Shown: positions 1-64,000 of the stretch, in pieces | Layout: every line of letters starts with the position of its first letter | How positions within the stretch are numbered: the stretch's first letter is position 1 | Virus record (IMG/VR): IMGVR_UViG_3300048881_000780 | Origin: a virus | Lineage: Duplodnaviria; Caudoviricetes | Length of the DNA: 64,000 nucleotides | Strand: one strand, 5' to 3' | Position numbers and translations under genes: made by a program | Notes under the pieces: generated by a model | The model's input: only the letters and a program-made list of their open reading frames with translations | What the model was told of the DNA's origin: nothing | Databases searched by the model: none

Positions 1-1
1 T

Positions 2-1498
2 TTCCTTAATTGTTTTTTTTATTTCTTGTAAAAATCCGTTATCAATGGAATATTTGTAACTACTAGGACAATTAGATCTCCATTCTTTAGTGCTACTAAA
101 TTTATTAACTATCACAGATAACTTTATTTTACTTTCCATTTCCTTTGGAGATCTAGATATAAGCTTTCTTGAGTCGTTAAATAGCTTGGTTATTTTTTCT
201 TCGATACAATTAATTGAATCTTTAATGTATATCTTACTAACACATTTTTTTAAATCATTTATTGTTTCGTATTGAGATATATTTAATTCATCTATAAGAT
301 TCCTGATGAATAAATTTTTCTTATTTTCTTCAATTTTATCTTTAACTTCCTGAGCCCACGTTTGCCTCAAAGAATATTTGTAAGATTTATAAGACAGTTC
401 GGACCATTGCTTACTTGAAGTAATTTTATTTTCTTCTATAAATTTTAAAACTTCCTCTTTGTTAACTGAAAACTTCTTAATTCTTAGGTTGTGAAGACTA
501 ACTACCTCCTCATACCATCCTTGTTTTCTCGCCCACCGAACTGATGATTCATCCTCTCTTTCCCACTCTCCAATACAAGAGAACATATTTTTATTTAATA
601 TTCTTTCGATTTGCTCTCTAGATCTCTTTTCTTTTTTTAAATTAAATTCATCCAACACTTCCTCAAACCAATCTTTTTTAGATGCCCATAAATATGAGTT
701 GCTATCTTTCCTTTTCCACTCTGTGATACTTGCAAAACTTTCATTAGTTAAAAGATTGATAATATCATCTTTAGTTCTGTTTAAGTTTCTCGTCTTGAGT
801 CCAAACTTGCTTGCTACATCAGTGTGCCAACTTTGAGATACTGAAAAATAGTAACTCTCTTGCTCTTGAATTTGCCACTCTGAAGTTTTCTGGAATTTAT
901 TTTTCTTTAAAATTTCCTCAATTTCTTGTCTGGTGAACTGTCTCTTATACGAGACTTTATTTCCTGTTGTCTTTAAATTATATCTATTTGCTACTTTGTG
1001 GTACCAAGATTGACTTCTTGCCCATCTAAGTGATGTGATATCTTTTTTCTCCCACTCTCCAATGCAAGAGAACTTATTTTTCTTTAAAATTTCTTCAATT
1101 TCTTGTCTGGTGAACTGTCTCTTATACGAGACTTTATTTCCTGTTGTCTTTAAATTATATCTTTTTGCTACTTTGTGGTACCAAGATTGACCTCTTGCCC
1201 ATCTAAGTGAAGCAATATCTTTTTTTTCCCATTCCCTAATACAAGAGAACTTATTCTTCTTTAAAAGTTCTTCAACGTCAAAACGGGTTAACTGTCTCTT
1301 GTAGGATATCTTATTTTCTCTTGTTCTTATATTATATTTAGTTGCAACTTCGTTGTACCAAGATTGACTACGTGCCCACATGTTAGAGGCGCAACTATAT
1401 CTACGCCACTCGACGACTGTGCTGAATCTCATTTCACGAAGCAGTTTTTCGATACCTTTTCTAGTTTTATTAAATTTATTTCTTTGATGTTTTTTCAT
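2..1498 (-). CDS. Tandem ~60-aa helical-repeat protein (W-x-K...S-x-x-W-A-R-x-Q-x-W-Y), runs off the left edge
   Basis: Not in the ORF track. ATG at 1498 (MKKHQRNKFNK...) reads in frame with ...YKYSIDNGFLQEIKKTIKE at the edge; near-identical 180-bp repeat units. Confidence 0.85.
   Translation of the reverse strand, partial: MKKHQRNKFNKTRKGIEKLLREMRFSTVVEWRRYSCASNMWARSQSWYNEVATKYNIRTRENKISYKRQLTRFDVEELLKKNKFSCIREWEKKDIASLRWARGQSWYHKVAKRYNLKTTGNKVSYKRQFTRQEIEEILKKNKFSCIGEWEKKDITSLRWARSQSWYHKVANRYNLKTTGNKVSYKRQFTRQEIEEILKKNKFQKTSEWQIQEQESYYFSVSQSWHTDVASKFGLKTRNLNRTKDDIINLLTNESFASITEWKRKDSNSYLWASKKDWFEEVLDEFNLKKEKRSREQIERILNKNMFSCIGEWEREDESSVRWARKQGWYEEVVSLHNLRIKKFSVNKEEVLKFIEENKITSSKQWSELSYKSYKYSLRQTWAQEVKDKIEENKKNLFIRNLIDELNISQYETINDLKKCVSKIYIKDSINCIEEKITKLFNDSRKLISRSPKEMESKIKLSVIVNKFSSTKEWRSNCPSSYKYSIDNGFLQEIKKTIKE
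895..1380. repeat. Intragenic 180-bp tandem repeats
   Basis: 901-1080 and 1081-1260 are near-identical; a third, more diverged unit follows. Confidence 0.85.
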
Positions 1499-1525
1499 GA
1501 CTTATATCTTAAGCTATATCAACAA

Positions 1526-1542
1526 CTAACACAAGATGTTAA
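1526..1542. promoter_or_regulatory. 17-bp palindromic operator (consensus TTRACR-N5-YGTYAA)
   Basis: CTAACACAAGATGTTAA upstream of the 1498(-) gene. Confidence 0.65.
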
Positions 1543-1556
1543 CTTATTGATTCTAA

Positions 1557-1907
1557 CTAGCACACTGAGTAAAGTTTAATGTACTTTGCTGGTATGTGAT
1601 CATATTGAATAGTCTCGTAAGATTCATGATCTTCCTTGTTGAACAACTTTGAGACTGGGAGTGAAATCTTTAATATTGCAACTTTAGAACCTTCCCCATA
1701 GTCTTCATCGAATTCCTCACCTAGCCAGTTCATTAAGGCGTTATTACAATCGTCTAGTGAATTAAAGAGGTATATCGCTGGAGTCTTTTCTTCGATCTTC
1801 TGTGATCTCGTTCCAATTTTTGGTTCAAGCCCCTTACTTAAAATTGAATATAGATTATCTAATGGTGTCACATGTAAGAAGACTTCAATATCATTATCTA
1901 AGTTCAT
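1557..1907 (-). CDS. ADP-ribosyltransferase-fold (Tpt1/KptA-like) protein
   Basis: FLHVT...NLYSILSKGL.P, IYLF, ILKI, IP..YI pattern. Confidence 0.55.
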   Translation of the reverse strand: MNLDNDIEVFLHVTPLDNLYSILSKGLEPKIGTRSQKIEEKTPAIYLFNSLDDCNNALMNWLGEEFDEDYGEGSKVAILKISLPVSKLFNKEDHESYETIQYDHIPAKYIKLYSVC

Positions 1908-2256
1908 ATTTTCCAGTATAATTATGCTTAGAAATGAAGGTTATAATTTCTCTTTTGAAATTTCCCATGTCTGCGCGAGATCCCTTTTGTAGTTTATCTA
2001 GAATTTTTGACAACTTTTGATCTAATGAAACTTCACCACAGTACCTAACAAAACCATCTTTATCGCTTACCTCAAAGAACTCTATACTTTCTCCACTATC
2101 TGAGAATCTGATTTCGCGAGTTAGCTCAATAATCTTGTCTTTAACGGCCTTCTTTGTTTTTTTCAATTTTTCATCTGTTTTAGTCGAAAAGTGTAAACCA
2201 AAGAGATTAAACGTATAATTATATGTAATTTCTTTTTCCTCAGTTATAAAACTCAT
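1894..2256 (-). CDS. Hypothetical protein
   Basis: ORF in an overlapping operon. Confidence 0.7.
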   Translation of the reverse strand: MSFITEEKEITYNYTFNLFGLHFSTKTDEKLKKTKKAVKDKIIELTREIRFSDSGESIEFFEVSDKDGFVRYCGEVSLDQKLSKILDKLQKGSRADMGNFKREIITFISKHNYTGKYELR

Positions 2257-2447
2257 TCTGACTTCCCTCTTTTAGATGTACTAACTAGCTTTATAGCTCC
2301 TTTTGCTAGTCTTCTACCATCCTCTTTTCCTTTTTCAAACCCCTCAAACATAGGAGCAAGAGTAAAGCCTAAAATGGCGCCAATTAGATAAAATGGCGTA
2401 AAAACTATAATTAAAATAATGTGCAGAATTAATTTAAGTATTTTCAT
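2253..2447 (-). CDS. Small membrane protein
   Basis: Hydrophobic N-terminus; coupled start/stop. Confidence 0.65.
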   Translation of the reverse strand: MKILKLILHIILIIVFTPFYLIGAILGFTLAPMFEGFEKGKEDGRRLAKGAIKLVSTSKRGKSE

Positions 2448-2878
2448 TAGGCAACCTTCTCTTTTCTTTGATCGCGCAATCTCTTTAATCTTAGTAGCCT
2501 TTCTCTTCCTCTTTCAGATATGTATTTAACTCTCTTTGTGAAAGTTGAATCACTTGGGTGAGAGACAACTTTAGACTGAGTACAGTATTTAAGTCCAGCT
2601 AGACGATCATGAGAGAATCTCAAGCATCTAGTTCTATAGATAGTGGTCTTTTTTTCAAATTCTTCATATGAGGTCATTTTTGAAAGATTTTCAAGCAGTA
2701 CTAACTCTTTTGCACAGAGGTCTTCTTTGGCCTTTTTTCTCATTAAGTTCGAGAGTTTTTTAAGATCATTTAACCTCTTTACTCTTCTATCTTCAAATTG
2801 TGCTCTTAGGCCTCTGGAACCCTTTCTTCGACTGATGACGTTATCTTGAAAGCGATTTCCTCTTTTTGTTTTAGACAT
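2447..2878 (-). CDS. Basic hypothetical protein
   Basis: AGGAGG RBS upstream; K/R-rich. Confidence 0.75.
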   Translation of the reverse strand: MSKTKRGNRFQDNVISRRKGSRGLRAQFEDRRVKRLNDLKKLSNLMRKKAKEDLCAKELVLLENLSKMTSYEEFEKKTTIYRTRCLRFSHDRLAGLKYCTQSKVVSHPSDSTFTKRVKYISERGRERLLRLKRLRDQRKEKVA

Positions 2879-2906
2879 AAGACCTCCTTAAATCAGTGTA
2901 CAGATA

Positions 2907-2923
2907 TTAACACAACTTGTCAA
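2907..2923. promoter_or_regulatory. 17-bp palindromic operator
   Basis: TTAACACAACTTGTCAA between divergent genes. Confidence 0.8.
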
Positions 2924-2980
2924 GATTTAAATTGACACATGGCAGCAAATATAGTAAAATTTAATTATCAAGGGGAATTC

Positions 2981-4690
2981 ATGTATAGAATAGAATCAAG
3001 TTTAGAAAAAGTTGGAAAAATTACTTCTGCTAAATATAACTTAATAGTTCATTTTGAAGGCAATGATGCCTATACGAATGGTAAAGAAATATATATTCCC
3101 TATTTGGAAAATCTAACTAAAGAGAATAAAATCCTTTTAAATGGTTATATGGACCATGAAGTCGCTCACTGCTTATTTACAGACTTCTCTTGTTTAAAAG
3201 ATTGTCTCAATGAATTTCACCACAAATTACTAAATATGGTTGAGGACGTTAGAATCGAGAGACTAATGATCTATAAATACCCAGGGTGTCGTTATTTTAT
3301 CGGAAAAATGAATGAGATTCTTCAAGATAGAACTGCTAAATCTTGGGATAAAGTACCATGGCCATTTCAATTTATTTGGAATGTTGGGTTATACATGCAG
3401 GGAATTGATTATTTAGATACAACTAATTGCCAAGAATATCTAGATTTAGTTCAAGATGAATTAGCAATGTTAAATAGTGCAACTAGTACTTCTGAGTTGT
3501 TACAGATTACTAAAGCAATGACTGATAAGATTTTAGAAGATTTACCTGAAGAAAACAAACTTCCTCATAAGCCTGGGAAATCTGAGGTTGCTTACAATGA
3601 GAGAATGGAGAGAGAATCTGAAGGTGACAAAGTTGAAAATAATAGCGGTCAGAAAGGTCAAAAAAGCTCTCAAAACGGCAAAGGACAAGAAGAGAAAGAA
3701 GGGTATCAGTTACCATCGGCCCACACTTTAATTAAAGAGGCAATAGAAGAAGAAATAGAGAGAGAATCTACTTCTAACATGAATATTGTTAATGATCACT
3801 CTCTAAAATCAAGACAAAGAATTATTGCATCAACGACAAGATTTGACATTGAGACAAATTACTCTAATAAAGGTAATTCTAGTCAATACTCCACTTTTAA
3901 ATCAAAGGTTCAACCTATGATTTCTAAAATTAGAAGGGATTTTGAGAGAGTTTTAAAAGTTAAGGAGAATTCTCACTGGAAGATAGAGAGAGAACGTGGA
4001 GTTTTAAATAATCGCTCACTATCTAGGTTAATCACTGATGGTGGATATAGAACTCCATTTAAACAAAAGTTTAAAAATGACACAACTAATGTAGCGGTAC
4101 AAATTTTAATTGATCAGTCTGGTTCTATGGGTGGTTCAAGAATTGAAACCGCAAAGCTATGTGCTGTGGCCATGGGAGAGGCATTAAATGACCTTGGCAT
4201 CTCTTTTGAAATTACAGGTTTTTCTAGTCAAGGCTGTAGTAAATTAATTAGCTATACCTCTCAAGTTAAGAATAACAAGAGATTTTCAAGAACTAGAGAG
4301 GCCTTGATTTTAGATATCTTTAAAGATTTTCAAACAAGTAATTTAAATGGGATTACTCGTCTATCTTCAAAGGCCATGAACCCCGATGGGGAATGTGTTA
4401 TTTGGGCCTCAAAGAGATTATTAAAGAGAAAAGAAAAAAGAAAGATATTATTTGTTCTAAGTGATGGCCAGCCAGCTACAGGTGAGAACGATTCTGCGGT
4501 TTTATGCAATGATCTAAAGCTTGCTCTAGATGTAGTAAAAAAAGAGGGAATTGAGACTATTGGGCTAGGTATTGAAAGTGATGCTGTTTCTAAGTTTTAT
4601 AAGGATTTTATTGTTATAAATAAATTAGAAGAGCTACCAAGGAGGGCATTAAAAAAGATGACAGATATTCTACTTAGAGAGGTCGCCTAA
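2981..4690 (+). CDS. CobT-like von Willebrand factor A domain protein
   Basis: N-terminal HEVAH and EDVRIE; C-terminal MIDAS DQSGSM and LSDGQP; RBS GGGGA before ATG 2981 (track starts at 2939). Confidence 0.85.
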   Translation: MYRIESSLEKVGKITSAKYNLIVHFEGNDAYTNGKEIYIPYLENLTKENKILLNGYMDHEVAHCLFTDFSCLKDCLNEFHHKLLNMVEDVRIERLMIYKYPGCRYFIGKMNEILQDRTAKSWDKVPWPFQFIWNVGLYMQGIDYLDTTNCQEYLDLVQDELAMLNSATSTSELLQITKAMTDKILEDLPEENKLPHKPGKSEVAYNERMERESEGDKVENNSGQKGQKSSQNGKGQEEKEGYQLPSAHTLIKEAIEEEIERESTSNMNIVNDHSLKSRQRIIASTTRFDIETNYSNKGNSSQYSTFKSKVQPMISKIRRDFERVLKVKENSHWKIERERGVLNNRSLSRLITDGGYRTPFKQKFKNDTTNVAVQILIDQSGSMGGSRIETAKLCAVAMGEALNDLGISFEITGFSSQGCSKLISYTSQVKNNKRFSRTREALILDIFKDFQTSNLNGITRLSSKAMNPDGECVIWASKRLLKRKEKRKILFVLSDGQPATGENDSAVLCNDLKLALDVVKKEGIETIGLGIESDAVSKFYKDFIVINKLEELPRRALKKMTDILLREVA

Positions 4691-4881
4691 TGAATGGTCT
4701 ACAGGCCAAGGGCCTTAGTTTCTATATCTGCTTTGGTAAGTATGGTGGATTTTCATGTATTAATGACAAGGTGTCTGTTCGAGTCGTTATGGGTTTCATA
4801 TCTATTGGTGTTTTTAAAAATGATATCGAAGAAACTCTATCAAATTGTCTAGAAAGGATTTCAGAACTTAAGGATAATTAA
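4690..4881 (+). CDS. Hypothetical protein
   Basis: TAATG coupling to the vWA gene. Confidence 0.65.
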   Translation: MNGLQAKGLSFYICFGKYGGFSCINDKVSVRVVMGFISIGVFKNDIEETLSNCLERISELKDN

Positions 4882-4883
4882 CA

Positions 4884-5768
4884 ATGAATAGACCTTTTGA
4901 GTTCGTGATTGATAATAGGTTTACAAACGAAGATACTTTTGAACTATACTTATTTGAAGATATTAATTATGACTTCTCTATTGATTGGGGCGATGGATCT
5001 ATTTCCTCAATAAGTAATAATGACAAAAGCTGTTCCCACGTCTATAAAAATAAAAAAAAATATACTATTAAAATTTGGGGAAATGTAGAGGTCCTACATT
5101 TTTCTTGGAAATCTAAAAAACAAATAGTATACGTTTTAGACTTAGGTGATTGTAACTGGAAATCTTTAAATGCCATGTTTCTTTCATGTTCAAATCTTAT
5201 ATCATTTCGTGGAGGGGTTACCTCAAGTGTTGCGGATATGAGTCGAATGTTTTACAGATGTTCTTCATTACATGATTTAGATTTAAGTAGCTTTAATACT
5301 TCTAATGTGACCAATATAAATTCAATGTTCAGTGGTTGTACATCTCTAGAGAATTTAAATCTATTAAATTTTAATACATCAAATGTATTAACTATGAGTT
5401 TTGTTTTTAATAAATGTTCTTCTTTGTTGAATTTAGATTTAAGTAGTTTTAATACATCCAAGGTGACTAGCATGGATTTAATGTTTAATAGATGTACATC
5501 TTTAGATAATTTAAATCTATCTAGCTTCAATACTTTAAATGTTAGTGATATGACAGGTATGTTTAGACGTACTTTTTCAATAAAGTACCTAGATCTAACT
5601 AACTTTTGCTTTAACTCTCCAAAAATTCAAAACTTTTGTAAACTTGGCCCTAAAAAAATAATCGTCAAAAGACCATATAAGAAGAAGTATTTTAAGAAAG
5701 ATGAGAATGTATTCTCTAGTTCTATAGATATTTCTAGTAACTTATGGATAAATTCACTGACCGACTAA
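4884..5768 (+). CDS. BspA/DUF285-type LRR protein with PKD-like N-domain (~6 repeats)
   Basis: IDWGDG...H.Y...YTI.I.G; LDLSSFNTSNV..M..MF repeats; C-terminal NLWINSLTD. Confidence 0.85.
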   Translation: MNRPFEFVIDNRFTNEDTFELYLFEDINYDFSIDWGDGSISSISNNDKSCSHVYKNKKKYTIKIWGNVEVLHFSWKSKKQIVYVLDLGDCNWKSLNAMFLSCSNLISFRGGVTSSVADMSRMFYRCSSLHDLDLSSFNTSNVTNINSMFSGCTSLENLNLLNFNTSNVLTMSFVFNKCSSLLNLDLSSFNTSKVTSMDLMFNRCTSLDNLNLSSFNTLNVSDMTGMFRRTFSIKYLDLTNFCFNSPKIQNFCKLGPKKIIVKRPYKKKYFKKDENVFSSSIDISSNLWINSLTD

Positions 5769-5785
5769 AAAACCTATTTACACTC

Positions 5786-5802
5786 ATAACGCTTCGTGTT
5801 AA
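5786..5802. promoter_or_regulatory. 17-bp palindromic operator
   Basis: ATAACGCTTCGTGTTAA upstream of the AAA+ gene. Confidence 0.65.
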
Positions 5803-5822
5803 AATATTAACAAGGAGTTTCT

Positions 5823-6755
5823 ATGACAAAAAAAGCATCACCTAATAAGGTAAAAAGCACAAAAACATTTAAAATTGGAGAAGTTGAACTTCCTGTTAGA
5901 GAGGGGGATTCTACTTTTGTTCCAAAGATTAATGAGGCATTTTACTTCACAGAAGTATCGCATTGTATTGCTCAAGATATTGTTGAAAATAAGAGAGTTC
6001 TATTAACTGGTCACTGTGGAACAGGAAAGACCTCTAATCCACAGCAGATTGCTGCGAGGATTAATCAACCTGTTACTAGGATCAATTTAAATGGTCAGGC
6101 CACAATTGGTGACCTTGTAGGGTTTTGGTCTGTAAAAGGTGGTGAAACTGTTTGGATTGATGGTGCGCTCCCGATGGCAATGAAAGAGGGACACTGGTTA
6201 ATTTTAGATGAAATTGACTTCGCAGAACCAGCAATTCTCTCAATTTTAAATGGCGTACTTGAAAAAGATGCACCACTAGTTTTAAAAGAAAAAGGAACTG
6301 AGATTGTAAGACCTCATAAAGATTTTAGAATTTTTGCTACGGCCAATACCGTTGGTGTTATGCAAGAGTTTAGATTCCTATATCAGGGAGCAAATATCTT
6401 AAATGAGGCATTTATAGATAGATGGAGAATCTACTTTGTAGATTACCTAGAACCTGATCAGGAAGTAGATGTCCTGATTAAGACTCTAGGACTAGAAGAG
6501 AAGAGAGATAAGGTAGAAAAGGGTATTAGAAGTGCCGTAGAGGTCGCTAATATGGCCAGAAGAGCTTTTGAAGAAGAAACTCTATCATGTACCTTTTCTA
6601 TGCGAAAACTGACTGATTGGGTCGAATTAATGTTTAAATATAAGGATCCAATTAAGGCCTGTAATATGGCCATTAAAAGTAAAGTCAGTCGCGTTGATGG
6701 AGATGCCATTTCTTCGATCATTCAGCGTGTATTAGAAGATTGTGAACAAGATTAA
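5823..6755 (+). CDS. CbbQ/NirQ/CobS-type (MoxR clade) AAA+ ATPase
   Basis: Walker A GHCGTGKT, Walker B LILDE, FATAN sensor, AFIDRW. Confidence 0.9.
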   Translation: MTKKASPNKVKSTKTFKIGEVELPVREGDSTFVPKINEAFYFTEVSHCIAQDIVENKRVLLTGHCGTGKTSNPQQIAARINQPVTRINLNGQATIGDLVGFWSVKGGETVWIDGALPMAMKEGHWLILDEIDFAEPAILSILNGVLEKDAPLVLKEKGTEIVRPHKDFRIFATANTVGVMQEFRFLYQGANILNEAFIDRWRIYFVDYLEPDQEVDVLIKTLGLEEKRDKVEKGIRSAVEVANMARRAFEEETLSCTFSMRKLTDWVELMFKYKDPIKACNMAIKSKVSRVDGDAISSIIQRVLEDCEQD

Positions 6756-6790
6756 ATTTCCCCTCAGTGGGAAAGAAACCCCTTAAGTAG

Positions 6791-6820
6791 AGGGTCTGGC
6801 ATTACGTCAGGCCCTTTATT
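6791..6820 (+). terminator. Intrinsic terminator
   Basis: AGGGTCTGGC-ATTAC-GTCAGGCCCT followed by a T-rich tract. Confidence 0.6.
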
Positions 6821-6835
6821 TTAAAGAGTTTATAT

Positions 6836-8263
6836 ATGACAACTAGACCTTTCAAATTCAAAATTAAAGTAAATAGAGATGAGATATTCGCATTTAATTT
6901 ATCAAAAGAAGAAGTATCATATGACTTCACTATTGATTGGGGTGATGGGGTTAAAGGCTCTGTAAATAGTAAATCCTGCAAGTGTGAACATACCTATAAA
7001 AAGGGTGGCGAATTTACTATTACAATTAATGGTAATGTAGAGTCTATAAACTTCGAGAATGAGTCAAAAAGGCTGATTATAGAAGTTCTAGATTTAGGCG
7101 ATTGCAACTGGAAGAGTCTTTATTTTATGTTTGGCAATTGTTCTAACTTGACCTCATTTTCTGGTGGAATAACTAATCGAGTTGTAGATATGGCCTGTAT
7201 GTTTTACGAGGCTAGCTCTCTTAAGAGATTAGATTTATCAAGCTTTGACACCTCTAATACTCGGGATATGCAATCTATGTTTGCAGAAATCAGCTCTTTA
7301 GAGGAATTAGATATATCAAATTTTGAAACATCTAATGTGACGGATATGCGCTTTATGTTTTCAGGAGCTACCTCTCTTGAAAAATTAGATCTATCCAGTT
7401 TTGATACTTCTAAAGTAACAGATATGAGAAACATGTTTAATAGAGCTAACTCTCTAGTAAATTTAGATTTATCCAGCTTTGATACTTCTAATGTTAGAAA
7501 TATGAGCTATATGTTTAATGAATCTAGCTCACTTAAGGATTTAAATTTATCAAATTTTAATACATCTAAAGTCACGGATATGAGTCATATGTTCTATGGA
7601 TCGTGTTCATTTAAGAATTTGAATATATCAAATTTTAATACCTCTAAAGTTCAAGATATGAGTCATATGTTCTATGAAGTTAGCTCTCTAGTGGATCTAG
7701 ATTTATCCAGTTTTGACACTTCTAATGTTATAAACATGAGCTACATGTTTAGTGGAGCTACAGATTTAATAAATCTAGATATATCAAGTTTTGAAACCAC
7801 TGAAGTTGAATATATGAAATGTATGTTCCATGGAGCTAGCTCTATAGTAAGCTTAGATTTATCAAGTTTTAATACATCTAAAGTGACGAATATGAGTTAT
7901 ATGTTCTGCTACACTACCTCTTTAAGAAATTTAGATATAACTGGTTTTAGTACTTTTGAGGTAAAAGATATGAGCTTTATGTTTCATGGAGCAAGTTCTC
8001 TAGTGAATTTAGATTTATCAAATTTTGATACTTTTAATGTTTCTGACATGTCTAGTATGCTCGCTGGTGCGACATCTATTTCAAGTTTAGATTTAACAAA
8101 TTTTAACTTTGATGAAGTTGATGTGAATATGTTTGAGCTTAATGGTCCTCTAGAAATTATCGTTAAGAAGAAATTTAAAGAAAAATATTTTAAAGATAGC
8201 GAGAACGTAATATTTAAAACACTTAATTTAGTGTCCAACTCATGGATAGATGCTATTTCTTAA
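6836..8263 (+). CDS. BspA/DUF285-type LRR protein (~13 repeats of 26 aa)
   Basis: IDWGDG domain, many LDLSSFDTS.V.DM..MF repeats; C-terminal NSWIDAIS. Confidence 0.9.
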   Translation: MTTRPFKFKIKVNRDEIFAFNLSKEEVSYDFTIDWGDGVKGSVNSKSCKCEHTYKKGGEFTITINGNVESINFENESKRLIIEVLDLGDCNWKSLYFMFGNCSNLTSFSGGITNRVVDMACMFYEASSLKRLDLSSFDTSNTRDMQSMFAEISSLEELDISNFETSNVTDMRFMFSGATSLEKLDLSSFDTSKVTDMRNMFNRANSLVNLDLSSFDTSNVRNMSYMFNESSSLKDLNLSNFNTSKVTDMSHMFYGSCSFKNLNISNFNTSKVQDMSHMFYEVSSLVDLDLSSFDTSNVINMSYMFSGATDLINLDISSFETTEVEYMKCMFHGASSIVSLDLSSFNTSKVTNMSYMFCYTTSLRNLDITGFSTFEVKDMSFMFHGASSLVNLDLSNFDTFNVSDMSSMLAGATSISSLDLTNFNFDEVDVNMFELNGPLEIIVKKKFKEKYFKDSENVIFKTLNLVSNSWIDAIS

Positions 8264-8284
8264 TTTAACAACCAGGGAGATTAT

Positions 8285-8554
8285 GTGGAAAAGGAAATTC
8301 TAGTTTGGGAAGATAAGACTTATGATCAAATACCTCTTCAAGATAACCCAGCCACATGCTCTGTGGATGAATATGGAAGAATAGAATGTTTTATAATTTG
8401 TCTATCCGACTCGAAATTAGTGAAGCCAATGGTTGCACTCTATAAAGTTAATAATTTTAAAAGTGATAAGGTTACGGTCGTTAAGACTTTTCACGATTTC
8501 GAGTACGCTCTTTCTTGGGCAAAGGTCTTAAATTTTGAGGAGTCGAATAAGTAA
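8285..8554 (+). CDS. Hypothetical protein
   Basis: AGGGAG RBS, GTG start. Confidence 0.65.
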   Translation: MEKEILVWEDKTYDQIPLQDNPATCSVDEYGRIECFIICLSDSKLVKPMVALYKVNNFKSDKVTVVKTFHDFEYALSWAKVLNFEESNK

Positions 8555-9051
8555 TGGACTTTTTAAAGAAGCTTGAATTTTTAATTACTCAAAATAAAGA
8601 GAATTTACTCGATTCACATTTGAAGTATGGAGGAGTTCGAGTGACCTGTATTTCACTATCAAATGACAAGAGTTCAATAGAAGTGGAGCTAGATACTGGA
8701 TCACTAGCTTTTTCTCTAGAAGTTGATCACGAAAGTTGTTTTGAGTGTGGAAATAGTGAATTTCATGCAACTCAAGAATACCGAGTAAATATCATTGTTA
8801 ATCAGAACGGAGAGTTTTTAAGAAATAGATTTAATGATATGGAGCGATCTCTAGAAGATGCTGATGTACCCAAGGGTCCATTTAGTTGTACAAAGTGCAG
8901 TAAACAATATAGTGAAATAAAAGATGGCGCCATATTAGATAGGATGATTGAAATTACTGAAGAGAAGCTACGAGAACTAGGAGTAGGCCTCTTTAATAGT
9001 TATGATAAATTTGAAGAAGCGGTATTTAACCATGAACAAAGTAACAACTAA
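8554..9051 (+). CDS. Hypothetical protein with zinc ribbon
   Basis: CFEC...CTKC. Confidence 0.7.
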   Translation: MDFLKKLEFLITQNKENLLDSHLKYGGVRVTCISLSNDKSSIEVELDTGSLAFSLEVDHESCFECGNSEFHATQEYRVNIIVNQNGEFLRNRFNDMERSLEDADVPKGPFSCTKCSKQYSEIKDGAILDRMIEITEEKLRELGVGLFNSYDKFEEAVFNHEQSNN

Positions 9052-9691
9052 GCATACCTCTTTTGAGTTTGAAGTAAATTTATCTAGTGGTAATTTCGTT
9101 ATGTTTCATGTAGATCGAAACTTTGATTTCAAATTTAATGTTGATTGGGGTGATGGTAAGCGTAATTATTATCACCGTGAAAAAGACGCTAGTACTATAA
9201 GTCATAAGTATAGAAATAGTGGATGCTATAAAGTTAAAATATCTGGAGATATCTACAAACTTAGGTTCGGAGTAAGAACTAAGGGTTTTATAACTAGAGT
9301 TTTCAATTTAGGTGATTGTGAGTGGATTGATACATCTTCAATGTTTGAAAATTGTGAAAAACTAATGAGTTTCGCTGGTGGCGCAACTGATGAGGTGACT
9401 GATATGTCTGCAATGTTTGCTGGTTGCTTTAGTCTAGTATTATTAGACTTGAGTACTTTTAATACATCAAACGTAGTATCAATGGACAGGATGCTGGAAA
9501 AGGTTTCCTTTACTCCCCCATTAGATCTCACTTCATTTGATTTTTCTAAGTCATCATTAGATAGATTTCTATATCTTGGTCCAGGAAAAGTGTTTGTCAG
9601 TAAAGTAGTAAAAAATAAGTATTTTAAAGGAATTGATGCCGTTAAATATAAGACAGGCACCAATTCATGGATAGAATCATTAAGTAATTAA
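9032..9691 (+). CDS. Short BspA/DUF285-type LRR protein (~3 repeats)
   Basis: VDWGDG domain; C-terminal NSWIESLSN; start could be 9002. Confidence 0.8.
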   Translation: MNKVTTKHTSFEFEVNLSSGNFVMFHVDRNFDFKFNVDWGDGKRNYYHREKDASTISHKYRNSGCYKVKISGDIYKLRFGVRTKGFITRVFNLGDCEWIDTSSMFENCEKLMSFAGGATDEVTDMSAMFAGCFSLVLLDLSTFNTSNVVSMDRMLEKVSFTPPLDLTSFDFSKSSLDRFLYLGPGKVFVSKVVKNKYFKGIDAVKYKTGTNSWIESLSN

Positions 9692-9706
9692 TTTAGAACA
9701 CTCACA

Positions 9707-10225
9707 CTATTTCAGTGCTTTTAACCAGGCGTTTTCATTAGTTATTTCGATATTATTTTTTTCTTCAATGACTATCCCAAATAGATCATAGAATTCCTGA
9801 TCTGTTTGTTCATACCAACGATCTGACACAATATTTACCGTTTGATGAAATTCCTCTTCACTTGGATCTAGGTCTTTAAAATGCAACTCTTCTGGTAAAT
9901 ATTCACTGGCCCATTCAGATAGAGAATACTTATTGTCAATTCCATTGTGACAAAAGAATCCCGATTCCTCTCCGTCATCAGTATAACCAACGATATTTCC
10001 AATATATTCTAATTCCTCATTGATAGCGTTAATTACTCTATGAAAGTTTCTCCATTGGTCCATATCAATATGAGAAATTTCTGCTTTTATATCAAAGATA
10101 AGATCTTTATTTTTAGGTAATGGTGACTCTTTTCTAAACCAATTTGTTATAATCTCTCTTGCTCGATCATACGAATATTGGTCTTTAAATTGGATTTTTC
10201 CATTCCAGTAACTATATCTTGCCAT
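9707..10225 (-). CDS. Hypothetical protein, family B
   Basis: Paralog of 31592 and 11217 (W.G...F.D..S...A); C-terminal NAWLKALK. Confidence 0.75.
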   Translation of the reverse strand: MARYSYWNGKIQFKDQYSYDRAREIITNWFRKESPLPKNKDLIFDIKAEISHIDMDQWRNFHRVINAINEELEYIGNIVGYTDDGEESGFFCHNGIDNKYSLSEWASEYLPEELHFKDLDPSEEEFHQTVNIVSDRWYEQTDQEFYDLFGIVIEEKNNIEITNENAWLKALK

Positions 10226-10237
10226 AAATACCTTTAT

Positions 10238-11203
10238 TTAATTAAGAGAGTTCAGCCATGCATTTTCTTTTGATGCTACATACTCCCGATATTTTATATT
10301 TTCATATTCTTTGAAATATAATTTTTTATATCTTTTTTTTACAATTATTTCACTTGGACCATTTTCGCAGAAGGCCTCTAAGTTTCCATTATCAAATGAG
10401 AATCCGTATAAATCTAAACTAATTAAAGAGTTTGTACCTCTTAACATCTGGCGAAAATCCGCAACTCTGTCTGTAATGAAACTTGATAAATTTAAGCTCC
10501 CAAGAGCTCTAGTTTTGCAAAACATACTGTTCATATTGGTAACGCTGGAAGTATCAAATTTTGATAAATCTAAACTCGTTAGAGAGTGGGCATCATGAAA
10601 CATGTAACTCATATCTAAGACATTGGAAGTGTTGAAGCTAGAAAGATCTAAATCAACGAGTGAGTATGTATCACAAAACATGTATCTCATATTGGTGACA
10701 GATGAAGTGTTAAATGATGATAAATCTATTTTTGCAATCGAGTATATATCGCAAAACATATGGCTCATATTTGTAACAGACGACGTATCAAATGACGATA
10801 AATCTATTTTTACAAGTGATTTTGCATTAACGAACATATGACTCATGTCGGTAACATTTTTTGTTACCCCTCCCGCCAATGAGGTTAAGTTGTAACAACT
10901 AGAAAACATCTTATTAAAACTAGTCCAATTACAGTCACCTAAGTCTATGACTTCTAAAATACAAGGTCTTGACTCATTTTTAAAATTTATTGATCCGATA
11001 TCTCCCGTAATTTTTATAGTGTACTCTCCCTCTTTGTCATATAGATGGTTACAATTAAGGGAGCCTTTGTATCCTGTTTGACTGATATTTCCATCTCCCC
11101 ACTCAACAAAGAGGAATTTCTTATCATCACTTGAGTTTTCTATAGAAAAAGAGAAAGACTTTAGTTTATCTATTTTTATTTTAAATATAAATGGTTTTTT
11201 CAT
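10238..11203 (-). CDS. BspA/DUF285-type LRR protein (~7 repeats)
   Basis: VEWGDG domain, LRR repeats; C-terminal NAWLNSLN. Confidence 0.85.
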   Translation of the reverse strand: MKKPFIFKIKIDKLKSFSFSIENSSDDKKFLFVEWGDGNISQTGYKGSLNCNHLYDKEGEYTIKITGDIGSINFKNESRPCILEVIDLGDCNWTSFNKMFSSCYNLTSLAGGVTKNVTDMSHMFVNAKSLVKIDLSSFDTSSVTNMSHMFCDIYSIAKIDLSSFNTSSVTNMRYMFCDTYSLVDLDLSSFNTSNVLDMSYMFHDAHSLTSLDLSKFDTSSVTNMNSMFCKTRALGSLNLSSFITDRVADFRQMLRGTNSLISLDLYGFSFDNGNLEAFCENGPSEIIVKKRYKKLYFKEYENIKYREYVASKENAWLNSLN

Positions 11204-11216
11204 ATTAATTTACTTC

Positions 11217-11741
11217 CTATTTTAGAGACTGAAGCCAAGAGTTAATTTTAGTATCCCTGTTTATTTCAAGGAAGTCTTTTTCATTTAGATTTAACCAGTG
11301 GTCAATAATTTCTTCTTTTATACTTTTAATTTCACTCTCGCTCTTTTTAAAACTCAGATTTAACCCCTTAGTTCTTCCCCATTTTTTAAGGTGACAAGTT
11401 TTGTATTGACCGTTAAAGATTATATTTCCTTGAAAAATATTCATCTCTTTTCTATTGCAAACGCTTTTTATAAAATGACTGTCACTTAGAGTGATTATTT
11501 TTTTCAGCGAGTTTTTAAATTTTTGAATATTTTTAAGAAAGTTTTTATCGCGACTATTTAGTTTTTTAATTTCCATTCCTAAATTAAATATATACTCATT
11601 ATTTAATTCCATTGTATGAATATTACTAACTAAAGATGAATCAAAATTATCCCTGAATATAGATACGGCCATATCTAATTTCTTTTTCGATATAAATCTC
11701 AGAATTCCTGTGTATACATACTTTGAATCTACATTATTCAT
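11217..11741 (-). CDS. Hypothetical protein, family B (divergent)
   Basis: YTGILRF...AVS; C-terminal NSWLQSLK. Confidence 0.7.
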   Translation of the reverse strand: MNNVDSKYVYTGILRFISKKKLDMAVSIFRDNFDSSLVSNIHTMELNNEYIFNLGMEIKKLNSRDKNFLKNIQKFKNSLKKIITLSDSHFIKSVCNRKEMNIFQGNIIFNGQYKTCHLKKWGRTKGLNLSFKKSESEIKSIKEEIIDHWLNLNEKDFLEINRDTKINSWLQSLK

Positions 11742-11750
11742 AAATAAATA

Positions 11751-11767
11751 TTAACACATATTGTCAA
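11751..11767. promoter_or_regulatory. 17-bp palindromic operator
   Basis: TTAACACATATTGTCAA. Confidence 0.8.
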
Positions 11768-11907
11768 TTAAGTATATCGATATCTATCCATCAGAGTGGT
11801 ACTCGATATATGGATAAAGTGAATTTCCCCCTATCACGGTGAACTAGAGATAGTACTGTATCTCCTGTGGACCAATGAAAGAGAATTTAAATCTGCTTTA
11901 AACAAAT

Positions 11908-11995
11908 AAAAAAGGGACTCTTTCGAATCCCTTTTTACACACACATACACACACATAAGGAGTAGGAGATTTGACCTAGAAGTGGTCGTTCCTAC
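11908..11995 (-). ncRNA. Putative 88-nt GU-rich sRNA, copy 1
   Basis: TTGACG-17-TATTAT promoter; 5' hairpin; UCCUU(AUGUGUGUGU)2 linker; GNRA-loop terminator with U-tract; duplicated at 26318-26405. Confidence 0.75.
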
Positions 11996-12013
11996 AAGTT
12001 TATAATATCGGCC

Positions 12014-12030
12014 CTAACGCAGGCCGTCAA
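12014..12030. promoter_or_regulatory. 17-bp operator overlapping the -35 of the GU-rich sRNA promoter
   Basis: CTAACGCAGGCCGTCAA. Confidence 0.65.
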
Positions 12031-12189
12031 CATATAAATCACATATATTTTATTTAATTACTCTATTTTTTAGTGATATTTATCAGTTAAACCTAGTAAC
12101 TTAAGAAGAATTTATTCCCTATAAGTCTTTGAATTTTGGCCGATACATAAGAAATACAAGAAAAACTAAAAAAATACATAATTTAATTA

Positions 12190-12218
12190 TTGACGCAATA
12201 TGTTAACATTGGTACTAT
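12190..12218 (+). promoter_or_regulatory. Sigma70-type promoter with embedded operator
   Basis: TTGACG-17-TACTAT; operator TTGACGCAATATGTTAA at 12190-12206. Confidence 0.8.
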
Positions 12219-12224
12219 AGTATT

Positions 12225-12351
12225 AAGAAATGAGCTGGCCACACACCAGCAATACTCACACTTTCAAAGAATTTAGAAAGAGTTTTTCTTGGCTTAAATA
12301 AGGGCACACTTAGGATTTGTGACCCTGGGATACACACCTGGGGTCACTTTT
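12225..12351 (+). ncRNA. Putative ~127-nt CA-loop sRNA (partner 1)
   Basis: Promoter; GCTGG-CCACACA-CCAGC hairpin; terminator GTGACCCTGGG-ATACACA-CCTGGGGTCAC-TTTT; no sizeable ORF. Confidence 0.65.
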
Positions 12352-12555
12352 AAGATTGGTACAAAATGAAGAATCTAATTATATTTTCCCTAGCGATAAT
12401 TTTAACATTTACGATATTTTACAAAGTATCTTGTCCAGTGGTGGAAATGGTCAAGGGAACAAGTTATGAAAATTTATTCTCCCCTTGCCTTAACTACTGT
12501 AAATTTCTAGATAATTTAAATTAAAATACGATAAGCTAATTACAGGAGCTTATTT

Positions 12556-12843
12556 ATGATCAACGTAAAAATAGAACTGCTAGCATTTGATGAAGAAGAG
12601 CGTTTTAGAGAAATCCAGTTCAAAGACGAAAATTTCACTCTTGAGGATATTTTTATCCAAGGCCAGAGTCACGGTGGACCAAATCGAGATTTACCCTCTG
12701 CGAGTGCAGGAGATGTAATTCATTTAAATGGGAAATTGATTCTTATTTCTAAGATAGGTTTTAAAGAGATCGATCAAGAACAGTACGAAAAATATAAAAA
12801 TATTCCAAGAAGAGATAGAACTTTTTATAAGTTTGATAGTTAA
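12556..12843 (+). CDS. Hypothetical protein
   Basis: AGGAG RBS; S.S.GDVI motif. Confidence 0.7.
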   Translation: MINVKIELLAFDEEERFREIQFKDENFTLEDIFIQGQSHGGPNRDLPSASAGDVIHLNGKLILISKIGFKEIDQEQYEKYKNIPRRDRTFYKFDS

Positions 12844-13025
12844 CTTCTTTTATTCTTTAATCGTTCTATATAGGATTTTAACTCATCGATTCTACCATTA
12901 GATATTCTCTCTCTTGTGTTGGAGTTTTCTTTTAATCTCTTGATCAATTCTACAAGTTCTTCTTTCTTTGTCATAAGCTCCTCTACTTTAATTATATACT
13001 CTTTCAAAGTGATACAATCTTCCTC

Positions 13026-13054
13026 TTGACACGGTACGTTAAAAAATATATAAT
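13026..13054 (+). promoter_or_regulatory. Consensus promoter with embedded operator
   Basis: TTGACA-17-TATAAT; operator TTGACACGGTACGTTAA at 13026-13042. Confidence 0.85.
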
Positions 13055-13072
13055 TTAACTACAGGGGGCATT

Positions 13073-13300
13073 ATGAATTTAAGTCTAAATCAAAAGATCA
13101 GTATCAAGGGTGAACTTGCAAAAAGGGGAATTGTCTCTCTCGCTGCTATGAATACTAAAAAAGAAGCCATTCACTATTGGAATATGGCATATGGAACAAG
13201 TATTCTTAAATTCTTAAATCCTACTAGATATAAGACTCTTCGTTTAGATATCAGAGGTCCTTCTTTTGGGATTGATTATCTTCAAAAAATGGCATCATAA
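13073..13300 (+). CDS. Hypothetical protein
   Basis: RBS AGGGGG; downstream of a consensus promoter. Confidence 0.7.
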   Translation: MNLSLNQKISIKGELAKRGIVSLAAMNTKKEAIHYWNMAYGTSILKFLNPTRYKTLRLDIRGPSFGIDYLQKMAS

Positions 13301-13566
13301 TGAAAGATTTAACTGATTACCAAAAGAGAGCTCTAGAAGAGCATAAAGAGTCCCTTACTGAACTTGGGTATACCCATCGAGGTGAAGAGGTTAAGGACGT
13401 CATTTTCGAGGTTCTAGATACCCTTGAGAGAAGATATAAGTTTGATCTCGAGATAAATAACGACTTAGAAGATGAAGTTGAATCAATAATTCATCAATAT
13501 ACTTTAGAGAAGTTAATTGAACTTGAAGAATTCAAGAAAGTGCTCAAATCGAGGACTCTTAAATGA
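13300..13566 (+). CDS. Hypothetical protein
   Basis: Coupled ORF. Confidence 0.7.
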   Translation: MKDLTDYQKRALEEHKESLTELGYTHRGEEVKDVIFEVLDTLERRYKFDLEINNDLEDEVESIIHQYTLEKLIELEEFKKVLKSRTLK

Positions 13567-13997
13567 AAACGAGATATCCAAGTATAGATAAAATTTTAAA
13601 AGAAATTAAGAAGCCTACTTTGATCGCAATAAATAAAGATCCCAATATCTCTAACGAAGAAATTTTAGACGATTTCTATGAAGTAGTAAGTGATCCAATG
13701 TGTGAAATTAATGAACTCTGTGATTTAGAGCTTATTATTGAGCGCAAGAACTCTGAGCCTCGTGTTTTAGTTAGGATTGTAGATGAACAACTAGAAATTC
13801 AGCTACTCGATAGTTGCGATCGCTGTGCTGGTACAGGCCAGAGTATGGAGATGGTGTGCTATGGGGATATGCCGATTGAAAAATATGGAGACTGTCCCGA
13901 TTGTGAGTCTACTGGATTTATCTATCCCTACAAAAAAGAGCTAAAACCTAAGGATGAATTACACCCTAATTTATGGATCAGATCTCTACTGTCCTAG
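13563..13997 (+). CDS. DnaJ-type zinc-finger protein
   Basis: CDRCAGTG...CPDCESTG; C-terminal NLWIRSLLS. Confidence 0.7.
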   Translation: MKTRYPSIDKILKEIKKPTLIAINKDPNISNEEILDDFYEVVSDPMCEINELCDLELIIERKNSEPRVLVRIVDEQLEIQLLDSCDRCAGTGQSMEMVCYGDMPIEKYGDCPDCESTGFIYPYKKELKPKDELHPNLWIRSLLS

Positions 13998-14046
13998 AAA
14001 TTACAAAAAGCTTGACGCGCTAAAGTACGTAATATAAATCCTAGTA

Positions 14047-14346
14047 ATGGATTATTTAATTAGACGCCTTGATTTTAAAATCAATAATTTACAAGAATAC
14101 AAGAAATTAGATGACTTCTTGAAGACTTTAAACTCTCCCTATGTGGAAGTCCCGATTGAGGAGAATTCTGACTCTCTAGGGATTCAAAAAATTTGCTCAT
14201 ATTGTAAAGTATCAAAGGATGCCACTAAGGAATTCTTCTTTAAAGATAAATCACGAAAAGACTCTCTCTCTTGCATTTGTAAGGACTGTAAAAGAATGGC
14301 CAATAGTGGTCTAAGTGTTGATGAAATAAGGGCCGTAATTGAGTGA
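14047..14346 (+). CDS. Zinc-finger protein (type found at the N-terminus of phage HNH proteins)
   Basis: KICSYCKVSK...FF.KD...CICKDC. Confidence 0.65.
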   Translation: MDYLIRRLDFKINNLQEYKKLDDFLKTLNSPYVEVPIEENSDSLGIQKICSYCKVSKDATKEFFFKDKSRKDSLSCICKDCKRMANSGLSVDEIRAVIE

Positions 14347-14347
14347 A

Positions 14348-14551
14348 TTACAGTAAGAATCCATTTATTTTAAATTCATCTATAATCTCTTGTCTTAAAT
14401 CACTTTCAGTATCTTGACCTAGTATTTTATGATCTAGAATCTTCTTAATATTTTCTCTCTTAAGAGCAATTTCCTTTTCAACGCTCTTAACTTCTTTCTT
14501 TTGTTCCATGGCCGAAGTGTTTATTGCTAGTAATAGAATAAGAATTTTCAT
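14348..14551 (-). CDS. Small putative exported protein
   Basis: MKILILLLAINTSA after a GAGG RBS. Confidence 0.55.
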   Translation of the reverse strand: MKILILLLAINTSAMEQKKEVKSVEKEIALKRENIKKILDHKILGQDTESDLRQEIIDEFKINGFLL

Positions 14552-14591
14552 AACAACCTCATATTGCAGTCTTTTTGTGTGTACATATATT

Positions 14592-14608
14592 TTAACACTA
14601 ACCGTCAA
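14592..14608. promoter_or_regulatory. 17-bp palindromic operator
   Basis: TTAACACTAACCGTCAA. Confidence 0.8.
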
Positions 14609-14659
14609 CTTTAACAAATTACTCAAACGCCTGATATAATATAAACAGGAGTTTTATTT

Positions 14660-15310
14660 ATGAGTGAACCAAAATCCTTTTTGATGGTCTATGTAGTGGG
14701 ATTAGTAACTGCATTATTAGTTATTCTCATCATTTCTATTTTATTTATCTTTTTCTATAGGGCCATTAGAGATAGGAGAAAGTATACCTGGGAATACGAG
14801 GTGACTCCTTGTGGATGGAACTCTCCTCTATTAATTAAATTTAAGACTAATTTGACCTATCTGGAGTCTCGCTACAAATGGGATATGCACTTATCTAAAT
14901 TATTTAAAAACCAAGCGAAAGAGCAAGAAATAGTGTTAAGAAATCCATACCACAATCTTAACTTGAAAATATTGGAGACACCATTTGAGGTGCTCTCAAT
15001 TAATAATTCAATAGTTGAAAAACCAGACCATTTTGAATGGTATTTAACCTCGGCAAATTTCTTTGGGGCGATGTATTTTGAATTTAACTTACACTTTTCA
15101 AGAAATGATCTCTTAAATCTTGATTATAGTGAAATACTCAAATTGATAAAAAGTGACGTTCCAAATGGCCTTAAAAAGAAACTCCAGGTTAAGGAGTATA
15201 TAGAACTTAAGATAAGAGATCGTATGGGAATTTTACCGATGGTAAAAGTTAGTGAACCTAGGGCCACATATTATCGAGATCGGTTCAAATATTATCGGTT
15301 TCGTAATTAG
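14660..15310 (+). CDS. N-terminally membrane-anchored protein (paralog of 43131)
   Basis: TM helix; shared NPYHN..LK.LE. Confidence 0.7.
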   Translation: MSEPKSFLMVYVVGLVTALLVILIISILFIFFYRAIRDRRKYTWEYEVTPCGWNSPLLIKFKTNLTYLESRYKWDMHLSKLFKNQAKEQEIVLRNPYHNLNLKILETPFEVLSINNSIVEKPDHFEWYLTSANFFGAMYFEFNLHFSRNDLLNLDYSEILKLIKSDVPNGLKKKLQVKEYIELKIRDRMGILPMVKVSEPRATYYRDRFKYYRFRN

Positions 15311-15753
15311 GACCATTTATCTTTATAAAAGTAGTCCGGAGTAATAGACTTTAGATACTCGAGTGATTCGTCTGAGAATAGTTGGTAGTTTTCGTGATAC
15401 TCTTTTAATTCATATGGAAGCTCTTTAAAAACTTTATAACTATTTATTCTCATCTTTGATAAGTTATCAACTTTAGAGCTTATTACAGAGCCAGGCTCTT
15501 CAATTGTGTAAGAGTAATCACCCTCTTTATTTTCATTATTTAATTCAATTATATAGTATTTATCTTTTATTTCTTCACCACCAAAGTAATACTCCTCTAC
15601 TTTTACTTCGTATTTAGAGGCCCTATAGGCCCTCGCAACTAATTCACCATTAAGTAAGGCATCTTCTCTCTTTGTGTGAATACTTGCAATATATGTATGA
15701 CCAGTCTCTTCGTTTCCCCAACGACAAAGCCTAGCGATATAGAGACTACTCAT
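15307..15753 (-). CDS. Hypothetical protein
   Basis: ORF in an operon. Confidence 0.7.
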   Translation of the reverse strand: MSSLYIARLCRWGNEETGHTYIASIHTKREDALLNGELVARAYRASKYEVKVEEYYFGGEEIKDKYYIIELNNENKEGDYSYTIEEPGSVISSKVDNLSKMRINSYKVFKELPYELKEYHENYQLFSDESLEYLKSITPDYFYKDKWS

Positions 15754-15931
15754 TATAGTTGGACCTTTTATGTTTTACTTTTCTAGAGTATTTTTTCTTA
15801 TCTTTTTCTACTCTAGTTGGCTTTGGTAGTACGCGAGGTTTATACATACTCTTATATAATAGTAAACACTCCAAGCACTTGTTCTTTGGAGAGGATTTTC
15901 CATTATATTTAGGATGTTTCTTGCATTTCAT
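15746..15931 (-). CDS. Small basic Cys/His protein
   Basis: CKKHPKY...CLEC; KKKYSRK.KHK tail. Confidence 0.6.
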   Translation of the reverse strand: MKCKKHPKYNGKSSPKNKCLECLLLYKSMYKPRVLPKPTRVEKDKKKYSRKVKHKRSNYNE

Positions 15932-15944
15932 GATTACATTATAA

Positions 15945-16190
15945 TTATTTAAGGTTATTTATAAAATCCGATATTTTTACATTTGCTTTATTGTTAACAA
16001 AGCTATCAAGAGTTAAGAAATTCGTAATATCACTAGTGTCTAAATCTAGTTTATCGGCAAGAGTTGATTTCGCTAGATTATTATCTTTAAGATATAGGGC
16101 CAATTTCTCTTGTTCTATAAATAGCAACTCATAATTCGCTAGAGAATCCATGAGTCTATTATCTATCACTTTTCCAAGTACACTAGCCAT
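15945..16190 (-). CDS. Possible XRE-like helix-turn-helix protein
   Basis: YLKDNNLAKSTLADKLDLDTSDITNFL. Confidence 0.5.
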   Translation of the reverse strand: MASVLGKVIDNRLMDSLANYELLFIEQEKLALYLKDNNLAKSTLADKLDLDTSDITNFLTLDSFVNNKANVKISDFINNLK

Positions 16191-16779
16191 TATTCCTCTC
16201 TAGCTCCTTGTATATTTTTGAAACGTATTTAATTTGGTGAGAACAGTCATCTAGTCCCTTGTGGGCAGTTCCTACAAACTTCATAGTTTTCTTTGGATCA
16301 ATATCTAAAATACTTTTACCCAAATCAACCATAGTTCTAACATCTCTATAATGTCTAAAGTGAACAGGACACTTAGCTCCAACAGCTTTATAGGCATTCT
16401 CGATCCAAACACAGTCTGCACTTGAACCATTTCCCCATAAAGTAGCGTGATCAACATCGTGCTCTTTTAAACACTCCTGAAACCAATTATTAAAGCGCTC
16501 TAAGACAAATGGTAGTTCTAATCCCGTTTGAATGGCACTAACGAATACTTCGTTAACTGCATCTCTATCTTGAGTGAGCCACCACTTTACAGTCTCTCCA
16601 GCAACATCAAGACCATGTTTAACGGAAGAGGCAGGATCAACAAGCATTGTAAATCTACTTAAGTTCTTTCCTGTTTTTATATTGAACATAATAGCTGAAA
16701 TTTCAATTAATGCTGGTTTATCAGAGTCTCCATCTAGGCACTCTAAATCTATCATACAGTCTAGTCTATTCATCTCCAT
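16183..16779 (-). CDS. DEDDh 3'-5' exonuclease (exonuclease VIII / Rv2179c-like)
   Basis: MIDLECL, WGNGSSAD, RDVRT, H..LDD..HQ. Confidence 0.85.
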   Translation of the reverse strand: MEMNRLDCMIDLECLDGDSDKPALIEISAIMFNIKTGKNLSRFTMLVDPASSVKHGLDVAGETVKWWLTQDRDAVNEVFVSAIQTGLELPFVLERFNNWFQECLKEHDVDHATLWGNGSSADCVWIENAYKAVGAKCPVHFRHYRDVRTMVDLGKSILDIDPKKTMKFVGTAHKGLDDCSHQIKYVSKIYKELERNNG

Positions 16780-16919
16780 CCTCTTGTTTGTAAGCGCAAT
16801 GATCCCATGGGCAGGGTTCAGTGCAATATGGACATTTACTCTCTTCTTTAACTTCTTCTTTGATTTTTTCTTGGTTTTGTTGTGTGTTCATATTGATATT
16901 ATATATCATTTTCTCAATC

Positions 16920-16936
16920 TTGACAAACCGTGTTAA
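16920..16936. promoter_or_regulatory. 17-bp palindromic operator
   Basis: TTGACAAACCGTGTTAA. Confidence 0.8.
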
Positions 16937-17076
16937 ATACAAGATTACACAACAATGTAAAAATAATGATTTAGGATGAACTGATTGAGAATACACTAGA
17001 TAGTAATATTAGATCTTAGAAAATTTGAAATGGTAGAATATATAGAGATAATGTAAGTTAATTATCTAGTAGAAGG

Positions 17077-17098
17077 ATGTCCTCCACTTGGAGGACAT
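17077..17098 (-). terminator. Hairpin downstream of the oxidase gene
   Basis: ATGTCCTCC-ACTT-GGAGGACAT. Confidence 0.55.
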
Positions 17099-17105
17099 TG
17101 TATTT

Positions 17106-17717
17106 TTAGGCCACGGCCTTATTATTTGCCATTCGAGCGCAGGCCCTAAGCATCTCACAGTAAATATCAGCAGATAATTCAATATTCTTCTTTACTCCCT
17201 CTGTATCACCAAGAAGCTCGACGGCCTTAAAGGCACTCTCTAAGTGATCTGGGTCCTCTTCTGAGTGAACAATAATGAATTTAGCACATCTCTCTCCATG
17301 AGCATTTCTAACATCTTCTACTAGTTTCTTATCTACGTAGGCCGCGAATCCCTCTAGTGCTAGGGCCCAACCAAATGGTGCAATTCCATCAGATTCTAAA
17401 GCGATTTTTCTTTGAACTTCATATACTTTCTTCGTTTCCATAAGTTCTGGGTAATTCTCTATACTCTCCCCCATTCTCTTGAGATCTCCCATTGCCAGGT
17501 TTTCATGACCCGCTTCTTCATCAGCGTGGGCCAGCCATCTCTTTTTTAATTCTGGAATCTTGGCACATTCACTAAAATGCCTAAGAAGTGATTCCGATTG
17601 AGATGAATAGTAGTAGGTTTGAGCAAGAAACCACTTGTAGACCTCTGGGTTTGTTAAATCTACTTCTCTAACTGTTGCGATCATCTTTTGTACATTCGCT
17701 TCAAGTAATTCTTTCAC
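17106..17717 (-). CDS. Heme-oxygenase-like (iron-containing redox enzyme) diiron oxidase
   Basis: H..EE.GHE, ALEG, H.EED..H ligand pattern. Confidence 0.8.
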   Translation of the reverse strand: MKELLEANVQKMIATVREVDLTNPEVYKWFLAQTYYYSSQSESLLRHFSECAKIPELKKRWLAHADEEAGHENLAMGDLKRMGESIENYPELMETKKVYEVQRKIALESDGIAPFGWALALEGFAAYVDKKLVEDVRNAHGERCAKFIIVHSEEDPDHLESAFKAVELLGDTEGVKKNIELSADIYCEMLRACARMANNKAVA

Positions 17718-17875
17718 TTTGTCTCCTATTTAAATATATGTTAAATAAATACATTTTATGCCAGCTTGTGTAATTATCAAAATACAGGCACTTATGACTA
17801 TTATCATTATAACATTCGTATATAAAAATTGCTTATTTACTGCAAATTTCATTTAGTTAAAGGTATAGTCGCGCT

Positions 17876-19249
17876 ATGAAGAAAACGGTGTCCAATATTG
17901 TATTTAAATGTCTTTTTAAGTTTATGCATTCTCATGGCGTGGATGAAGAAAAACTATTATTAGGAACTGACCTAGAAAAGAGAGACTTTAATAACTTACT
18001 ATCTCGTCAAACTTGGGATACCTATCTTCGGGTATTAGATAATCTAGAGCCATTCTTAGATGATCAGGCCATTGACGAAATTGGACTATACGGAGTAACT
18101 GGACGAGAGTACCAGAAATTAACAAATATCGTATCTGGAATCTTTTCAACTAAGTTACTATATTGGGCCCAATCGAAATTCATGGGCAATTACTTATTTA
18201 ATAATATTAAGTTCGAGTATAAAAAGGATAGTCGAAATTTAGTTTCCTTAGAAATGAGTGTAGAGGGAGAGCCACCGCCGATGTTCTTTTGGAAAGGATA
18301 CGTATCTGTTTATCGGCATTTTCCAAAAATATTCGACAACACTCTATCTTCTAAAGTGGTTCTAACTAAAGTAGATAGTAATACGGCCAGATTTTTAATC
18401 TCCCCTCCAATTCATCAAAGTATTTTTAAGAGGGTTTTATTAACACTGTCTGCACCCTTTAGAGCGAGCAATACTGTTGAACTTCTATCAGAGTTAGAAC
18501 AAAGTAAGCGAGAAGTTTCCGAGTTAAATATGCTCTTATCAGATAAACTTAATGATAAAAGTATTCAGCTTATGTCCCTATCGCACGACCTTTCAAATCC
18601 TCTTTTTATTATAACGGGACTAAAAAAGAGAATCGATCGAGCAAAGAGTTTAGAAGAAGTTAAAGGTTATATAGAGAGCATAAATTCTCATGCCACTATC
18701 ATGGCACATACGATAAAGCAGACTAGAAGTTTTCTAGAAAAAGAAAATAATGGTTATAAGAAGTGTCCTATTTCAATGAAGAAGCTAATTGATGACTCTA
18801 TTCAGTTAACGCAAGCTAGAGCAGATAAAAAAGAAATTGAGCTGAAGATTAATGTAGTTGACTCTACAATTTTAGGTGACGAGAGTGCTATCTCTTGTTC
18901 GGTTATAACTAATATTATAACTAATGCCATAAAATTTTCTAATACAGGTGGGACTATAGAAATTAATAGTTACCCCAAGTATCATGATGCCATTCTTGAG
19001 GTTATAGATTTTGGTACAGGGATGGATGAAGAAACAAGAAAGAGAATTCAAAATGGGGACAAAGTTATTTCCAAAGAAGGTACTGTAAAGGAGCAGGGTT
19101 CAGGCTTTGGAATGATGATAGCTAAGAATATAATTGAAAAATTTGACGGAACCATGCATATTGAAACTAACGAGAATATCGGAACAAAATTTACAATTGT
19201 ATGGCCACAAGCTATGCAACATCTTTCAAATCTTCACCCTTCGATGTAG
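17876..19249 (+). CDS. Soluble sensor histidine kinase
   Basis: SHDLSNPL, NIITNAIKF, DFGTG, GSGFG; no TM segment. Confidence 0.9.
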   Translation: MKKTVSNIVFKCLFKFMHSHGVDEEKLLLGTDLEKRDFNNLLSRQTWDTYLRVLDNLEPFLDDQAIDEIGLYGVTGREYQKLTNIVSGIFSTKLLYWAQSKFMGNYLFNNIKFEYKKDSRNLVSLEMSVEGEPPPMFFWKGYVSVYRHFPKIFDNTLSSKVVLTKVDSNTARFLISPPIHQSIFKRVLLTLSAPFRASNTVELLSELEQSKREVSELNMLLSDKLNDKSIQLMSLSHDLSNPLFIITGLKKRIDRAKSLEEVKGYIESINSHATIMAHTIKQTRSFLEKENNGYKKCPISMKKLIDDSIQLTQARADKKEIELKINVVDSTILGDESAISCSVITNIITNAIKFSNTGGTIEINSYPKYHDAILEVIDFGTGMDEETRKRIQNGDKVISKEGTVKEQGSGFGMMIAKNIIEKFDGTMHIETNENIGTKFTIVWPQAMQHLSNLHPSM

Positions 19250-19889
19250 TCTTAGTTAAATCAATTCTATTTTTCCATAGATGATCAAGGACCTTTTGGA
19301 AAGGAATGTGAGAAACCTGTTTTATCTCATGTTTATTAATCATTAAAATGTCACACAATAAACCCTTATAATTAACATCACTACAAAGTACTTCAGTTCC
19401 CGACTTTAGGCCAAGACTGCTGGCCTTATTTGTTTTTACAACAGGTGCAACTATATAATCGTAAGAGTACTCGAGAGTAGCTTTATAGCTCAAATAAGTG
19501 AGAAGATTTGAAATAGTTACCCCATCCACTGGCCCTCTATACTTAGGGTGAACCGTTAGAGACTCAAATGTTATCAACTTATCAAGGCCTCTATCTTTAC
19601 AAACATCAAAGAAGTAATCAGGATAGTCAGAGAAATAGTTATGTGAAGTATGGGCCAGAGACTTTAAATCAAAGAAACTATGAGAACATATACCAATGGC
19701 CTCTCCCTTATATGTAATTACCACCATCCTTCTTTGTCTAACAAATGAATCAGATGAGAACTTATTCTTAAATATTGGTTGCCATACATCCTTAAATAAT
19801 TTCCAAGCGTGATTATATATATCACTCTCTCTATCTGTTTGAGGACAGGTAGTAATGAAGTAAAATTTTAAATCTTTTAGCTTAAACAT
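19212..19889 (-). CDS. LuxI/FeeM-like (GNAT-fold) N-acyltransferase
   Basis: ESLTVHPKYRG motif; size and layout of acyl-amide synthases. Confidence 0.5.
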   Translation of the reverse strand: MFKLKDLKFYFITTCPQTDRESDIYNHAWKLFKDVWQPIFKNKFSSDSFVRQRRMVVITYKGEAIGICSHSFFDLKSLAHTSHNYFSDYPDYFFDVCKDRGLDKLITFESLTVHPKYRGPVDGVTISNLLTYLSYKATLEYSYDYIVAPVVKTNKASSLGLKSGTEVLCSDVNYKGLLCDILMINKHEIKQVSHIPFQKVLDHLWKNRIDLTKTTSKGEDLKDVA

Positions 19890-20152
19890 GGAGATATAAT
19901 GCCTTTGTTATATGTTATTACCAAAGGAAATCTCAAGTTATGAGAATCTCTGATGTATAACCTTAAATTAGTGAGTATTAATATTGGCAGAGTCACTTCC
20001 TTTTGCCTGTTTTTTATTTTCCAACTATATAGGCCTTATCGTAATTTCAATAACAATGTGGGAAAATCATCATTTTTGCATTAACTTAAGTCCAAATTTG
20101 AATATTTAATATAATGAGTGGTTCTTCCATGTTCGATACTCTATATTATTTT

Positions 20153-20169
20153 ATGACAAAATGTGTTAT
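20153..20169. promoter_or_regulatory. Degenerate 17-bp operator
   Basis: ATGACAAAATGTGTTAT. Confidence 0.5.
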
Positions 20170-20190
20170 AATTTCAATAGGAGGCAAAAA

Positions 20191-20547
20191 ATGAAAAATG
20201 ATTTTTTTGATAAATTAGGAACATCTATTATCCATATACTAGCACTCCCTTTATATTGTTATTTCTTTACTATTCACACCTATGAAGAAGTTATGAAGAA
20301 TAACGACAATTTCAGAGATAAGTTATTTTTAAAGAAGATGAATCTATTAGACAATAAACACGTAAGTGACTTTTTAGAGTGGAATAAGAGATACCTGTAC
20401 GAGCGAGAAAATGGCCCCCAGGATGATATAGAGTCAAAGTTTGAAAGGCTTCAAATAGAAAACGAGGAATTGCTTAGTTTTATATCTGAAAATGAATTAG
20501 ATGATCAACTCGTAGAATTTAAAAAGATTCCAAAACTTATCAAATAG
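20191..20547 (+). CDS. Hypothetical protein
   Basis: AGGAGG RBS before ATG 20191. Confidence 0.65.
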   Translation: MKNDFFDKLGTSIIHILALPLYCYFFTIHTYEEVMKNNDNFRDKLFLKKMNLLDNKHVSDFLEWNKRYLYERENGPQDDIESKFERLQIENEELLSFISENELDDQLVEFKKIPKLIK

Positions 20548-20556
20548 GTAAACATT

Positions 20557-20889
20557 ATGAAAATAGAGTATTATCAAGAACAAAAAAAGGCCTTACGAGA
20601 TCAAGCTTGTGAAGAATTAATGATTTTTCTAAGAGATTGGTTTAAATCTCATCCAAACCTTAGACTTGTTGGTGGAAATGCCACCTGGCTACTTGAAGTA
20701 AATTATAAAGATACTGGTAAGTGGGTCACAGTGGATGAGAGAGGTGGGAAGTTTTGCTACAGCGATATGGAGAGTGATGATCTAGATCCTATCTACATTA
20801 CCCATGAGTGGAGAATGATAGAAGATTTACTGCTAGATTGGAGTTGTGAAAATGTCTACCCTTTTGGTGAAATTAATCACGATATTTAA
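20557..20889 (+). CDS. Hypothetical protein
   Basis: ORF. Confidence 0.7.
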   Translation: MKIEYYQEQKKALRDQACEELMIFLRDWFKSHPNLRLVGGNATWLLEVNYKDTGKWVTVDERGGKFCYSDMESDDLDPIYITHEWRMIEDLLLDWSCENVYPFGEINHDI

Positions 20890-21079
20890 CAATAATACAC
20901 ATTAGAAATTGAGTTATATATGAATAAGAAGAAGAAAAAAGAAGAACTATTAGAAGAAGTTGATATTGATGCTGTTAACGCCTTTGATGAATTAGAACAT
21001 GAAAAAGATATTTCATCAGGTCTACTGGTCCCCCGTGGAAATAAGGATCAATTCAAAAAAACAAAAAGAAGGGTGAAAA

Positions 21080-21430
21080 ATGATTAAAGTAATTAGAACT
21101 CTTGTTTTGGGTTACGATCAAGATAGCGACTCATTTTATCTAAAAGGTAGAGATATAAATAAAAGTTTAAAAAGAATTGATCTAGAGGAAACTGATCAAA
21201 TAAGTAAGCTTATAGAAGAATATTCCAAAGATTTTCACATTAATACATCTTCTTCTCTTCATGAATTAGTACTATCAAAGAAAGATCTACTCTGGAGTGC
21301 AGAAGGAATTCTTTTAAATAAAAAGAATCTTAAATATAATAGGTCCAAAAAGCACTATGACTATCATTTACTGAGTAAAGTTATAAACTTTAAAAAAGAT
21401 AATAATGGATACTTTCATATGATCATTTAA
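21080..21430 (+). CDS. Hypothetical protein
   Basis: ORF with RBS. Confidence 0.65.
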   Translation: MIKVIRTLVLGYDQDSDSFYLKGRDINKSLKRIDLEETDQISKLIEEYSKDFHINTSSSLHELVLSKKDLLWSAEGILLNKKNLKYNRSKKHYDYHLLSKVINFKKDNNGYFHMII

Positions 21431-21496
21431 AATGAAATCAATGTAGATGATGTTAACTAATTTAGTAATCAGGAATAAGAAGAGGTAATCGATACT

Positions 21497-21877
21497 ATGA
21501 ATGATAAAAAGCTAAATGATCTAGCTTGTAACTCTCCTGCTTCTCTTGCAGAGTACATCCAATCTGATAATATTAAAAGTTTAACTAAAGCTATGGCCAT
21601 TGTCGCGCTAGGAGAAAGGGTTTATCCAAGTTATTTTAATTTCTTAAAAAACTATATTTCTGATAAAGAGGATATTGTTAGAGAGTTAGCTTTTAGAGCG
21701 CTCTCTTTTTATTATACTGAGTGTAATAACGGACAATATGATTACCTTTTAGCGGAATTTAGAGAAAGATTGCAGACTGAAAAGGCCCCTGGAGTTAGAA
21801 GACGTCTAGAGTCTCTAATAAAATTTATGCAAAAGTATGAAGATCTAGATAACTTTAATAAATTCTCAACCAGTTAA
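21497..21877 (+). CDS. HEAT-repeat-like protein (paralog of 48997)
   Basis: AIVALGER...VRELAFRAL. Confidence 0.65.
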   Translation: MNDKKLNDLACNSPASLAEYIQSDNIKSLTKAMAIVALGERVYPSYFNFLKNYISDKEDIVRELAFRALSFYYTECNNGQYDYLLAEFRERLQTEKAPGVRRRLESLIKFMQKYEDLDNFNKFSTS

Positions 21878-21892
21878 CAATTAAGGAAAATC

Positions 21893-21909
21893 TTAACGAC
21901 TTGCGTTAA
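21893..21909. promoter_or_regulatory. 17-bp palindromic operator
   Basis: TTAACGACTTGCGTTAA. Confidence 0.8.
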
Positions 21910-21948
21910 AATCTAAATCATGGTAAACTTTATACAAGCGAGGTTATT

Positions 21949-22182
21949 ATGATTGAAAGAGAAGTTATTAATTCAAACAATAATGTATCACTAATTAAAG
22001 AAAACCATGAAGATGAATTCTGCTACGTTGTAGAAATCATCGGTACAGATAACTCTAAGAGTTTCTTTGATTGTGGTGAATCAAAAAATAAGGCCTCTGA
22101 TTTATACGATAAATTATCAAGTATTTCATACAGTAAGAGTGTGGATGTTAAGATGAGTGAAAACTCTCATCTTGTGGCATAA
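21949..22182 (+). CDS. Hypothetical protein
   Basis: GAGG RBS. Confidence 0.65.
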   Translation: MIEREVINSNNNVSLIKENHEDEFCYVVEIIGTDNSKSFFDCGESKNKASDLYDKLSSISYSKSVDVKMSENSHLVA

Positions 22183-22258
22183 GTTATTAAATGAGCGCAA
22201 AAGAGAATATTCTTAAAATAGCAACTAATAGCGTGATCTAAAAGACTGGGAGTAAGAA

Positions 22259-22480
22259 ATGGAAGAATTAGATTATTACCAACGAAAATATGACCTCGAT
22301 GTCGAAATGTCTCATTTTAGTGAGTTCTCATCTCTTAAAGGTGTTATATCGGTTGAAGGTGATACATTCTTTGCTACTGTAGGCGAAGGAGATGCTCAGT
22401 GTATTGGATCTGGAAGCACTAGGGCACACGCACTTGTAGACTGTATGAATAATTTTTGGACAGAGAAAGCTAAAGCTTAA
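22259..22480 (+). CDS. Hypothetical protein
   Basis: GGGAG RBS. Confidence 0.65.
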   Translation: MEELDYYQRKYDLDVEMSHFSEFSSLKGVISVEGDTFFATVGEGDAQCIGSGSTRAHALVDCMNNFWTEKAKA

Positions 22481-22901
22481 TGATGCGACCCTTCTCTCTT
22501 TTAAAGTATTTATCAAAATCTGGAAACTTTCCTCTGATATTTGATAAGTGAGTGCTTAATAACTGTCCTGAAAGTGGCAAGTGAATATCATCTTCGTCCT
22601 TGCTTAATGCCACTTTCAATATTCTTATTTCATTATTTGTGAATTTTATTAACTCGCTCTTATACTTTAGGGTTTTATTATCAACGTCTAAAATCATTCT
22701 CTTATACTTAATTATTGGAGATCCCTTTTTTACCAAGTCAGATATTTCATTAATTTCTAAAAGCAGTGAGTTCTTTGTGCTCTTCTTTAGTTCGGTAGAA
22801 TTTTTTATTGCAAAGGATAACTTCTTTAGTTTTGAATCTAAGTTACTTTTATTATTCTTATTCTCTATGGTGGAAACTAATACTCCCCTATCTTTTATCA
22901 T
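22470..22901 (-). CDS. Protein with an OmpR/PhoB-type winged-helix domain and no receiver domain
   Basis: LDVDNKTL....IKFT..E.RIL..L...THLSNIRGK. Confidence 0.6.
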   Translation of the reverse strand: MIKDRGVLVSTIENKNNKSNLDSKLKKLSFAIKNSTELKKSTKNSLLLEINEISDLVKKGSPIIKYKRMILDVDNKTLKYKSELIKFTNNEIRILKVALSKDEDDIHLPLSGQLLSTHLSNIRGKFPDFDKYFKREKGRIIKL

Positions 22902-23076
22902 CGAAAAACTCCTTATATAAATAATATCTAATCAAAGGCATAAATCAAATAGAAATCACTTAAGAAATCTTAAGTGAATAATTCTTGCAACTTGCCGTAA
23001 TATAAGAGGAAAATTAGATATATTGAGGCCTAAATAAATTAATGTTAGTATCTCTATATTAGAAGAAGGAGTTTTT

Positions 23077-23973
23077 ATGAGTTTTAAAAAGTTTTTATCA
23101 TATTTTTTTCAATATCTATTTGTCTTAATTATTGTTGTAACCCCTTTTGGTGCTCAAGAGACTCCAAGTATTAAATATATACTACTATTGCTCATTCCCA
23201 TGTTGATTATGTCACCTCACCTAATTTCTAAATTAGAGTCAAAGTTGAAACTCAATATTAAGACCAAGCATAGAGTAATTGTTTCAATGATTCTCTACTC
23301 TACTTTTAGCTCATTTATTATTAACGAAGATGCTAATAGAAGAGAAATTGCTAAGGAGAGTCAAGATCGTGAAGATTTTACAAAAAATAAAAAAGAAAAA
23401 TTAGATTATATTAAAAGGTTAAACTCTCAAAAGAAATATGATCGTGCATTAGTTGTAATTAAAGAATATGAAAAATTTAATGATGACGATGTAAAGAAAC
23501 TAAGAAGAGAGTTGAATTCAAAAATTAGAAAAAGAGATATTAAAAAATTAGATAAACTTGCTAGAAGTACAAGTTCAAAACAACCAAAGCTTCTACTTGA
23601 TACATATAGAAAGCTTTTAAAGCTCGATCCTCAAAATAAGAGATACAAGAAGAAAGTAGCCCATTATCAAGAAGTGGTAGATAAAATCATTATGGAAAAG
23701 AGATTAGCAGATGTTCGAGCAAAGAAGATTTCTAATCAGTTCAGTGGTTGGGATGGCGCCCATATAAAATTAGAGAGACTGGTTAAAGAAAATCTAAAAG
23801 ACCCTGATTCTTACGAACACGTAAAGAGTCTATATAATGATCACAAAACGTATTTAATAGTAGAACTTACTTATAGGGCCAAGAATAGTTTTGGTGCAAA
23901 GGTTCTTGGTAGCGTTCAAGCAAAAGTTGATATTAATTCAGGTACAGTATTAAAAATAATTAATCAAAAGTAA
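23077..23973 (+). CDS. Membrane protein
   Basis: N-terminal TM helices; C-terminal LKDPDSY...YRAKNSFGA domain. Confidence 0.75.
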   Translation: MSFKKFLSYFFQYLFVLIIVVTPFGAQETPSIKYILLLLIPMLIMSPHLISKLESKLKLNIKTKHRVIVSMILYSTFSSFIINEDANRREIAKESQDREDFTKNKKEKLDYIKRLNSQKKYDRALVVIKEYEKFNDDDVKKLRRELNSKIRKRDIKKLDKLARSTSSKQPKLLLDTYRKLLKLDPQNKRYKKKVAHYQEVVDKIIMEKRLADVRAKKISNQFSGWDGAHIKLERLVKENLKDPDSYEHVKSLYNDHKTYLIVELTYRAKNSFGAKVLGSVQAKVDINSGTVLKIINQK

Positions 23974-24540
23974 CTAAATCAGGGACTTGATCCAAGGGTT
24001 ATCAGGTCCCACTTTAAAAGGGCCCGAACTCTCTCTATTTTCAAAACCAAAGATATTATCCAATTCGCTCCATTTGATATTTTTAATAACTTCACTAACC
24101 ATGACCATTTTATCTCTCATACCTACTGACATTAGAAAGTCTTCTTTTGATATAGTGAAATCTAGTTTTTTCTGTTTCTTGCACTCATTTGGTGATAATT
24201 TTCTATAGAAGTAAATTAAGTTCGTTTCTCTGTAAAAGGCAATAACTTGTGCACTCGATAGCCTGTTAAATGCAAATAAATCTGCCAATACTCGGATGAG
24301 ATTATCACATGACTCAAATATTTTATCTGAAGAATCCATTAGCCCAATTTTTTCATATGCATCCGAATGGATTATCTTACAAACTTCTGCAAGATCAATT
24401 ATCATTTTATCAGTATCTACCTGATAAGAAATTCCAAGTTCTCTATTTAAATAATTTCGATCATCAAAAAGATCGTTAAGATTGGAATATTTAAAATGTC
24501 CTTTTATATGTAAAATACTCACTATAGCTCCCCTTTTCAT
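23974..24540 (-). CDS. Hypothetical protein carrying the shared C-terminal motif
   Basis: Ends NPWIKSLI. Confidence 0.7.
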   Translation of the reverse strand: MKRGAIVSILHIKGHFKYSNLNDLFDDRNYLNRELGISYQVDTDKMIIDLAEVCKIIHSDAYEKIGLMDSSDKIFESCDNLIRVLADLFAFNRLSSAQVIAFYRETNLIYFYRKLSPNECKKQKKLDFTISKEDFLMSVGMRDKMVMVSEVIKNIKWSELDNIFGFENRESSGPFKVGPDNPWIKSLI

Positions 24541-24563
24541 AATTATATCACATTAGTTAAATA

Positions 24564-24592
24564 TTGACAAATTGCGTTAATACATATATTAT
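24564..24592 (+). promoter_or_regulatory. Promoter with embedded operator
   Basis: TTGACA-17-TATTAT; TTGACAAATTGCGTTAA at 24564-24580. Confidence 0.85.
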
Positions 24593-24607
24593 AAAAAAGA
24601 GGTTTCT

Positions 24608-24940
24608 ATGTTAAATTCTAAAAGTATAAAAAATGCTAAAGTAATTGATCGTCTAATTGCCTATGATGGAATTTGTTCATCATATTTAATCGATGGTTCT
24701 TACTATGTGTCACATTTCTATAATCAAGATAGTAAATTCTATTATGACTACTATTTTAAAGCTTCTAAGAGTTTAATTGATGAGCTTAAAGAGGAGCAGA
24801 TAGATTTTAAGACTTTTATAGAGTCAGCTAGTGAAATTTATAAGGTGAGATTCTGCATCAAATTAAAAGAGTATCTCGTAGATAAAATTTCAATATCTGA
24901 TCTTGGGAATTTTATGCCACAGGCCGGAGAGTATCTATAA
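24608..24940 (+). CDS. Hypothetical protein
   Basis: GAGG RBS; coupled to the MTase. Confidence 0.7.
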   Translation: MLNSKSIKNAKVIDRLIAYDGICSSYLIDGSYYVSHFYNQDSKFYYDYYFKASKSLIDELKEEQIDFKTFIESASEIYKVRFCIKLKEYLVDKISISDLGNFMPQAGEYL

Positions 24941-25827
24941 TGCAATCTATTGCGACTAGAATTTATCTCATGGCCAGAAAGAATGGAAATCAATTTAAGA
25001 TATCGGATATCTACAAATACTTCCCAAAAAACAAAAGAGAGACTGTTAGAGCTAGAGTTTACACTAATTTAGGTTCGCTCTTTGAAAAGGTTTCTAGAGG
25101 CGTATACTGTATAAAAAGAAATGAAAATAGCGCTCTACTAATTAATGGAGACGGCAGAGATTTATCAAGTATTCCGGATGCTTCCATTGATGCCATTATT
25201 ACTGATCACCCATGGGTAGATAATTTAGCGCTCAAGGGTACTAGAAAAAATATGGCCAAGTACGATGGGTTTTTATATGAATTTGAAGATTTCTTAGAAA
25301 AGTATCGAGTACTAAAAGATGGATCCTTTTTAATTGAGAACTTACCTCAAGAGAGTGAAACAAATTTTGAATATCTCCATCAGATCAAGAAAATGGCAAT
25401 TAAAGCTGGTTTTAAGTTTTGGTGTGTCACAGTTTGGAAAAAAGGTAAACTAGTTCACAACACGGGAAGAGTTGCTAAGAATAAAGAATTCCTATATTTC
25501 TTCACTAAGGGAAAGGCCAGAAAATTAAGAGTCAATAAGAATACGAGACAATCTGATTTAATGTCAGGGACAACTCAAATAGTCCCATGTGAACTTAATT
25601 TTCAACCAGCTTCTCCAAAGAATAAAAAACACCAGGCCGAGAAGCCAATTGAATTACTCAAGGCACTTATCGAATTGGTTACCAATAAAGGCGAATTGGT
25701 TTTAGATCAATTTGCAGGCAGTTTTAATATTGTAGATGCCTGTCTTGAGACACAGAGAGATTGCATCGCAATAGAGATCAATGAAGAATTCTTTAATAGA
25801 TACACAAGAGAGAAAGAGGCCAGCTAA
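24940..25827 (+). CDS. Beta-class N4-C/N6-A DNA methyltransferase with N-terminal winged-helix-like extension
   Basis: IITDHPW (motif IV variant), H.AEKP..LL, VLDQFAGS. Confidence 0.85.
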   Translation: MQSIATRIYLMARKNGNQFKISDIYKYFPKNKRETVRARVYTNLGSLFEKVSRGVYCIKRNENSALLINGDGRDLSSIPDASIDAIITDHPWVDNLALKGTRKNMAKYDGFLYEFEDFLEKYRVLKDGSFLIENLPQESETNFEYLHQIKKMAIKAGFKFWCVTVWKKGKLVHNTGRVAKNKEFLYFFTKGKARKLRVNKNTRQSDLMSGTTQIVPCELNFQPASPKNKKHQAEKPIELLKALIELVTNKGELVLDQFAGSFNIVDACLETQRDCIAIEINEEFFNRYTREKEAS

Positions 25828-25830
25828 TAA

Positions 25831-26118
25831 CTATATTGTTTTCTCTGAACTCACGATGTGATCAATTTCTTTTTCACTTAAGTTTCCGGAAAATTTTAAA
25901 AGTTCTCTTATATTGAATTTAACCTCAATAAATCTAAGTCTAAATGATTGTTTCCTGATTTCTTGATAGAGTTCTCTACTGCTTTTATCGGGGTAGCCAT
26001 AGCACAAAATTAGACCACGAATCGAAAAATTTATTACTATAAATAGAGATAATGGCACGAGCACAATATAGATGAAAATATTTAATAGTATTAACGGTAT
26101 ATATAGAAGTCGATACAT
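25831..26118 (-). CDS. Small membrane protein
   Basis: Hydrophobic N-terminus. Confidence 0.55.
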   Translation of the reverse strand: MYRLLYIPLILLNIFIYIVLVPLSLFIVINFSIRGLILCYGYPDKSSRELYQEIRKQSFRLRFIEVKFNIRELLKFSGNLSEKEIDHIVSSEKTI

Positions 26119-26281
26119 AAACTCTACTCTCTAGTTAAGATGAATTTTACACCATTAATTACCGATCTAATTAGATAAAGCCAGTGCCCTGCGTAAGCTG
26201 TAAGAATCTGACTCGCTCCAATCAAAAAGAAAATAATGATCAATACATTTAATACGTTCATAAGAATTCCTTTCTTTTATT

Positions 26282-26298
26282 ATAACACCTCATGTTAA
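26282..26298. promoter_or_regulatory. 17-bp palindromic operator
   Basis: ATAACACCTCATGTTAA. Confidence 0.65.
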
Positions 26299-26317
26299 TT
26301 AAAAATACACCAGAAAT

Positions 26318-26405
26318 AAAAAAAGGGACTCTCTCGAATCCCTTTTTTACACACATACACACACATAAGGAGTAGGAGATTTGACCTAGAATTGGTCGTT
26401 CCTAC
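26318..26405 (-). ncRNA. Putative 88-nt GU-rich sRNA, copy 2
   Basis: Near-identical to 11908-11995 including the promoter; changes confined to loops and linker (GAAA to GAGA tetraloop). Confidence 0.75.
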
Positions 26406-26423
26406 AAGTTTATAATATCGGCC

Positions 26424-26440
26424 CTAACGCAGGCCGTCAA
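26424..26440. promoter_or_regulatory. 17-bp operator overlapping the sRNA -35
   Basis: CTAACGCAGGCCGTCAA. Confidence 0.65.
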
Positions 26441-26567
26441 CAAATAAAAACAAATAAAAGTCGTTTAAAATGCATATTTATATGATTTTTAATACTTAGG
26501 AACGATAACTTAAGTGGCCAAAATTAGGCCGATTGTGAATATTTTTTGATATTTTATAGATTTTATT

Positions 26568-26596
26568 TTGACACAATGTGTTAATAAATATAAACT
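26568..26596 (+). promoter_or_regulatory. Promoter with embedded operator
   Basis: TTGACA-17-TAAACT; TTGACACAATGTGTTAA at 26568-26584. Confidence 0.75.
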
Positions 26597-26602
26597 AATA
26601 TT

Positions 26603-26728
26603 ACACAAACGGAACGAAAGTACCGCTGTAGACGCACTCTTCGAGTTTTTCCCAACAAAAAGAGAGCACACATTCACACAATAAGGAAAGGCCCTCTCAC
26701 ACACACATCACACAAGGGGGCCTTTTTT
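26603..26728 (+). ncRNA. Putative ~126-nt CA-rich sRNA (partner 2)
   Basis: Promoter; GCACACATTCACACAATAAGGA; terminator AAAGGCCCTCT-(CA-rich 17-nt loop)-AGGGGGCCTTTTTT. Confidence 0.65.
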
Positions 26729-27052
26729 ATTAAATCCTCAAATTTTTCATCAATGATTTCTAGTAAGCTCTAAATAGCTCTCTAATGCACTTGGAATAAT
26801 AATTATCTAGTAACGAGATAGTTCTCTTAAATGACGTGAAAAGGCCTTTAAATAGCTCTAAGTATATACCTAGTGATGTTTCTAAGCTTATTCTTCTAGA
26901 TATACATACCTAGCTAATTAAATTGAATAAAACTGCCAATAAATTCAAACGTTTATAGATATACCTAGTTTTAGGTATATAAAGTAAAAAGTGATCACAA
27001 TATACACATATCTATTATATCTAAATGAATATACTAAGCTCTCTTGGTTTCA

Positions 27053-27113
27053 GATTATACCCGATAGGGTATAATCCCTTTAAAAAGCCTTGTTTTATAC
27101 CCTATCGGATATA
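27053..27113. promoter_or_regulatory. Paired palindromic operators upstream of the RHH gene
   Basis: GATTATACCC-GATA-GGGTATAATC and the inverted near-copy TATACCCTATCGGATATA. Confidence 0.6.
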
Positions 27114-27166
27114 GTTTTCTGTTATCTAGGTATGAAAACTTATAATTAATTCATAGAGGTGTTCAT

Positions 27167-27391
27167 ATGAATAGAATGAAATTTAGTTTAAAAAAAGAAG
27201 AAGATAGTAAAATTCAAAAAATGTTAGATACAACTAATAGTAGTGAAAAAGAATTAATTAATAATGCTTTAACACTTCTTGAGTGGGCCATTGAGGAAGT
27301 TAAAAATCAGAGAGAAATTGGTTCTCTAAGTAAAGATGACGAATTTAAAGAAGTTTTACTTCCCATGTTTAAGAGAGTTGCGAAGAGTTAA
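27167..27391 (+). CDS. Ribbon-helix-helix (CopG-like) DNA-binding protein
   Basis: RMKFSL strand then helices, ELINNALTLLEWA. Confidence 0.65.
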   Translation: MNRMKFSLKKEEDSKIQKMLDTTNSSEKELINNALTLLEWAIEEVKNQREIGSLSKDDEFKEVLLPMFKRVAKS

Positions 27392-27588
27392 TCATCCTTA
27401 TAAAAGATGATTGACCAGATATAGAAGGGAATAGTCGCAGCACCAATCGTTAGAATTGCGGCCATAACTATTTTGATAGATTTAGTCTCAATATGATCAA
27501 CTAGGTGAGCTAGAAATAAAATTAAAAGAATAGAGAAGATTCTAAGTGACCAAGTTTTAAGCCAATCAATCTCACCTTTGAAATTCAA
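27388..27588 (-). CDS. Small 2-TM protein
   Basis: Two hydrophobic segments. Confidence 0.6.
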   Translation of the reverse strand: MNFKGEIDWLKTWSLRIFSILLILFLAHLVDHIETKSIKIVMAAILTIGAATIPFYIWSIIFYKDD

Positions 27589-28082
27589 TTAACACCTCGA
27601 GAGTCATAATTTAGAGAGAATAACCAATTATCTTTTTTATAGGAATATAATAACATAATTAAATTTAGAGTCGACCACATTAATATTGAGAAGTAGCTAT
27701 AGTAGAAACAAAAGGCGATATAGTAAATATAACACAGAACAAATCTACTTTTAATAATACTAGCATTTTCTCCACCCCTGGCCCAAAAGGGAATCAGGCC
27801 AATTAGCGCGTAGAATACCGATGTTTTTAAAGTGATGTAGACCAGTGTAAAAGGAATTAACCAATAGTAGTAACCCTTTAAGCTTTTAGAACTGTGAATA
27901 CCTGAGAAGACGCTTAGTGCCGTTATAATGGCGATATCTAGTCTATCCTCGAGAATCCAAAATACTAAATTTGAAATACTTCCAAGAATTTGTAAAAGAA
28001 GAATTGTATTTCTCTTTTTTGTATACATCGAGGAGAACTTAAAAAGTCCTCCAAGAAATGCTAAATCAAAGAAGTTGTTCAT
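27585..28082 (-). CDS. Multi-pass membrane protein (YgjV-like)
   Basis: Multiple TM helices. Confidence 0.6.
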   Translation of the reverse strand: MNNFFDLAFLGGLFKFSSMYTKKRNTILLLQILGSISNLVFWILEDRLDIAIITALSVFSGIHSSKSLKGYYYWLIPFTLVYITLKTSVFYALIGLIPFWARGGENASIIKSRFVLCYIYYIAFCFYYSYFSILMWSTLNLIMLLYSYKKDNWLFSLNYDSRGVN

Positions 28083-28084
28083 AA

Positions 28085-29440
28085 TTAGGCAACCATCTTT
28101 ATGTTATTTTCTTCTCTTAGTTTTAAAATATGCTCACAGATTTTTCTTACAATAACATAAGCATGAGAGTAAAGAATCGACTGTCCTAGTCCCTCATGAG
28201 CAACAGTATCGGAAATTCCTCTAACTAGGTCAGCGGGAATTCCCTTTATTCTGGCGTGTTCTACTGGATTAAATAATCTTATATCTCCGCTGATCCCATC
28301 TTGGTAATGTGGGTTTGAAATTTGTCTCTTAGAATAATTTCTTGGAATAACTCCAACTAATTCACATTCGTCACTAACAAAGTTTCTCTTAAATCCTCTA
28401 CCCTTTTTTAAATTCTCAACTTCTCTTTTTTGAAAGTACTCTCCGCTAAAGAATCTATCTTCATTTTTATCTAAGAGCTCGCCAATATTATTAAATTCTC
28501 TCTTAGGTAGAAAATCTTTAATATTATCAAAGTTAAAACCATTGGCCATCTTTTCGCTTATAGCGACAAACCAGTATCTCTTTCTCTTTTCAAGAGAGTT
28601 TGAGTGTGTTTCATCTAGATTAATTTCAAAAACTCTATAACCAAGTCTTCTGAGTTCTGACTTAAATAGAACGTAGGTGGCAGAAGTTCTCGCTTGAATA
28701 ACATTTTCAGAAATAATTATTGAAGGATTAGTTTTGTAGATAACTTTAATGGCACCAAAGATAGCAGTTGAATCTTTTGAGTGATCCTCTGCCTTTTTGA
28801 TTTTATTACTAGTTTTTCCAGCTGGAGAGTGTCCCGTACAAGGTAGCGAGAGTGATAGTATATCTAGAGAGCTCAAATCTCTAGTATCACAATCTTCTAA
28901 ATTACCTTGAATAACCAGAGAGTCCTCACTTAGAGTTACATTATTCTTTTTCGCGGCCTGAAGATACTTGGCCTCTCTCTCCATAATTAGAGATACTTTA
29001 CTATTTATATTGGAGTCTTCCATCGCTTTATTAATAGCGTGAGCAGATACTCCAATTCCGTAACAAAGAGCTCCCTCGTGAAGAGTTTCATTATTAAGTA
29101 GTCTATAATCACGCTCTCTTTTGGCCATTCCCTCTGCGTGTCTTCTAATTGTTATTTTTCCGTCAAACACTCTAGCAGTTATTAATTCATCAACTTCAAA
29201 GATATCTAGAAGCCATTTTCCACAAAGATCAATAATAGCAACGCTCTCACCATTTCTTCTCTTGCCAGATACTTTTCTCTTACCCTTTCTATCGAGAATT
29301 AGAGAAATCTCATCATTAGTTACTTTCATCGAGTACTTAGAGTCTCTTTTGAACCCACCTGAATCGAGTTTTACCCCCTCAAACCATGCCCTACCGCCCT
29401 TTGCAGTTAATGATACTCTAGTGTTGATAATCTCTCTCAT
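28085..29440 (-). CDS. C5-cytosine DNA methyltransferase with N-terminal extension
   Basis: SLPCTGHS (PC motif), SENV, R.RYW, RLF.P.EHARIKG, LGQS; GGAG RBS before ATG 29440. Confidence 0.85.
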   Translation of the reverse strand: MREIINTRVSLTAKGGRAWFEGVKLDSGGFKRDSKYSMKVTNDEISLILDRKGKRKVSGKRRNGESVAIIDLCGKWLLDIFEVDELITARVFDGKITIRRHAEGMAKRERDYRLLNNETLHEGALCYGIGVSAHAINKAMEDSNINSKVSLIMEREAKYLQAAKKNNVTLSEDSLVIQGNLEDCDTRDLSSLDILSLSLPCTGHSPAGKTSNKIKKAEDHSKDSTAIFGAIKVIYKTNPSIIISENVIQARTSATYVLFKSELRRLGYRVFEINLDETHSNSLEKRKRYWFVAISEKMANGFNFDNIKDFLPKREFNNIGELLDKNEDRFFSGEYFQKREVENLKKGRGFKRNFVSDECELVGVIPRNYSKRQISNPHYQDGISGDIRLFNPVEHARIKGIPADLVRGISDTVAHEGLGQSILYSHAYVIVRKICEHILKLREENNIKMVA

Positions 29441-29501
29441 GTGGATCTCCTTAGAAATGTATATCTTTCTATACAAAATATGTATAAATACACACACAAT
29501 C

Positions 29502-29518
29502 TTAACACATTGCGTTAC
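29502..29518. promoter_or_regulatory. 17-bp palindromic operator
   Basis: TTAACACATTGCGTTAC upstream of the C5 MTase. Confidence 0.7.
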
Positions 29519-29586
29519 CATTGTAAATACAAATAAAAGAAATGTTTTCTAATCAAGTACTCGAAGTAACTTGATTAAAAATAGTA

Positions 29587-29721
29587 ATATTACGATTGTT
29601 TATATTACGATTGTTTATATTACGATTGTTTATATTACGATTGTTTATATTACGATTGTTTATATTACGATTGTTTATATTACGATTGTTTATATTACGA
29701 TTGTTTATATTACGATTGTTT
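29587..29721. repeat. Perfect tandem repeat, 9 x 15 bp (ATATTACGATTGTTT)
   Basis: Direct reading. Confidence 0.95.
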
Positions 29722-30021
29722 AATTAGTTTGAATTTCTTAAAACTTAAAACATCGGAAATTGCTTCATCAAGATCATACTCTTCATTTAAAATCTCCAAT
29801 AGCCTTGATTCTGTGTAATTATTACCAAAAGATCCAGAGCACCACTCTCTAACTTCTCTTTCTGTAATAAGATTAAGTTGTTTATCTTCATCATCGGAAT
29901 ACTTATTAAAGCAAGAAGAGCAGTAATCTTTCTTGTCTTCCCTGTTTTCATAGTAATCAACGCTATCAACAATGTGAGAACCACAAATGTCACATAAGAG
30001 CTTGTCTTCTTCGTTATACAT
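29710..30021 (-). CDS. Zinc-binding hypothetical protein
   Basis: CDICG...YCSSC; the stop lies inside the tandem repeat. Confidence 0.7.
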   Translation of the reverse strand: MYNEEDKLLCDICGSHIVDSVDYYENREDKKDYCSSCFNKYSDDEDKQLNLITEREVREWCSGSFGNNYTESRLLEILNEEYDLDEAISDVLSFKKFKLIKQS

Positions 30022-30048
30022 ACTACTCTTCCATTAATCCAAAGTAAT

Positions 30049-30392
30049 TTAATTCCAAATTTCTGGGATAGTTTGAATATGCTCAATTCCATCACTTTCA
30101 ACTAACTCAATGCCATCCTTTGGTCCATGGGGACAGTCAATAATCTTTAATTCACTAATTCTTGAATTGGCCTCTTCTCCAAGCTCTGTTACACAATCAA
30201 TAATATCTGGATGAGATCTAAATGCTAGTGTTCTTGTGAAACTATTTGTATAGTCTCCACTACCAACCTCATAGAGATAGTAAGGATTTCCTTTACGTGC
30301 ACCTTTAGTCCAACCACGCTCTTTACGAGCCAGTCAACCGCTTTTTCTGATAAACTAAATCCACCATGTTTAATATTAATTACATATTTCAT
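30049..30392 (-). pseudogene. Frameshifted phage-type protein, tandem paralog B
   Basis: MKYVINIKHGGFSLSEKAVDWL then a 1-bp deficit near 30328; continues ...FRSHPDIIDCVTELGEEA...DGIEHI...W. Confidence 0.75.
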
Positions 30393-30393
30393 T

Positions 30394-30745
30394 TTATTCC
30401 CCCACCTCTCTTATAGATTCTAGGCCGTGTTCATTAATTAACTCAATTTCAATCTCATCATCAAAGAAGTATTCGCTAATTTGCAAATTCGAGCCTCTGC
30501 CACTGGCCTGATCACCTAGATATGTTACACAGTCGATTAGATCACTATTTTTTCTAAAATCTAAATTGTCAGTATTTGTATTCACTCGGTAATGATCAAC
30601 GCTATCTTCAACTAAAAAGAAATCAATTTCCTCATCACCTTCTTTACCGACTCTCCAGTCTCCAGTCTCTATTCTCTTTTAGCCACTCAAGGGCCTTATT
30701 ACTAAGTTTAAATGCCCCATTGGACCTATTTATTACATATTTCAA
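30394..30745 (-). pseudogene. Frameshifted phage-type protein, tandem paralog A
   Basis: TTG-KYVINRSNGAFKLSNKALEWL; the 7-bp duplication TCCAGTC (30654-30667) breaks the frame. Confidence 0.75.
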
Positions 30746-30790
30746 AGATAACTCCTTTTTTATCTTATCGTAAAATCCATAAACTAAACA

Positions 30791-30819
30791 TTGACACCTT
30801 ATGTTAACAATGATAAAAT
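30791..30819 (+). promoter_or_regulatory. Promoter with embedded operator
   Basis: TTGACA-17-TAAAAT; TTGACACCTTATGTTAA. Confidence 0.85.
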
Positions 30820-30838
30820 ATTATAACCGGAGAATAGT

Positions 30839-31123
30839 ATGAGCGAAAGAAGAACTTTAAATAGTATTAAGAGAGTTAATTACTACCTACTAACTAAAGC
30901 GATCGAGAAAGTTAATTGCTCATATCATTTAACAATACTTAAAGGAATAGATTTAAATAATCTATCGCAATCAGATATTGATACAATAAATTTATTTATC
31001 TTTGAAGAGACTCATCCAGAGGTATTCATAGATGTTAAAAAAACTCCCAAATTAAAAGAGTGTAATATGGAAAATATCGCCAAATTAATTAGTGAAAAGT
31101 CTAGGAGTTTAAATGTATTCTAA
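30839..31123 (+). CDS. Hypothetical protein
   Basis: GGAG RBS. Confidence 0.65.
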   Translation: MSERRTLNSIKRVNYYLLTKAIEKVNCSYHLTILKGIDLNNLSQSDIDTINLFIFEETHPEVFIDVKKTPKLKECNMENIAKLISEKSRSLNVF

Positions 31124-31541
31124 AAATGTAGAAACTTTCTTAACTATGTATAGAGATTCCATTAAATATAATGATTTTAAAATTGATGGTCCTCTATTTA
31201 TATTCTTTGAAAATTTTAGAGATAGAAAAGATGAGTATGATAGACCTTCTCATACTAAAGAAGAATTAGAACTTGCCAATCAGGTATCCAGAGAAAGAGA
31301 TTTTATTCTAACTTCAAGTGAAGTTAAGGAAATAAATCAGGCCATTAAAGAGATGGGCTATTATAGTGAAGTGGTTATTGATCCTCCCTCGTGTGGAAGT
31401 AGACCGGCCTCAAGTCATTTTAAAGTATTAAATAGTCCCATTTGGATGGAAAGAAGTAGACTAAAGAGTATTTTGACAAAGACTATTTTTATGGTCATTG
31501 TTATTGGTTTAATCGTCTTTAAAACTAATTCTAACTTATAA
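31113..31541 (+). CDS. Hypothetical protein with C-terminal TM helix
   Basis: AGGAG RBS. Confidence 0.7.
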   Translation: MYSKNVETFLTMYRDSIKYNDFKIDGPLFIFFENFRDRKDEYDRPSHTKEELELANQVSRERDFILTSSEVKEINQAIKEMGYYSEVVIDPPSCGSRPASSHFKVLNSPIWMERSRLKSILTKTIFMVIVIGLIVFKTNSNL

Positions 31542-31591
31542 ATTTTAAATAACAATGTGAAACTAAGTTTCATTTATAGAGAGATAATTTT

Positions 31592-32122
31592 ATGAGTCAC
31601 TATACAAATTGGAGAGGATATTTAGAGTTTGAAGATGAGAAGTCTTTAAAGCAAGCGGTCTCAAAAATTGAGAAATGGAATGAAAGCAAGGATAAATTAA
31701 AATATAGAGTAGAAAATGGATTAAGTGTCGTTATTACTCCTGTTTTATCATTATTTAGTGATGACTCTAATATTGTCCCATGTGAAGATCATGAATCATT
31801 AATTAGGAATCTAATTACTCTAACTAATAATCACCTACTTATTGGAACCAGTGAAGATGCAGAGTTTGAAGGATATCTCTACTACAATAGAAAGAGTTTT
31901 GTTATTGATTTGGCAGACTGGGGAGAGTCTAAGGATTTTGAAAATTTAAATCTAAGTAAGTATGCTCTGGATGATCCCAATTATGCATCGACAGAAATTG
32001 CCATAAAGAAGGCCTGGTATAGTGAGAAGGTAACTAAGATTTTATCTTATGCGGGGATTAATGTACTTAAAGATTTTAAATCTAATGGGAAGAATTCTTG
32101 GATCAACTCTCTTGAGAAATAA
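31592..32122 (+). CDS. Hypothetical protein, family B
   Basis: Paralog of 9707; C-terminal NSWINSLEK. Confidence 0.75.
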   Translation: MSHYTNWRGYLEFEDEKSLKQAVSKIEKWNESKDKLKYRVENGLSVVITPVLSLFSDDSNIVPCEDHESLIRNLITLTNNHLLIGTSEDAEFEGYLYYNRKSFVIDLADWGESKDFENLNLSKYALDDPNYASTEIAIKKAWYSEKVTKILSYAGINVLKDFKSNGKNSWINSLEK

Positions 32123-32126
32123 TATC

Positions 32127-32333
32127 TTACTTTTCTAGTATTTCGTTAATATCTATCTTTATGGGATTTTCTACTTCCTGAATTCTTCTTGCCAATATTG
32201 AGTTGTAAAATAGGTTTGCCGGATTATCAATATACTTAACTTGCCCTTCAAAGAGCCACTCACATTTTCTAACCTTGGATAGTAATTTCTTTACCCTCTC
32301 GACCTTATTTTCTTTTGATTCTATATTTTTCAT
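32127..32333 (-). CDS. Hypothetical protein
   Basis: GAGG RBS. Confidence 0.55.
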   Translation of the reverse strand: MKNIESKENKVERVKKLLSKVRKCEWLFEGQVKYIDNPANLFYNSILARRIQEVENPIKIDINEILEK

Positions 32334-32524
32334 TAGATATAACCTCTATATATTAAGTACGACCTCTTTGCTCCTGAAAACGATTCTTGTAAGTCTGGAG
32401 AGTTACAAAAAAGTGGACAGAAATTTGGATGTGTCACTTTTTTAAACCAAACTTCATGTCTTAAGTAGTCATCAATCAGAAAGTAATATAGATACATGAG
32501 GTATTTCATATACATATTATAACT

Positions 32525-33067
32525 TTATTCACTATCTTTAACTTTCTTTAAAAGTTTTCTGGCCTTCTCAATAGTTGAAAAGTTGTACTCACAGATATAA
32601 TTTCCATCGCCGCAACCACCATGCATTCTAATCATCTCACCATTTGGAAAAGTATCGTTTTTTTGATCGGTAAACATTTCAATGCATCTGATTAGCTCCA
32701 AGATGGTTTGATCCTTTTTGGAATTAATATCTTCATTATTACCTAGATTATCAAGGGCGTACTCTAGGGCCTCAGTAAATCCGATTCCACCGTTATAGTA
32801 CTTAACCTGGAATCGATACTTATTGTCGCCAATTTCAAAGATATTAAATACATCTAGATTTTCATCAGCTTCTTTCTTTAATATTTTCCAAAGCTCATTA
32901 TTTAAAACTATGAATTCTTTATCTAGATCACATTGAACGAATTCAATATAATCATCGTGATAGTCCTCTTTTTTATATCCTAAAGATTTAATATAGTTAG
33001 CGATATCATCTTCTCCAATTATATTTAATTTTTTGATAATACCTTTATAGTGAACATCAGAACTCAC
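32525..33067 (-). CDS. Phage-type hypothetical protein
   Basis: F.V.YYNGG..F.EALE motif. Confidence 0.7.
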   Translation of the reverse strand: MSSDVHYKGIIKKLNIIGEDDIANYIKSLGYKKEDYHDDYIEFVQCDLDKEFIVLNNELWKILKKEADENLDVFNIFEIGDNKYRFQVKYYNGGIGFTEALEYALDNLGNNEDINSKKDQTILELIRCIEMFTDQKNDTFPNGEMIRMHGGCGDGNYICEYNFSTIEKARKLLKKVKDSE

Positions 33068-33068
33068 A

Positions 33069-33965
33069 TTACTCTCCTTTTGAATGTTTTTTGATTACTT
33101 CATTAATAATTGTATTTTCTAGTAAGTCTCTCTTACTCTTAGATTCACAGGTACAAGAGTCGAGATCCTCTCCTACTTTCATTTTACAATCTGAGTCATG
33201 CCAATTCTTTTTAATGGACAGTACTCTATGGGCCTCAATTAGTAATTTTTCTAAATCGTAGATGATATCGTTTTTCTCTTGAGACTGATGACAAAATGTC
33301 GTCGCAGACTTTCTCTCTCTTTGATAATCTTCTCTTAGTTTAGTAATTTCTTGCTCTTTCTCATTGAGTTTAAATTTCATCTGTTGATGTTTATACATCC
33401 AGCCTTGCATAAATGGAGATCCATATTTTTCATGATTTCCATACTTAATATGCTTATCAGCAAACTCAAGCGCAGAAGTATCTTCAATTTCTTTGTACTT
33501 AGAGATATTACAAACACACTCTTTTGCTAGAGAACGATTACACCTTTTACAAATTGTTTCTTGAGATACCTTTATAACTTTATGATTATGTTTTCTAGAG
33601 GTATTAACTGTATTTTCTACATCTATATATTCACTACTTTCTATCTCTTCTTGTAAAGAGGAGAGTTTTTGTGATAGTTCTTCAATTTTGGATTTATCTT
33701 CAGAGCTTTCAAGACATGAGCGACATATACTATTGTCTACCCCAACACTACCACCACTAGATGGGTCAAATAGAGAGTCGCATGAATCGCAGGATGCTAG
33801 TTTATCGTAATCTTTTTCTAAATACTTCCATGCATAACGACTACCCTCTTCAAGTATTTTAGTTATAAGCTCTTTTGGTATTTTTGTTTCTCCTACTCTA
33901 AATAAGTCAATATCAATTGGCATATCTTGAGATTTAAACCACTCTTTAAAATTAGGTCTCTTCAT
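33069..33965 (-). CDS. Coiled-coil / Cys-containing hypothetical protein
   Basis: Likely start MKRPNF at 33965 (track starts at 34013). Confidence 0.7.
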   Translation of the reverse strand: MKRPNFKEWFKSQDMPIDIDLFRVGETKIPKELITKILEEGSRYAWKYLEKDYDKLASCDSCDSLFDPSSGGSVGVDNSICRSCLESSEDKSKIEELSQKLSSLQEEIESSEYIDVENTVNTSRKHNHKVIKVSQETICKRCNRSLAKECVCNISKYKEIEDTSALEFADKHIKYGNHEKYGSPFMQGWMYKHQQMKFKLNEKEQEITKLREDYQRERKSATTFCHQSQEKNDIIYDLEKLLIEAHRVLSIKKNWHDSDCKMKVGEDLDSCTCESKSKRDLLENTIINEVIKKHSKGE

Positions 33966-34194
33966 TGTTATCTCTTTGTGAGGCAAATCTTTGATCACCT
34001 TTTTTTGGTTCAATACTGAATTTAAGAGTTGTTATATCATAACCTCTAGCTTCTAATACTCTGGCCATATCTTCAGTAATGAATCCAGATAAAAATCCGG
34101 CATCGCTCTTAGTTTGACTCCCTAGCGGGAAGTGGTATGAGACGGTGTCATCCTTTTTACTCCAGGTCGCTCTTAATTTATCCTTTGCTTTCAT
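33952..34194 (-). CDS. Hypothetical protein
   Basis: AGGAG RBS; ARGYDITTLKFSI motif. Confidence 0.65.
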   Translation of the reverse strand: MKAKDKLRATWSKKDDTVSYHFPLGSQTKSDAGFLSGFITEDMARVLEARGYDITTLKFSIEPKKGDQRFASQRDNNEET

Positions 34195-34202
34195 TAATAC
34201 TC

Positions 34203-36353
34203 CTACTCAAAGAAATCTAAAAAATATGAATTACTTGTGTTAATTGTTAAATTACCCTTTTTGGATTTAAGGGTTTCTCCATTTAAAAGCTTCTTTAGAG
34301 ATGTTTTAGAAATAGGCCCAAACTTATTATGCTTCTTAAAAAGAGAAAACTTACAGCTTCCCTCCCAACTCTTCTTTTTTGGATCAAATTTACCAGTCTC
34401 TACACATCTATAAGTTTTAGGGCTTTCTATTATGCCACTTTGACAGATGGGACATTTAATATCCTTTAATTCAGGTTTAGATCCCTTACTCTTTATTTCG
34501 ATATGAGAGAGTTTAGTGCTGGAAATTTCTTTTAACTCTTTAATTGATAATTTTAAACTTTCAAAGTTTTTAGAAATAATATCTCTATGATCAATCTCAC
34601 CATTTAAGATTTCGGATAACTCTCTTTCCATTTGAGCTCTAGTAAGAGGGCTCTTTAATTGATTTGGGAGATATTTATTGATATTTCTAGCTTTAGTGGT
34701 TGAAACAAGAAACTTCTTATCATATTTTAGATAACCACCTTTAACGAGAGCTTCAAGAATGATGGCCCTTGTGGCAACTGTACCAAGTGACATCTTGGTT
34801 TGTTTGAGCTTTGAGAACTCCTCATTACTCATGCTTTCAGGGCGCTTCATTGAGCGATAAATATTTTCCATAGACTCTAGTAGAGTTGCATCTGTATACC
34901 TAGGTCTTGGTTTTGTCTCACCCGTCGCTATTTCAAATTTATCACTGATTAATAGATCACCTTTTTCAATTAAAGGTAGCTTTACTTCACTATCACTCTT
35001 TCTATTGACTTTATTATCAAAAGACTTCCAGCCATGATTAACGACTTCCACAATAGATGAGCTAAAGTTAACTCCTTTTAAATTCGTCTTTCCCACTATG
35101 GTCATCTTTTTTGATTCCTGATCTGGCATAAATTGCATCAGATATCTATTTAGAACCAATTTATAAATATTTTTCTCCTCTTCTGATCTAAAAGAGGCGG
35201 GAATTTCAGATGTAATTGATATGGCGGTATGACTGCTCTTTTCTAATTTCTTGTCATTGAATATGTCTCTTTTTAATAGTGGTCTGGGAAGTTGGTCCAC
35301 TATCTTAGAGAAGACTGATATTTTGCTAGCTAGGTTACTTAAGTACTCGTCGGCATTATCATACTCTGATTCTGAGAAGTAATTTGAATCCGTTCTTGGA
35401 TAAGAGAGGAATTTATTGTCATATAGAGATTGTGCGTACTCAAGAGCTTTCTTGGCCTTAATAGAGTGCTTCTTATTTGATTCTGATTGTAGAGAAGTTA
35501 ATGAATGTGGTTTCTTTGGTGGAGTTACTTTATCTTCAATTTTAACCTTTGACACGGTAAATTCTAATAGCTGATCTCGAATATCTTCAACTTCTTTCTT
35601 TGTTTCAAATTTATTTTCACCATCTTTATCAAATATAACAGAAATTAATTGGTCATCCTTTTTAAGAACTCCTTTTAATTGAAAGAACTCTCTTTTGTTA
35701 AAGTTCTCAAATTCGATATCTCTTTCAATAACTAATTGTACGGTAGGAGTTTTTACTCCTCCAATATGAGCAACATGGTTACTCTCATCTTGTAGGATTG
35801 GCCGTAAACTAACTGTGGCCTGAATGGTCATTTGAATAGATAACCAATCTAGCGTGGATCTAGTTAGACCCGCTAGATGCATTTCTTTATAGGGAATTTT
35901 ATTTTCAATATGAACCTCTTTTTCAAGACTTTTTAAGTCCATTTTGGTCATATTAATCATTCCTCTAACCAATTTCTCTTTTTTTAGCAACTTGAGCACA
36001 CTCATAACAAGGAGAACCCCCTCATTATCAGCATCACTAGCAATAACGATTTCATCACATCTTGAAACAGCTTCTTTTACATTTTGATAAATCTCTTTGG
36101 ACTTCTTATCTCTCTTACAAGATCTCTTTAATTCACTTTTGGGTAAAAAGGGGAATTTATCACTTTGAGCAATTTGATACCAAGGCGTTTTAAATACTTC
36201 CTTAACCTCTTTATAACCCTCTGGTCCCAAGGTTTCTGTGATATGACCTGAGAGCGCAACTATTTCATAATTTTCAAATTTTTGAGAAACGAGGGCCGAT
36301 TTCAAGTTCTTAACCTGTGACCCTTTTTCAGTAATATAGAGCGTTTTTTTCAT
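34203..36353 (-). CDS. topB: Type IA DNA topoisomerase (topoisomerase III-like)
   Basis: TOPRIM ITEK...GHI...DADNEG; catalytic SYPRTDS; LGTVATRA; C-terminal zinc ribbon. Confidence 0.9.
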   Translation of the reverse strand: MKKTLYITEKGSQVKNLKSALVSQKFENYEIVALSGHITETLGPEGYKEVKEVFKTPWYQIAQSDKFPFLPKSELKRSCKRDKKSKEIYQNVKEAVSRCDEIVIASDADNEGVLLVMSVLKLLKKEKLVRGMINMTKMDLKSLEKEVHIENKIPYKEMHLAGLTRSTLDWLSIQMTIQATVSLRPILQDESNHVAHIGGVKTPTVQLVIERDIEFENFNKREFFQLKGVLKKDDQLISVIFDKDGENKFETKKEVEDIRDQLLEFTVSKVKIEDKVTPPKKPHSLTSLQSESNKKHSIKAKKALEYAQSLYDNKFLSYPRTDSNYFSESEYDNADEYLSNLASKISVFSKIVDQLPRPLLKRDIFNDKKLEKSSHTAISITSEIPASFRSEEEKNIYKLVLNRYLMQFMPDQESKKMTIVGKTNLKGVNFSSSIVEVVNHGWKSFDNKVNRKSDSEVKLPLIEKGDLLISDKFEIATGETKPRPRYTDATLLESMENIYRSMKRPESMSNEEFSKLKQTKMSLGTVATRAIILEALVKGGYLKYDKKFLVSTTKARNINKYLPNQLKSPLTRAQMERELSEILNGEIDHRDIISKNFESLKLSIKELKEISSTKLSHIEIKSKGSKPELKDIKCPICQSGIIESPKTYRCVETGKFDPKKKSWEGSCKFSLFKKHNKFGPISKTSLKKLLNGETLKSKKGNLTINTSNSYFLDFFE

Positions 36354-36397
36354 ATCTTTATTATAAGTGTGATTTCAGAACTATATCAATTTATTTT

Positions 36398-36414
36398 TTA
36401 ACATCATGTGTTAA
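36398..36414. promoter_or_regulatory. 17-bp palindromic operator
   Basis: TTAACATCATGTGTTAA. Confidence 0.8.
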
Positions 36415-36702
36415 TAAATCTTTACAGCCTCACTCTAAAGTGATAAAATACAAGAGAAGAAAGGTTAATTTACTCTATGTGGGGTTCGATTCCTCTATTG
36501 GTATTACCAAAACTAGCGTTGGCGGTACGCGATTAGATAAAATTAAAAATGCAACACTATTCTTTGACGGACATAGTATCGATACTATGGCGAGAAATGG
36601 GAATTTCTGTAGGGATACTAAGAAGAAAAAGAGGCCTTAAAACTTATTCAACTGGTGGGGTGAGATATCGCACTCTGCCTTCTAGACACTCAGGGATTAT
36701 CC

Positions 36703-36984
36703 ATGTTAGACGTAAAGAAAAAGAATGAAAGACTAATTTTGACGCAAAAGCGTTTAACTCCAAACAAGAAACTTTCCTTATTAATTGGCAGTGATACAAG
36801 GACTAAGTCAAAGATAATGAAAGATGTCTTCAACTACATTAAAATTAACAAGCTTCATGACTCTCTTGATAGAAATTATATTATTACAGATAAGAAACTT
36901 AAATCTATCGTAAAGAAGAATAGGGTCTCTATTAGAAGTATTCACGTTCAAGTTTTTAAAAACACAACACAAGAAGGTATTTAG
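36703..36984 (+). CDS. SWIB/MDM2 domain protein
   Basis: P..KLS.LIG....K..IMK.VFNYIK.NKL.D...R..I.TDKKLK.I. Confidence 0.75.
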   Translation: MLDVKKKNERLILTQKRLTPNKKLSLLIGSDTRTKSKIMKDVFNYIKINKLHDSLDRNYIITDKKLKSIVKKNRVSIRSIHVQVFKNTTQEGI

Positions 36985-36985
36985 G

Positions 36986-37228
36986 ATGGGTTCTTTTGAT
37001 ACAGTAAATATTAAGTGTCCTTGGTGTGGCGAGACTCATGGTGAACAAATTAAATCTGGCCCTTGTGATTTTATAACTAGAGACTTAGAGAGTGCTCCTT
37101 CAGTATTAAAAGTAGGGGTATCTAATTACCCTATTGAGTGTGATAATTGTGGAGAAAAGTTTCAAGTAAAAGTTCAATCAATCGCGAGAGTATATAAGTG
37201 TAAAGCCGATGATGATTTGATGGATTAA
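36986..37228 (+). CDS. Zinc-ribbon protein
   Basis: MG.FD.V..KCPWCG...Q.K.GPC...CDNCG. Confidence 0.7.
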   Translation: MGSFDTVNIKCPWCGETHGEQIKSGPCDFITRDLESAPSVLKVGVSNYPIECDNCGEKFQVKVQSIARVYKCKADDDLMD

Positions 37229-37250
37229 TTTAGAATGTACGAGAAATCTA

Positions 37251-37685
37251 ATGAAAATAAAGATAAATTATAGCCCCAAAACAGATTACTTAGAGTTCTT
37301 CTTTAAGAATGAAAGTGGTTATTTTGAAGCTAGTGATTTATCCCCTGGTTCATATACGACCTTTATTGGTGACGATAGTAAAGAAGTCATAGGATACGGG
37401 ATTTATGACGCTGTTAAAATATTAAATACTCTAGATGATATTGATAGTCATATAAGATTCGCTGTATATTCATATTTAATTAAAAAGAAATATAGAATAT
37501 CACAAGAGGAATTCTTCCAATCAGTTAAAAGAGAATATACTTACTGTAGTAACCCACCTATTGAAGAGTTAAAAAAGGCCGTCTTAGTTGCTCCTTATAT
37601 ATACCTTTACAACCACCTTCTATTTTTCCATGGGAGTAAATCTGAGTTTGATGTTAATGATATGATTTTAAACTATAATAATTAA
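37251..37685 (+). CDS. Hypothetical protein
   Basis: ORF. Confidence 0.65.
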   Translation: MKIKINYSPKTDYLEFFFKNESGYFEASDLSPGSYTTFIGDDSKEVIGYGIYDAVKILNTLDDIDSHIRFAVYSYLIKKKYRISQEEFFQSVKREYTYCSNPPIEELKKAVLVAPYIYLYNHLLFFHGSKSEFDVNDMILNYNN

Positions 37686-37839
37686 ATCGCTACTGGGTAA
37701 AACATGGAAGAAGTATTTGTTTTTAAATGTAAGAGTTGTCATGAAAGCTACACAGACAGTGCAATTGGTGAAGATTCTATGGAGTCTGAGTGTGTAAACT
37801 GTGGCCAGTGAAACTACTCTAGTGAAAAGGTTGATTAAA

Positions 37840-38052
37840 ATGAGAAAGGTTAAGTACTTTAAAGATCGAGAAGAAATTTATGAAGATGGGAAATTAGTTA
37901 AAAGAATTAACTATACTCCAGAATTAATTAGAAAGAATGAGTCCATAGCGAACGGAACTTATAAGAAATCAAAGAAGAAGCGCTCATTTAAAAAGAAAGG
38001 CCTTAGAAGAAGTGGCGCCGTCGGATCGGGTGATGAGTTTGGAGTTGGATAA
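37840..38052 (+). CDS. Small basic protein
   Basis: Likely ATG at 37840. Confidence 0.55.
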   Translation: MRKVKYFKDREEIYEDGKLVKRINYTPELIRKNESIANGTYKKSKKKRSFKKKGLRRSGAVGSGDEFGVG

Positions 38053-38053
38053 T

Positions 38054-38851
38054 TTAAGATAGATCCCTCTTTTTAAGCTCTTGAATAATCTCTCTATTTT
38101 GATCAATTATTATATTATTTTGCTTAACCACATAGTCGTTATTGTCCATAGTAAAAACATCAGTAATTGAGGCAACTAAAATTGCAACTCCAAATATTCC
38201 AAGTGTTAAAAGCTGAAAAGAGAACCACACAAGAGTTAAAAATGGATAGTTTGAACTCTCCATAATCTTTTCTGTTAACTCAAATCCCTCACCCATGATG
38301 AGCTTCTGAAGGGCCAAGATACTACTGGTCATATCTGAAAACTCTTCAATGTCACTATAATAAGTATTATTAATTAAACCAAATATTAAAAAGAGAAATG
38401 AGATTATTAGAATAATACCCATTGAAGTTTTTATAGCTTTGTATAGAGACTTCATTATGTGATCAAGATTTGGGATAAAACTAAGTATCCTAAGGAGCCT
38501 TATTAATCTAAATAATATAACAAAAGTTGGGCTATTTAATTCCTTTAAAAAGAAAGTAAATATTATAAAAGTCACTAGAGATACAACAACGATTGTAAAA
38601 TCAAATTTATTCCAGTGATCATCCCAGAACTTAGAAAACCCGTCTCTAAAACTACAACTGCAAGTCATATATTGCTTAACACTAAAAAAAATCTCTAGGC
38701 TAAATAGTCCAATAAAGAATGTCTCTAGAGTTATTAATTGTGAGTTATTTATGACCTGAAATCCATTTAAAATGACCAGAATACTATTAATGATAATTAA
38801 CCATATTATGGCAACTTCATTTAATAGAATCTTCTCCAATTTCTTTATCAT
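38054..38851 (-). CDS. 6-TM voltage-gated-type ion channel (bacterial NaV-like)
   Basis: WNKFDF..V; S4 FRLIRLLRILSFIP; S5-pore-S6; C-terminal coiled coil. Confidence 0.8.
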   Translation of the reverse strand: MIKKLEKILLNEVAIIWLIIINSILVILNGFQVINNSQLITLETFFIGLFSLEIFFSVKQYMTCSCSFRDGFSKFWDDHWNKFDFTIVVVSLVTFIIFTFFLKELNSPTFVILFRLIRLLRILSFIPNLDHIMKSLYKAIKTSMGIILIISFLFLIFGLINNTYYSDIEEFSDMTSSILALQKLIMGEGFELTEKIMESSNYPFLTLVWFSFQLLTLGIFGVAILVASITDVFTMDNNDYVVKQNNIIIDQNREIIQELKKRDLS

Positions 38852-38926
38852 GAATATATTTTAATTATATTTAAGCGTTAATTTATACCACTATGTTAAG
38901 TGATAAAATGTAAGTAGAGGTAATAC

Positions 38927-39958
38927 ATGAAAAAGTACAATTACGAAGAAGCTTACAATATTACACAAAAATATCGGGTTTTATATCGCTTTAAGGGTGA
39001 ATATAATGATTTACATAACTGGATATGCAAGAATGGTTTATCTCAAGAACTATATTCACATATGGATAGAACTGAATGGACTATCGAATCAGCTCAAAAA
39101 GAAATTAGTAAATTTAACAACAGAGATGAGTGTATTAAAAACTGTAGAAGTATTTTTAATTGGGCTTCCTTTACTAATAACAGGATAGAAGTGTTGTCCA
39201 TTTTAGATAAGGTTCGACCTGGTAAAAAATCTAAATGGACTCTAGAAAAGGTAAAAATTGAGGCAATGAAGTATGGTCGATCTATCGATTTTGTGAAAGG
39301 GAGCCCAAGTGCTTACAGATGGGCAGTGAGACAAAAATTAACAAAAGAACTTCAATATAATCCATCTATAAAAACGAAATCCTCTCGTTTTCAATGGAAC
39401 TTAGAGAAAGTAATAGAAGAAGCATCTAAGTATGAATACTGTAGAGATTTTTATTATTCATCTAGAGGAGCTTATTCTTGGGCATCAAAGAGAGGGTTAA
39501 TAAAAGAAATCACAAAAGACATGAAGAGGAAACCACATAAATACAATAATACAACTTTAGAAACTGTTTCTAGAGAAGTCAAAGAATTTAAAACAAGAAA
39601 GTCATTAAAAAAACATAGACCAGATTCTTATCATTGGTTAATTAAAAATAAACTTTTAGAGGAATTGTTACCATCTTCAGCAGAAGAGTGGAATATAGAA
39701 AAAATAATGAAAGAAATTGAGGGGATGTCTACTTTTTTAGAATTAAAAAAGAAATCTCCTTGTGCCTACCGATGGCTGTGTCGGAATAATAAATTGAAGA
39801 TTGTCTCGAATAGGTTTTATGACCTACGATACCAAAAAGTCAAAAAGGAAGCACTTAAATATAAGCAGAGGATTGAGTTCTACAAGGAATCAAACTCCGA
39901 ATATCAGTGGGCCCATAGAAATAATCTTCTAGATGAATTCTGTGATCATATGAAATAA
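38927..39958 (+). CDS. Helical-repeat protein (WT.E.V..EA.KY.....F......AY.WA repeats)
   Basis: About six to seven repeats; resembles the protein at 2-1498. Confidence 0.8.
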   Translation: MKKYNYEEAYNITQKYRVLYRFKGEYNDLHNWICKNGLSQELYSHMDRTEWTIESAQKEISKFNNRDECIKNCRSIFNWASFTNNRIEVLSILDKVRPGKKSKWTLEKVKIEAMKYGRSIDFVKGSPSAYRWAVRQKLTKELQYNPSIKTKSSRFQWNLEKVIEEASKYEYCRDFYYSSRGAYSWASKRGLIKEITKDMKRKPHKYNNTTLETVSREVKEFKTRKSLKKHRPDSYHWLIKNKLLEELLPSSAEEWNIEKIMKEIEGMSTFLELKKKSPCAYRWLCRNNKLKIVSNRFYDLRYQKVKKEALKYKQRIEFYKESNSEYQWAHRNNLLDEFCDHMK

Positions 39959-40143
39959 ATTATTTACTCTGTATTTTCTCTAAAATATGTTTTGGCACTA
40001 TCAATTTTATATAAGAAATCTTTTCCTCTAGATTCTTTATGGCATTATTAATCAAGTCTTGATCATTCTCTATCGTGGAAACGCCACCCCTATATGTCCA
40101 CTCTAATTTCTTAATATCTTTCTTCTTCATTATACTGTCCATA

Positions 40144-40228
40144 TAGCGAGCGTCAGAGTTGAACTGAAATACAGAACTTTCTGTCCTCGGGCCTTATTTC
40201 CTTATGGAATAAAAATACCCTCTCGCCC
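40144..40228 (-). other. Degenerate tRNA-like element
   Basis: Acceptor-like GGCGAG/CTCGCT; T-arm TCAG-TTCAACT-CTGA; non-canonical D and anticodon arms. Confidence 0.35.
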
Positions 40229-40244
40229 ATTAATTATAAAACTT

Positions 40245-42131
40245 TTAGAGCATTTTTTTCATTTCTTCGATAGCGATAATCTCAGTGCCATTCTTCTTTG
40301 CTTTGGTTATTTTACTTGAAGTCCCGTTTACATCCTTTACTACTAGATAACTTAAATCCTTAGTAACAGATGATTTAATCTCTGCTCCAAGTGAAACTAA
40401 TTTTTCTTGAGACTCAGCATCTCTAAAACCAGTAAAGCAAAAGGTCTTTCCTGACAATTTACCGTCACTAACTACTTCAGTTATTGTAACGAACTTCAGT
40501 AGCTCATCGATAAGCTTTTCATTATCTTTAAGACCCTCAATTAAACAATTTGCAGTAATTTCAGCAATGCCATCTACTTTTGACAATTCTTCAACGGTTG
40601 CACCTCTTAAATCTTTTAGAGTTGGATAAACTGTCATGGCCTTTTTAGTAGAAGATGAACCAAAACCATTAATTGATAAACTTTTAATGAATTGAGGAAG
40701 TGCTACACTCTTGCTTTTAAGTTCTAACTCTTTCATTAGCTTATCAACAACTTTAGAACTCATTTTCTCAAGAGTAGAAAATTTCTCTCTATCAACTGTG
40801 TATAAGTCAGCTGGGGTTTCTATTAATTTTGCATCCAGAAGTTTTTCAATAGTGGAAGAGGCCATTCCCTTAACTCCAAGAGCTTTTAAAAAGCCAATAA
40901 ACTTACCAAGCGATTGACTTGGACACTCTTTTGAGTTCGGACAAAATAACTGGGCCTTTGAATCAGTAATTTCTTTATTGATTTCAGTAATATCACGATC
41001 ATCAAGAGTAATTTCATTCTTTCGGTCTACTAACTTAGTTGCGCTTCCACAACTTGGACAGATTCTTGGAATTTCAAAAGGCCCACTCTTATTCTCAATG
41101 AGTGCCCTGATTTTTGGAATTACATCATTTGCTCTAACTAACTCAGCTCTACATCCAGGGCCCAGTCCCATTTTAGCGATGAGAGCGGGATTATTTAAGA
41201 TAACTCTACTAACTGTAACACCAGCTAATTCAGTAGGTTCTAGTAGCCCCACAGGCGTTATAACGCCAGTTTTACCAACTTGCCAAACAATGTCCTTAAT
41301 TATCGTCTCAGAGGCCTGATCGGCGAATTTAAAGGCCCTCGCGGCCCTTGGGCGATTAGATACAATACCTAATTTCTCAAAGTGGACTAAATCATCAGCG
41401 TCAAATACAATTCCATCAACCTCATAAGGTAGAGAGTTTCTATCTTGGGTTGCTTTTAGCACAACCTCTTTGAGTTCACTTCTCTTTACTTTTCCGTAAT
41501 TGGGCATTTCAAAACCAAGCTCTTTTAGATCATTAAATTTATCAAACTTAGAAGTATACTCTTTGTTTTCATCAATAATATCAAAAGCAATACATCTTAA
41601 GTGTTCACAATTTGTTCCATCAAGTTTATTAACCGCTCCAGTCGCAGCGTTTCTTGGGTTCTTTTTATCACTAAAGTGCTTCTGCCAATCTGAGATATGA
41701 AGGATATACTCACACCTTACGACCACTCTACCCTTTCTTTTGATAGTTTTTGGAACATTCATTTTTAGAACATTTGGCGTAATATTATTCCCAACCTCTC
41801 CATTCCCGCCTCTTGTGGCCCCTTGAATGAGCTTTCCATCTTGATAAGTTAACTCACCCGAACTACCATCCAGCTTGTCACTCCATAGGATAAAGTCTGA
41901 ACCATACTTAAGGGCCCATTCGTTTAGTTCATCGACATTATTCTTTATTTTTAATAGAGAACCCATAAAGATACTTAATTTAACCTGAGGCCAGACGCTA
42001 TTATCCTCAATTTCAGTATCAATATCTGAAGCATTTAGGCCAAACATCTCATCATATTGAGAATCACTAATTATTGGATTACCTTCTCTATAGGCCTTAT
42101 CTGCCTGCTCTTTTGTGATTTTCTTAGTCAT
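40245..42131 (-). CDS. ligA: NAD-dependent DNA ligase
   Basis: ISDSQYD, KLDG, ATRG, NPRNAA.G, DGIV, AFKF, zinc finger, HhH, BRCT. Confidence 0.95.
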   Translation of the reverse strand: MTKKITKEQADKAYREGNPIISDSQYDEMFGLNASDIDTEIEDNSVWPQVKLSIFMGSLLKIKNNVDELNEWALKYGSDFILWSDKLDGSSGELTYQDGKLIQGATRGGNGEVGNNITPNVLKMNVPKTIKRKGRVVVRCEYILHISDWQKHFSDKKNPRNAATGAVNKLDGTNCEHLRCIAFDIIDENKEYTSKFDKFNDLKELGFEMPNYGKVKRSELKEVVLKATQDRNSLPYEVDGIVFDADDLVHFEKLGIVSNRPRAARAFKFADQASETIIKDIVWQVGKTGVITPVGLLEPTELAGVTVSRVILNNPALIAKMGLGPGCRAELVRANDVIPKIRALIENKSGPFEIPRICPSCGSATKLVDRKNEITLDDRDITEINKEITDSKAQLFCPNSKECPSQSLGKFIGFLKALGVKGMASSTIEKLLDAKLIETPADLYTVDREKFSTLEKMSSKVVDKLMKELELKSKSVALPQFIKSLSINGFGSSSTKKAMTVYPTLKDLRGATVEELSKVDGIAEITANCLIEGLKDNEKLIDELLKFVTITEVVSDGKLSGKTFCFTGFRDAESQEKLVSLGAEIKSSVTKDLSYLVVKDVNGTSSKITKAKKNGTEIIAIEEMKKML

Positions 42132-42135
42132 TTTA

Positions 42136-42381
42136 TTAATCCTTTCTGAGAGTTTGAAGACTATCGAAAACTATTAAAGATTGTTTCTTCTTTAAATTTG
42201 GAATGGATGCTTTTAGATCATTGAATACTTTATCGATATCACATGACAAATGCGAATAAGAGTTAAGGTTATCCAAATTATTTTTCGTAACCTCACTTAT
42301 AGTCTCAGTATCAATATTAAATGATTTAACTCCAGTTACAAACGCTGTTCCAAATATTGAAAAAACTCTCATCTCACTCAT
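42136..42381 (-). CDS. Hypothetical protein
   Basis: AGGAG RBS. Confidence 0.6.
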   Translation of the reverse strand: MSEMRVFSIFGTAFVTGVKSFNIDTETISEVTKNNLDNLNSYSHLSCDIDKVFNDLKASIPNLKKKQSLIVFDSLQTLRKD

Positions 42382-42442
42382 CTTAACTCCTCTCTTTTGT
42401 ATAGAATAAGTTTAACATTCCAACCTCCAGAAGTAAAGATAT

Positions 42443-42459
42443 TTAACAAATTGCGTTAA
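42443..42459. promoter_or_regulatory. 17-bp palindromic operator
   Basis: TTAACAAATTGCGTTAA. Confidence 0.8.
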
Positions 42460-42506
42460 GAAATAAATTATGTTAAAATAGGTATATATCAAAAAGAGAG
42501 GACTGT

Positions 42507-42872
42507 ATGGGAAATTATTTTTTAGGTCTAATAGTAATTTGTGCATTTAGTGTAGCTCTAAATGTAAATTTGCTTACTTCCAAAGGTGAAACCTCGAATA
42601 TTGAAAAAGTAATATATATAATTAGCTGTGATGATCAACTTAAAGAAGAAGTGTTTGAACACTTTGAAAGATCCTCACACGGCGAGATGTATGCTTCTAA
42701 AAGTGGTGTCGCAACGGATCTTTCAAAATTTAAAGAGTGTCAGGTGGTAACAAGATCATATCTAACAGTTATTAAAGATGAGGGAACTGAATACGAGTCT
42801 GTTATGAATAAGATTAGCGAAAAGAAATCTATCTACTCTAACCCAGATTATACTATACCTATTTCTCTGTAA
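42507..42872 (+). CDS. Putative exported/membrane protein
   Basis: Hydrophobic N-terminus. Confidence 0.65.
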   Translation: MGNYFLGLIVICAFSVALNVNLLTSKGETSNIEKVIYIISCDDQLKEEVFEHFERSSHGEMYASKSGVATDLSKFKECQVVTRSYLTVIKDEGTEYESVMNKISEKKSIYSNPDYTIPISL

Positions 42873-43130
42873 TCATCTAGCTATCTCTTTAAAAGAGATA
42901 GTGCTAAAAGAGAGTATTTTAAAACTCTAAATACAATAACAATCAAAGCGAAGTGATTATCATCACTTGTCTTCTTTTTTAATAATTCTTCTGCCACGTC
43001 TAAAATTGTAATAATAAATAATTCTTCCATGACCATTAAATGGATAAAATTAATTAAAATATTGCTTTTTTCTAAATGAATACAAAGGAACCACTCTAGC
43101 TAGTGATAAAATTGTATAGAAGGAGAGTTT

Positions 43131-43739
43131 ATGAGTGAACTTTATGGGCTAACGACACTGGTCGGAATATTTTTAATTACTCTAGGGGCCATAAAGATCA
43201 TGGAGCTTTTACTTTTTAGAAAGGTTGAAATGAAAATAACTTTCAATGGAATCTCTTATCCAGTTAGAATTGATTATGAGTGCAAACCGCTTTCAAAAGC
43301 TTTCTTTAGTTGGAATAATGAAGAACACTTTATGAATCAAATAAAAAATAACTTAGAATTTGAAGATATGGATATACACAAACTGTCCTCTTTAATGAAT
43401 AACCCATATCACAATTTCAAACTTAAAGAGCTTGAGAGGGTCGGAATTAGAACTGTTGGCAAATTTGGAGAACGTAATGTATCTGGAATATTATTTACAA
43501 GACTAAAAAATAAAGAAAAACCACAAGAAGTCATCCGCATAAGATTTAGATTTGAGGCCAGTATTGATCCTGACTATGTCGCAGTAAAGAAATTTGGTGA
43601 AGTCATGGGAAACAATACGAAGCTAGAAGGTGAGTTTTTTACAAAGGAAGACATCGAAAATACTTTATTAGAAATCATAGAAAAACAATTTCCAAAGTCT
43701 AATCCTAAAGTATCGGTATCAGAAATAGAGGCATCTTAA
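43131..43739 (+). CDS. N-terminally anchored protein (paralog of 14660)
   Basis: TM helix; NPYHNF.LK.LE. Confidence 0.7.
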   Translation: MSELYGLTTLVGIFLITLGAIKIMELLLFRKVEMKITFNGISYPVRIDYECKPLSKAFFSWNNEEHFMNQIKNNLEFEDMDIHKLSSLMNNPYHNFKLKELERVGIRTVGKFGERNVSGILFTRLKNKEKPQEVIRIRFRFEASIDPDYVAVKKFGEVMGNNTKLEGEFFTKEDIENTLLEIIEKQFPKSNPKVSVSEIEAS

Positions 43740-43813
43740 CGAAGGCGAGACAAGTATAAGTAAACGAGGAAACTCATAGAACCCCAACTAGAGCACCTTA
43801 TCGAAAATAGAGC

Positions 43814-43830
43814 TTAACACTTCTTGTTAA
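43814..43830. promoter_or_regulatory. 17-bp palindromic operator
   Basis: TTAACACTTCTTGTTAA. Confidence 0.8.
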
Positions 43831-44042
43831 AAATTATATACAAATAATAGAAATAGTGATATAATGGAGTTGAGTCTTTATTGTATTTTGGCAATAGAGT
43901 CTAACTTAGGTGAAGACCTAGCTCTGCGAATATCACTAGTTGATAGGCAAAACAATTTGAGAATTCATTAATTTTAAAACTAATAATTCTATACTTTGAC
44001 AACTCGCAGACTCAATTAATTTGTATAGTATTGGAGTTAGTT

Positions 44043-44774
44043 TTGAAAAATCTAAAAATCACCAACAAGAATGAACTTATTAAATTAAAAGAAGATTTCT
44101 CGAAAGAGTATAAGAAGTTCTTTAATCAAGATCTCAAGAATTCAAAAGTGGAACAATTTCTAGCACAACTATATGGGGCAAAGAACTTTAATACCCTCAT
44201 GGGATCTTTTGAAAATAGCGAAAATATCGAATTCAAATCTTTTGAAGAATTCCAATTATTTATTGAAGATCAGGAAAACCCATATTCTAAGAGAAAACTA
44301 GCGCTCGTTGAGTATTTTCCCTCTCCTTATATTGAAATAGAAGTTACTGAAAATTATGATAAAAGCGGAAATTTTAATACTAATAGAATTCATTATATAG
44401 ATGGTGACGCAATTGCCGATTGTGAAGAAATTTCTAAATTAAAGGCCTTTTTAAAGAATTTGAAGCTCTCTGGAAAAGAATCTGAGTTATCTATTATCTA
44501 TGCTCGCTTAATGGATTTAGATACTGATTATACGGCCCAGGCGATATTTCAAGGTTACGCTGGTGCAGACTATCTTGAATGGGAAGAGTGTATGAATAGT
44601 ATAATTAATACCTTTAATTTCTATAGAGAGATATTCAGTGGAGACCTCTTCGGTGCTCTAATGTTCTCTATGGATTTTCTATTATTTTGTAATGATGGTA
44701 TGATCAGCGATAGCGTTGTTACCCTACTCGATAATACTTTCACTCATGTCGATATAAATAGATCATTTTCATAA
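44043..44774 (+). CDS. Hypothetical protein (paralog of 63492; Glyoxalase_8-like N-terminus)
   Basis: MKNLKI...KNSKVEQFLAQLYGAKNFNTL; TTG start after GGAG. Confidence 0.7.
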   Translation: MKNLKITNKNELIKLKEDFSKEYKKFFNQDLKNSKVEQFLAQLYGAKNFNTLMGSFENSENIEFKSFEEFQLFIEDQENPYSKRKLALVEYFPSPYIEIEVTENYDKSGNFNTNRIHYIDGDAIADCEEISKLKAFLKNLKLSGKESELSIIYARLMDLDTDYTAQAIFQGYAGADYLEWEECMNSIINTFNFYREIFSGDLFGALMFSMDFLLFCNDGMISDSVVTLLDNTFTHVDINRSFS

Positions 44775-44831
44775 TTTGTGCTCTAAGTGGTGGTAAAATA
44801 TAACTATAATTATCACCACTTGGAGATTTAA

Positions 44832-45230
44832 ATGAGTGAGATGTTAAATGACACGAGACTTCAATTATTGATGACAGGATACAATGACACTGTATTACTG
44901 GTGGTCCTTACTCTGGTACTCATCGGGTTGGGTTTATCCTTCATTCAAAAAAATCAAATTTCATTTCTTGTTCTATTAATTGCGACACCTATGGTGATTT
45001 TTATAAGTATCAAAACTGATCCAGTTTGTTTATCTAAAGCTCCTTTCATGAAAACTCAAGCGATTGACTTTTCAAAATATCTCCATAAATTCCCAGTGTA
45101 TGACTTAAAAAGTAAGAAGTTTGTCAAAGTTGACTATTCTGACTATAAGATAGTCAAGTGTTCCCTGGAAGATTTGGATACAATTAAGTCGAAAACATCA
45201 TTAATAAAAAAGATCAAAGGTCATTATTAA
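44832..45230 (+). CDS. Membrane protein (paralog of 60563)
   Basis: Two TM helices; CLSK...IDFSKY...P.YDLK.KKF...VKCS. Confidence 0.7.
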   Translation: MSEMLNDTRLQLLMTGYNDTVLLVVLTLVLIGLGLSFIQKNQISFLVLLIATPMVIFISIKTDPVCLSKAPFMKTQAIDFSKYLHKFPVYDLKSKKFVKVDYSDYKIVKCSLEDLDTIKSKTSLIKKIKGHY

Positions 45231-45243
45231 CAAATTGCGTTAA
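45227..45243. promoter_or_regulatory. 17-bp palindromic operator
   Basis: TTAACAAATTGCGTTAA. Confidence 0.8.
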
Positions 45244-45269
45244 AACATAAAACACGATAAACTAGATAC

Positions 45270-45461
45270 ATGAAAAATAGTCAAACCTATTCTATTCATG
45301 AGATCTTATTTGGTGAACAAATTCATCAAATGATCTTATCTAACTTGGCCTACTACTTAATGGGGTATTTCTTTCTAATAAGAGAAGCTAGTCTAAGTTT
45401 TTGGCTATGGGGCTTTATTTGCATACTTCTTTCAAGAATTAAGGTGACTAGAGTTAAGTAG
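45270..45461 (+). CDS. Small membrane protein
   Basis: Hydrophobic ORF. Confidence 0.5.
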   Translation: MKNSQTYSIHEILFGEQIHQMILSNLAYYLMGYFFLIREASLSFWLWGFICILLSRIKVTRVK

Positions 45462-45566
45462 AAGTAACGGGGGATTTATGTTGTCAAATTTTAATGATTT
45501 ATTTTATAGCTCATACTCTGGCATTTCTCTACCTTCCCTATATTTTCTTTAAATAAGAGAGACTAT

Positions 45567-45866
45567 ATGATCACTCTAGATGATGACTGCATTTTTATTG
45601 ACGTTGACGATACTCTCATTCAAAAGATGACACCTAATTTCAATCTTATTGGAAAGATTAAGCAGTGGAAAGATGCTGGACGTACCATTATTGTATGGAC
45701 CAGTAATGCTGATGGAGTAAATCACGCTCTAAAGGCTATTAATCTTTGTCAAATAGAATATCTGGTTGATGTAGTTATGCCTAAACCTCGAACGATAGTT
45801 GATGACGATCACTTAGAGTATTACCAGGTAATCGATCCCGATACATTAACATGGAGAGACAAGTAG
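45567..45866 (+). CDS. Minimal HAD-superfamily phosphatase
   Basis: IDVDDTL, WTS, KP...VDD. Confidence 0.75.
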   Translation: MITLDDDCIFIDVDDTLIQKMTPNFNLIGKIKQWKDAGRTIIVWTSNADGVNHALKAINLCQIEYLVDVVMPKPRTIVDDDHLEYYQVIDPDTLTWRDK

Positions 45867-46492
45867 TGAAGCTTATAAAATTAAAAGAAAACCTTTTCCA
45901 AGTAGATTTTGATACTCAAAGAGAATTAACCAGAACAATGCTTCGTTTTCAAGAATTTTATGAGTCTCCAAAATTTAGAGGGAGAGCTTTTTCTTTAAGA
46001 GAATTTAAAGAATGGTATCGAAAAGAAAATGGCGTTTTTAATTATTACTCTTACTGGGAAGGGTTTAATTTTCCTGATTACATTGTAAATGATTTCAGAT
46101 TTGGAAAGTTTAAATATTTAACAAAAAGAGAGATGGACCTACTTAAAATATTACCAATCGGCTTTAAATACTATGTCATTGGAACTTTTAATGGTGGGGA
46201 TAACGATGTTATTGAGCATGAACTATGTCATGCCGAGTTTTATATAAATAGTAACTACGCTAAAGAGGTAACTGATCTCATACTGTCATACAAAAAAGAG
46301 ACACTTCCTCTAAGAGAATTCCTATCTAAAGAAGGTTATCACGATGGGGTACATATCGACGAGATCAATGCATATCTCGTAATAGATAAAGAGTTTCTAC
46401 TTGAAAAAGGGGTCTCTTTCCCTGGAAATCTTCAAGTAGAACTATCTAACCTAGCAAAAAAGTATAAGGTTCTGAAGATTTTAGATCAGTAA
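45851..46492 (+). CDS. Phage-type putative zinc metallopeptidase
   Basis: RFQEFYESP, HELCH, DE..AY. Confidence 0.6.
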   Translation: MERQVVKLIKLKENLFQVDFDTQRELTRTMLRFQEFYESPKFRGRAFSLREFKEWYRKENGVFNYYSYWEGFNFPDYIVNDFRFGKFKYLTKREMDLLKILPIGFKYYVIGTFNGGDNDVIEHELCHAEFYINSNYAKEVTDLILSYKKETLPLREFLSKEGYHDGVHIDEINAYLVIDKEFLLEKGVSFPGNLQVELSNLAKKYKVLKILDQ

Positions 46493-46504
46493 AAAGGAGA
46501 TCAA

Positions 46505-46765
46505 ATGAAATATATTATCTTGTTATTAATTTCCTCACCTGTTTTTGCCATTAATATTCCAGTTAGTCGGGTTTGTTACAAAGTTAAATTAGTTGATTCT
46601 TCTGATGGTGGGACTTTTAGAGGTACCACTTTTTATAGTGGTGAAATCTGTAAAGAGACTTTTATGAAAGAGGCAATATGCTTTAGGAGTGGGTATAGAT
46701 ATGCCTTCTCCATTGATTGTAAAGTATTTGATCAGTACAAGGAAGAGGTTTCAAGTGAGTACTAA
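46505..46765 (+). CDS. Small exported protein
   Basis: Signal-peptide-like MKYIILLLISSPVFA. Confidence 0.65.
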   Translation: MKYIILLLISSPVFAINIPVSRVCYKVKLVDSSDGGTFRGTTFYSGEICKETFMKEAICFRSGYRYAFSIDCKVFDQYKEEVSSEY

Positions 46766-46970
46766 AGTTACCATTGAATTTGATGATGAAGAAATGGCCA
46801 GCGCCTTTGTCGCGAACTTACTCGATGGCGGAGGGGGTCAACTTCTATGTGATTTTAACGAAAAAACAAATGAGCTTGAGTACTTTGATTTTGATAGTGA
46901 TAATTCAATAAAAGATAATAACGGACGCTATAAGACTTTAAGATATAGAAGAGCAAGTGAGGATAAGTAA
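46755..46970 (+). CDS. Hypothetical protein
   Basis: GTG after GAGG. Confidence 0.55.
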   Translation: MSTKVTIEFDDEEMASAFVANLLDGGGGQLLCDFNEKTNELEYFDFDSDNSIKDNNGRYKTLRYRRASEDK

Positions 46971-47914
46971 TGGATACTCAAACTGAAAAAACGGAACTTA
47001 GTTTTAGTTTATCTGGAGAAAATTTCACTAGATATATTCGCGATCTTACTTTAGAACCCAACCTAACTAAAGCATGGAAAGTTTTTCAGCAAACTTTCTT
47101 GGATCTAGATTTAAGCACTCTAAAAGAAGCATTTACTCTAATAATTGATGGCAGCATGGAATTCACTGGTGTTAATAATCTGGAGTTGATTGAATCCGAC
47201 AATTGCTCTCTAATTGAGCAATTTAAAGAAAATCTCTTAATTTCTAAGGAAATTGGACATAATGATAGTTCATTCTTTACTAGAGAGCTTAAAACTCTTT
47301 TATTTATTGGTCATCTTCCTAAAGAAGAAAGGGATGAATTCTTTCTAGATATAGTAGCTGGAGAATTTTCAGATCAAGAATTTGCATGGATTACAGGTAA
47401 TGGTAAATTCATTCCTGTTTCTTATCAGGGACATATAGCAATGCTTGATAGAATTCGAAAAGAAGACCTAGTAGATGAAAAGTACCCTATCGGAGAAAAC
47501 CATTGGATTAAAATTACAACTGGAAATACCATTTTTTGCTTGGGCCAAAAGATTACCGATCAACAGAAAAATACTCTATGTAATTTTTTAAAGTTTAAAA
47601 AGAAAGACTTCTTTAGGTTTAACTCTGAGATTGAGATTATTGGATTTGGTTACGCTAAATTAGCTAATAATGAGGTTGAGCTGATTGACTTATGGGGAGA
47701 TGATCAAGACCTTGATAGAGAGAAATATCTCGAGCGCCCAAAGGGAGCAGTTAAAAGAGTTGATCTCGAACGTGCTCTGGTTCTTTATGGATACCAAGTT
47801 CCCCTATTTACTTATATAGATGGAGAATACAGACGACTTAAGTCCTGCGATTTTCACTATCGTGGAAGCAGGGAGATTTACTGCCAAGTTAGTGATTTAT
47901 ATGGCCACTTTTAG
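46970..47914 (+). CDS. Hypothetical protein
   Basis: Long ORF; WI..NG.F....GH motif. Confidence 0.75.
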   Translation: MDTQTEKTELSFSLSGENFTRYIRDLTLEPNLTKAWKVFQQTFLDLDLSTLKEAFTLIIDGSMEFTGVNNLELIESDNCSLIEQFKENLLISKEIGHNDSSFFTRELKTLLFIGHLPKEERDEFFLDIVAGEFSDQEFAWITGNGKFIPVSYQGHIAMLDRIRKEDLVDEKYPIGENHWIKITTGNTIFCLGQKITDQQKNTLCNFLKFKKKDFFRFNSEIEIIGFGYAKLANNEVELIDLWGDDQDLDREKYLERPKGAVKRVDLERALVLYGYQVPLFTYIDGEYRRLKSCDFHYRGSREIYCQVSDLYGHF

Positions 47915-47976
47915 TAACTGCTTGTAATTTATTCACAGGTTGATAAAAAATCTTTAGGTCGTGGTATTTAGTTTCC

Positions 47977-48879
47977 ATGATTTGTTATAGAGATTTTTTA
48001 CAAAGTCTTCACTCTAACTCCTGTCAGATTGTAAGATATCATAGTGACTTAGAAAGTCCTAAGTATATGCCCGCTAAAGAGCATGAAGTCGAGAAGGTTA
48101 CTGGGGCCTTAGTGGGAATGCTTGGGCCATCGAATATCTTTATTGTAGATAAATTTTCCAACGAATTTAAACACTCAGAATTAGACATTGATCTATCTTC
48201 AATCGAATTAGATCTGCCATTTCACAATATATTTATCGAATCAAGACCTGAGAATCAATTATTTTGGTCAGAAGAGTATATTATCTCCGGTCTCAATCTC
48301 TTATATAGTTCTACGACCGATGAATACTATTACATGATTGTTTCGCCAGGTAAGGTTATTGAAGATATTGATATTCCGCTTGGTAGATCTAGTACAGACT
48401 ATATTGACTATATCCCCAGGTGCTTTGTTGGGACATTTAAAATAAGTGAAATTGCAAAAGAGCTAAAGAGGACAACTGATTACGGGAATCACCCTGCATT
48501 TGCTTCATACGTACTAGCAAAGAAGTTCTGTGAATCTCTTGATCATAGCTCTTTTGCTAAAGAAGTGGTCTCAAAAGGGGTTAAAGTTCCAAAGAAGAAT
48601 AATCCTAAGAAGAGTAAAACTCAATATGTAGAAAAAGAGGTTATTTACATAAGTAGTGATCAGAATCAGAAGTACTTTAAGTCTCCCCTTTCTGGAAGAA
48701 CTGTTGAGTGGAAAGTTAAGTTTAAAAGAAGGGGTACCTGGAGAAAGATCTCTCCAAACAGCCTTGGAAAGAATCATAAGGGAGAGAGAGTTGTTTGGGG
48801 AAAAACTTGGGTAAAGGATTCAATTGTTAATGAAGATACCCTTTTACCAGATAAATCACAATTAAGAGTTTTTAGATAA
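47977..48879 (+). CDS. Phage/plasmid-type hypothetical protein
   Basis: C-terminal RRGTWR...TWVKD.IV motif. Confidence 0.75.
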   Translation: MICYRDFLQSLHSNSCQIVRYHSDLESPKYMPAKEHEVEKVTGALVGMLGPSNIFIVDKFSNEFKHSELDIDLSSIELDLPFHNIFIESRPENQLFWSEEYIISGLNLLYSSTTDEYYYMIVSPGKVIEDIDIPLGRSSTDYIDYIPRCFVGTFKISEIAKELKRTTDYGNHPAFASYVLAKKFCESLDHSSFAKEVVSKGVKVPKKNNPKKSKTQYVEKEVIYISSDQNQKYFKSPLSGRTVEWKVKFKRRGTWRKISPNSLGKNHKGERVVWGKTWVKDSIVNEDTLLPDKSQLRVFR

Positions 48880-48996
48880 CCTTAATGGGTATTTAGCACA
48901 GTGATAATATTTCCCTGAATGATTAAGTGGTATTATATGAATTCAGAAACTTAATTAACTAACTACCGTAATCTTCTATTTTTAATAACCAACAAA

Positions 48997-49458
48997 TTAA
49001 CCTACATCCATAAAGTTATAAAGTTTAATTAAACATTCTTTAACTTCCTCGTCTTCGCAAGTGGTGATTTCATCTAGAAAGAATTCATTTAACTCTCTAT
49101 ACTTAGAAGTATTGGAAACAAAGTATTGATATAGGGCCCTATAGGAGGCTACCTTGATAAACTTCGACTCAATGGAAGCGAAATCCTTAATTCTCTCAAA
49201 GAGATTTTCATCCTTTCGTTCTCCTAGTATCCTTATGACTTCGGCCCTGCCTATTTCAGGTATGCTATCATCTAAGATTAGATCAATTACTAAATGATAT
49301 TTTTCCTTATCTAATGCTTTTAGAATGTTTTTTTTACTTGTTGGTCCAAATGTGTCGTTAAATCTCTGTTCAGATGATTTAACTTTAGAAATCATATTTT
49401 TGACAACAGTTTCTTGGTATTTCTTTTTCTTTACATTTTTTTTGTTTTTAGAGTTCAC
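48997..49458 (-). CDS. HEAT-repeat-like protein (paralog of 21497)
   Basis: VIRILGER...ASYRALYQY. Confidence 0.65.
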   Translation of the reverse strand: MNSKNKKNVKKKKYQETVVKNMISKVKSSEQRFNDTFGPTSKKNILKALDKEKYHLVIDLILDDSIPEIGRAEVIRILGERKDENLFERIKDFASIESKFIKVASYRALYQYFVSNTSKYRELNEFFLDEITTCEDEEVKECLIKLYNFMDVG

Positions 49459-49470
49459 TTAGTCATCCTG

Positions 49471-49656
49471 TTAATTGAGTGTTCGTTTAAATCTTCTCGT
49501 GCTTTTCCTTACATTCCTTGTCTTGGTAACTTTAACTTCCACTACTCCACACTCTTTTGAACAAGATATATTTTCCAATAAACTCTCTTCACTAGGAAAA
49601 ATCTTGTTGCCATTTCTTGATATACCTAATTCGTTATCGAAATCAGTCATATCCAT
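49471..49656 (-). CDS. Hypothetical protein
   Basis: ORF in an operon. Confidence 0.55.
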   Translation of the reverse strand: MDMTDFDNELGISRNGNKIFPSEESLLENISCSKECGVVEVKVTKTRNVRKSTRRFKRTLN

Positions 49657-49734
49657 AAACCCAGTTTTAGAGTCTAATTCTTCGACTCTCTTTAACTTTC
49701 ACTTCTTTACAATATTCTTCAAAGCTTATTATTT

Positions 49735-49971
49735 TCATTTAAGTAAATCCTTTAATAGAAATAGAAGACCTACTAATATAAATCCAAAAGTCATAACTGT
49801 TTCTGGACTAGTGATACAATCTATCAATTTATCTCTAGAAGACTTCTCTCTGGTTGGAGTTTTATCGACCCTATCTAATATCTCTATAGCTAATTTCTCA
49901 CTCTTGAGTCTAGAGAAACCTTCCACTAGTAAGATATTTTCTATTTCGTTTAATTTTTCTTCTTTAGTCAT
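49735..49971 (-). CDS. Small protein with C-terminal TM helix
   Basis: Overlaps the HD gene stop. Confidence 0.6.
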   Translation of the reverse strand: MTKEEKLNEIENILLVEGFSRLKSEKLAIEILDRVDKTPTREKSSRDKLIDCITSPETVMTFGFILVGLLFLLKDLLK

Positions 49972-50428
49972 TTAATTCTCTCAGGTTCTTGCAATACTTT
50001 TCAATTCTTCTACTTTCTCCACTTCTTAAGGAATGGATTAAGTTAGATGTACTGTCGGCAATTTTAACTCTCTTTGCGATATAATTAGTTTTTAGTTCTT
50101 TAATATATTTAGATCGGCTCTGATTTTTCTTCTTTGTTAGAAGATCAATTGATTTAATTAAATTATTCGGCACACCTAGTGAGCTTAATTTCTCGAGTGT
50201 AACATCTGTATCCTCTACTAGATCATGGCACTCTATAACAATTTTTTCTTCAATAGTAATACTTTTAAAGATCTCACAAAATGTATTTTTAACATGATTA
50301 AGGTGATAACCGTATGGAAAGGATAAATACATTTGATTTCTATGCTCTTCTCTAGCTAGCACAGTAACTTTAGTTAAAACTTCATTTAAATTATCAATTT
50401 TATCTTGAATGTCTTTTAAGCTACTCAC
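49964..50428 (-). CDS. HD-domain hydrolase (small alarmone hydrolase / Mesh1-like)
   Basis: H..Q...PY..HL..V, HDLVEDT, LLTK, VKIAD...NL. Confidence 0.8.
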   Translation of the reverse strand: MSSLKDIQDKIDNLNEVLTKVTVLAREEHRNQMYLSFPYGYHLNHVKNTFCEIFKSITIEEKIVIECHDLVEDTDVTLEKLSSLGVPNNLIKSIDLLTKKKNQSRSKYIKELKTNYIAKRVKIADSTSNLIHSLRSGESRRIEKYCKNLRELND

Positions 50429-50476
50429 AATATCTCCAATTGTCTGGCATTTTACAATTATACATTAGTTCAGAAA

Positions 50477-50493
50477 TTAACACAATACGTTAA
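50477..50493. promoter_or_regulatory. 17-bp palindromic operator
   Basis: TTAACACAATACGTTAA. Confidence 0.8.
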
Positions 50494-50548
50494 AAAACCA
50501 TTTACATCCCTCAGTATTTCATGTATTATTTAATTGAGGGGAGAATCT

Positions 50549-50773
50549 ATGCTAAAGTCAAAATCTCATAAGAAGGCGATTTCAGATAAAGAGGTCGCTC
50601 AAGCTCAATTACAAGAGCTAGAGGATAAAGTTAGGCGTCTGATTTGGAATATAGCAAACCAAAGAGAGAAAGTTCCTTCAAATCTTCTATCTCTTGTGAA
50701 AGATATTTATCCTACTAGATCAAGCGAAGAACAAAGAGTTATCGTAGAGGGTTTTATAACTAACTTAAAATAG
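50549..50773 (+). CDS. Hypothetical protein
   Basis: GAGGGGAG RBS before ATG 50549. Confidence 0.6.
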   Translation: MLKSKSHKKAISDKEVAQAQLQELEDKVRRLIWNIANQREKVPSNLLSLVKDIYPTRSSEEQRVIVEGFITNLK

Positions 50774-50781
50774 GATTACTT

Positions 50782-51414
50782 ATGAATATTAAAACATTAA
50801 TTAAAGACATTTCTCTATTTAACTTCAATTACGATAAAAACACTCTAGATATAGATGCTTTTATGCATGAGGTATCAAATTTTTCTGACAAAATTAATCA
50901 TAAAGACCAGTTTGGAACTTGTTTGATGGGAACATTAAACCTAGGTCTATTAAAGTATATCCACTCTCTAGGTGGCGACATTAATGCTACGACAAATACC
51001 AAGGGAATGATTATGTCCCTATTAGGGCAGTCTTTTTATTGGGGAAAACCCGATATCAGTGAATATCTTCTAAAAAATGGGGCCTTATTAGAAAATTCTA
51101 ATGGCGACGGCAATGCTCTAACAGAGATGGCGGATACTATATGTCAAAATACTAAGTGCTTAGATGTTTTGAAGAAGTATAATGATCCTACCACTTGGAT
51201 AAACGAGAAGTATATGTTTTGTAGAGAAGAGCAGGACTTACTATCAATATCAATTAATTCTGGAAATTATATTGTATCACTCTGGTTATTAAGAAATGGA
51301 TTTAAAGTAAATAATCCTGCGTCAATTTTAAATAAACTTACAGGTTCTAGCTATCAATCTAATGAGTCTGGTTACGAAGATTTACTAAGTGAGCTTAAAT
51401 CCCTAAGTCACTAA
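50782..51414 (+). CDS. Ankyrin-repeat-like protein
   Basis: LGGDIN, EYLLKNGA, GN..VS.WLL.NG. Confidence 0.6.
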   Translation: MNIKTLIKDISLFNFNYDKNTLDIDAFMHEVSNFSDKINHKDQFGTCLMGTLNLGLLKYIHSLGGDINATTNTKGMIMSLLGQSFYWGKPDISEYLLKNGALLENSNGDGNALTEMADTICQNTKCLDVLKKYNDPTTWINEKYMFCREEQDLLSISINSGNYIVSLWLLRNGFKVNNPASILNKLTGSSYQSNESGYEDLLSELKSLSH

Positions 51415-52465
51415 AGTGATCTTTGTGTTTATCTAGGATATATAATTTTATGGCCATAAAAATATTGAGATCATCAATACTTTTAACTCTAATATGATCA
51501 TCCAATTCAGATAAATCCCCTACTGTTTCTTCAAATATTTCGCGGGGAAAGTTACATAGTTTAACAAAGTTTTCCTCGGCCTTACCAAAGTCAAATTCAT
51601 TTCCGTAAAAACAAGGACAATCTGGCGGGTCTATATTTTCGACTTCCTCATCTAGGTCATTCTTGTCAAATTGATAGAAGAATACGCCATTAATCTCTTG
51701 AGCTTTAAGGCTTTCTTTTATGTAACTAGTATACTCAGTAGAGAGCTCTCTCATTTTTTCACAAGCACTACGAAGACTCTCTCCTTTGTCTGAATTTCTC
51801 TCTAGATCCTCTTTTCTCTCCTCAAGTTCAGTTATTTCCTCATTTATCTCGTCTAATCTCTCTCTTACGTCTTCCTCCCCTCCGTAAGCGTCAATATTTG
51901 CATCAATATCATCGGATTCCTTTTCTAGCTCTTTTATCTCATCTTCAATATCTGAGATGGCCTCAGTTATTTTATCGATCTCCCTGTCAATATCTGGACA
52001 GGTATTGTGCGGGTAAGTTAATCCAAGTTTACTCGTTAGGGATTCAATTTGATAAATATCTTTAAATTCCTTAGTTTGTCTAAAAGGATTTTTCTCTATA
52101 ATATTGGCGACTAAATCCAGTATTTCAATATTTCTTATGTTAAGATCTAATAGAAAGTATTCACAAACTTCAGGGATGTCGTCGTGATTCATATTATTAG
52201 TGTCTAGTTTATTAGTAGCACATTCTATAAACTCTGAAGAAGAGATTCCTTCTTTCATTGCCTCATAGAGTTCTCTATTTAATTTGTGATCATCAATAAA
52301 ATCGTGAGAGATATAATCTTTTATCTCCTCGAAGATATCTTCTCCAAAGTAGTCTCTATTTTCATATAATTCACTAATTATATGGCCAAATAGCTTCATT
52401 GAGCACTTATCTAAAACTGTAATCATTGCTCCTAAGTGATTGGCCTTCTTTGTTAGATCTAGCAT
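51395..52465 (-). CDS. Acidic coiled-coil protein
   Basis: D/E-rich heptads; TCPDID motif. Confidence 0.75.
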   Translation of the reverse strand: MLDLTKKANHLGAMITVLDKCSMKLFGHIISELYENRDYFGEDIFEEIKDYISHDFIDDHKLNRELYEAMKEGISSSEFIECATNKLDTNNMNHDDIPEVCEYFLLDLNIRNIEILDLVANIIEKNPFRQTKEFKDIYQIESLTSKLGLTYPHNTCPDIDREIDKITEAISDIEDEIKELEKESDDIDANIDAYGGEEDVRERLDEINEEITELEERKEDLERNSDKGESLRSACEKMRELSTEYTSYIKESLKAQEINGVFFYQFDKNDLDEEVENIDPPDCPCFYGNEFDFGKAEENFVKLCNFPREIFEETVGDLSELDDHIRVKSIDDLNIFMAIKLYILDKHKDHFSDLGI

Positions 52466-52510
52466 TTTAACTCCTTGGATGTCTTATCGTAATTATATCT
52501 ATCTACATTA

Positions 52511-52539
52511 TTGACACAACTCGTTAACTATTGTACAAT
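52511..52539 (+). promoter_or_regulatory. Promoter with embedded operator
   Basis: TTGACA-17-TACAAT; TTGACACAACTCGTTAA. Confidence 0.85.
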
Positions 52540-52555
52540 AATTAAAGAGGTAATT

Positions 52556-52777
52556 ATGATCGACACTCAAAAAACTGTAAAAAATTTAAAAGAATATAAA
52601 GACTTACTTGAGATGGAGAAGTCTCAGTATAAAAATACTCTTGAACACCGAATAAGAGAAAGTCACGGTAATGGCCTAGATCCAATGATGAAAAAGCGTG
52701 AAACTCAAATTGAAGATATTGAAAACTGTATACTTTCAATATCTAATTTATATAGGAATTCAAATGGACAAATGTAA
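52556..52777 (+). CDS. Hypothetical protein
   Basis: GAGG RBS before ATG 52556. Confidence 0.6.
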   Translation: MIDTQKTVKNLKEYKDLLEMEKSQYKNTLEHRIRESHGNGLDPMMKKRETQIEDIENCILSISNLYRNSNGQM

Positions 52778-53489
52778 TCACACTATTGCCTTTGAATATG
52801 GAGAAGAGTATGGATCGTCCACGGGTAGTATTATTTCTCTATCCTATCTAGAAAGTGATCCAAATTATTTAAAAAATAATGTAAATAATATTCAAGAGTG
52901 CAACTTCTGTCCTCACTGTGGCGAAAAATTAGAAGCTCTAATTAAAAAGACTATTAAAAAGTCTAAATCTAGAATTAAAAAAGAAAAAGAAGAGAAGGAA
53001 AGAAAGCTGAAAGCTAAAAAAGAAGCGTTCGCTAAGAAAGTCTCTGATTTTTCTGAACGTCTAAAGTTTAACAAGTTAACTGAAGACGCTTCATACCATG
53101 TTATATTTTTTAACGACGGAAACAAAAGAATAACGATCGGACAACCAGATTTTTTAGCCAGGTCAATTATTAACGACTTTGAAATTAGAGGAAGAAAAGT
53201 TCCTGATCACTTTAAAGTCGACAAGATTATTAAGTGCCCGACCTTTGAAGTATTTCAAGAATCTTGTGAAAAAATGGGTTGGGAAAGAAAGAAAAGAGCA
53301 ATGGTTAAGAAGACCTCAAAGTACACAACAACTGAGCTTGAGTATCACTACAATGATGGAATAGTTTACGTTACTGAGATATACGAAGATAGTGATGGTG
53401 ACATTAATAAATCATACGATAGGGCCAGTGTTATTACTATCTGTCATGAATATTCGATTGATATAGATATTGAGGTAATTGACTTATAA
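52764..53489 (+). CDS. Hypothetical protein with zinc ribbon
   Basis: MDKCNH...NFCPHCGEKL; AGGA RBS. Confidence 0.7.
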   Translation: MDKCNHTIAFEYGEEYGSSTGSIISLSYLESDPNYLKNNVNNIQECNFCPHCGEKLEALIKKTIKKSKSRIKKEKEEKERKLKAKKEAFAKKVSDFSERLKFNKLTEDASYHVIFFNDGNKRITIGQPDFLARSIINDFEIRGRKVPDHFKVDKIIKCPTFEVFQESCEKMGWERKKRAMVKKTSKYTTTELEYHYNDGIVYVTEIYEDSDGDINKSYDRASVITICHEYSIDIDIEVIDL

Positions 53490-53572
53490 AAACGTTACTT
53501 TAACAATCTCCTAGAGACTTCCTTAACTCCAAATACAAGACAATCCTTTGCTTATTGATTTTGAAAGAAATA

Positions 53573-53622
53573 TTTTATCCCCAAAATGGGATAAAATTAA
53601 GATATCCCAATAAGGGGATAAA
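53573..53622. promoter_or_regulatory. Tandem inverted repeats (TATCCC...GGGATA) upstream of the NTase operon
   Basis: TTTTATCCCCAAAATGGGATAAAA and ATATCCCAATAAGGGGATAAA. Confidence 0.6.
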
Positions 53623-53680
53623 TCTCTATATAATTTAATAATATATATAATTTTTCTATACACCATGCTATAATATCTTT

Positions 53681-54223
53681 ATGAGAAAGGTAGTGTCGGG
53701 ATTGGCGTCCTTAAATAAATGGCTAAATACTAATAACTTAAAGATAGATCTTTTTATTATAGGTAGCTACGCTCTCCATCTACAAGGTGTACAAATAGAG
53801 AGGGAAACTGATATCGATCCAGTCAACGCCATAAATGATGAAGATATCGAAAATGAAATCCATAAAATATCACAAGAATTGGGTTATCAGTGGTTTGATC
53901 TAGGAGCGTCAAGTATTATCCTTCCGGATGGGTACGAAGATAGACTTGAACTAAAGGAAACTCTCACAAATATAAATATTTACACTCTAAGTTTAAAAGA
54001 CTTAACCATCCTTAAAGTCGCGGCCTACTTTCATCGAAAAGAACAGGGAATCATTAGAGACTTAGAAGACCTTATTCATATTGACCCATCAATGACAGAT
54101 GTAAATCAGGCCTTTGATTTTATTTTGGATAAGCATGGGGATAATCTCCCCGATCGATTCAAACAAAATCTAGCCGAAGACTTGGAGGAATTAAGAGATG
54201 AACTCTCTAACTACTTTAAATAA
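53681..54223 (+). CDS. DUF6036-like nucleotidyltransferase (putative toxin)
   Basis: IIGSYAL.L....ERETDID; LP.GYEDRL; DL.ILKV; RDLEDL. Confidence 0.7.
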   Translation: MRKVVSGLASLNKWLNTNNLKIDLFIIGSYALHLQGVQIERETDIDPVNAINDEDIENEIHKISQELGYQWFDLGASSIILPDGYEDRLELKETLTNINIYTLSLKDLTILKVAAYFHRKEQGIIRDLEDLIHIDPSMTDVNQAFDFILDKHGDNLPDRFKQNLAEDLEELRDELSNYFK

Positions 54224-54896
54224 CCAGGAGGATGTTGCTTGGCACTTAAGCTCCCTTGGAATGCTGATTTCTACAACTGTTGAGAGAGATAGAAATTATA
54301 TTGATTTAGAAATGTTTCTCATTAAGTCCACTAAGTTTCTGTTTAACGATCTTAGATTATCAAGATCTATGGAGTATTGGTGTTTGGCCTATGGGAGGTT
54401 TCTATCGTTTAAGAAACTAAACCAATATCTATCTAATATTGACTCCCGTCATTATGATAGCGCCGTACTGGGAGCACTCTTGTCGATAGCTGACTCAAAA
54501 TTTCCAGAAAAAGGAAAATTCTCTAAGCTGTCAAAATTTTGTTCTTCAAATGAAGTGCCTGTGAAGTTATCTAAATTATTTTCAAGTAAGAAGAAGTCTG
54601 ACCCAAGGTGGCTTAAGTATGGAGTCATTGCTCCCATATTTATTGCAAATGAGATAGAGAATAATCTCTGTTATAAATCATACCTAGTAAAAAATGTTCC
54701 TGAAATCTATTATAGAATAATTGGACTCCCAAGTGCTATCGCAGATATTAAGTCAATTCTAAGATTCAACAAAGAGATCTCTATATATAAGCTGGCGAAA
54801 ATGGCCAACTTAACTTATGCTACAGCATTTAATCACATGAAGAATTACGAACTAGTGGATATTAAACCTAATAATAAAGAGTTCATTAGAGTGTAG
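54198..54896 (+). CDS. Partner protein with C-terminal HTH (putative antitoxin)
   Basis: ADI..IL...ISIYKLAKMANLTYATA; paralog of 59632. Confidence 0.6.
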   Translation: MNSLTTLNNQEDVAWHLSSLGMLISTTVERDRNYIDLEMFLIKSTKFLFNDLRLSRSMEYWCLAYGRFLSFKKLNQYLSNIDSRHYDSAVLGALLSIADSKFPEKGKFSKLSKFCSSNEVPVKLSKLFSSKKKSDPRWLKYGVIAPIFIANEIENNLCYKSYLVKNVPEIYYRIIGLPSAIADIKSILRFNKEISIYKLAKMANLTYATAFNHMKNYELVDIKPNNKEFIRV

Positions 54897-55169
54897 TTAT
54901 TTTAAACATCGTTATCTTTTAGACATTGTAAGTAGCTAGAAATTCGACAGATTAGTGGTTTAGACAGCATTCTATTCTACTGTATCTTTTGCAGTGCCTC
55001 AGTGTGAAAGATTTGGAGGCTGTGTGGACACACCCGCTTCCAATATAGAGGTTGTTGTTTCTATTATTTGGATTAGTTATATTGTAATCAAATTGATTCT
55101 AGATACAATAAAGGCAAAGAACTAAAAACGAGACTTAAGATATAATTGATTAAGTATTTCGAGAAGGTC

Positions 55170-55397
55170 CTAAAACTCTCCAGAATGTTTAATTTTAATT
55201 CTCTGGAGTACTTCATTTAAAGAAGAAATATTAGTAGATCCGCCATTTTTTACTTTTCCATTAGATTTAATCTTCTTCTTTATTCTAGTTTGATCAATGT
55301 GAAATAACTCTACCCCATCTCCCTCTTCCGCTGGTGTTGTGCTTGGGGAAATATAGCGCCCCTCTTTTAACCATTGCTTCTTAGTTTTAAGAGTCAT
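55170..55397 (-). CDS. Hypothetical protein
   Basis: KT..QW.KEGR...LF..DQT motif. Confidence 0.6.
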   Translation of the reverse strand: MTLKTKKQWLKEGRYISPSTTPAEEGDGVELFHIDQTRIKKKIKSNGKVKNGGSTNISSLNEVLQRIKIKHSGEF

Positions 55398-55728
55398 CTT
55401 GCTCTCCCGTGTAACTATATACTGGTTCTTTATTTACGTAAGAATACATTTCCTCTTTATTTAAAAAGATTTTCATAATAAGAGTGTTCTTTGACTTATT
55501 GACCATTGTATAGAAATTAGCGAAAGGTAGCTCTAGAACACCTAAATCCATTTCATTAAACTCGTACTCAAAGTGTAAGTTAGTATAATCGTCACCGCCA
55601 CTTTCATAGAATATGACATTATAAGCAAGGTATGGTAGATCTAAAACTAGAGTATAGACACTATCACTCTCTTTGTAGAGTTTGATATCTTTGATTTCCT
55701 TTCTTCCTTTTTTATAATTAAGCTTCAT
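55387..55728 (-). CDS. Hypothetical protein
   Basis: Coupled ORF. Confidence 0.65.
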   Translation of the reverse strand: MKLNYKKGRKEIKDIKLYKESDSVYTLVLDLPYLAYNVIFYESGGDDYTNLHFEYEFNEMDLGVLELPFANFYTMVNKSKNTLIMKIFLNKEEMYSYVNKEPVYSYTGEQDDS

Positions 55729-56089
55729 TACAATTCACCTGTGATAGTAACTCTTTTAGTCTCTTGTATAATTTTGGGGCCTTTTTTTTGGTACGCTCTT
55801 CCTCGTACAATCCTTCTAATTCACTCCAATTTTCAATAAGGATACTCCACTTCTTACTTACGCTCTTTAAACAATTGATCTTTTCCTTTAGTTCAGGAAG
55901 ATGCTGATTTACTAGGCGATAACATCTTCCAAAATCAGATGGATCCACTGGATAAGGTTGGTACTCCACATCTTTTGTAGATGGAATATTTAAAATCTTT
56001 TTGATCATCACTTTTGACGAGGCCCCGGCCTCTCTGGAATCCATCCAAGCGATGGCCTTTTTAAGTGTAACTACTTCTGAATTTTGCAT
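55718..56089 (-). CDS. Conserved phage-type hypothetical protein
   Basis: G.SSK.M...P.DPSDFGRC..L...W..L...W..LE.LY. Confidence 0.7.
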   Translation of the reverse strand: MQNSEVVTLKKAIAWMDSREAGASSKVMIKKILNIPSTKDVEYQPYPVDPSDFGRCYRLVNQHLPELKEKINCLKSVSKKWSILIENWSELEGLYEEERTKKKAPKLYKRLKELLSQVNCNEA

Positions 56090-56297
56090 AATATCTCCAA
56101 TTTACTTAATCACCTTTTTGATCTCTTCTCTAAAGAACTCGCAACGCTCTGGGATATACCCCAGAGTTTCACTGAGAGTCTTTTTTTAACTTCTCTATCT
56201 CTTGCTTTTGTTTGTAGATGATTTTGTCCTTTTCCTCACAAGAGTTATTAAGTCTTTGAATGTGTTCTTGCATATTGTAAGTCATTTAAAATCTCTC

Positions 56298-57110
56298 CTA
56301 GGCGCAAAGTGCCACTAAATCAGGCACTTGGGCTGTAGATGAAAACTCGAGGTACTCATCCATGTACTTTGGGTATTTAGCTCCCTTTACTTGCTTTAAT
56401 CTAAGAGTCTTTTTAAGATCTCTCTCTAAGTTGGCCATCTTCTTTCCAAGCTCTGGACGAAGTTTGGCCGCGTTCTTATGTTCAGAGATCCTGCCATTTA
56501 CACAGAATACACATGAGAGCCTAGAGAACCCAAGTGAGTAGACGTGATGAGGAGCTTGTCCAGCATTTTTAATCTCACTGAAGACTTCCTCAGTGTTATA
56601 TTCAAAGATTGGTAACCAATCATAGATTGTGTGAGTTGGGTGCTTTTTGGTCATATGCATCCCAGAAGTTCCCTTTCCCTTACTTAAAGTAAATGGTTCC
56701 TTTAACATTCTTCTTTTGGATTCATCAGCTCTCATTCCTGTGGCATTAATGGCCGTCTCTAAGTTGTTTTCATACATATAATTATGAATAAACTCTTTGA
56801 TTGGTTGAGTCTTTAAAAAATCTGTACAAAACTGGTGTTGACCACTAGGAAGTCTTCCGTATTTTCTTGCTAACTGAAAAAAGTCTAATTCCGCCTCTAC
56901 GACGTGAACAGGTAGACCAAAGCTATTTTCTTCGATCCATGGTTTCATCTCTTCCCACTCCATTTCCCCAAGATCAGCATGTACCAGAACAATTTTCTCT
57001 TTGAGCCCAAGTCTAACCAGCTTTGCTAGCATGGCCTGAGAATCTTTTCCACCAGAGTGTGAAACGAAAATTACATCTGCATTTGAAATTTCTTCATTAA
57101 GTTTTATCAT
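56298..57110 (-). CDS. Phosphoadenosine-phosphosulfate reductase family protein
   Basis: SHSGGKDSQ, CT..LK, GMRADES.RR, LPI, RLSCVFC; start at ATG 57110. Confidence 0.85.
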   Translation of the reverse strand: MIKLNEEISNADVIFVSHSGGKDSQAMLAKLVRLGLKEKIVLVHADLGEMEWEEMKPWIEENSFGLPVHVVEAELDFFQLARKYGRLPSGQHQFCTDFLKTQPIKEFIHNYMYENNLETAINATGMRADESKRRMLKEPFTLSKGKGTSGMHMTKKHPTHTIYDWLPIFEYNTEEVFSEIKNAGQAPHHVYSLGFSRLSCVFCVNGRISEHKNAAKLRPELGKKMANLERDLKKTLRLKQVKGAKYPKYMDEYLEFSSTAQVPDLVALCA

Positions 57111-57129
57111 AAATCCCCCTTCCTTAACC

Positions 57130-57146
57130 CTAACACGTTGTGTCAT
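57130..57146. promoter_or_regulatory. Degenerate 17-bp operator
   Basis: CTAACACGTTGTGTCAT. Confidence 0.55.
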
Positions 57147-57189
57147 AAAAATAAATAAGAATTTATAAATAAAAAACTTCTTTACAATA

Positions 57190-57206
57190 TTGACGCATCA
57201 TGTTAA
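57190..57206. promoter_or_regulatory. 17-bp palindromic operator
   Basis: TTGACGCATCATGTTAA. Confidence 0.8.
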
Positions 57207-57237
57207 TATTTATGTACACAACACAGGGAGACTATAT

Positions 57238-57462
57238 ATGAAAAAGACATTAATCATTATTTCACTATTTCTTAATTGTAATAATATTATTGCTCAAGAA
57301 GTCGTATCAAATAACTGTAGCGTTATAACTGTTAAAAAGGTTCCATATAAAGAAGTTTTAAAAAGGAGAAAATTTATTCCATCGGAATATATTCAATTTG
57401 AAAATAGCCATCAAGAAGTAAATTACTTCGTCTTTGAGTCAAAGAATAAGCCACTATATTAA
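57238..57462 (+). CDS. Small exported protein
   Basis: MKKTLIIISLFL; GGGAG RBS. Confidence 0.6.
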   Translation: MKKTLIIISLFLNCNNIIAQEVVSNNCSVITVKKVPYKEVLKRRKFIPSEYIQFENSHQEVNYFVFESKNKPLY

Positions 57463-57476
57463 TTTAGGAGAAGTTT

Positions 57477-57782
57477 ATGATTGTTGAATTATCAAATGCT
57501 GTTAAATCTATTTGTGAGAAAATTGAACACTTTATATCACCAATAAAAAGTTTTGGAACCTGTCATGCTGTATTTGTTGGCGATAGTTATTTTTTTGAAA
57601 CAATGAAGGTAGTCGATGGCCTTGGCAATTGCGGAAATATCTCATTAGATAATAAAGGACTATACGTCTACCGTGATAGCGATCAAATATCAATTAATGA
57701 AAAAAATGGAGATAGGGAATATCTAAGACCCCACGTACAAAAGCTTTATAAAGACTTTAAAGAGTCATCAAAGCTACATTAG
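57477..57782 (+). CDS. Hypothetical protein
   Basis: AGGAG RBS. Confidence 0.65.
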   Translation: MIVELSNAVKSICEKIEHFISPIKSFGTCHAVFVGDSYFFETMKVVDGLGNCGNISLDNKGLYVYRDSDQISINEKNGDREYLRPHVQKLYKDFKESSKLH

Positions 57783-57791
57783 GATTATTTT

Positions 57792-58019
57792 GTGCAAAGA
57801 TCTAAAATATCTCTAGAAGATGCCATTGACCATTTCTTTACTAGCTCTGAGATCATTAAACTTCTAAGAGACTATCGTGATATTAGAGCTGGTAATGGCC
57901 CTCATACGTCACCTTTTTATCAACTGGTGACACATCTTGAGGAAGCTGGATTTGGTAATCAAAGTAGAAATTTAGCTGAGTCTCTTGTGATTGACTACGT
58001 ATTTAATAGATATATCTAG
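57792..58019 (+). CDS. Hypothetical protein
   Basis: AGGA RBS. Confidence 0.6.
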   Translation: MQRSKISLEDAIDHFFTSSEIIKLLRDYRDIRAGNGPHTSPFYQLVTHLEEAGFGNQSRNLAESLVIDYVFNRYI

Positions 58020-58065
58020 AGATAATTTTTACGATAAGTAGTTTAAATATAGAATTGGAGAAATT

Positions 58066-58620
58066 ATGGGTTGGTGGTCAGAAGTTATTATAGGAGGAGA
58101 TCGTCCTCTAGATTGTAGAGCGATTCTATTAGAGAAAATGGGTGTTCCTCACTACGAAGAGAATTCATCAGATAAAGTTAAAAAGGCGCTAAATAGCAGT
58201 TTAGATTCTATTGATCATATGTGCTATGAACTTTTAGAGAGAGGGTATGATTCTATCTCTTACCAAGTGATTGGTGTTATGATTATGGAGTCAGGTGCCA
58301 ATTTTCCAGAAAGTTTAAAATCAAAAGTTATTAAAATGACGAAAATTGATGAATGGTATAGAGAAGGTGACGAGAAAAGAGTTTTCTTTATTGAAGAATT
58401 TATAAAACAAATTGAAGAGTATGACGGAACTGCTGTAGAAGTGGCCACAGAATCTCTTTATGAAGTCTTTTTAAAAAAGAGAACAGAAAAACAAGATGAA
58501 TTCATTCGCTCTCGCACTTACATTAATGGCGCTGAGTTTAAAGACTATAAAGCTGGATTAACTGACCCAGAAGTACTATTAGATGCCGATGATTTAATCG
58601 AGTTTCAAAAAATCAAGTAG
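58066..58620 (+). CDS. Hypothetical protein
   Basis: MGWW...I.GGD.PLD N-terminus. Confidence 0.7.
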   Translation: MGWWSEVIIGGDRPLDCRAILLEKMGVPHYEENSSDKVKKALNSSLDSIDHMCYELLERGYDSISYQVIGVMIMESGANFPESLKSKVIKMTKIDEWYREGDEKRVFFIEEFIKQIEEYDGTAVEVATESLYEVFLKKRTEKQDEFIRSRTYINGAEFKDYKAGLTDPEVLLDADDLIEFQKIK

Positions 58621-58717
58621 GTTAAAGACGAATCCAGTATATGAAATCCCCGAGGGAATAAAAGAGATATTTGATGAAAGAGATGCCCTTTATAAAATAA
58701 TAGACTATAGCTTTGAG

Positions 58718-59041
58718 ATGGATAATATTGAAGCTATGGACTGCTTCTTAAGTGAATCCCAAATCCATGAGTCTCATGTACTACTAAATGATGGTACTCA
58801 GGTCTCTCTATTTTTACCTGGGTATCGTTACTATATTGTCATAGATTCCAGTGGCCTTGGTGATACATTCTCTCATCAATTTGAAGTTACTCGCATTCCT
58901 CTAACTGGCTTAATAAAACAGGCCAGAGATAAGAATCAATCCATTGGAGCATCAAGCATCTCAAGTTCTCTAGAGCAAGAAATTGAGTCGCTTAGTGGTG
59001 ACCAAGTCAGAGAAATATTTAATTTTGTCTTCTTTAATTAA
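58718..59041 (+). CDS. Hypothetical protein
   Basis: ORF. Confidence 0.55.
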   Translation: MDNIEAMDCFLSESQIHESHVLLNDGTQVSLFLPGYRYYIVIDSSGLGDTFSHQFEVTRIPLTGLIKQARDKNQSIGASSISSSLEQEIESLSGDQVREIFNFVFFN

Positions 59042-59101
59042 CAACTTAGCTCTTTAGTTGTATTTTCTTACCATAATAGTATAATACTATAGAGGTAAAT
59101 A

Positions 59102-59629
59102 ATGGATATTAAAAGAGCTCTTGAAGCATTAGATTTTTACTTACTTAACGATGAGTCTAGTCAAAATTATCACTTAGTTATTGGTGGTGGCGCCGCCATG
59201 AATCTATTAAATATCTCTCATCGAGAAACGGAAGATATCGATGTCTTTACACCAAGAATCCTTGGATCTCTTAAGGAAGCAACTAAAGCTGTAGCAAGTA
59301 AATTATCAATTGAAGACGACTGGTTAAATAATGGCATCAACTTCTTTAAGGAAGCTCTTTTGCCAGGTTGGTCAGATAGGTTGGAAACTGTTTACACAGG
59401 TGAAAAAATTAAAGTATCCTCTGTATCTCGAATAGATTTAATTTCTCTTAAATTCATTTCTGAAATTCATCGTGAATCTGATATTATGGATATTAAAAAA
59501 CTGTGCCCCACTATTGAAGAGCTAACTCAAGTGGCCAATTATGTTAAAAAGTACCAATTACATTTAGTAAATGATCGAATATGGCACAAGGAAGTTGATC
59601 ATCTAGTTTCTAGAATCACCAAGGAATAG
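59102..59629 (+). CDS. DUF6036-like nucleotidyltransferase (putative toxin)
   Basis: IGGGAAM.L....RETEDIDV; WLNN; LP GW.DR; DLI.LK; D..DI. Confidence 0.8.
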   Translation: MDIKRALEALDFYLLNDESSQNYHLVIGGGAAMNLLNISHRETEDIDVFTPRILGSLKEATKAVASKLSIEDDWLNNGINFFKEALLPGWSDRLETVYTGEKIKVSSVSRIDLISLKFISEIHRESDIMDIKKLCPTIEELTQVANYVKKYQLHLVNDRIWHKEVDHLVSRITKE

Positions 59630-59631
59630 TT

Positions 59632-60327
59632 GTGAACGAAAGATCTCTAGAAAAGAAGTGGCGAACACTTGGTATCTCTTATCGCTTTAGAGATGAAAGT
59701 AGTGATATTTTCTACTTACCTGAGGATATATTAATTGCTAGTTGTAATTATGATTCCATCAAAGAAAATAAAACTTTCATATCTCATCTACTTATGTGGG
59801 TTGCTGATTATAATAAGTTAATCCATGTGGATCTAATAAAGAAGAAATTCCAAAATCTAACTCCTCTTGGGGTAGTTATTTTATGGAGAGTAATAAAAGA
59901 AATTCAAGATCATGAGTTCGATTCTAGGTGGAATGTTATTTTAAAGATGTGTGAACAATCAATGAATGATAATGACTTATCTAACTTGTCTTTAAGTAGA
60001 GATTCTAAACGAGGTTTTAAAGGGGAAGATTCTCACTTATCAACTTTGGGAGTCTATTCAATACCTCTTACCCCTACTCATAAGAAGAAAATTTATAAGA
60101 GAGAGAGGGTTTTAGGGAGTAATATCTGGCTAAGAAATAGAGTCTTGTTTGGTACTAATTTAAGGGCAGATATCTTCACTATAATTGAAAATGAGATCTG
60201 CTCAAGTCCCTATCAGTGCTCTAAATATCTAGATATATCTCTTAAGACCGCCTACCAACACTGGAATAGCATTAAAGAATTTCAATCTCTAGAAATTAAT
60301 AAAGATTACGAAAATATCGAATTTTAA
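59632..60327 (+). CDS. Partner protein with C-terminal HTH (putative antitoxin)
   Basis: NR.LFG.NLRADI......SPYQ.SK.L.IS..TA. Confidence 0.65.
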   Translation: MNERSLEKKWRTLGISYRFRDESSDIFYLPEDILIASCNYDSIKENKTFISHLLMWVADYNKLIHVDLIKKKFQNLTPLGVVILWRVIKEIQDHEFDSRWNVILKMCEQSMNDNDLSNLSLSRDSKRGFKGEDSHLSTLGVYSIPLTPTHKKKIYKRERVLGSNIWLRNRVLFGTNLRADIFTIIENEICSSPYQCSKYLDISLKTAYQHWNSIKEFQSLEINKDYENIEF

Positions 60328-60395
60328 ATGTTCATATATGTTGCATTAACCCCCGATATCTACGATAAATGATCATATATGATCATTAAATAATT

Positions 60396-60486
60396 TATAT
60401 CTTCAATATATTGTATATTAAATAACATCTATATCTTCAATATATTGTATATTAAATAACATCTGTATCTTCAATATATTGTATAT
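60396..60486. repeat. 34-bp tandem repeat, about 2.7 copies
   Basis: TATATCTTCAATATATTGTATATTAAATAACATC. Confidence 0.85.
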
Positions 60487-60511
60487 ATCCCCTCATTAAA
60501 TAACTTAAATA

Positions 60512-60540
60512 TTGACACATCATGTTAAAAAGATTAAGAT
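60512..60540 (+). promoter_or_regulatory. Promoter with embedded operator
   Basis: TTGACA-17-TAAGAT; TTGACACATCATGTTAA. Confidence 0.85.
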
Positions 60541-60562
60541 AGAGGTAACACCGGGGATAATT

Positions 60563-61039
60563 ATGACAGATTTACTAGATTCGATATATTTCTATTTAAC
60601 ACTAAGGGAGCAAGGTTCTGTTGTTCATGCTGTTGCGTTTGGGTTTCTCTTGACTGGAATAGGGGCCTCGATAATATCTTATAACCATGATTACGATGGG
60701 GTACATGGGAGAACTTTAACTTTCATCACGACTATACTTACTGGTTTAATTGTACTGACTCTAGTATCTGGACTTCACAAACCAGAGGCTCCTTATTGTC
60801 TAAGTAAAAAGATTGATCTTTTAAACAATATTGTTTCAAATGAGTCAAGAAATACGATCATAGATTTCTCTAAGTATTCAGCTGACTACCCTCACTATGA
60901 CCTAAAAACTAAAAAGTTCTCACGTCTAAATTATAAAAAGTTAGAGTTAGTAAAGTGTTCAGAAAGCGAGAAGTTTTTAATTGGTGAAATTTCTAGAAAA
61001 TTTGAGAGTTCTCATTTTTACGATGGGAAACCTATATGA
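60563..61039 (+). CDS. Membrane protein (paralog of 44832)
   Basis: Two TM helices; shared C-terminal domain; ATG 60563. Confidence 0.7.
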   Translation: MTDLLDSIYFYLTLREQGSVVHAVAFGFLLTGIGASIISYNHDYDGVHGRTLTFITTILTGLIVLTLVSGLHKPEAPYCLSKKIDLLNNIVSNESRNTIIDFSKYSADYPHYDLKTKKFSRLNYKKLELVKCSESEKFLIGEISRKFESSHFYDGKPI

Positions 61040-61611
61040 AATATAAAGTATCCGAAGTACCTCAGTATATTAGTGTTGAATATAATACCGAAATTGGTTT
61101 TGGTCACCTCAGAGAGTGGCTAGAAGCTCTAGATCAAGAAACTAAAGAAAACTTTGGCAGTAATTACTGTCTAGATCTTATCCCCGACTTCCAAAGAGGA
61201 CATGTTTGGTCACTGGATCAAAAGGTGGCCTTTGTCGAGCACGTTTTAATGGGTGGTCGATCGGGACTGGAAATTCTATTTAATGCAACCTTTTACGCTA
61301 AATCTAGTGATGGAATCCCAATGGATTCATACTGCGTAGATGGTCTACAGAGAATAAGTGCAGTTCTAGATTTTTTAGACGAGAAGTTTAAAGTATTTCC
61401 TCATTTAAACAATGGTGGATTGTTAGCATCTGACTTTAGAGATCAAAGAAGACTTAAGCAATTTAGATTTAAAGTTCAAGTTGGATCATTTCAAACTAGA
61501 GCAGAAATTCTAGAGTGGTACCTCCAAGTTAATAGTGGTGGAACCCCACACACTAAAGAAGAGCTTGAAAGAGTTAGAAAGCTTCTTAAAAATGAATCCT
61601 CGAGAAAGTAG
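61036..61611 (+). CDS. DUF262 (ParB-like) domain protein
   Basis: PDFQRGHVW, VDGLQR, NSGGT.H. Confidence 0.85.
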   Translation: MKYKVSEVPQYISVEYNTEIGFGHLREWLEALDQETKENFGSNYCLDLIPDFQRGHVWSLDQKVAFVEHVLMGGRSGLEILFNATFYAKSSDGIPMDSYCVDGLQRISAVLDFLDEKFKVFPHLNNGGLLASDFRDQRRLKQFRFKVQVGSFQTRAEILEWYLQVNSGGTPHTKEELERVRKLLKNESSRK

Positions 61612-62339
61612 TGATTCAGAAGAGGCCATTAATTATTCACATTAACTTTAGAATGGATAGAGATTATGAACCTCTTATTTTACCAAATATAGAAAAAGGG
61701 TCGTGGATTCAATTTACAGACTTAGAAAAAGATAGAATTTATCTAAAGGAAAATAGCACAGAAGATCTCCCCTATACAACTGATGGCCTATATAAAATTA
61801 AGACCCATGGAAATATCCCAATTGCAAGACTAATTAAAGACTGTAAACAACTTAGAAAATCGATTTTCAAGATAGAAAGTGGTGATCACCACTTCTATGG
61901 CAATTCAATCATTAAAGGGTGCTCTAATCTTAAAGAATTTATCTCCACTGGTTCTTGCCAAGTTTATAATGCTGGCAGTATGTTTGAAAATTGCACCTCC
62001 TTAGGTATTGTAGATATACAAACTATGTCATTTTTTGAATGTCACTTTATGAGTTATATGTTTTACAATTGTAAAAAATTAAAAGAGATAAAGTTCCCCA
62101 CTAACTTTGGTCGACAAATTGGAAATCTTCACTCTATGTTTTATGGGTGTAATTCTCTAAAAGATATTGATATGGAAGGCTTTAGACCAACTCTTTCAAA
62201 TTGTAACATCGAAGATATCAGAAAGTACTGCCCTGCTAGAATAAGAATTAATAAAACCCTAAGAAAGTGGTCCCCTTTTAAAGATAACCTGGATTTCTAC
62301 ACTCAATCTGTAAATGATTGGATTCAATCGATATCGTAG
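61611..62339 (+). CDS. Divergent BspA-like LRR protein
   Basis: SMFENCTSL, YMFYNCKKL, SMFYGCNSL; C-terminal NDWIQSIS. Confidence 0.75.
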   Translation: MIQKRPLIIHINFRMDRDYEPLILPNIEKGSWIQFTDLEKDRIYLKENSTEDLPYTTDGLYKIKTHGNIPIARLIKDCKQLRKSIFKIESGDHHFYGNSIIKGCSNLKEFISTGSCQVYNAGSMFENCTSLGIVDIQTMSFFECHFMSYMFYNCKKLKEIKFPTNFGRQIGNLHSMFYGCNSLKDIDMEGFRPTLSNCNIEDIRKYCPARIRINKTLRKWSPFKDNLDFYTQSVNDWIQSIS

Positions 62340-62366
62340 GATATTAAGCAAGAGTAAAAAAACATC

Positions 62367-62395
62367 TTAACACCTTACGTTAAAAAATGTATAAT
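62367..62395 (+). promoter_or_regulatory. Promoter with embedded operator
   Basis: TTAACA-17-TATAAT; TTAACACCTTACGTTAA. Confidence 0.8.
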
Positions 62396-62414
62396 ACTAT
62401 ACAAAGGGGAGCAC

Positions 62415-62807
62415 ATGAAAAAAATATACATAATTAAAGTCACAGATCCAGAAGAAGGCACTTTCTATGCTAGCTCATACGATGATAAAGAGAAAGCTGA
62501 ACTTTATATGGTTAAAACTAATCTCGAGGTAAATTCTGACAATATCCAAAAAGCAGAATTAGCTTCCGTGCAGTTAGAATACTTTTATAAAAATATTTAT
62601 TACAACCCAAAAACATTAGAGATATCGGCCCGCATGTCTGATGCGTTTAATACAAGAATCTTTTTTGACGAGGGGAAACTTAGAGCAGAAAGAAAGTCTG
62701 AATTACTTGATAACATTAAGACTCTCAAAGCGATACAAGATGCAAAACCTGTTATCCCAGTAAGCGAGGACGTTCCATCTTTTGATGATATCATAGGTAG
62801 GTTATAG
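62415..62807 (+). CDS. Hypothetical protein
   Basis: GGGGAG RBS. Confidence 0.7.
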   Translation: MKKIYIIKVTDPEEGTFYASSYDDKEKAELYMVKTNLEVNSDNIQKAELASVQLEYFYKNIYYNPKTLEISARMSDAFNTRIFFDEGKLRAERKSELLDNIKTLKAIQDAKPVIPVSEDVPSFDDIIGRL

Positions 62808-63206
62808 TTTATCTTTACTTCTATTTAATAAATCTTTATTCGTAGAAGATAAGAAGCTCTTACACCAAGAAATCAAATCTTTTCTGAAATCTGCAAAGAG
62901 ATCGAACTTAAAGACTTTTGTCTCGGTCTCTTTTTGCCATGGGTATTTATAGTAGAAAACAATTAATTCAGAATCGGCTATCTCAAATTTGTAATTGGCA
63001 AAAGAAAAGGATTCTTTAGTACCTGTAAAAAGCTCTAAGAGTCCTCTTAATTCTCTTCTTGATAATTCTATTTCATCTATTCTGGTTATTCTGTTTTTTA
63101 AAAACAGAATAGGTCTAACTATATCACTTTCTACAATTTCAAAGTACATTACAACCCTTGATTTATCAGTGACTAGCTCTGTTATACCTCTTCTGTCTTC
63201 GAACAT
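62802..63206 (-). CDS. Hypothetical protein
   Basis: ORF convergent with 62415. Confidence 0.6.
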   Translation of the reverse strand: MFEDRRGITELVTDKSRVVMYFEIVESDIVRPILFLKNRITRIDEIELSRRELRGLLELFTGTKESFSFANYKFEIADSELIVFYYKYPWQKETETKVFKFDLFADFRKDLISWCKSFLSSTNKDLLNRSKDKL

Positions 63207-63262
63207 AAATATTTCTCACTACTATTGTTATATATCTGTAATTATACCATATTAGCAATTAG

Positions 63263-63279
63263 TTAACACAACTTGTTAA
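63263..63279. promoter_or_regulatory. 17-bp palindromic operator
   Basis: TTAACACAACTTGTTAA. Confidence 0.8.
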
Positions 63280-63491
63280 TAATTAATTGACCATTATCAG
63301 ATTAATAAGTTATACTTAGATTGATCCAATGTGAATCTCACCTCTTGGTTCAAACAGAGGAGACTCTGGCCCTAGGACTCATAAGCGAGATGGCGATATC
63401 TTTGATCATTTAATTGCTTAAAATCTTTATAATTATGCAATTTTGATAATTCCTAGACTCAGATTTATACTTGCATTGGTGCGGAGATTTT

Positions 63492-64000
63492 ATGAAAAAC
63501 CTAATTATTCAAACAAAAGAAGATCTACAAAAAGCGAAAGAGGATTTTAAAAACTCCTACTTTAATAACTTTAATCAAAAAATAAGAAACTCAAAAGTTG
63601 AAGCCTTTATGGCCGACTTCTATGGTTTCAAAGATTATAATTCGCTACTTGGTTCATTTAAGAATGAAGCTATGAAATTTAGCAGTTTTAATGAAATGCT
63701 CTCCTATTTTCAAGGTGAAAGTGCCACTTATGAAGAAAAGGTTCATATTGCGTCAAAATACTTTCCATTAAATATGGGAATGGTTGAATCTTCGGGCAAT
63801 AAAAACTTGGGGGTAATTGTAGCAGTTGAAGATGGACCTACTATGAGTTGTTATCGGGACGTAGAAGAGCTTTATGTGTGGTTTAACTTCTTTAATAGGT
63901 CTAAGCTCAATAAATCTATTGAGAAGGCCGTAGAGCGCTCTAGAGAGCCCGTATTATCTAAATCAAGGAAGAGATATGCTCTCGATGATATACTTCCTCA
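63492..64000 (+). CDS. Hypothetical protein (paralog of 44043), runs off the right edge
   Basis: MKNLIIQTKEDL...RNSKVEAFMADFYGFKDYNSLLGSF; open to the window end; GGAG RBS. Confidence 0.8.
   Translation, partial: MKNLIIQTKEDLQKAKEDFKNSYFNNFNQKIRNSKVEAFMADFYGFKDYNSLLGSFKNEAMKFSSFNEMLSYFQGESATYEEKVHIASKYFPLNMGMVESSGNKNLGVIVAVEDGPTMSCYRDVEELYVWFNFFNRSKLNKSIEKAVERSREPVLSKSRKRYALDDILP

Follow-up and report, generated by a model that had tools for sequence, protein, structure and literature searches.

The 64,000-nucleotide stretch of viral DNA analysed here (64 of 361 kb; hereafter the window) carries, between positions 2981 and 11741, predicted genes for an AAA+ motor and its vWA adaptor interleaved with genes for LRR proteins (Table 1). 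ORF calls and Pfam matches bore out the gene order described in the initial annotation: a CobT-like vWA gene, a 63-aa ORF, an LRR gene, a CobS-like AAA+ gene, a second LRR gene, two ORFs and a third LRR gene, followed by a convergent family B-LRR-family B group. Membership of the DUF285 family (PF03382) was assigned by Pfam to five window proteins, at 2e-08 to 7e-79. The first eight genes form two units, CobT-63aa-LRR and CobS-LRR-ORF-ORF-LRR, each of which is co-directional, closely packed and placed behind an operator-bearing promoter. The promoter of the first unit (TTGACA-17-TAAAAT) matches the consensus at 11 of 12 positions, and because of its location the ATG at 2981 is favoured as the true start of the CobT-like gene. 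The palindrome, TTAACAC-N3-GTGTTAA, was found 29 times in the window when up to three mismatches were allowed, against 4.9 expected. We conclude that DUF285 LRR genes, all bearing a C-terminal tail described below, have been inserted into both CobS/CobT transcription units and tandemly amplified alongside them.

Table 1. Genes and regulatory features of the CobS/CobT-like locus, in window coordinates
Feature	Position	Strand	Remarks
Operator-like palindrome	2907-2923	+	Ahead of CobT-like gene
Sigma-70-like promoter	2932-2960	+	Ahead of CobT-like gene
CobT-like adaptor	2939/2981-4690	+	Pfam CobT_C/VWA, PF11775 5.7e-27
63-aa ORF	4690-4881	+	No tail, no Pfam family; start overlaps the stop of the CobT-like gene
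DUF285/BspA-type LRR protein, 294 aa	4884-5768	+	Ends NLWINSLTD; Pfam DUF285 5e-30
Promoter-like site	5777-5805	+	Ahead of CobS-like gene
Operator-like palindrome	5786-5802	+	Embedded in the promoter-like site
CobS-like AAA+ ATPase	5823-6755	+	AAA_5 (PF07728) 3.2e-23; CbbQ_C (PF08406) 4.2e-06
DUF285 LRR protein, 475 aa	6836-8263	+	Ends NSWIDAIS; DUF285 7e-79
Untagged ORF, 89 aa	8285-8554	+	No family assigned
Untagged ORF, 165 aa	8554-9051	+	CxxC pairs; no family assigned
Short DUF285 LRR protein, 229 aa	9002-9691	+	Ends NSWIESLSN; Pfam DUF285
Family B protein, 172 aa	9707-10225	-	Ends NAWLKALK; paralogue of the 11217-11741 protein
DUF285 LRR protein, 321 aa	10238-11203	-	Ends NAWLNSLN; Pfam DUF285
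Family B protein, 174 aa	11217-11741	-	Ends NSWLQSLK; operator-like palindrome upstream (11751-11767)

The CobS-like ATPase has intact Walker A (GTGKT) and Walker B (ILDEID) motifs, and the corresponding signatures G-x-x-G-x-G-K-[TS] and D-E show no variation across 24 homologues. It matched Brucella CobS (9ujv, E 2e-39), the Midasin rings (5e-86) and PHROG 249 (3e-55), and is 49-59% identical to the members of a large clade. IncC-type plasmids gave ~31% identity over 90% of the protein.

The CobT-like protein consists of an N-terminal M48-like zincin domain (HEVAH...EDVRIE), a disordered linker and a vWA domain with a MIDAS (DQSGSM ... SDG), both motifs of which are kept among homologues. Its family profile aligned end to end with Brucella CobT (9uka, E 3e-60); the N-terminal domain matched PHROG 459 ('peptidase') at 7e-13, and the best structural matches of the vWA domain were NorD and the Rea1 MIDAS domain. 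The mean pLDDT of its AF2 model was 72, with values of ~85-90 for the N-terminal domain and disorder in the linker at residues 195-241. The N-terminal HEVAH motif, at residue 73 when numbered from the 2939 start, had already been pointed out and proved to be real and conserved: all phage- or plasmid-like CobT proteins examined retain HExxH...ED.R.E, which is replaced in ~22 chromosomal Burkholderiales pairs and in true CobT. At the site where 9uka has the degenerate zincin sequence LGDSMALRQARH, the window protein has HEVAH...EDVRIE, and the intact site places it in a distinct subfamily, which judging by these residues is possibly protease-competent. The C-terminal helix of the CobT-like protein itself was considered as a tag and ruled out, since in an alignment its counterpart in true CobT is the final helix of the vWA domain.

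The region is predicted to encode a mobile-element CobS/CobT-like machine composed of a ring AAA+ motor and a zincin/linker/MIDAS-vWA adaptor. It resembles CobNST in the pairing of an AAA_5 and CbbQ_C ATPase with a protein of M48-like N-domain, disordered linker and vWA-MIDAS architecture, but belongs to a separate clade in which the HExxH degenerate in true CobT is intact, and no CobN or other cob genes were found among the scanned window ORFs (64 of 361 kb). The suggested pairing of the AAA+ and vWA genes as CobS/CobT-like partners without a cobalamin context held for what is visible in the 64-kb window. In the CobSTN complex, CobT is placed between motor and client (CobN), with the terminal helices of the latter near the MIDAS, and CobT_N is the docking site for the C-terminal helix of CobS (bioRxiv 10.64898/2026.07.21.739949). 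In IncC plasmids, the AAA_5/CbbQ_C ATPase Vcrx089 and Vcrx090 counter type I restriction in the recipient, and vcrx089-vcrx090 of the IncC and SXT-R391 elements protect DNA that enters the cell against type I, and in some cases type II, restriction (PMC7498323, PMC11602122). The window locus is like this hde module in having a mobile-element AAA_5 and CbbQ_C ATPase, but the ssb-bet-exo genes (SSB, RecT, YqaJ), which share an operon with the ATPase gene in the hde module, are missing from it, and it has interleaved LRR genes instead. A motor and adaptor of the CobS/CobT type are thought to be of a kind used by mobile elements against host restriction. The combination of an AAA_5 ring and a MIDAS domain is also that of Rea1/Midasin and NorQ-NorD, and Midasin was the strongest PDB sequence match to the ATPase. 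On its various clients, the MIDAS of Rea1 recognises a single shared module (a UBL domain), and a similar logic is proposed for the window. The Rea1 module is a folded domain, whereas the putative module of the window is a C-terminal helix of 7-9 residues.

This helix is the common tail of the LRR and family B proteins. A scan of 106 selected ORFs of the window (18,205 residues) for the motif N-x-W-[IL]-x-[SA]-[IL] gave exactly ten matches, each followed by one or two residues and the stop codon and none of them internal; the composition-based expectation is 0.04 occurrences anywhere and 0.0005 at C-termini. The same scan returned six of the ten tails within 2981-11741 (binomial P = 8e-4), as had been counted initially, and four at 7-55 kb from CobS/CobT. 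As the six local carriers are duplicated paralogues (four of DUF285 and two of family B), the local clustering is inflated, and the proximity of tagged window genes to CobS/CobT (P = 0.002) is likewise a value with tandem paralogues included. Tandem duplication can explain the local clustering of tagged genes.

The proteins with the tail belong to at least four families that are unrelated to one another (DUF285, family B, a DnaJ-type zinc-finger protein and an orphan), and all ten carriers have the layout of an adaptor with a tail, that is, a variable binding domain followed by a conserved terminal peptide; the earlier description of the LRR proteins as variable bodies with a common tail was correct, the body being of the DUF285 type. 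The C-terminal 70 residues of the LRR protein at 4884-5768 had no relative but themselves among 5.8 billion proteins. In the AF2 model of the family B protein at 9707-10225, the core had a pLDDT of 65-90, and values below 50 were obtained for residues 155-172, where a short helix spans 166-169. Both linker and tail are missing from the family B homologues found elsewhere (19 matches), indicating that the tail is an add-on. We read the tail as a portable tag, namely an amphipathic helix at the C-terminus that is carried on a flexible linker. A fold could not be assigned to family B, the best structural match (Z 4.4) being unconvincing.

CobS/CobT of the same subclade were found in two other lineages of elements, ~110-kb uncultured phages and contig L002, and in both of these 7-18 mostly unrelated proteins carry C-terminal helical tags that are particular to each lineage but appear related. 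Tags were detected by the best-seed neighbour count, a z-value of pairwise scores having been discarded as insensitive (z = 1.2 for G004). In L002, 11-18 small proteins end in [VI]-D-[VM]-x-x-L-L-K-x-[LI]. Among the complete phages, at least 12 proteins of G002 end in F-x-x-[AG]-L-x-x-L, 7-9 of G003 in F-M-x-[ED]-L-x-x-I, and 7 of G004 in D-[FIM]-[ILM]-x-E-L-x-x-L. Internal-segment controls gave counts of 4 or fewer for G002, G003 and L002; G004 was statistically borderline (5-6 against a control of up to 5), with a tag set that was coherent on inspection. The CobS/CobT pair is present in four of four complete genomes of the G002 lineage, the remaining contigs being fragments. By blastp, L002 and the phages have only CobS/CobT in common, and the same two proteins are all that the window shares with the tagged phages and L002, in a comparison that covers 64 of 361 kb, so that further shared genes may exist. 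We found no paper on shared C-terminal tags in elements bearing CobS/CobT.

The tails do not always accompany CobS/CobT, which is one of the two patterns that the initial annotation had named as counting against its reading. G012, a complete phage of the G002-G004 lineage with intact CobS/CobT, has no coherent tag set; no tags were found within 10 kb of the ~22 chromosomal Burkholderiales loci, and no tag set was detected by the neighbour-count statistic in RHEph10, SSU5, ICP2, CRP-810 and G006-G011, all of which have CobS/CobT, several of them cultured phages. Five phages without CobS/CobT also had no tags. The tagged lineages thus number 4-5 of ~16 with the pair and 0 of 5 without it, a difference that is not significant, and all of them were retrieved via CobS, which introduces an ascertainment bias. 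The C-termini of cyanophage clamp loaders (KTFLRGLEV) are tag-like and were dismissed as single conserved genes.

The best single candidate for the reader of the tag is CobS/CobT itself, which we put forward tentatively, as a candidate and not as a finding. In favour of docking are the gene layout, the tags in other lineages, which by blastp have only this CobS/CobT subclade in common with the visible 64 kb, the intact zincin motif of mobile-element CobT, the added-on helical tail, and the precedents of CobSTN and Vcrx089/090. In this most likely single reading, the tail would keep its carriers attached to CobT/CobS, with the variable LRR bodies as exchangeable modules for target binding, and the motor would remodel or cleave the targets held by them. 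Those targets would probably be proteins of host defence, restriction enzymes for example; it may also be that the tagged proteins are themselves the clients of the motor. The docking steps and the identity of the targets we infer throughout. The adaptor reading of the initial annotation is partly supported: it gained from the finding of related tags in other lineages with this subclade, but gene positions in the complete phages speak against it, since the distance from tagged genes to CobS/CobT was not shorter there than for genes picked at random (median-distance P = 0.6-0.8).

A precedent for such an arrangement exists in SspB, with its C-terminal XB motif that docks on ClpX, and in the F-box and PRANC adaptors, which combine a variable target-binding body with a short conserved C-terminal docking element. 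The window tails have no sequence relation to these, and would act with a different machine and a putative partner. The general form of the proposal, rather doubtful as a whole, is that a phage and plasmid clade of CobS/CobT with a live zincin recruits unrelated proteins through an element-specific C-terminal helix tag, and that their LRR and small domains are target binders directed against host defences, as a counterpart of the F-box and SspB systems. CobS/CobT-like pairs occur on thousands of plasmids (4,609 matching records in PLSDB) and many phages, and one relative shields incoming plasmid DNA from restriction. Recruitment of clients or adaptors by short tags, if true, would account for what the motor acts on and for the alike endings of unrelated proteins on one element, and would provide a sequence rule for locating the partners of the motor in any element.

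It is unlikely, though worth weighing next, that the reader of the tail is instead a conserved hub of the host, for instance a chaperone, a protease, or a replication or division protein; CobS/CobT would then have a separate role, for example in anti-restriction, and the LRR genes would have landed and been duplicated nearby. The occurrence of related helical tags across elements from hosts of very different G + C content (32% in the window and 41-52% in the phages) fits a universal host partner. The dispersal of tagged genes in the phage genomes and the many CobS/CobT-bearing elements without tags also speak for this reading. Yet the tag varies between elements (W, F or V at the aromatic position, and a variable end) beyond what a universal pocket would lead one to expect, and one CobS/CobT subclade is present in all three tagged lineages. 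To our knowledge the tag matches no known host-hub motif; the clamp-binding motif QL[SD]LF is extended, whereas the tag has the i, i+1, i+4 spacing of a helix. Should the link to CobS/CobT be wrong, the tag would still mark a hub needed by several phage and plasmid lineages.

Reading by another machine encoded on the element, for instance a T4SS coupling protein, would make the tail an export or transfer signal of LRR effectors, and we consider this improbable. The LRR proteins have no signal peptides, any action outside the cell would call for a non-Sec route, and C-terminal signals are typical of T4SS substrates. However, closely similar tags are present in tailed phages, which have capsid and tail genes, show no obvious conjugation genes and have nothing but CobS/CobT in common with the 64 kb analysed; the tag, a short motif of fixed form in which N and W never vary, is unlike a charge-biased disordered signal; and no T4SS gene was seen in the 64-kb window. 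Finally, it is very improbable that the tail targets the membrane as an amphipathic helix, in the manner of the MinD and FtsA C-termini, and holds its carriers at the inner membrane with no protein reader: the tail is a short amphipathic segment at the C-terminus, its W/F and L/I lying on the same face, and several window and G002 tails have ends that we take to resemble those of FtsA and MinD, but the net charge of the window tails is -1 to +2, the G004 tails are acidic (DFIEELSKL, DILAELDQL), and the invariant N, W and small residue suggest a specific recognition where membrane helices tolerate wide variation.

ORF and Pfam analysis of the locus (2939-11741) agreed exactly with the gene list of the initial annotation. 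The window, in which no tRNA genes were found over its 64 kb, is low-GC DNA (G + C about 32%) and part of a 361,129-bp contig; genes for an Ion_trans-type cation channel and for a histidine kinase are also present on the element. Because of a promoter-like site at 2932-2960, the ATG at 2981 is the likelier start of the CobT-like vWA gene. With up to three mismatches allowed, 29 copies of the palindrome TTAACAC-N3-GTGTTAA were counted in the window, where 4.9 would be expected; 26 of them are additional to the three at this locus. Its copies at the promoters of the locus, together with its element-wide occurrence, indicate that the locus forms about three units under the general regulon of the element and not a private one.

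Features of the locus, the rest of the element and related elements
Feature	Position	Strand	Remarks
CobT_C/VWA protein (CobT-like)	2939/2981-4690	+	PF11775, 5.7e-27
63-aa ORF			next after CobT-like gene
DUF285 LRR protein			Pfam; between 63-aa ORF and ATPase
AAA_5 + CbbQ_C ATPase (CobS-like)	5823-6755	+	Pfam, 3.2e-23 (AAA_5), 4.2e-06 (CbbQ_C)
475-aa DUF285 protein			Pfam, 7e-79; after ATPase
Two ORFs, then short DUF285 protein			ORFs family-less; DUF285 by Pfam
Family B, DUF285, family B		opposite	end of locus
Palindrome	2907-2923		at CobT promoter
Palindrome	5786-5802		within promoter-like site ahead of CobS
Palindrome	11751-11767		ahead of outer family B gene
Ion_trans-type channel	38054-38851	-	window
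Histidine kinase	17876-19249	+	window
Lysine-rich protein	3154-3852		L084
Lysine-rich protein	3860-4483		L001
Lysine-rich protein	6319-6966		L041
Lysine-rich protein	5689-6306		L073
Lysine-rich protein	6195-6854	-	L007
Nickie tailed proteins (examples)	93121-93513, 93510-93926, 46773-47546		NC_042091
A-x-V-R proteins	21198-24945, 33472-34157, 104954-105406		G013 genome

The family profile of the vWA protein aligned over its full length with Brucella CobT (9uka, 3e-60). Its AF2 model has a confident N-domain, a disordered linker (195-241), long helices and a vWA domain with conserved MIDAS residues, for which NorD and the MIDAS domain of Rea1 were the best matches. The N-terminal HExxH noticed earlier is genuine and lies within a conserved signature, LDHE[VA]AHC...ED.R.E, found in all phage- or plasmid-like CobT homologues examined; PHROGs labels this domain 'peptidase'. 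The signature is degenerate in true CobT, and is replaced by LDLLVARAKHS in about 22 metagenomic chromosomal pairs (L010-L056) of Paraburkholderia, Caballeronia and Trinickia. On the chromosomes of these genera (metagenomic loci L010-L056 and named isolate loci L197-L276) the CobS/CobT-like pair stands alone in an ordinary chromosomal context and is vertically conserved, with an ATPase 51-55% identical to that of the window. The Walker motifs of the window ATPase are intact. Members of its very large clade share 49-59% identity with it; Brucella CobS, a true CobS, is a more remote match (2e-39). CobT_N is an M48C-like domain holding the CobS small domain, and in the CobSTN structure the client CobN lies between CobT_N and vWA (2026 preprint, bioRxiv 10.64898/2026.07.21.739949). 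The only mobile-element relative with functional data is IncC vcrx089-090, which shields plasmid DNA on entry against restriction of type I and, in part, of type II (PMC7498323, PMC11602122).

The shared tail reported on LRR and other proteins proved real and far beyond chance: N.W[IL].[SA][IL] occurs 10 times in 106 selected ORFs of the window (0.04 expected from composition), in each case with only one or two residues left before the stop codon and never internally. Five of the tails are on DUF285 proteins and three on family B proteins; the other two belong to a DnaJ-type zinc-finger protein and an orphan. The claimed clustering stands as a count, with six of the ten tails in the locus (P = 8e-4), but these six carriers are tandem paralogues and so give no independent evidence of linkage. 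In the AF2 model of family B, confidence is moderate over the core; the last 18 residues have pLDDT below 50 and include a four-residue terminal helix. A search of 1.8 billion representatives gave 19 relatives of family B; since those outside the element end directly after the core domain, the linker and tail are an addition that arose in this element.

No close relatives of the element were found in the collections searched, and CobS was therefore followed across elements. L002, a contig whose CobS is 53% identical to that of the window, carries within 10 kb 11-18 small, mostly unrelated proteins ending [VI]-D-[VM]-x-x-L-L-K-x-[LI]. Tails related to the window type were also found in an uncultured phage lineage of about 110 kb, in the complete genomes G002 (at least 12 proteins, F-x-x-[AG]-L-x-x-L), G003 (7-9, F-M-x-[ED]-L-x-x-I) and G004 (7, D-[FIM]-[ILM]-x-E-L-x-x-L); L001, L084 and L085 belong to this lineage as fragments. 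Counts in G002, G003 and L002 were well over those for internal segments of the same proteins; that of G004 was borderline on the statistic, its set being coherent on inspection. All these tails, the window's included, share an aromatic or aliphatic residue, followed at i+3 and i+4 by a small or acidic residue and L, at a fixed short distance from the carboxylate. In blastp comparisons the window had no proteins in common with the L002/phage elements other than CobS and CobT, and the same held between L002 and the 110-kb phages. This sharing is the strongest support for the proposal that the LRR proteins could be exchangeable adaptors docking by their tail on the vWA/AAA+ machine.

Against such a link, the distance of tagged genes from CobS/CobT in G002-G004 was no shorter than that of genes picked at random (P = 0.6-0.8), and no coherent tag set was seen in G012, a complete genome of this phage lineage in which CobS/CobT is intact. 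The C-terminal statistic gave no tag set in the CobS/CobT-bearing phages RHEph10, SSU5, ICP2, CRP-810 and G006-G011, nor were tags found near the chromosomal pairs. Tailed proteins together with the vWA/AAA+ pair are seen in L002 and G002-G004; the pair without such tails is seen in G012, the chromosomal loci and, by the statistic, most other CobS/CobT phages. Five phages lacking CobS/CobT had no tag set, T4 being borderline; the contrast between carriers and these non-carriers, in which every tag-positive element had been retrieved through CobS, was not statistically significant.

The reading that suits the tail best is a portable docking peptide. No other single candidate for its reader is as likely as CobS/CobT, although we regard this assignment as less likely than not; if true, the adaptor reading would be new biology. 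The reader may instead be a host hub, or another machine encoded by the element, e.g. a secretion coupling protein, and the tail could also act in plain membrane targeting.

A conserved lysine-rich protein (about 205-235 aa) without family match adjoins an ATP-dependent ligase upstream of CobS; its acidic C-terminal tip, D-[DE]-L-[DE]-x-I-L-G, is present in all phages of the 110-kb lineage, tag-poor G012 too. Two CobS/CobT phages have tails of other kinds. In Pseudomonas phage nickie (L143-L148), five or six unrelated proteins end Ar-G-x-[FW]-[AG] (ENFGSWA, EGFGAFA, SGWGAFG), a class distinct from the helical one. In phage G013 (L308-L313), eight or nine small proteins share A-x-V-R-x-I endings (A-x-V-R-[CLS]-[IV]-x), which could be a shared tag or the common last strand of remote paralogues. 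Phage T4 (L188-L196) shows a weak excess of C-termini like ..[YF]-F-[KE], with 8 neighbours against at most 5 in internal controls.

Follow-up and report, generated by a model that had tools for sequence, protein, structure and literature searches.

The question raised by this locus is why proteins of apparently unrelated families, ten of them in the 64-kb stretch of DNA analysed here (the window), should end in one short sequence, N-x-W-[IL]-x-[SA]-[LI] (the tag). A sequence-only reading had listed the ten C-termini, and every one reads exactly as given. The pattern N.W[IL].[SA][LI] matched 10 times in a six-frame translation of the window, and, as that reading had it, 10/10 matches sat 1 to 2 residues upstream of a stop codon, in long open reading frames (ORFs). 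Chance matches expected from amino-acid composition number 0.05 anywhere in the 64-kb window and 0.0006 at C-termini, and the comparison with shuffled controls that the reading had proposed gave a mean of 0.053 matches, with a maximum of 2, in 2,000 shuffled proteomes. A relaxed pattern added a single internal match in the window, within a spurious antisense ORF. The Asn and Trp of the tag were invariant in the 15 tails compared, and its final Leu/Ile stood at position −2 or −3 from the C-terminus in all ten window carriers, whose last residues were D, S, N, K, N, K, S, I, K, and S. The carriers are as follows.

4884..5768, plus strand: tagged LRR protein 1, 294 aa, ends NLWINSLTD, tag codons 5739-5759
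6836..8263, plus strand: tagged LRR protein 2, 475 aa, ends NSWIDAIS, tag codons 8237-8257
9002..9691, plus strand: tagged LRR protein 3, ends NSWIESLSN, tag codons 9662-9682
9707..10225, minus strand: tagged family B protein, 172 aa, ends NAWLKALK, tag codons 9713-9733
10238..11203, minus strand: tagged LRR protein 4, 321 aa, ends NAWLNSLN, tag codons 10244-10264
11217..11741, minus strand: tagged family B protein, 174 aa, ends NSWLQSLK, tag codons 11223-11243
13563..13997, plus strand: tagged Zn-finger protein, 144 aa, ends NLWIRSLLS, tag codons 13968-13988
23974..24540, minus strand: tagged orphan protein, 188 aa, ends NPWIKSLI, tag codons 23980-24000
31592..32122, plus strand: tagged family B protein, 176 aa, ends NSWINSLEK, tag codons 32093-32113
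61611..62339, plus strand: tagged divergent LRR protein 5, ends NDWIQSIS, tag codons 62313-62333

Matching Logan contigs (L001, L002, and L004) supplied flank sequence and gene calls. The right flank (25 kb) held 6 further tagged ORFs (L002 and L004), each with the tag at its terminus, which brings the total to 16 tagged genes in the 89 kb read of a 361-kb element. The element is plasmid-like and comes from deep-sea vents. Searches found no related element, so there was no second element for a co-occurrence comparison. The tag had not been recognised as a described motif, and our literature search likewise found no description of a C-terminal N-x-W-[IL]-x-[SA]-[LI] motif.

The division of the window carriers into five LRR proteins, three family B proteins, a Zn-finger protein, and an orphan proved correct at the sequence level. 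For the ORFs 9002-9691 and 61611-62339, gene calls put the likely starts at 9032 (219 aa; contig L001) and 61653 (228 aa; Logan contig). The LRR carriers are of the DUF285/BspA type (PF03382), four of them scoring above the gathering threshold in Pfam (E values from 7e-79 to 2e-8) and the fifth weakly. LRR protein 1 (DUF285 E 5e-30) combines a PKD-like N-domain with DUF285 repeats and has no hydrophobic segment at its N-terminus; LRR protein 2 (E 7e-79) has ~13 repeats, with 78-bp tandem repeats in the DNA; LRR proteins 3 and 4 match DUF285 at E 2e-8 and E 2e-38; and LRR protein 5 matches LRR_5 at E 1.6e-6 and DUF285 at E 7e-5. Family B consists of diverged small alpha/beta proteins whose bodies are 21 to 24% identical. 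The member at 9707..10225 had no match in Pfam or PHROG, and the family B profile recruited the protein at 11217..11741 at E 4.6e-5. The Zn-finger protein carries CxxCxGxG-type motifs with a weak DnaJ_CXXCXGXG match (E 1.7e-4, under Pfam's cutoff), and sequence comparison revealed no similarity to the other carriers. For the orphan, no relative was found in Pfam, PHROG, or Atlas, and its score against the family B profile (E 0.32) does not make it a member. The claim of at least four unrelated families thus holds by sequence; the LRR proteins, however, inherited the tag by paralogy among themselves, as did the family B proteins, so that about four independent acquisitions are supported, not ten.

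The DNA encoding the tag had been said to differ between copies, with conservation at the protein level, and this was borne out. Third synonymous positions of the fixed tag residues were identical between copies at a frequency of 0.38, and the 30-nt flanks of the tag at 0.29. Ser is encoded by TCN or AGT codons and Leu by CTN or TTA in different tag copies. Since synonymous and flank identities are at background and codon families are switched, selection acts on the tag at the protein level. Moreover, the tag is much better conserved than the bodies of its carriers, while the surrounding DNA is unconserved.

In the AlphaFold2 models of both families examined, the tail is of low confidence and the tag within it is predicted to be a short helix, unpacked against the domains, in agreement with the suggestion of a short helix on a short polar linker. 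In the family B protein at 9707..10225 (pLDDT 69), residues 155 to 172 have pLDDT values of <50 and contain a helix at 166 to 171. LRR protein 4 (pLDDT 94) is modelled as a beta-sandwich (residues 1 to 87), an LRR solenoid, and a C-cap to about residue 306, beyond which a floppy tail carries a helix at 315 to 318; its top Foldseek matches were TpLRR and a Bacteroides ovatus LRR protein. In such a helix, the Asn would plausibly cap the N-terminus, about two turns would follow, and Trp, Ile/Leu, and Leu/Ile would share one face with the small Ser/Ala alongside. The mean net charge was 0.07 for the tag and 0.47 for the last 20 residues, and 5/15 tails were net acidic.

Relatives of the carriers outside the element lack the tag. 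It was present in 0 of the best 119 DUF285 relatives, and an exhaustive HMMER search with family B yielded only three outside relatives, none of them tagged and each ending at the same point as the family B core. The tag therefore behaves as a modular add-on, like an address label. As first noted, the carriers have no obvious signal peptide: neither a signal peptide nor a membrane segment was found in them, and none has a hydrophobic stretch at its N-terminus. By a rough heuristic (maximum Kyte-Doolittle score of a 12-residue window within the first 35 residues), the eight LRR carriers reached only 0.1 to 1.3, whereas 59/113 outside DUF285 relatives reached ≥2.0. The LRR carriers thus lack the Sec signal peptide or lipoprotein N-terminus that is usual in DUF285/BspA surface proteins: on this element, a family normally exported by Sec has shed that signal and acquired the tag.

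These properties are best accounted for by a short linear motif of modular character, through which one reader protein would dock or address its clients. What survives of the original idea of a shared address is a family-independent, strictly C-terminal, modular tag conserved at the protein level; the evidence does not single out one particular address. We tentatively consider recruitment of substrates to a putative type IV secretion system (T4SS) of the element to be the tag's likeliest role. A single reader encoded elsewhere on the element, perhaps the coupling ATPase or an adaptor acting as the substrate receptor of that system, would bind the tag helix and so handle the carriers, accessory proteins made in the cytoplasm, as a single set. 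Both the small proteins and the variable LRR binders might then reach the cell surface or the pilus by export or, alternatively, be injected into recipient or target cells alongside the DNA. The broader scenario, in which a giant conjugative element tags dozens of signal-less proteins for delivery by the T4SS receptor to the surface or, with the DNA, to recipients, is possible but doubtful.

Further observations favour the T4SS proposal. The tag places its Leu/Ile 2 to 3 residues from the C-terminus, as reported for the RalF-type Dot/Icm signal (PMC7251119), and the TopB-like and CobT-vWA genes of the plasmid-like backbone match large conjugative plasmids. Co-transfer of proteins is known for the F-plasmid T4SS (PMC8406263). 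Other observations weaken the proposal. The net charge of the tag is near zero, unlike that of VirB/D4-type signals, whose net positive or Arg-rich C-terminal 20 to 30 residues have no counterpart here; about 30 substrates would be many for a conjugation system; and the element-wide operator of the tagged genes is also that of DNA-metabolism genes, not of transfer genes in particular. Dot/Icm signals have a hydrophobic residue 2 to 4 positions from the C-terminus and, in subsets, an E-block or an FxxxLxxxK helix; the tag has Leu/Ile at −2 or −3 but neither an E-block nor FxxxLxxxK, and features of this kind are loose and undiagnostic. To our knowledge, no known T4SS signal matches this consensus in sharpness.

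Several known systems resemble the tag in part. CagH, CagI, and CagL are Sec-exported machine parts, whereas the present carriers have no signal peptide, and the Xanthomonas XVIPCD is a folded domain of ~120 residues as opposed to a 7-residue peptide. The hexapeptide common to the C-termini of the Cag proteins nevertheless offers a parallel, in that unrelated proteins of one T4SS-bearing element share an ending encoded by divergent DNA; it is found at no other site in the proteome, and function and pilus assembly require it (PMC3164655). It has three carriers, occupies exactly the last six residues, and differs in sequence, while the present tag has at least 16 carriers. XVIPCD is likewise a conserved C-terminal module of unrelated T4SS substrates and is bound by VirD4 (PMC8740702). 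The Legionella effectors provide C-terminal Dot/Icm signals that include an FxxxLxxxK helix read by LvgA: a single adaptor in the T4SS coupling complex binds a short, near-C-terminal helix on unrelated proteins, and a hydrophobic residue near the C-terminus matters (PMC7251119). The Legionella motifs have another sequence, are loose and only ~2-fold enriched in effectors, and lie at variable distances from the end (PMC7251119). The present tag, in contrast, has a sharp consensus and is always terminal, and its link to a T4SS is a proposal made here.

Sorting signals of T4SSs and giant mobile elements are notoriously fuzzy, which hinders the prediction of cargo. Because this tag is short and sharp, and because four or more unrelated families carry it while their relatives elsewhere do not, the cargo set could be read from the sequence of the 361-kb element. 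Whichever protein reads it, the carriers make up a list of proteins that the element handles as one functional group, including a variable LRR repertoire in which the Sec signal has been swapped for the tag, and the seven-residue peptide could serve to fish out the reader. If the T4SS proposal is true, no earlier T4SS cargo tag would be of the consensus type and predictable from sequence, and a large “establishment proteome” that is co-transferred would come to light.

A different candidate reader, which would make the tag a docking peptide for a neighbouring vWA/MoxR-type AAA+ pair, is encoded in the window itself.

2939-4690, plus strand: CobT-like vWA protein (Pfam), context and candidate reader
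5823-6755, plus strand: AAA_5/CbbQ-type MoxR ATPase (Pfam), context and candidate reader

Six of the ten tagged genes of the window share one cluster with this pair and are interleaved with it. The tail peptide would be caught by the CobT-like vWA domain, at its MIDAS or close to it, where the free carboxylate 1 to 2 residues past the tag could act as a metal ligand; remodelling, assembly, or release of the carriers would fall to the AAA_5 ATPase. We know of no shared client tag described for CobS/CobT-like plasmid or phage pairs. In MoxR-vWA pairs generally, the proposed mechanism is that the vWA protein holds an unstructured or terminal client peptide, after which the AAA+ partner remodels the client (PMC7159879). 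However, the other ten tagged genes (4 in the window and 6 in the flank) lie 2 to 80 kb from the pair; the pair is a common backbone module, with relatives on 1982 plasmids (983 of them conjugative) and 58 phages, where no such tag is known; and the tag has no invariant acidic residue and lies at a variable distance from the C-terminus. We consider this reader unlikely.

Slightly less probable is a membrane-targeting amphipathic helix that would hold the carriers at the cytoplasmic membrane, on its inner face, in the manner of the C-terminal helices of FtsA and MinD. Membrane helices usually conserve amphipathicity rather than sequence. The tag is terminal and helical, with Trp and two aliphatic residues on one face, and, like the FtsA and MinD helices, it follows a linker; it bears a local likeness (S-W-I-K-x-L and N-S-W-L) to the C-terminal amphipathic helix of Escherichia coli FtsA, GSWIKRLNSWLRKEF (PMC9098913). 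Yet it spans 7 to 9 residues, half the 15 of FtsA, and its mean charge near zero compares with +3 in the FtsA tail, so that the ~10- to 15-residue amphipathic helix with basic flanks typical of this class is not what is seen. With a hydrophobic moment of 0.51, the tag does not exceed ordinary C-termini of the window (0.54). The invariant Asn and Trp and the strict Ser/Ala, a residue-specific conservation, argue for a specific protein contact rather than a membrane helix.

An adaptor-read degron that recruits the carriers to an element-encoded Clp-type unfoldase or protease, giving them a short, controlled lifetime, is improbable. The tag is exposed, C-terminal, and partly hydrophobic, on a flexible linker, and the sharing of terminal degrons by unrelated proteins is an established principle (the ssrA tag). 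The last 1 to 2 residues are, however, variable and often polar or acidic (D, S, N, and K), unlike those of degrons read through a non-polar carboxylate end, such as the LAA-COOH of ssrA-like or ClpX C-motifs, and the destruction of ~30 proteins, among them a diversifying LRR repertoire, is hard to rationalise. Loading of cargo into a protein shell (a huge-phage virion or an encapsulin-like or other compartment) is very improbable: encapsulins do load cargo through C-terminal peptides on unrelated families, and phage-type genes are present on the element, but a PHROGs scan of 20 window and flank proteins returned no capsid, portal, or terminase, only weak coiled-coil matches, and the backbone genes of the element match those of conjugative plasmids. 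Finally, the notion that the tag is functionless, a structural ending peculiar to certain families that paralogy or recombination has spread, draws on the LRR (5/10) and family B (3/10) paralogues among the window carriers but is close to refuted by the untagged outside relatives of both families and the divergence of the DNA, given also that the tag is predicted to be unpacked, is better conserved than the bodies, and terminates two further unrelated proteins, the Zn-finger protein and the orphan.

The sequence-only reading had listed ten proteins of the window that end in one short tag, N-x-W-[IL]-x-[SA]-[LI], and all ten ORF ends read exactly as listed. Six-frame translation of the whole window gave 10 matches to N.W[IL].[SA][LI], every one of them 1 to 2 residues before the stop of a long ORF, compared with 0.05 expected anywhere and 0.0006 expected at C termini from the amino acid composition of the 115 likely genes of the window. 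Shuffled controls agreed: 2,000 shuffled proteomes yielded a mean of 0.053 and a maximum of 2 matches. Since 10 terminal matches stand against 0.05 expected and a shuffle maximum of 2, the tag is real and far beyond chance. Relaxing the pattern added a single match; it was internal and lay in an ORF nested antisense within an LRR gene. In the ~25 kb of right-flank DNA beyond the window (L002 to L004), read via a 44.6-kb Logan contig, there were six more tagged ORFs, and all six tags were again terminal.

Proteins ending in the tag (window, by gene start; right flank, by type)
4884, LRR protein, NLWINSLTD
6836, LRR protein, NSWIDAIS
9002 (likely start 9032), LRR protein, NSWIESLSN
9707, family B protein, NAWLKALK
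10238, LRR protein, NAWLNSLN
11217, family B protein, NSWLQSLK
13563, Zn-finger protein, NLWIRSLLS
23974, orphan, NPWIKSLI
31592, family B protein, NSWINSLEK
61611, LRR protein, NDWIQSIS
Right flank, three DUF285 LRR proteins, NSWIKSLDD, NTWLKSLS, and NNWLKAIS
Right flank, three small proteins, NSWLESLK, NSWLKALDI, and NLWLESLK

To compare the copies, we used the ten window tags and the five complete flank tags (n = 15). The underlying DNA had been said to differ between copies, and this proved correct: the fixed residues had a pairwise identity of 0.38 at their synonymous third codon positions, and the 30-nt stretches flanking the tag had one of 0.29, which is the background for 32% G+C. Serine in the tag is encoded by both TCN and AGT and leucine by both CTN and TTA, and the 15 tags have no repeat, terminator, or recombination site in common downstream. 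When the last 30 residues were aligned, only Asn and Trp were invariant, the [IL], [SA], and [LI] classes were kept throughout, and the region upstream of the tag was a polar linker that could not be aligned. Conservation acts on the protein; the DNA is not conserved.

The carriers fall into unlike families. The LRR carriers (n = 8) have an N-terminal beta-sandwich that gives a weak PKD match, 26-residue DUF285 repeats that vary in number, and a C-cap rich in Lys. An AlphaFold2 model of a 321-residue member (pLDDT, 94) comprised the sandwich (residues 1 to 87), a solenoid, and a cap extending to about residue 306, followed by a tail with a pLDDT of ~46 to 50 in which a four-residue helix fell exactly at the tag; Foldseek matched this model to BspA-type LRR structures. 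The family B proteins (n = 6) are 21 to 24% identical and could be joined by profile iteration only. Modeling (pLDDT, 69) gave an alpha/beta domain without a convincing known fold, and Foldseek searches of the PDB, VIA-wide, and Atlas found no hit above noise (best Z, 3.8); residues 155 to 172 had a pLDDT of <50, and the helix at residues 166 to 171 is the tag. Neither the Zn-finger protein at 13563 nor the orphan at 23974 matches any other carrier, and the orphan found nothing in Atlas. Untagged genes of interest also occur in the flank. At L004 12561-12956 (own numbering of the flank sequence) is a truncated LRR paralogue of 131 residues in which only the PKD-like domain and the first repeat remain and the tag is lost; it looks like a decayed copy. 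One operon, at L004 2632-5130, is an alternation of tagged family B genes and untagged genes; the latter are four or five paralogues that share the N-terminal motif L-Y-P-G-[YF]-x-K-G and could be partner proteins of family B.

Outside this element, the relatives of the carriers do without the tag. In a search of 5.8 billion proteins, none of the best 119 outside relatives of the LRR carriers had it (0/119), and a profile of the LRR C-cap plus the tag matched this contig's own proteins only. For family B, HMMER run exhaustively against 1.84 billion representatives returned just three outside relatives, whose alignments cover the core and which stop with neither linker nor tag; no tag was found at their mobile-element-like loci either. 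Because these outside relatives lack it, the LRR family and family B must each have gained the tail in the lineage of this element. Since the tag is inherited within each of these two families, the data speak for about four independent gains rather than ten. About half of the outside LRR relatives have a hydrophobic N terminus, as expected for this surface-protein family, and the LRR carriers are predicted to lack this Sec signal. The sequence-only reading had seen no obvious signal peptide, and 0 of 15 carriers showed a hydrophobic stretch at the N terminus or any membrane helix. Terminal address peptides are an already known principle, and we found no published description of the present motif. 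No second element with the tag was found; with a profile built from the 15 tails, tag-only matches scored 3 to 13 bits, which is too low for 5.8 billion proteins.

The pattern fits an N-capped two-turn helix. Asn would probably be the helix cap, followed in order by a small residue, Trp, Ile/Leu, an always-polar residue, Ser/Ala, and Leu/Ile, such that Trp, Ile/Leu, and Leu/Ile would lie on one helix face with a small residue beside them. The invariant Asn and Trp, the strict Ser/Ala, the floppy and free linker, and the strictly terminal position are features that a peptide docking into a groove of one specific protein would be expected to have. We consider it likely that the tag is an address or docking label with one reader. 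More tentatively, this reader may be a substrate receptor or adaptor of the element's putative type IV secretion system (T4SS). We favor such a reader because the carriers look exported or injected yet have no other export signal, because the element is plasmid-like, because the tag has a hydrophobic residue at −2 or −3, as do RalF-type signals near their C terminus, and because the closest precedents come from T4SS biology. These precedents are the FxxxLxxxK helix read by LvgA (PMC7251119), the CagH/I/L hexapeptide, which is encoded by divergent DNA (PMC3164655), the XVIPCD-VirD4 pairing (PMC8740702), and the co-transfer of proteins by F plasmids (PMC8406263). However, the tag is not basic, and known T4SS signals are never as sharp. 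If the reader does belong to a T4SS, then T4SSs would have their first consensus-type cargo tag.

A first rival is capture of the tag peptide by the CobT-like vWA protein (2939-4690) and the AAA_5/CbbQ-type (MoxR) ATPase (5823-6755). Six of the tagged genes are grouped around the pair, and the idea that vWA domains capture peptides is accepted (PMC7159879), but the remaining carriers lie in scattered positions, and the pair is a module common in the backbones of plasmids and phages, where no tag is known. A predicted complex of the vWA protein, the ATPase, Mg, and the tail scored 0.01, which counts neither for nor against binding. The tag could also be an adaptor-read degron for the element's putative Clp proteins, although end residues that are polar and vary speak against its C terminus being recognized directly. 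A membrane-targeting helix is a further rival: the tag resembles the Escherichia coli FtsA tail (FtsA sequence, PMC9098913), but it is half as long, uncharged on average, and no more amphipathic than ordinary C termini of the window. Against a packaging signal, PHROGs identified no virion protein among the 20 window and flank proteins scanned, and no shell gene was seen in this searched part. Mere paralogy is contradicted by conservation of protein rather than DNA and by the untagged outside relatives of the LRR family and family B. Several familiar motifs were set aside on sequence pattern alone: the beta-clamp-binding motif, the PIP box, the SSB tail, the LIR/AIM motif, the CaaX box, PTS1, sortase- and exosortase-type sorting signals, which require a membrane segment, and two far longer kinds of signal, the T9SS C-terminal domain and T1SS signals.

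All carriers map to a single 361,129-bp contig, and the same DNA, identical in sequence, was present in Logan assemblies from two hydrothermal-vent metagenome studies. In the second vent run the element is represented by identical low-depth fragments and thus affords no evolutionary comparison. Searches for related DNA or proteins gave no phage match to window positions 1 to 25000 (megablast), no plasmid match to family B (tblastn), no IMG/VR match to the family B, CobT, and AAA+ proteins, no exact 45-mer in IMG/VR and JGI metagenome contigs, no match of the topoisomerase protein in species genomes, and no look-alike stretch in the other genomes indexed. Relatives of the vWA protein occur on 1,982 plasmids (983 typed conjugative; many IncC-like) and in 58 phages, and one Salmonella plasmid among those with a vWA relative also matched the topoisomerase.

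The window has a G+C content of ~32%, uses the standard code, and contains no tRNA genes. Stop codons of 113 complete ORFs were TAA (75), TAG (32), and TGA (6); TGA is rare yet a real stop, several of the six lying in ATGA stop/start overlaps, and genetic code 4 was therefore rejected. Recognizable genes encode a topoisomerase III-like protein, an NAD-dependent ligase, a C5 methylase, and an N6/N4 methylase, as well as a histidine kinase, an ion channel, nucleotidyltransferase modules, the vWA protein with its ATPase, and one of two PAPS-reductase-like proteins, the other being in the flank; the remainder is mostly dark matter. A palindromic 15-bp operator-like motif, TAACRY-N3-RYGTTA, has 20 window sites with ≤1 mismatch versus 1.7 expected (among them 1527, 5787, 26283, 29503, 36399, 50478, and 62368). 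Most of the sites are intergenic, and many operons have one upstream, among them those of the topoisomerase, ligase, and methylase and three tag-bearing operons (Zn-finger carrier 13563, family B carrier 31592, and LRR carrier 61611); together they look like an element-wide regulon. Further features were as follows.

Repeats and modules of the window and right flank
29587-29726, 15-bp unit ATATTACGATTGTTT, 9.4 copies at 99% identity, immediately upstream of where the C5 methylase gene starts; resembles iterons and may be an origin or binding array
60385-60486, 34-bp tandem repeat, 3.1 copies, intergenic, upstream of the 60512 operon
893-1378, 177-bp repeat, 2.7 copies, in frame within a large ORF running off the left edge
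53681-54896, 59102-60327, and L004 13234-14395, two-gene module present three times (DUF6036/AbiEii-type nucleotidyltransferase and a partner of ~225 residues)
38054-38851, voltage-gated-type ion channel (Ion_trans, E = 1e-17) carried by a mobile element, adjoining a PHROG 20046 protein, of which the flank encodes a paralogue

Follow-up and report, generated by a model that had tools for sequence, protein, structure and literature searches.

The minus strand of the 64,000-nt stretch of viral DNA analyzed here, hereafter the window, holds two copies of a predicted small RNA (sRNA) gene of ~88 nt, one at 12030-11908 and the other at 26440-26318. We lean towards explaining them as independent genes for an sRNA that acts in trans by base pairing and belongs to a new family, each accompanied by a divergent partner or decoy. 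The likeliest arrangement, by analogy with GcvB and AgvB, would be a module of an sRNA and its anti-sRNA. Their carrier, a low-GC mobile element of 361 kb, looks like a jumbo phage or a megaplasmid, and to our knowledge hardly any work has been devoted to the regulatory RNAs of such giant phages and megaplasmids. Should the genes be transcribed, they would constitute a new sRNA family of unusually explicit design, with an anti-Shine-Dalgarno (anti-SD) sequence and a repeated (GU)n seed, while the probable antagonist adjoining each copy would provide a compact, directly testable sRNA/sponge model on a mobile element. If they are not transcribed, they are merely a repeated promoter-terminator cassette of local interest.

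The first-pass annotation had described a unit of ~125 bp that occurs twice, at 11908-12030 and 26318-26440, and every element it described is indeed found there. In copy 1, a -35 box TTGACG (12030-12025) is followed after a 17-nt spacer by a -10 box TATTAT (12007-12002), placing the predicted +1 G at 11995, 7 nt past the -10 box. Next come a 34-nt 5' hairpin of the form GUAGGA..GACC/GGUC..UCCUAC (11995-11962), the unpaired seed UCCUUAUGUGUGUGUAUGUGUGUGU, built as UCCUU-AUGUGUGUGU-AUGUGUGUGU (11961-11937), and a terminator AAAAAGGGAUUC-GAAA-GAGUCCCUUUUUU with a U6 tail (11936-11908). Copy 2 has an identical promoter (26440-26412), a predicted +1 G at 26405, the 5' hairpin at 26405-26372, a seed with one GU unit fewer at 26371-26349, and a terminator with GAGA loop and U7 tail at 26348-26318. 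The second decamer of this copy reads AUGUGUGU, a small amendment to the earlier description. A covariance model of the cassette, R1, scores the copies at 121.1 and 121.6 bits, respectively. The predicted transcripts fold at a minimum free energy (MFE) of -27.1 kcal/mol for copy 1 and -28.0 kcal/mol for copy 2 (z -4.0 and -4.2), with none of 200 shuffled controls folding as well for either copy, and both terminators are strong, having a stem of 12-13 bp and a tail of U6-7. In the MFE and centroid structures of both copies, the seed is unpaired, leaving 23-25 free nucleotides (UCCUU and two AUGUGUGUGU units) bracketed by two stable hairpins, which is the classic layout of base-pairing sRNAs in general.

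At the sequence level, the strongest sign of constraint is the sharp identity profile between the two loci. The promoters agree at 35 of 35 positions (100%) and the transcripts at 84 of 88 (95.5%); identity is 46% over the 28 nt past the terminator, 39% in the spacer and 36% in the divergent partner. With flanks at 36-47% overall, the conserved block stops a few nucleotides from the -35 box on one side and from the U-tail on the other. Within the window, the 29-nt promoter has just two occurrences (0.00 expected), as does the 19-nt seed even when 3 mismatches are allowed (0.01 expected). Furthermore, the genes downstream of copy 1 and copy 2 are unrelated, and each has a promoter-like sequence of its own. 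The earlier proposal of a stand-alone cassette is therefore upheld: the generic features of such an sRNA gene, namely its own promoter, non-coding sequence, a Rho-independent terminator and conservation limited to the unit, are all present, and the sequence supports a promoter-to-terminator unit for which we infer both transcription and the RNA ends.

Alignment of the copies yields four differences: C versus A in the loop of hairpin 1, a linker in copy 2 that lacks one GU unit and has gained one A, a tetraloop that is GAAA in copy 1 and GAGA in copy 2, and a tail of U6 versus U7. Exclusively unpaired positions have changed, but as about half of all positions are unpaired, four out of four amounts only to p~0.06; moreover, the copies are too similar to yield compensatory changes. 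The 2-nt indel in the linker shifts the reading frame between the copies, and no SD precedes the internal AUG, on which grounds we judge the cassette to be non-coding. That it would encode a tiny Cys/Val-rich peptide, MCVCMCV(CKKGFERVPFLFV), deserves hardly any credence: the AUG does open a 20-codon frame in copy 1, but what precedes it, CUCCUACUCCUU, is the opposite of an SD, the frame stops after 7 codons in copy 2, and it passes through the terminator hairpin.

The same codons bear on the reading of the cassette as a cis-acting leader or attenuator, with a regulated terminator, for the downstream operons (11741 to 9707 and 26261 to 25831). Genes on the same strand follow both copies, at 167 nt for copy 1 and 57 nt for copy 2, and the run of Cys/Val codons, AUG-UGU-GUG-UGU, resembles a leader peptide. 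We nevertheless find this improbable, in view of the missing SD and the differing frame, of the lack of any relation between the downstream genes, and of identity that ends right behind the U-tail. In addition, promoter-like sites bearing the element's general promoter palindrome lie between terminator and gene at both loci (TTGACAATATGTGTTAA at 11767-11751 and TTAACATGAGGTGTTAT/TATAAT at 26298-26277), and neither fold offers a competing antiterminator, the MFE structure being the centroid structure.

The promoter spacer of copy 1 contains a perfect palindrome, CGGCC-N8-GGCCG (12009-12026), which recurs in the promoter of copy 2 (26419-26436); these are the only 2 matches in the window, with 0.00 expected. 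Judged by its sequence, a regulator may bind there. With 2 mismatches, the sequence around it, TTGACGGCCTGCGTTAG, also matches the general promoter palindrome of the element, and transcription of the sRNA would start from a variant of the promoter type that the element uses and stop at a strong intrinsic terminator. The use of GGCC as a rare marker for the promoter palindrome was rejected, GGCC being 3.6-fold over-represented in the window.

Upstream of each sRNA copy, at a distance of 130-160 bp, lies a small C/A-rich unit predicted to be transcribed divergently, its strand and ends being set by matches to consensus promoters and terminators. The unit next to copy 2 (partner 2; 26568-26728, plus strand) has a promoter TTGACA-17-TAAACT at 26568-26596 that matches the consensus at 10 of 12 positions and contains the perfect palindrome TTGACAC-AAT-GTGTTAA. 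Its predicted RNA of ~126 nt (26603-26728; fold z -4.3) carries two stretches opposite the seed: site A, CACACAUUCACACAAUAAGGA, in an unpaired linker (26667-26687), and site B, CACACACACAUCACACA, in the 17-nt loop of the terminator (26698-26714), whose stems at 26690-26697 and 26715-26722 are followed by U6. No open reading frame (ORF) is found behind it in any frame for ~430 nt. The unit next to copy 1 (partner 1; 12190-12352, plus strand) likewise has a perfect palindrome in its promoter, TTGACG-17-TACTAT at 12190-12218, and an RNA start predicted at ~12225, giving a unit of 12225-12352. It comprises a hairpin with loop CCACACA (12234-12250), an anti-seed-like segment AUAAGGGCACACUUAGGA (12298-12315), and a strong hairpin with loop AUACACA(C) (12319-12348) that is trailed by U4 only, so that a proper U-tract is lacking at this end. 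As a 52-codon ORF (12366-12524) follows, partner 1 may be an mRNA leader instead of a free RNA. At both loci, the complementary segments of the partners occupy unpaired or loop positions.

When duplexes were scored along both strands of the window and the strand antisense to the sRNA genes was set aside, the two top sites both fell within 26651-26740 on the plus strand, at -30.1 and -29.8 kcal/mol (window mean -9.2, sd 3.8). The best complement of the seed in the window, which the first-pass annotation did not mention here, is the non-coding divergent unit at 26603-26728. Cofolding, which counts the costs of unfolding, gives partner 2 a ddG of -22.5 kcal/mol, the best of 977 windows, and partner 1 a ddG of -16.1, equalled by 6 of 976 windows (top 0.7%; background mean -6.3, sd 3.2), ranks that somewhat overstate specificity because low-complexity (GU)n/(CA)n sequence and G-U wobble make the seed promiscuous. 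The wrong strands of the partners reach only -0.4 and -3.9. Both RNAs retain their hairpins in the cofolds, and the pairing runs through the unpaired stretches. Comparing the sRNA with partner 2 in reverse complement shows resemblance at the 22-nt seed only, where site A agrees at 20/22 positions (z 7.1), which points to targeted complementarity and rules out an origin of partner 2 as an inverted duplication of the gene.

Could the complementarity be a by-product of shared low-complexity sequence? The conserved feature would then act otherwise than by RNA-RNA pairing: the (GU)n tract might be a platform that titrates an RNA-binding protein, or the cassette might act at the level of DNA, with its alternating GT/CA prone to slip or to form Z-DNA, or by terminating in both directions, by insulating, or by serving for recombination. 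Several observations speak for this: the tandem 10-mer tract varies in length between the copies, as in slippage-prone DNA; the symmetry of A-tract and U-tract in the terminator could permit termination in both directions; (GT)4 or longer is restricted in the window to the sRNA units, partner 2 and the region upstream of a methylase gene; and the mRNA targets discussed below lack statistical enrichment. We consider it unlikely all the same. The complementarity of partner 2 reaches beyond the CA repeats, with AUAAGGA opposite UCCUUAU, and the partner segments are exposed at both loci. Furthermore, the conserved block takes in the promoter and the 5' hairpin no less strictly than it does the GT tract, and neither terminator receives a plus-strand gene.

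The ORF behind partner 1 raises another alternative, in which the sRNA is the antitoxin of a type I toxin-antitoxin-like pair and blocks translation of a small membrane peptide by pairing with the 5' leader, long and structured, of its divergent mRNA. Loci of the IstR/TisB type have a divergent, non-overlapping arrangement, and the present loci share with IstR-1/TisB, OhsC/ShoB and OrzO/ZorO an sRNA that faces a partly complementary partner in this way. Behind the partner at locus 1 comes a small hydrophobic ORF: the 52-codon frame encodes a hydrophobic N-terminal helix, the hairpin ahead of it has the short U4 tail noted above, and the sRNA pairs ~50 nt upstream of its start. A 45-aa hydrophobic ORF (26261-26124) also adjoins copy 2. 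However, this ORF lies on the strand of the sRNA behind its terminator, has a promoter-like site of its own, and does not figure among the sites that pair well, while locus 2, with by far the best complementarity, has neither an ORF nor a remnant of the locus-1 peptide in the region behind the partner. The 52-codon ORF itself has a poor SD, no small ORF is common to both loci, and the small ORFs match no family, toxin families included. We accordingly rate a toxin-antitoxin pair as quite improbable, though not as implausible as an attenuator.

Under the sRNA/decoy reading that we prefer, the sRNA would expose its 23-25 unpaired nucleotides, the anti-SD pentamer UCCUU and then two AU(GU)n units, to pair with C/A-rich sequences that precede purine runs of the AAGGA/GGAG type. 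Who regulates whom, and every target, we infer from this complementarity. The best-supported partner would be the small C/A-rich RNA unit divergent from each copy. Partner 2 in particular, whose unpaired linker imitates an ideal target almost perfectly and whose terminator loop holds another C/A tract, is read as a decoy (anti-sRNA or sponge) that would titrate the sRNA; partner 1, the poorer match, may instead lead an mRNA for a small protein. In turn, the sRNA would repress translation initiation of those mRNAs of the element that have C/A-rich 5' leaders by their SD.

Such leaders, at 14551, 57238 and perhaps 36986, are plausible repression targets as far as sequence goes. By cofolding, the best window of the mRNA type, second only to partner 2, is the minus-strand site UAUGUACACACAAAAAG...AUAUGAGG ahead of the ATG at 14551 (14551-14592; ddG -20.6), the start of a 67-aa protein. 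The candidate sites previously put forward before 57238 and 36986 do contain the C/A sequences described. The first, ACACAACACAGGGAG and then the ATG at 57238 (57216-57240, plus strand; cofold ddG -18.3), precedes the gene of a 74-aa protein that has no assigned family and whose N-terminus is signal-like. At -23.3 kcal/mol it comes 1st of 163 SD-bearing starts (mean -12.4, sd 3.95), its z of -2.8 being about what chance gives for the best of 163. The second, ACACAACACAAGAAGG and then the ATG at 36986 (36962-36988, plus strand), precedes an 80-aa zinc-ribbon-like protein and is weak, at -19.6 kcal/mol, a cofold ddG of -12.7 and the 12th place among these starts. Enrichment of mRNA targets among the 163 SD-bearing starts was not significant against chance. 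Moreover, the C/A tracts of 57238 and 36986 sit at a fixed distance behind the standard promoter palindrome of the element, and may thus belong to the promoter or to the start of the transcript instead of being sRNA sites.

It is tempting to extend this to a repeated two-RNA switch, in which a conserved sRNA is set against a fast-evolving decoy, and the sRNA:decoy ratio sets the translation of genes with C/A leaders and thereby times expression of the element. The differently built promoters fit such a switch, the sRNA having its private CGGCC-N8-GGCCG and the decoy (partner 2) the perfect element-wide TTGACAC-N3-GTGTTAA palindrome, yet we regard this extension as speculative and more probably wrong than right. 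We know of no paired multicopy sRNA/anti-sRNA cassette described so far.

How does the sRNA relate to known regulators? GcvB pairs with C/A-rich target sites, one of which is mimicked by the prophage RNA AgvB, and is sponged by SroC (PMC4474525). Like GcvB, the sRNA directs a G/U-rich single-stranded seed at C/A-rich sites at or just upstream of ribosome-binding sites, and partner 2, through the complementarity of site A to the seed, looks like the C/A-rich target mimic that AgvB provides from a horizontally acquired element. The parallel drawn in the first-pass annotation thus holds as an analogy of mechanism, but not as family membership: the GcvB model (RF00022) is unmatched in sequence or structure, and is absent around copy 1 even when matches up to E<=10 are admitted. 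GcvB is ~200 nt long, compared with ~88 nt here, and the sRNA differs further in the explicit anti-SD of its seed, its multicopy gene and its low-GC element. Working with Hfq, GcvB represses many mRNAs at C/A-rich, SD-proximal sites; the window offers the sRNA candidate sites of this kind, though no more than chance would give. The putative decoys are also back-to-back with each sRNA copy, whereas the antagonists of GcvB are encoded elsewhere. C/A-rich leaders with G/U-rich regulators, as known from enterobacterial GcvB, may have arisen independently in a low-GC element.

Closer in layout are the cia-dependent csRNAs of streptococci, multicopy RNAs of ~100 nt in a low-GC Gram-positive setting, one gene being plasmid-borne, in which two stem-loops flank an unpaired anti-SD region that also holds an anti-start-codon (CAU, or anti-GUG/UUG) beside the anti-SD (PMC3091779). 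The sRNA shares the flanking stem-loops and the similar copies, but its unpaired region UCCUUAUGUGUGUGUAUGUGUGUGU has no CAU, CAC or CAA, and a (GU)n tract, missing from csRNAs, is present instead. The csRNA promoters are CiaR-dependent and carry the CiaR box, a direct repeat, of which the promoter TTGACG-17-TATTAT shows no sign, though this is a weak test. LhrC1-5 of Listeria monocytogenes, a low-GC Gram-positive, is likewise a multicopy sRNA and binds the SD region of its targets (PMC4132741). The copies described here differ in being dispersed, each with a divergent partner, and in having no Rfam match. LhrC binds through several UCCC motifs, rich in pyrimidines and placed in loops or single-stranded parts, whereas the sRNA has a single UCCUU in its unpaired region and a pairing region dominated by (GU)n.

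An Infernal search of the whole 64-kb window, a check that the earlier annotation had proposed, found no Rfam family at gathering score. A permissive search around copy 1 returned only sub-threshold, chance-level matches to Atu_C8, AniS, L20 leader and SraB. Of these, AniS of Neisseria (RF02274) aligns weakly with the same order of parts, a 5' hairpin, UCCUCUU, AUGUGUGUGUGU and a terminator, but at 17.5 bits versus a gathering score of 50 (E 2.4) and between unrelated organisms this is a resemblance of layout only. The cassette was unmatched in PLSDB plasmids and INPHARED phages, searched by distant DNA similarity, and in IMG/VR, GTDB genome contigs and JGI metagenome contigs, searched by exact and gapped pattern scans. 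Relatives of the carrier were also sought through proteins: IMG/VR gave nothing for a topoisomerase, and the neighbouring 174-aa protein had no homologue at all. The CobT-like protein does have relatives, at no more than ~43% identity, and the flanks of two of them contain no match to R1, no (GT)4 tract and no promoter palindrome. For the DUF285 paralogues, the matches listed are all from within the window. Finally, public run SRR35531919 contains the same DNA as the window; among contigs, only one of 10.8 kb (Logan, from one run) carries it, and the break in this contig falls within the sRNA repeat.

The two cassettes are a real, well-delimited and duplicated sRNA-type gene of a new family, carried on a giant mobile element. 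As the first-pass annotation had it, two nearly identical units of about 123 bp (window repeat family D6) lie on the minus strand, at 12030-11908 (copy 1) and 26440-26318 (copy 2), and their 29-nt promoter and 19-nt seed each occur exactly twice in the window, against 0.00-0.01 expected occurrences. Both promoters consist of TTGACG, a 17-nt spacer and TATTAT, which places the predicted +1, a G, about six nucleotides past TATTAT at 11995 in copy 1 and at 26405 in copy 2. The predicted RNA carries a 34-nt 5' hairpin (outer helix GUAGGA/UCCUAC, inner helix GACC/GGUC), an unpaired segment, which we refer to as the seed, made up of UCCUU and, behind it, two AU(GU)n decamers, and a terminator hairpin of 12-13 bp, AAAAAGGGAUUC-GNRA-GAGUCCCUUUUU, with a U6-7 tail. 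Folding bore out the proposed order of hairpin, single strand and terminator for both copies, with z about -4 for minimum free energies of -27.1 and -28.0 kcal/mol; none of 200 shuffles folded as well. The copies differ at four places: in the first loop, by one GU unit in the linker, by GAAA versus GAGA in the tetraloop, and in the U-tail. All four are at unpaired positions, much as had been noted for loops and linker, but as support for the structure this amounts to only p~0.06, since half of the positions are unpaired. A stronger argument for the putative constraint is the identity between the two loci, which is 100% (35/35) across the sRNA promoter and 95.5% (84/88) across the transcript, and 46% in the 28 nt past the terminator, 39% in the spacer and 36% in the adjoining partner unit. 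From this profile, the conserved block is exactly promoter to terminator.

The proposed Rfam search found no family at its threshold anywhere in the window. Around copy 1 there were chance-level matches only, of which the most instructive was AniS (17.5 bits versus a threshold of 50), whose likeness to the sRNA lies solely in the order of parts: hairpin, UCCUCUU, (GU)n, terminator. Searches with the cassette of phage and plasmid collections, IMG/VR, one-genome-per-species GTDB contigs and JGI metagenome contigs gave no match, and a covariance model made from copies 1 and 2 only, run on the window plus 58 kb from two distant relatives, recovered nothing beyond them. Within the collections searched, no relatives were found, and the predicted sRNA forms a new family restricted to this element, in which the two copies are nearly identical.

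Minus-strand genes lie downstream of both copies, and the cassette could be read as their cis leader or attenuator. Copy 1 precedes a 174-aa / DUF285 / 172-aa gene set, and behind copy 2 there are membrane-type ORFs of 45 and 95 aa. The genes of the two loci are unrelated to each other, a separate promoter-like site with the element's characteristic palindrome lies between the terminator and each downstream gene, and identity between the loci ends sharply at the cassette boundary, all of which disfavours this reading. Moreover, the folds of both copies contained no antiterminator competing with the strong sRNA terminator. That the cassette encodes a tiny peptide, or leader peptide, is very unlikely, since the AUG inside the seed is preceded by CUCCUACUCCUU and has no SD, and a 2-nt indel puts the two copies in different frames. 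Unrelated downstream genes with promoter-like sites of their own, a strong terminator and no likely coding frame thus favour the stand-alone sRNA gene originally claimed, the transcription of which we infer.

The most informative feature of the sRNA loci is an adjoining complementary RNA. The unpaired region was scanned against both strands of the window (background mean -9.2, sd 3.8), and beside the sRNA genes' own perfect antisense strand the best two sites, at -30.1 and -29.8 kcal/mol, both fell in 26651-26740 (+), with the next best site in the window at -25.4 kcal/mol. This stretch is within a promoter-to-terminator unit pointing away from copy 2 (partner 2), with a promoter TTGACA-17-TAAACT at 26568-26596 (+), a predicted RNA of ~126 nt (fold z -4.3) and a plus-strand terminator GGCCCUCU-(17-nt loop)-AGGGGGCC followed by U6. 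Its site A (CACACAUUCACACAAUAAGGA, 26667-26687 (+)) occupies the unpaired linker ahead of the terminator and matches the exact seed complement at 20 of 22 positions, and site B (CACACACACAUCACACA, 26698-26714 (+)) is the terminator loop. The similarity between the sRNA and the reverse complement of partner 2 is limited to those 22 nt (z 7.1), which makes this targeted complementarity and not an inverted copy of the whole sRNA gene that has decayed. In full-length cofolding, sRNA and partner 2 keep their own hairpins and pair through their unpaired regions with a ddG of -22.5 kcal/mol, beating all 976 non-overlapping 128-nt background windows taken from both strands (mean -6.3, sd 3.2). Locus 1 has the same layout, with a plus-strand promoter (12190-12218) at a distance of 160 bp from that of the sRNA. 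Its predicted RNA, partner 1, carries CCACACA in one hairpin loop, AUACACA(C) in another and AUAAGGGCACACUUAGGA directly ahead of the last hairpin, and its ddG with the sRNA (-16.1) was equalled or beaten by only 6 of the 976 windows. The opposite strands of the two partners gave -0.4 and -3.9. It is very unlikely that both immediate neighbours would be in the top 0.7% by chance.

An sRNA with a divergent partner could also be a type I toxin-antitoxin-like pair. This fits locus 1, where partner 1 may be the leader of a small-protein mRNA, but not locus 2, where no ORF follows partner 2 for about 430 nt. Small ORFs with hydrophobic helices adjoin the RNA modules at 12366-12524 (+) (52 aa), 26261-26124 (-) (45 aa) and 26118-25831 (-) (95 aa); they have no family match and no mutual similarity. 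After partner 2 comes a non-coding stretch of ~430 bp, in which words of the TATACCTAG type recur many times at 26850-27140, alongside TATACCCGATAGGGTATAA and TATACCCTATCGGATATAG, two inverted repeats of greater length; the stretch may form a cluster of binding sites, as in a centromere or origin.

The motif TTRACRY-N3-RYGTYAA, which both partner promoters match perfectly, has nine perfect occurrences in the window (0.01 expected) and about thirty with at most two mismatches, among them sites at 12190, 13026, 26568, 30791, 36398, 50477, 57190, 60512 and 62367. Most copies overlap a promoter-like -35 hexamer ahead of a gene, and the motif has the look of a standard promoter or operator design of the element; the flanks of two distant relatives (L002-L004) do not contain it. 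The sRNA promoters (TTGACGG-CCT-GCGTTAG) are two-mismatch versions that furthermore contain CGGCC-N8-GGCCG, a perfect palindrome found nowhere else in the window. As the sRNA and partner promoters are related but distinguishable, separate control of both RNAs would be possible. In three promoters (57190-57225, 14608-14572 (-) and 2923-2890 (-)), the palindrome is followed by TGTACAC(A) at a fixed distance, so that the resulting mRNAs would start with C/A-rich leaders; this combination could be a second promoter class or the source of such leaders.

In the C/A-tract listing, the decamer ACACAACACA occurs at only two places, each directly ahead of the SD-like purine run of a small gene: at 57216-57225 (+), followed by GGGAG and the ATG at 57238, and at 36963-36972 (+), followed by AGAAGG and the ATG at 36986. 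These are the two targets named in the first-pass annotation. Both sites are present before an SD, but among 163 starts with an SD-like motif (mean -12.4, sd 3.95) 57238 ranked first (-23.3), 14551 second (-22.5) and 36986 only twelfth (-19.6), and the z of -2.8 for 57238 is the chance level for the best of 163. An anti-SD in any RNA pairs with any SD. In the cofold ranking, the leaders of 14551 (ddG -20.6) and 57238 (-18.3) stand near the top, behind partner 2. The proteins behind the candidate sites are small and have no family match. A C/A tract also stands at a fixed distance behind the promoter palindrome (GTTAA-N9-10-(TGT)ACACA) at 57190, 14592 and 2907, and could for that reason belong to the promoter or to the first part of the transcript. 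The leaders of 57238, 14551 and 36986 are as such candidate targets: for the suggested translational repressor of C/A-rich leaders the structure is right and the mechanism plausible, but mRNA targets are not enriched beyond chance and the named ones are candidates only.

We propose that the cassette RNA would be a trans-acting base-pairing sRNA, in which UCCUU and (GU)n would bind C/A-rich sequence ahead of an SD-type purine run. As cognate partner it would have the divergently encoded C/A-rich RNA, most likely a decoy; partner 2 would suit this role, having a pair of binding sites and a terminator of its own but no ORF, while partner 1 may still be the leader of a small-protein mRNA. Element mRNAs with C/A-rich leaders would then be repressed at translation initiation, and relieved when the decoy is made. 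A less likely rival account assigns the (GT)n tract a protein-titrating or DNA-level role. For an sRNA with its decoy, the closest working analogy is GcvB, whose C/A-rich target sites lie in ribosome-binding sites or upstream of them, together with the prophage RNA AgvB, which mimics a GcvB target, and SroC, which sponges GcvB (PMC4474525). The closest architectural analogy is provided by the streptococcal csRNAs, multicopy RNAs in which an unpaired anti-SD lies between two stem-loops (PMC3091779). Membership of either group fails on the features tested (no Rfam match, no anti-AUG, a different promoter). Multicopy sRNA and decoy cassettes hard-wired together would be a genuinely new arrangement, to which we give a fair but less than even chance.

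The window is part of a 361,129-bp contig of 32% G+C, and its genes include a CobT-like VWA protein with a MoxR/CbbQ-type AAA+ partner, an NAD-dependent ligase, a type IA topoisomerase, two DNA methylases, a histidine-kinase-like protein, an Rv2179c-like exoribonuclease and many DUF285/BspA leucine-rich-repeat proteins; the window has no tRNAs. Its proteins have their best relatives, at about 30-43% identity, in uncultured phage-like contigs and large Firmicute plasmids. The element appears jumbo-phage-like or megaplasmid-like, with a low-GC host. Apart from this contig, its DNA is present in just one Logan assembly, the contig of which (L001) breaks near the first 177-bp repeat and inside the repeated sRNA cassette. 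Three such 177-bp tandem repeats are at 893-1423, in an ORF running off the left edge, and arrays with a 78-bp (26-aa) period are inside the DUF285/BspA genes (5200-8119). Between the sRNA copies (16183-16779 (-), 17106-19249) lie accessory genes for the Rv2179c-like exoribonuclease (3'-5'), for a di-iron enzyme resembling haem oxygenase, and for a soluble ATPase of histidine-kinase-like type, near which no response regulator is encoded. At 29589-29737 a 15-bp unit, ATTACGATTGTTTAT, is repeated perfectly in tandem about ten times, in an iteron-like array. Directly downstream of the array is the promoter region of the gene for a 478-aa C5 cytosine methylase (28085-29521, -), where the palindrome and, at 29497-29490, a GTGTGTGT tract are also located. 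GGCC occurs 170 times in the window versus 47 +/- 7 expected from dinucleotide shuffles, an excess that is unusual for a sequence of 32% G+C encoding a C5 methylase.
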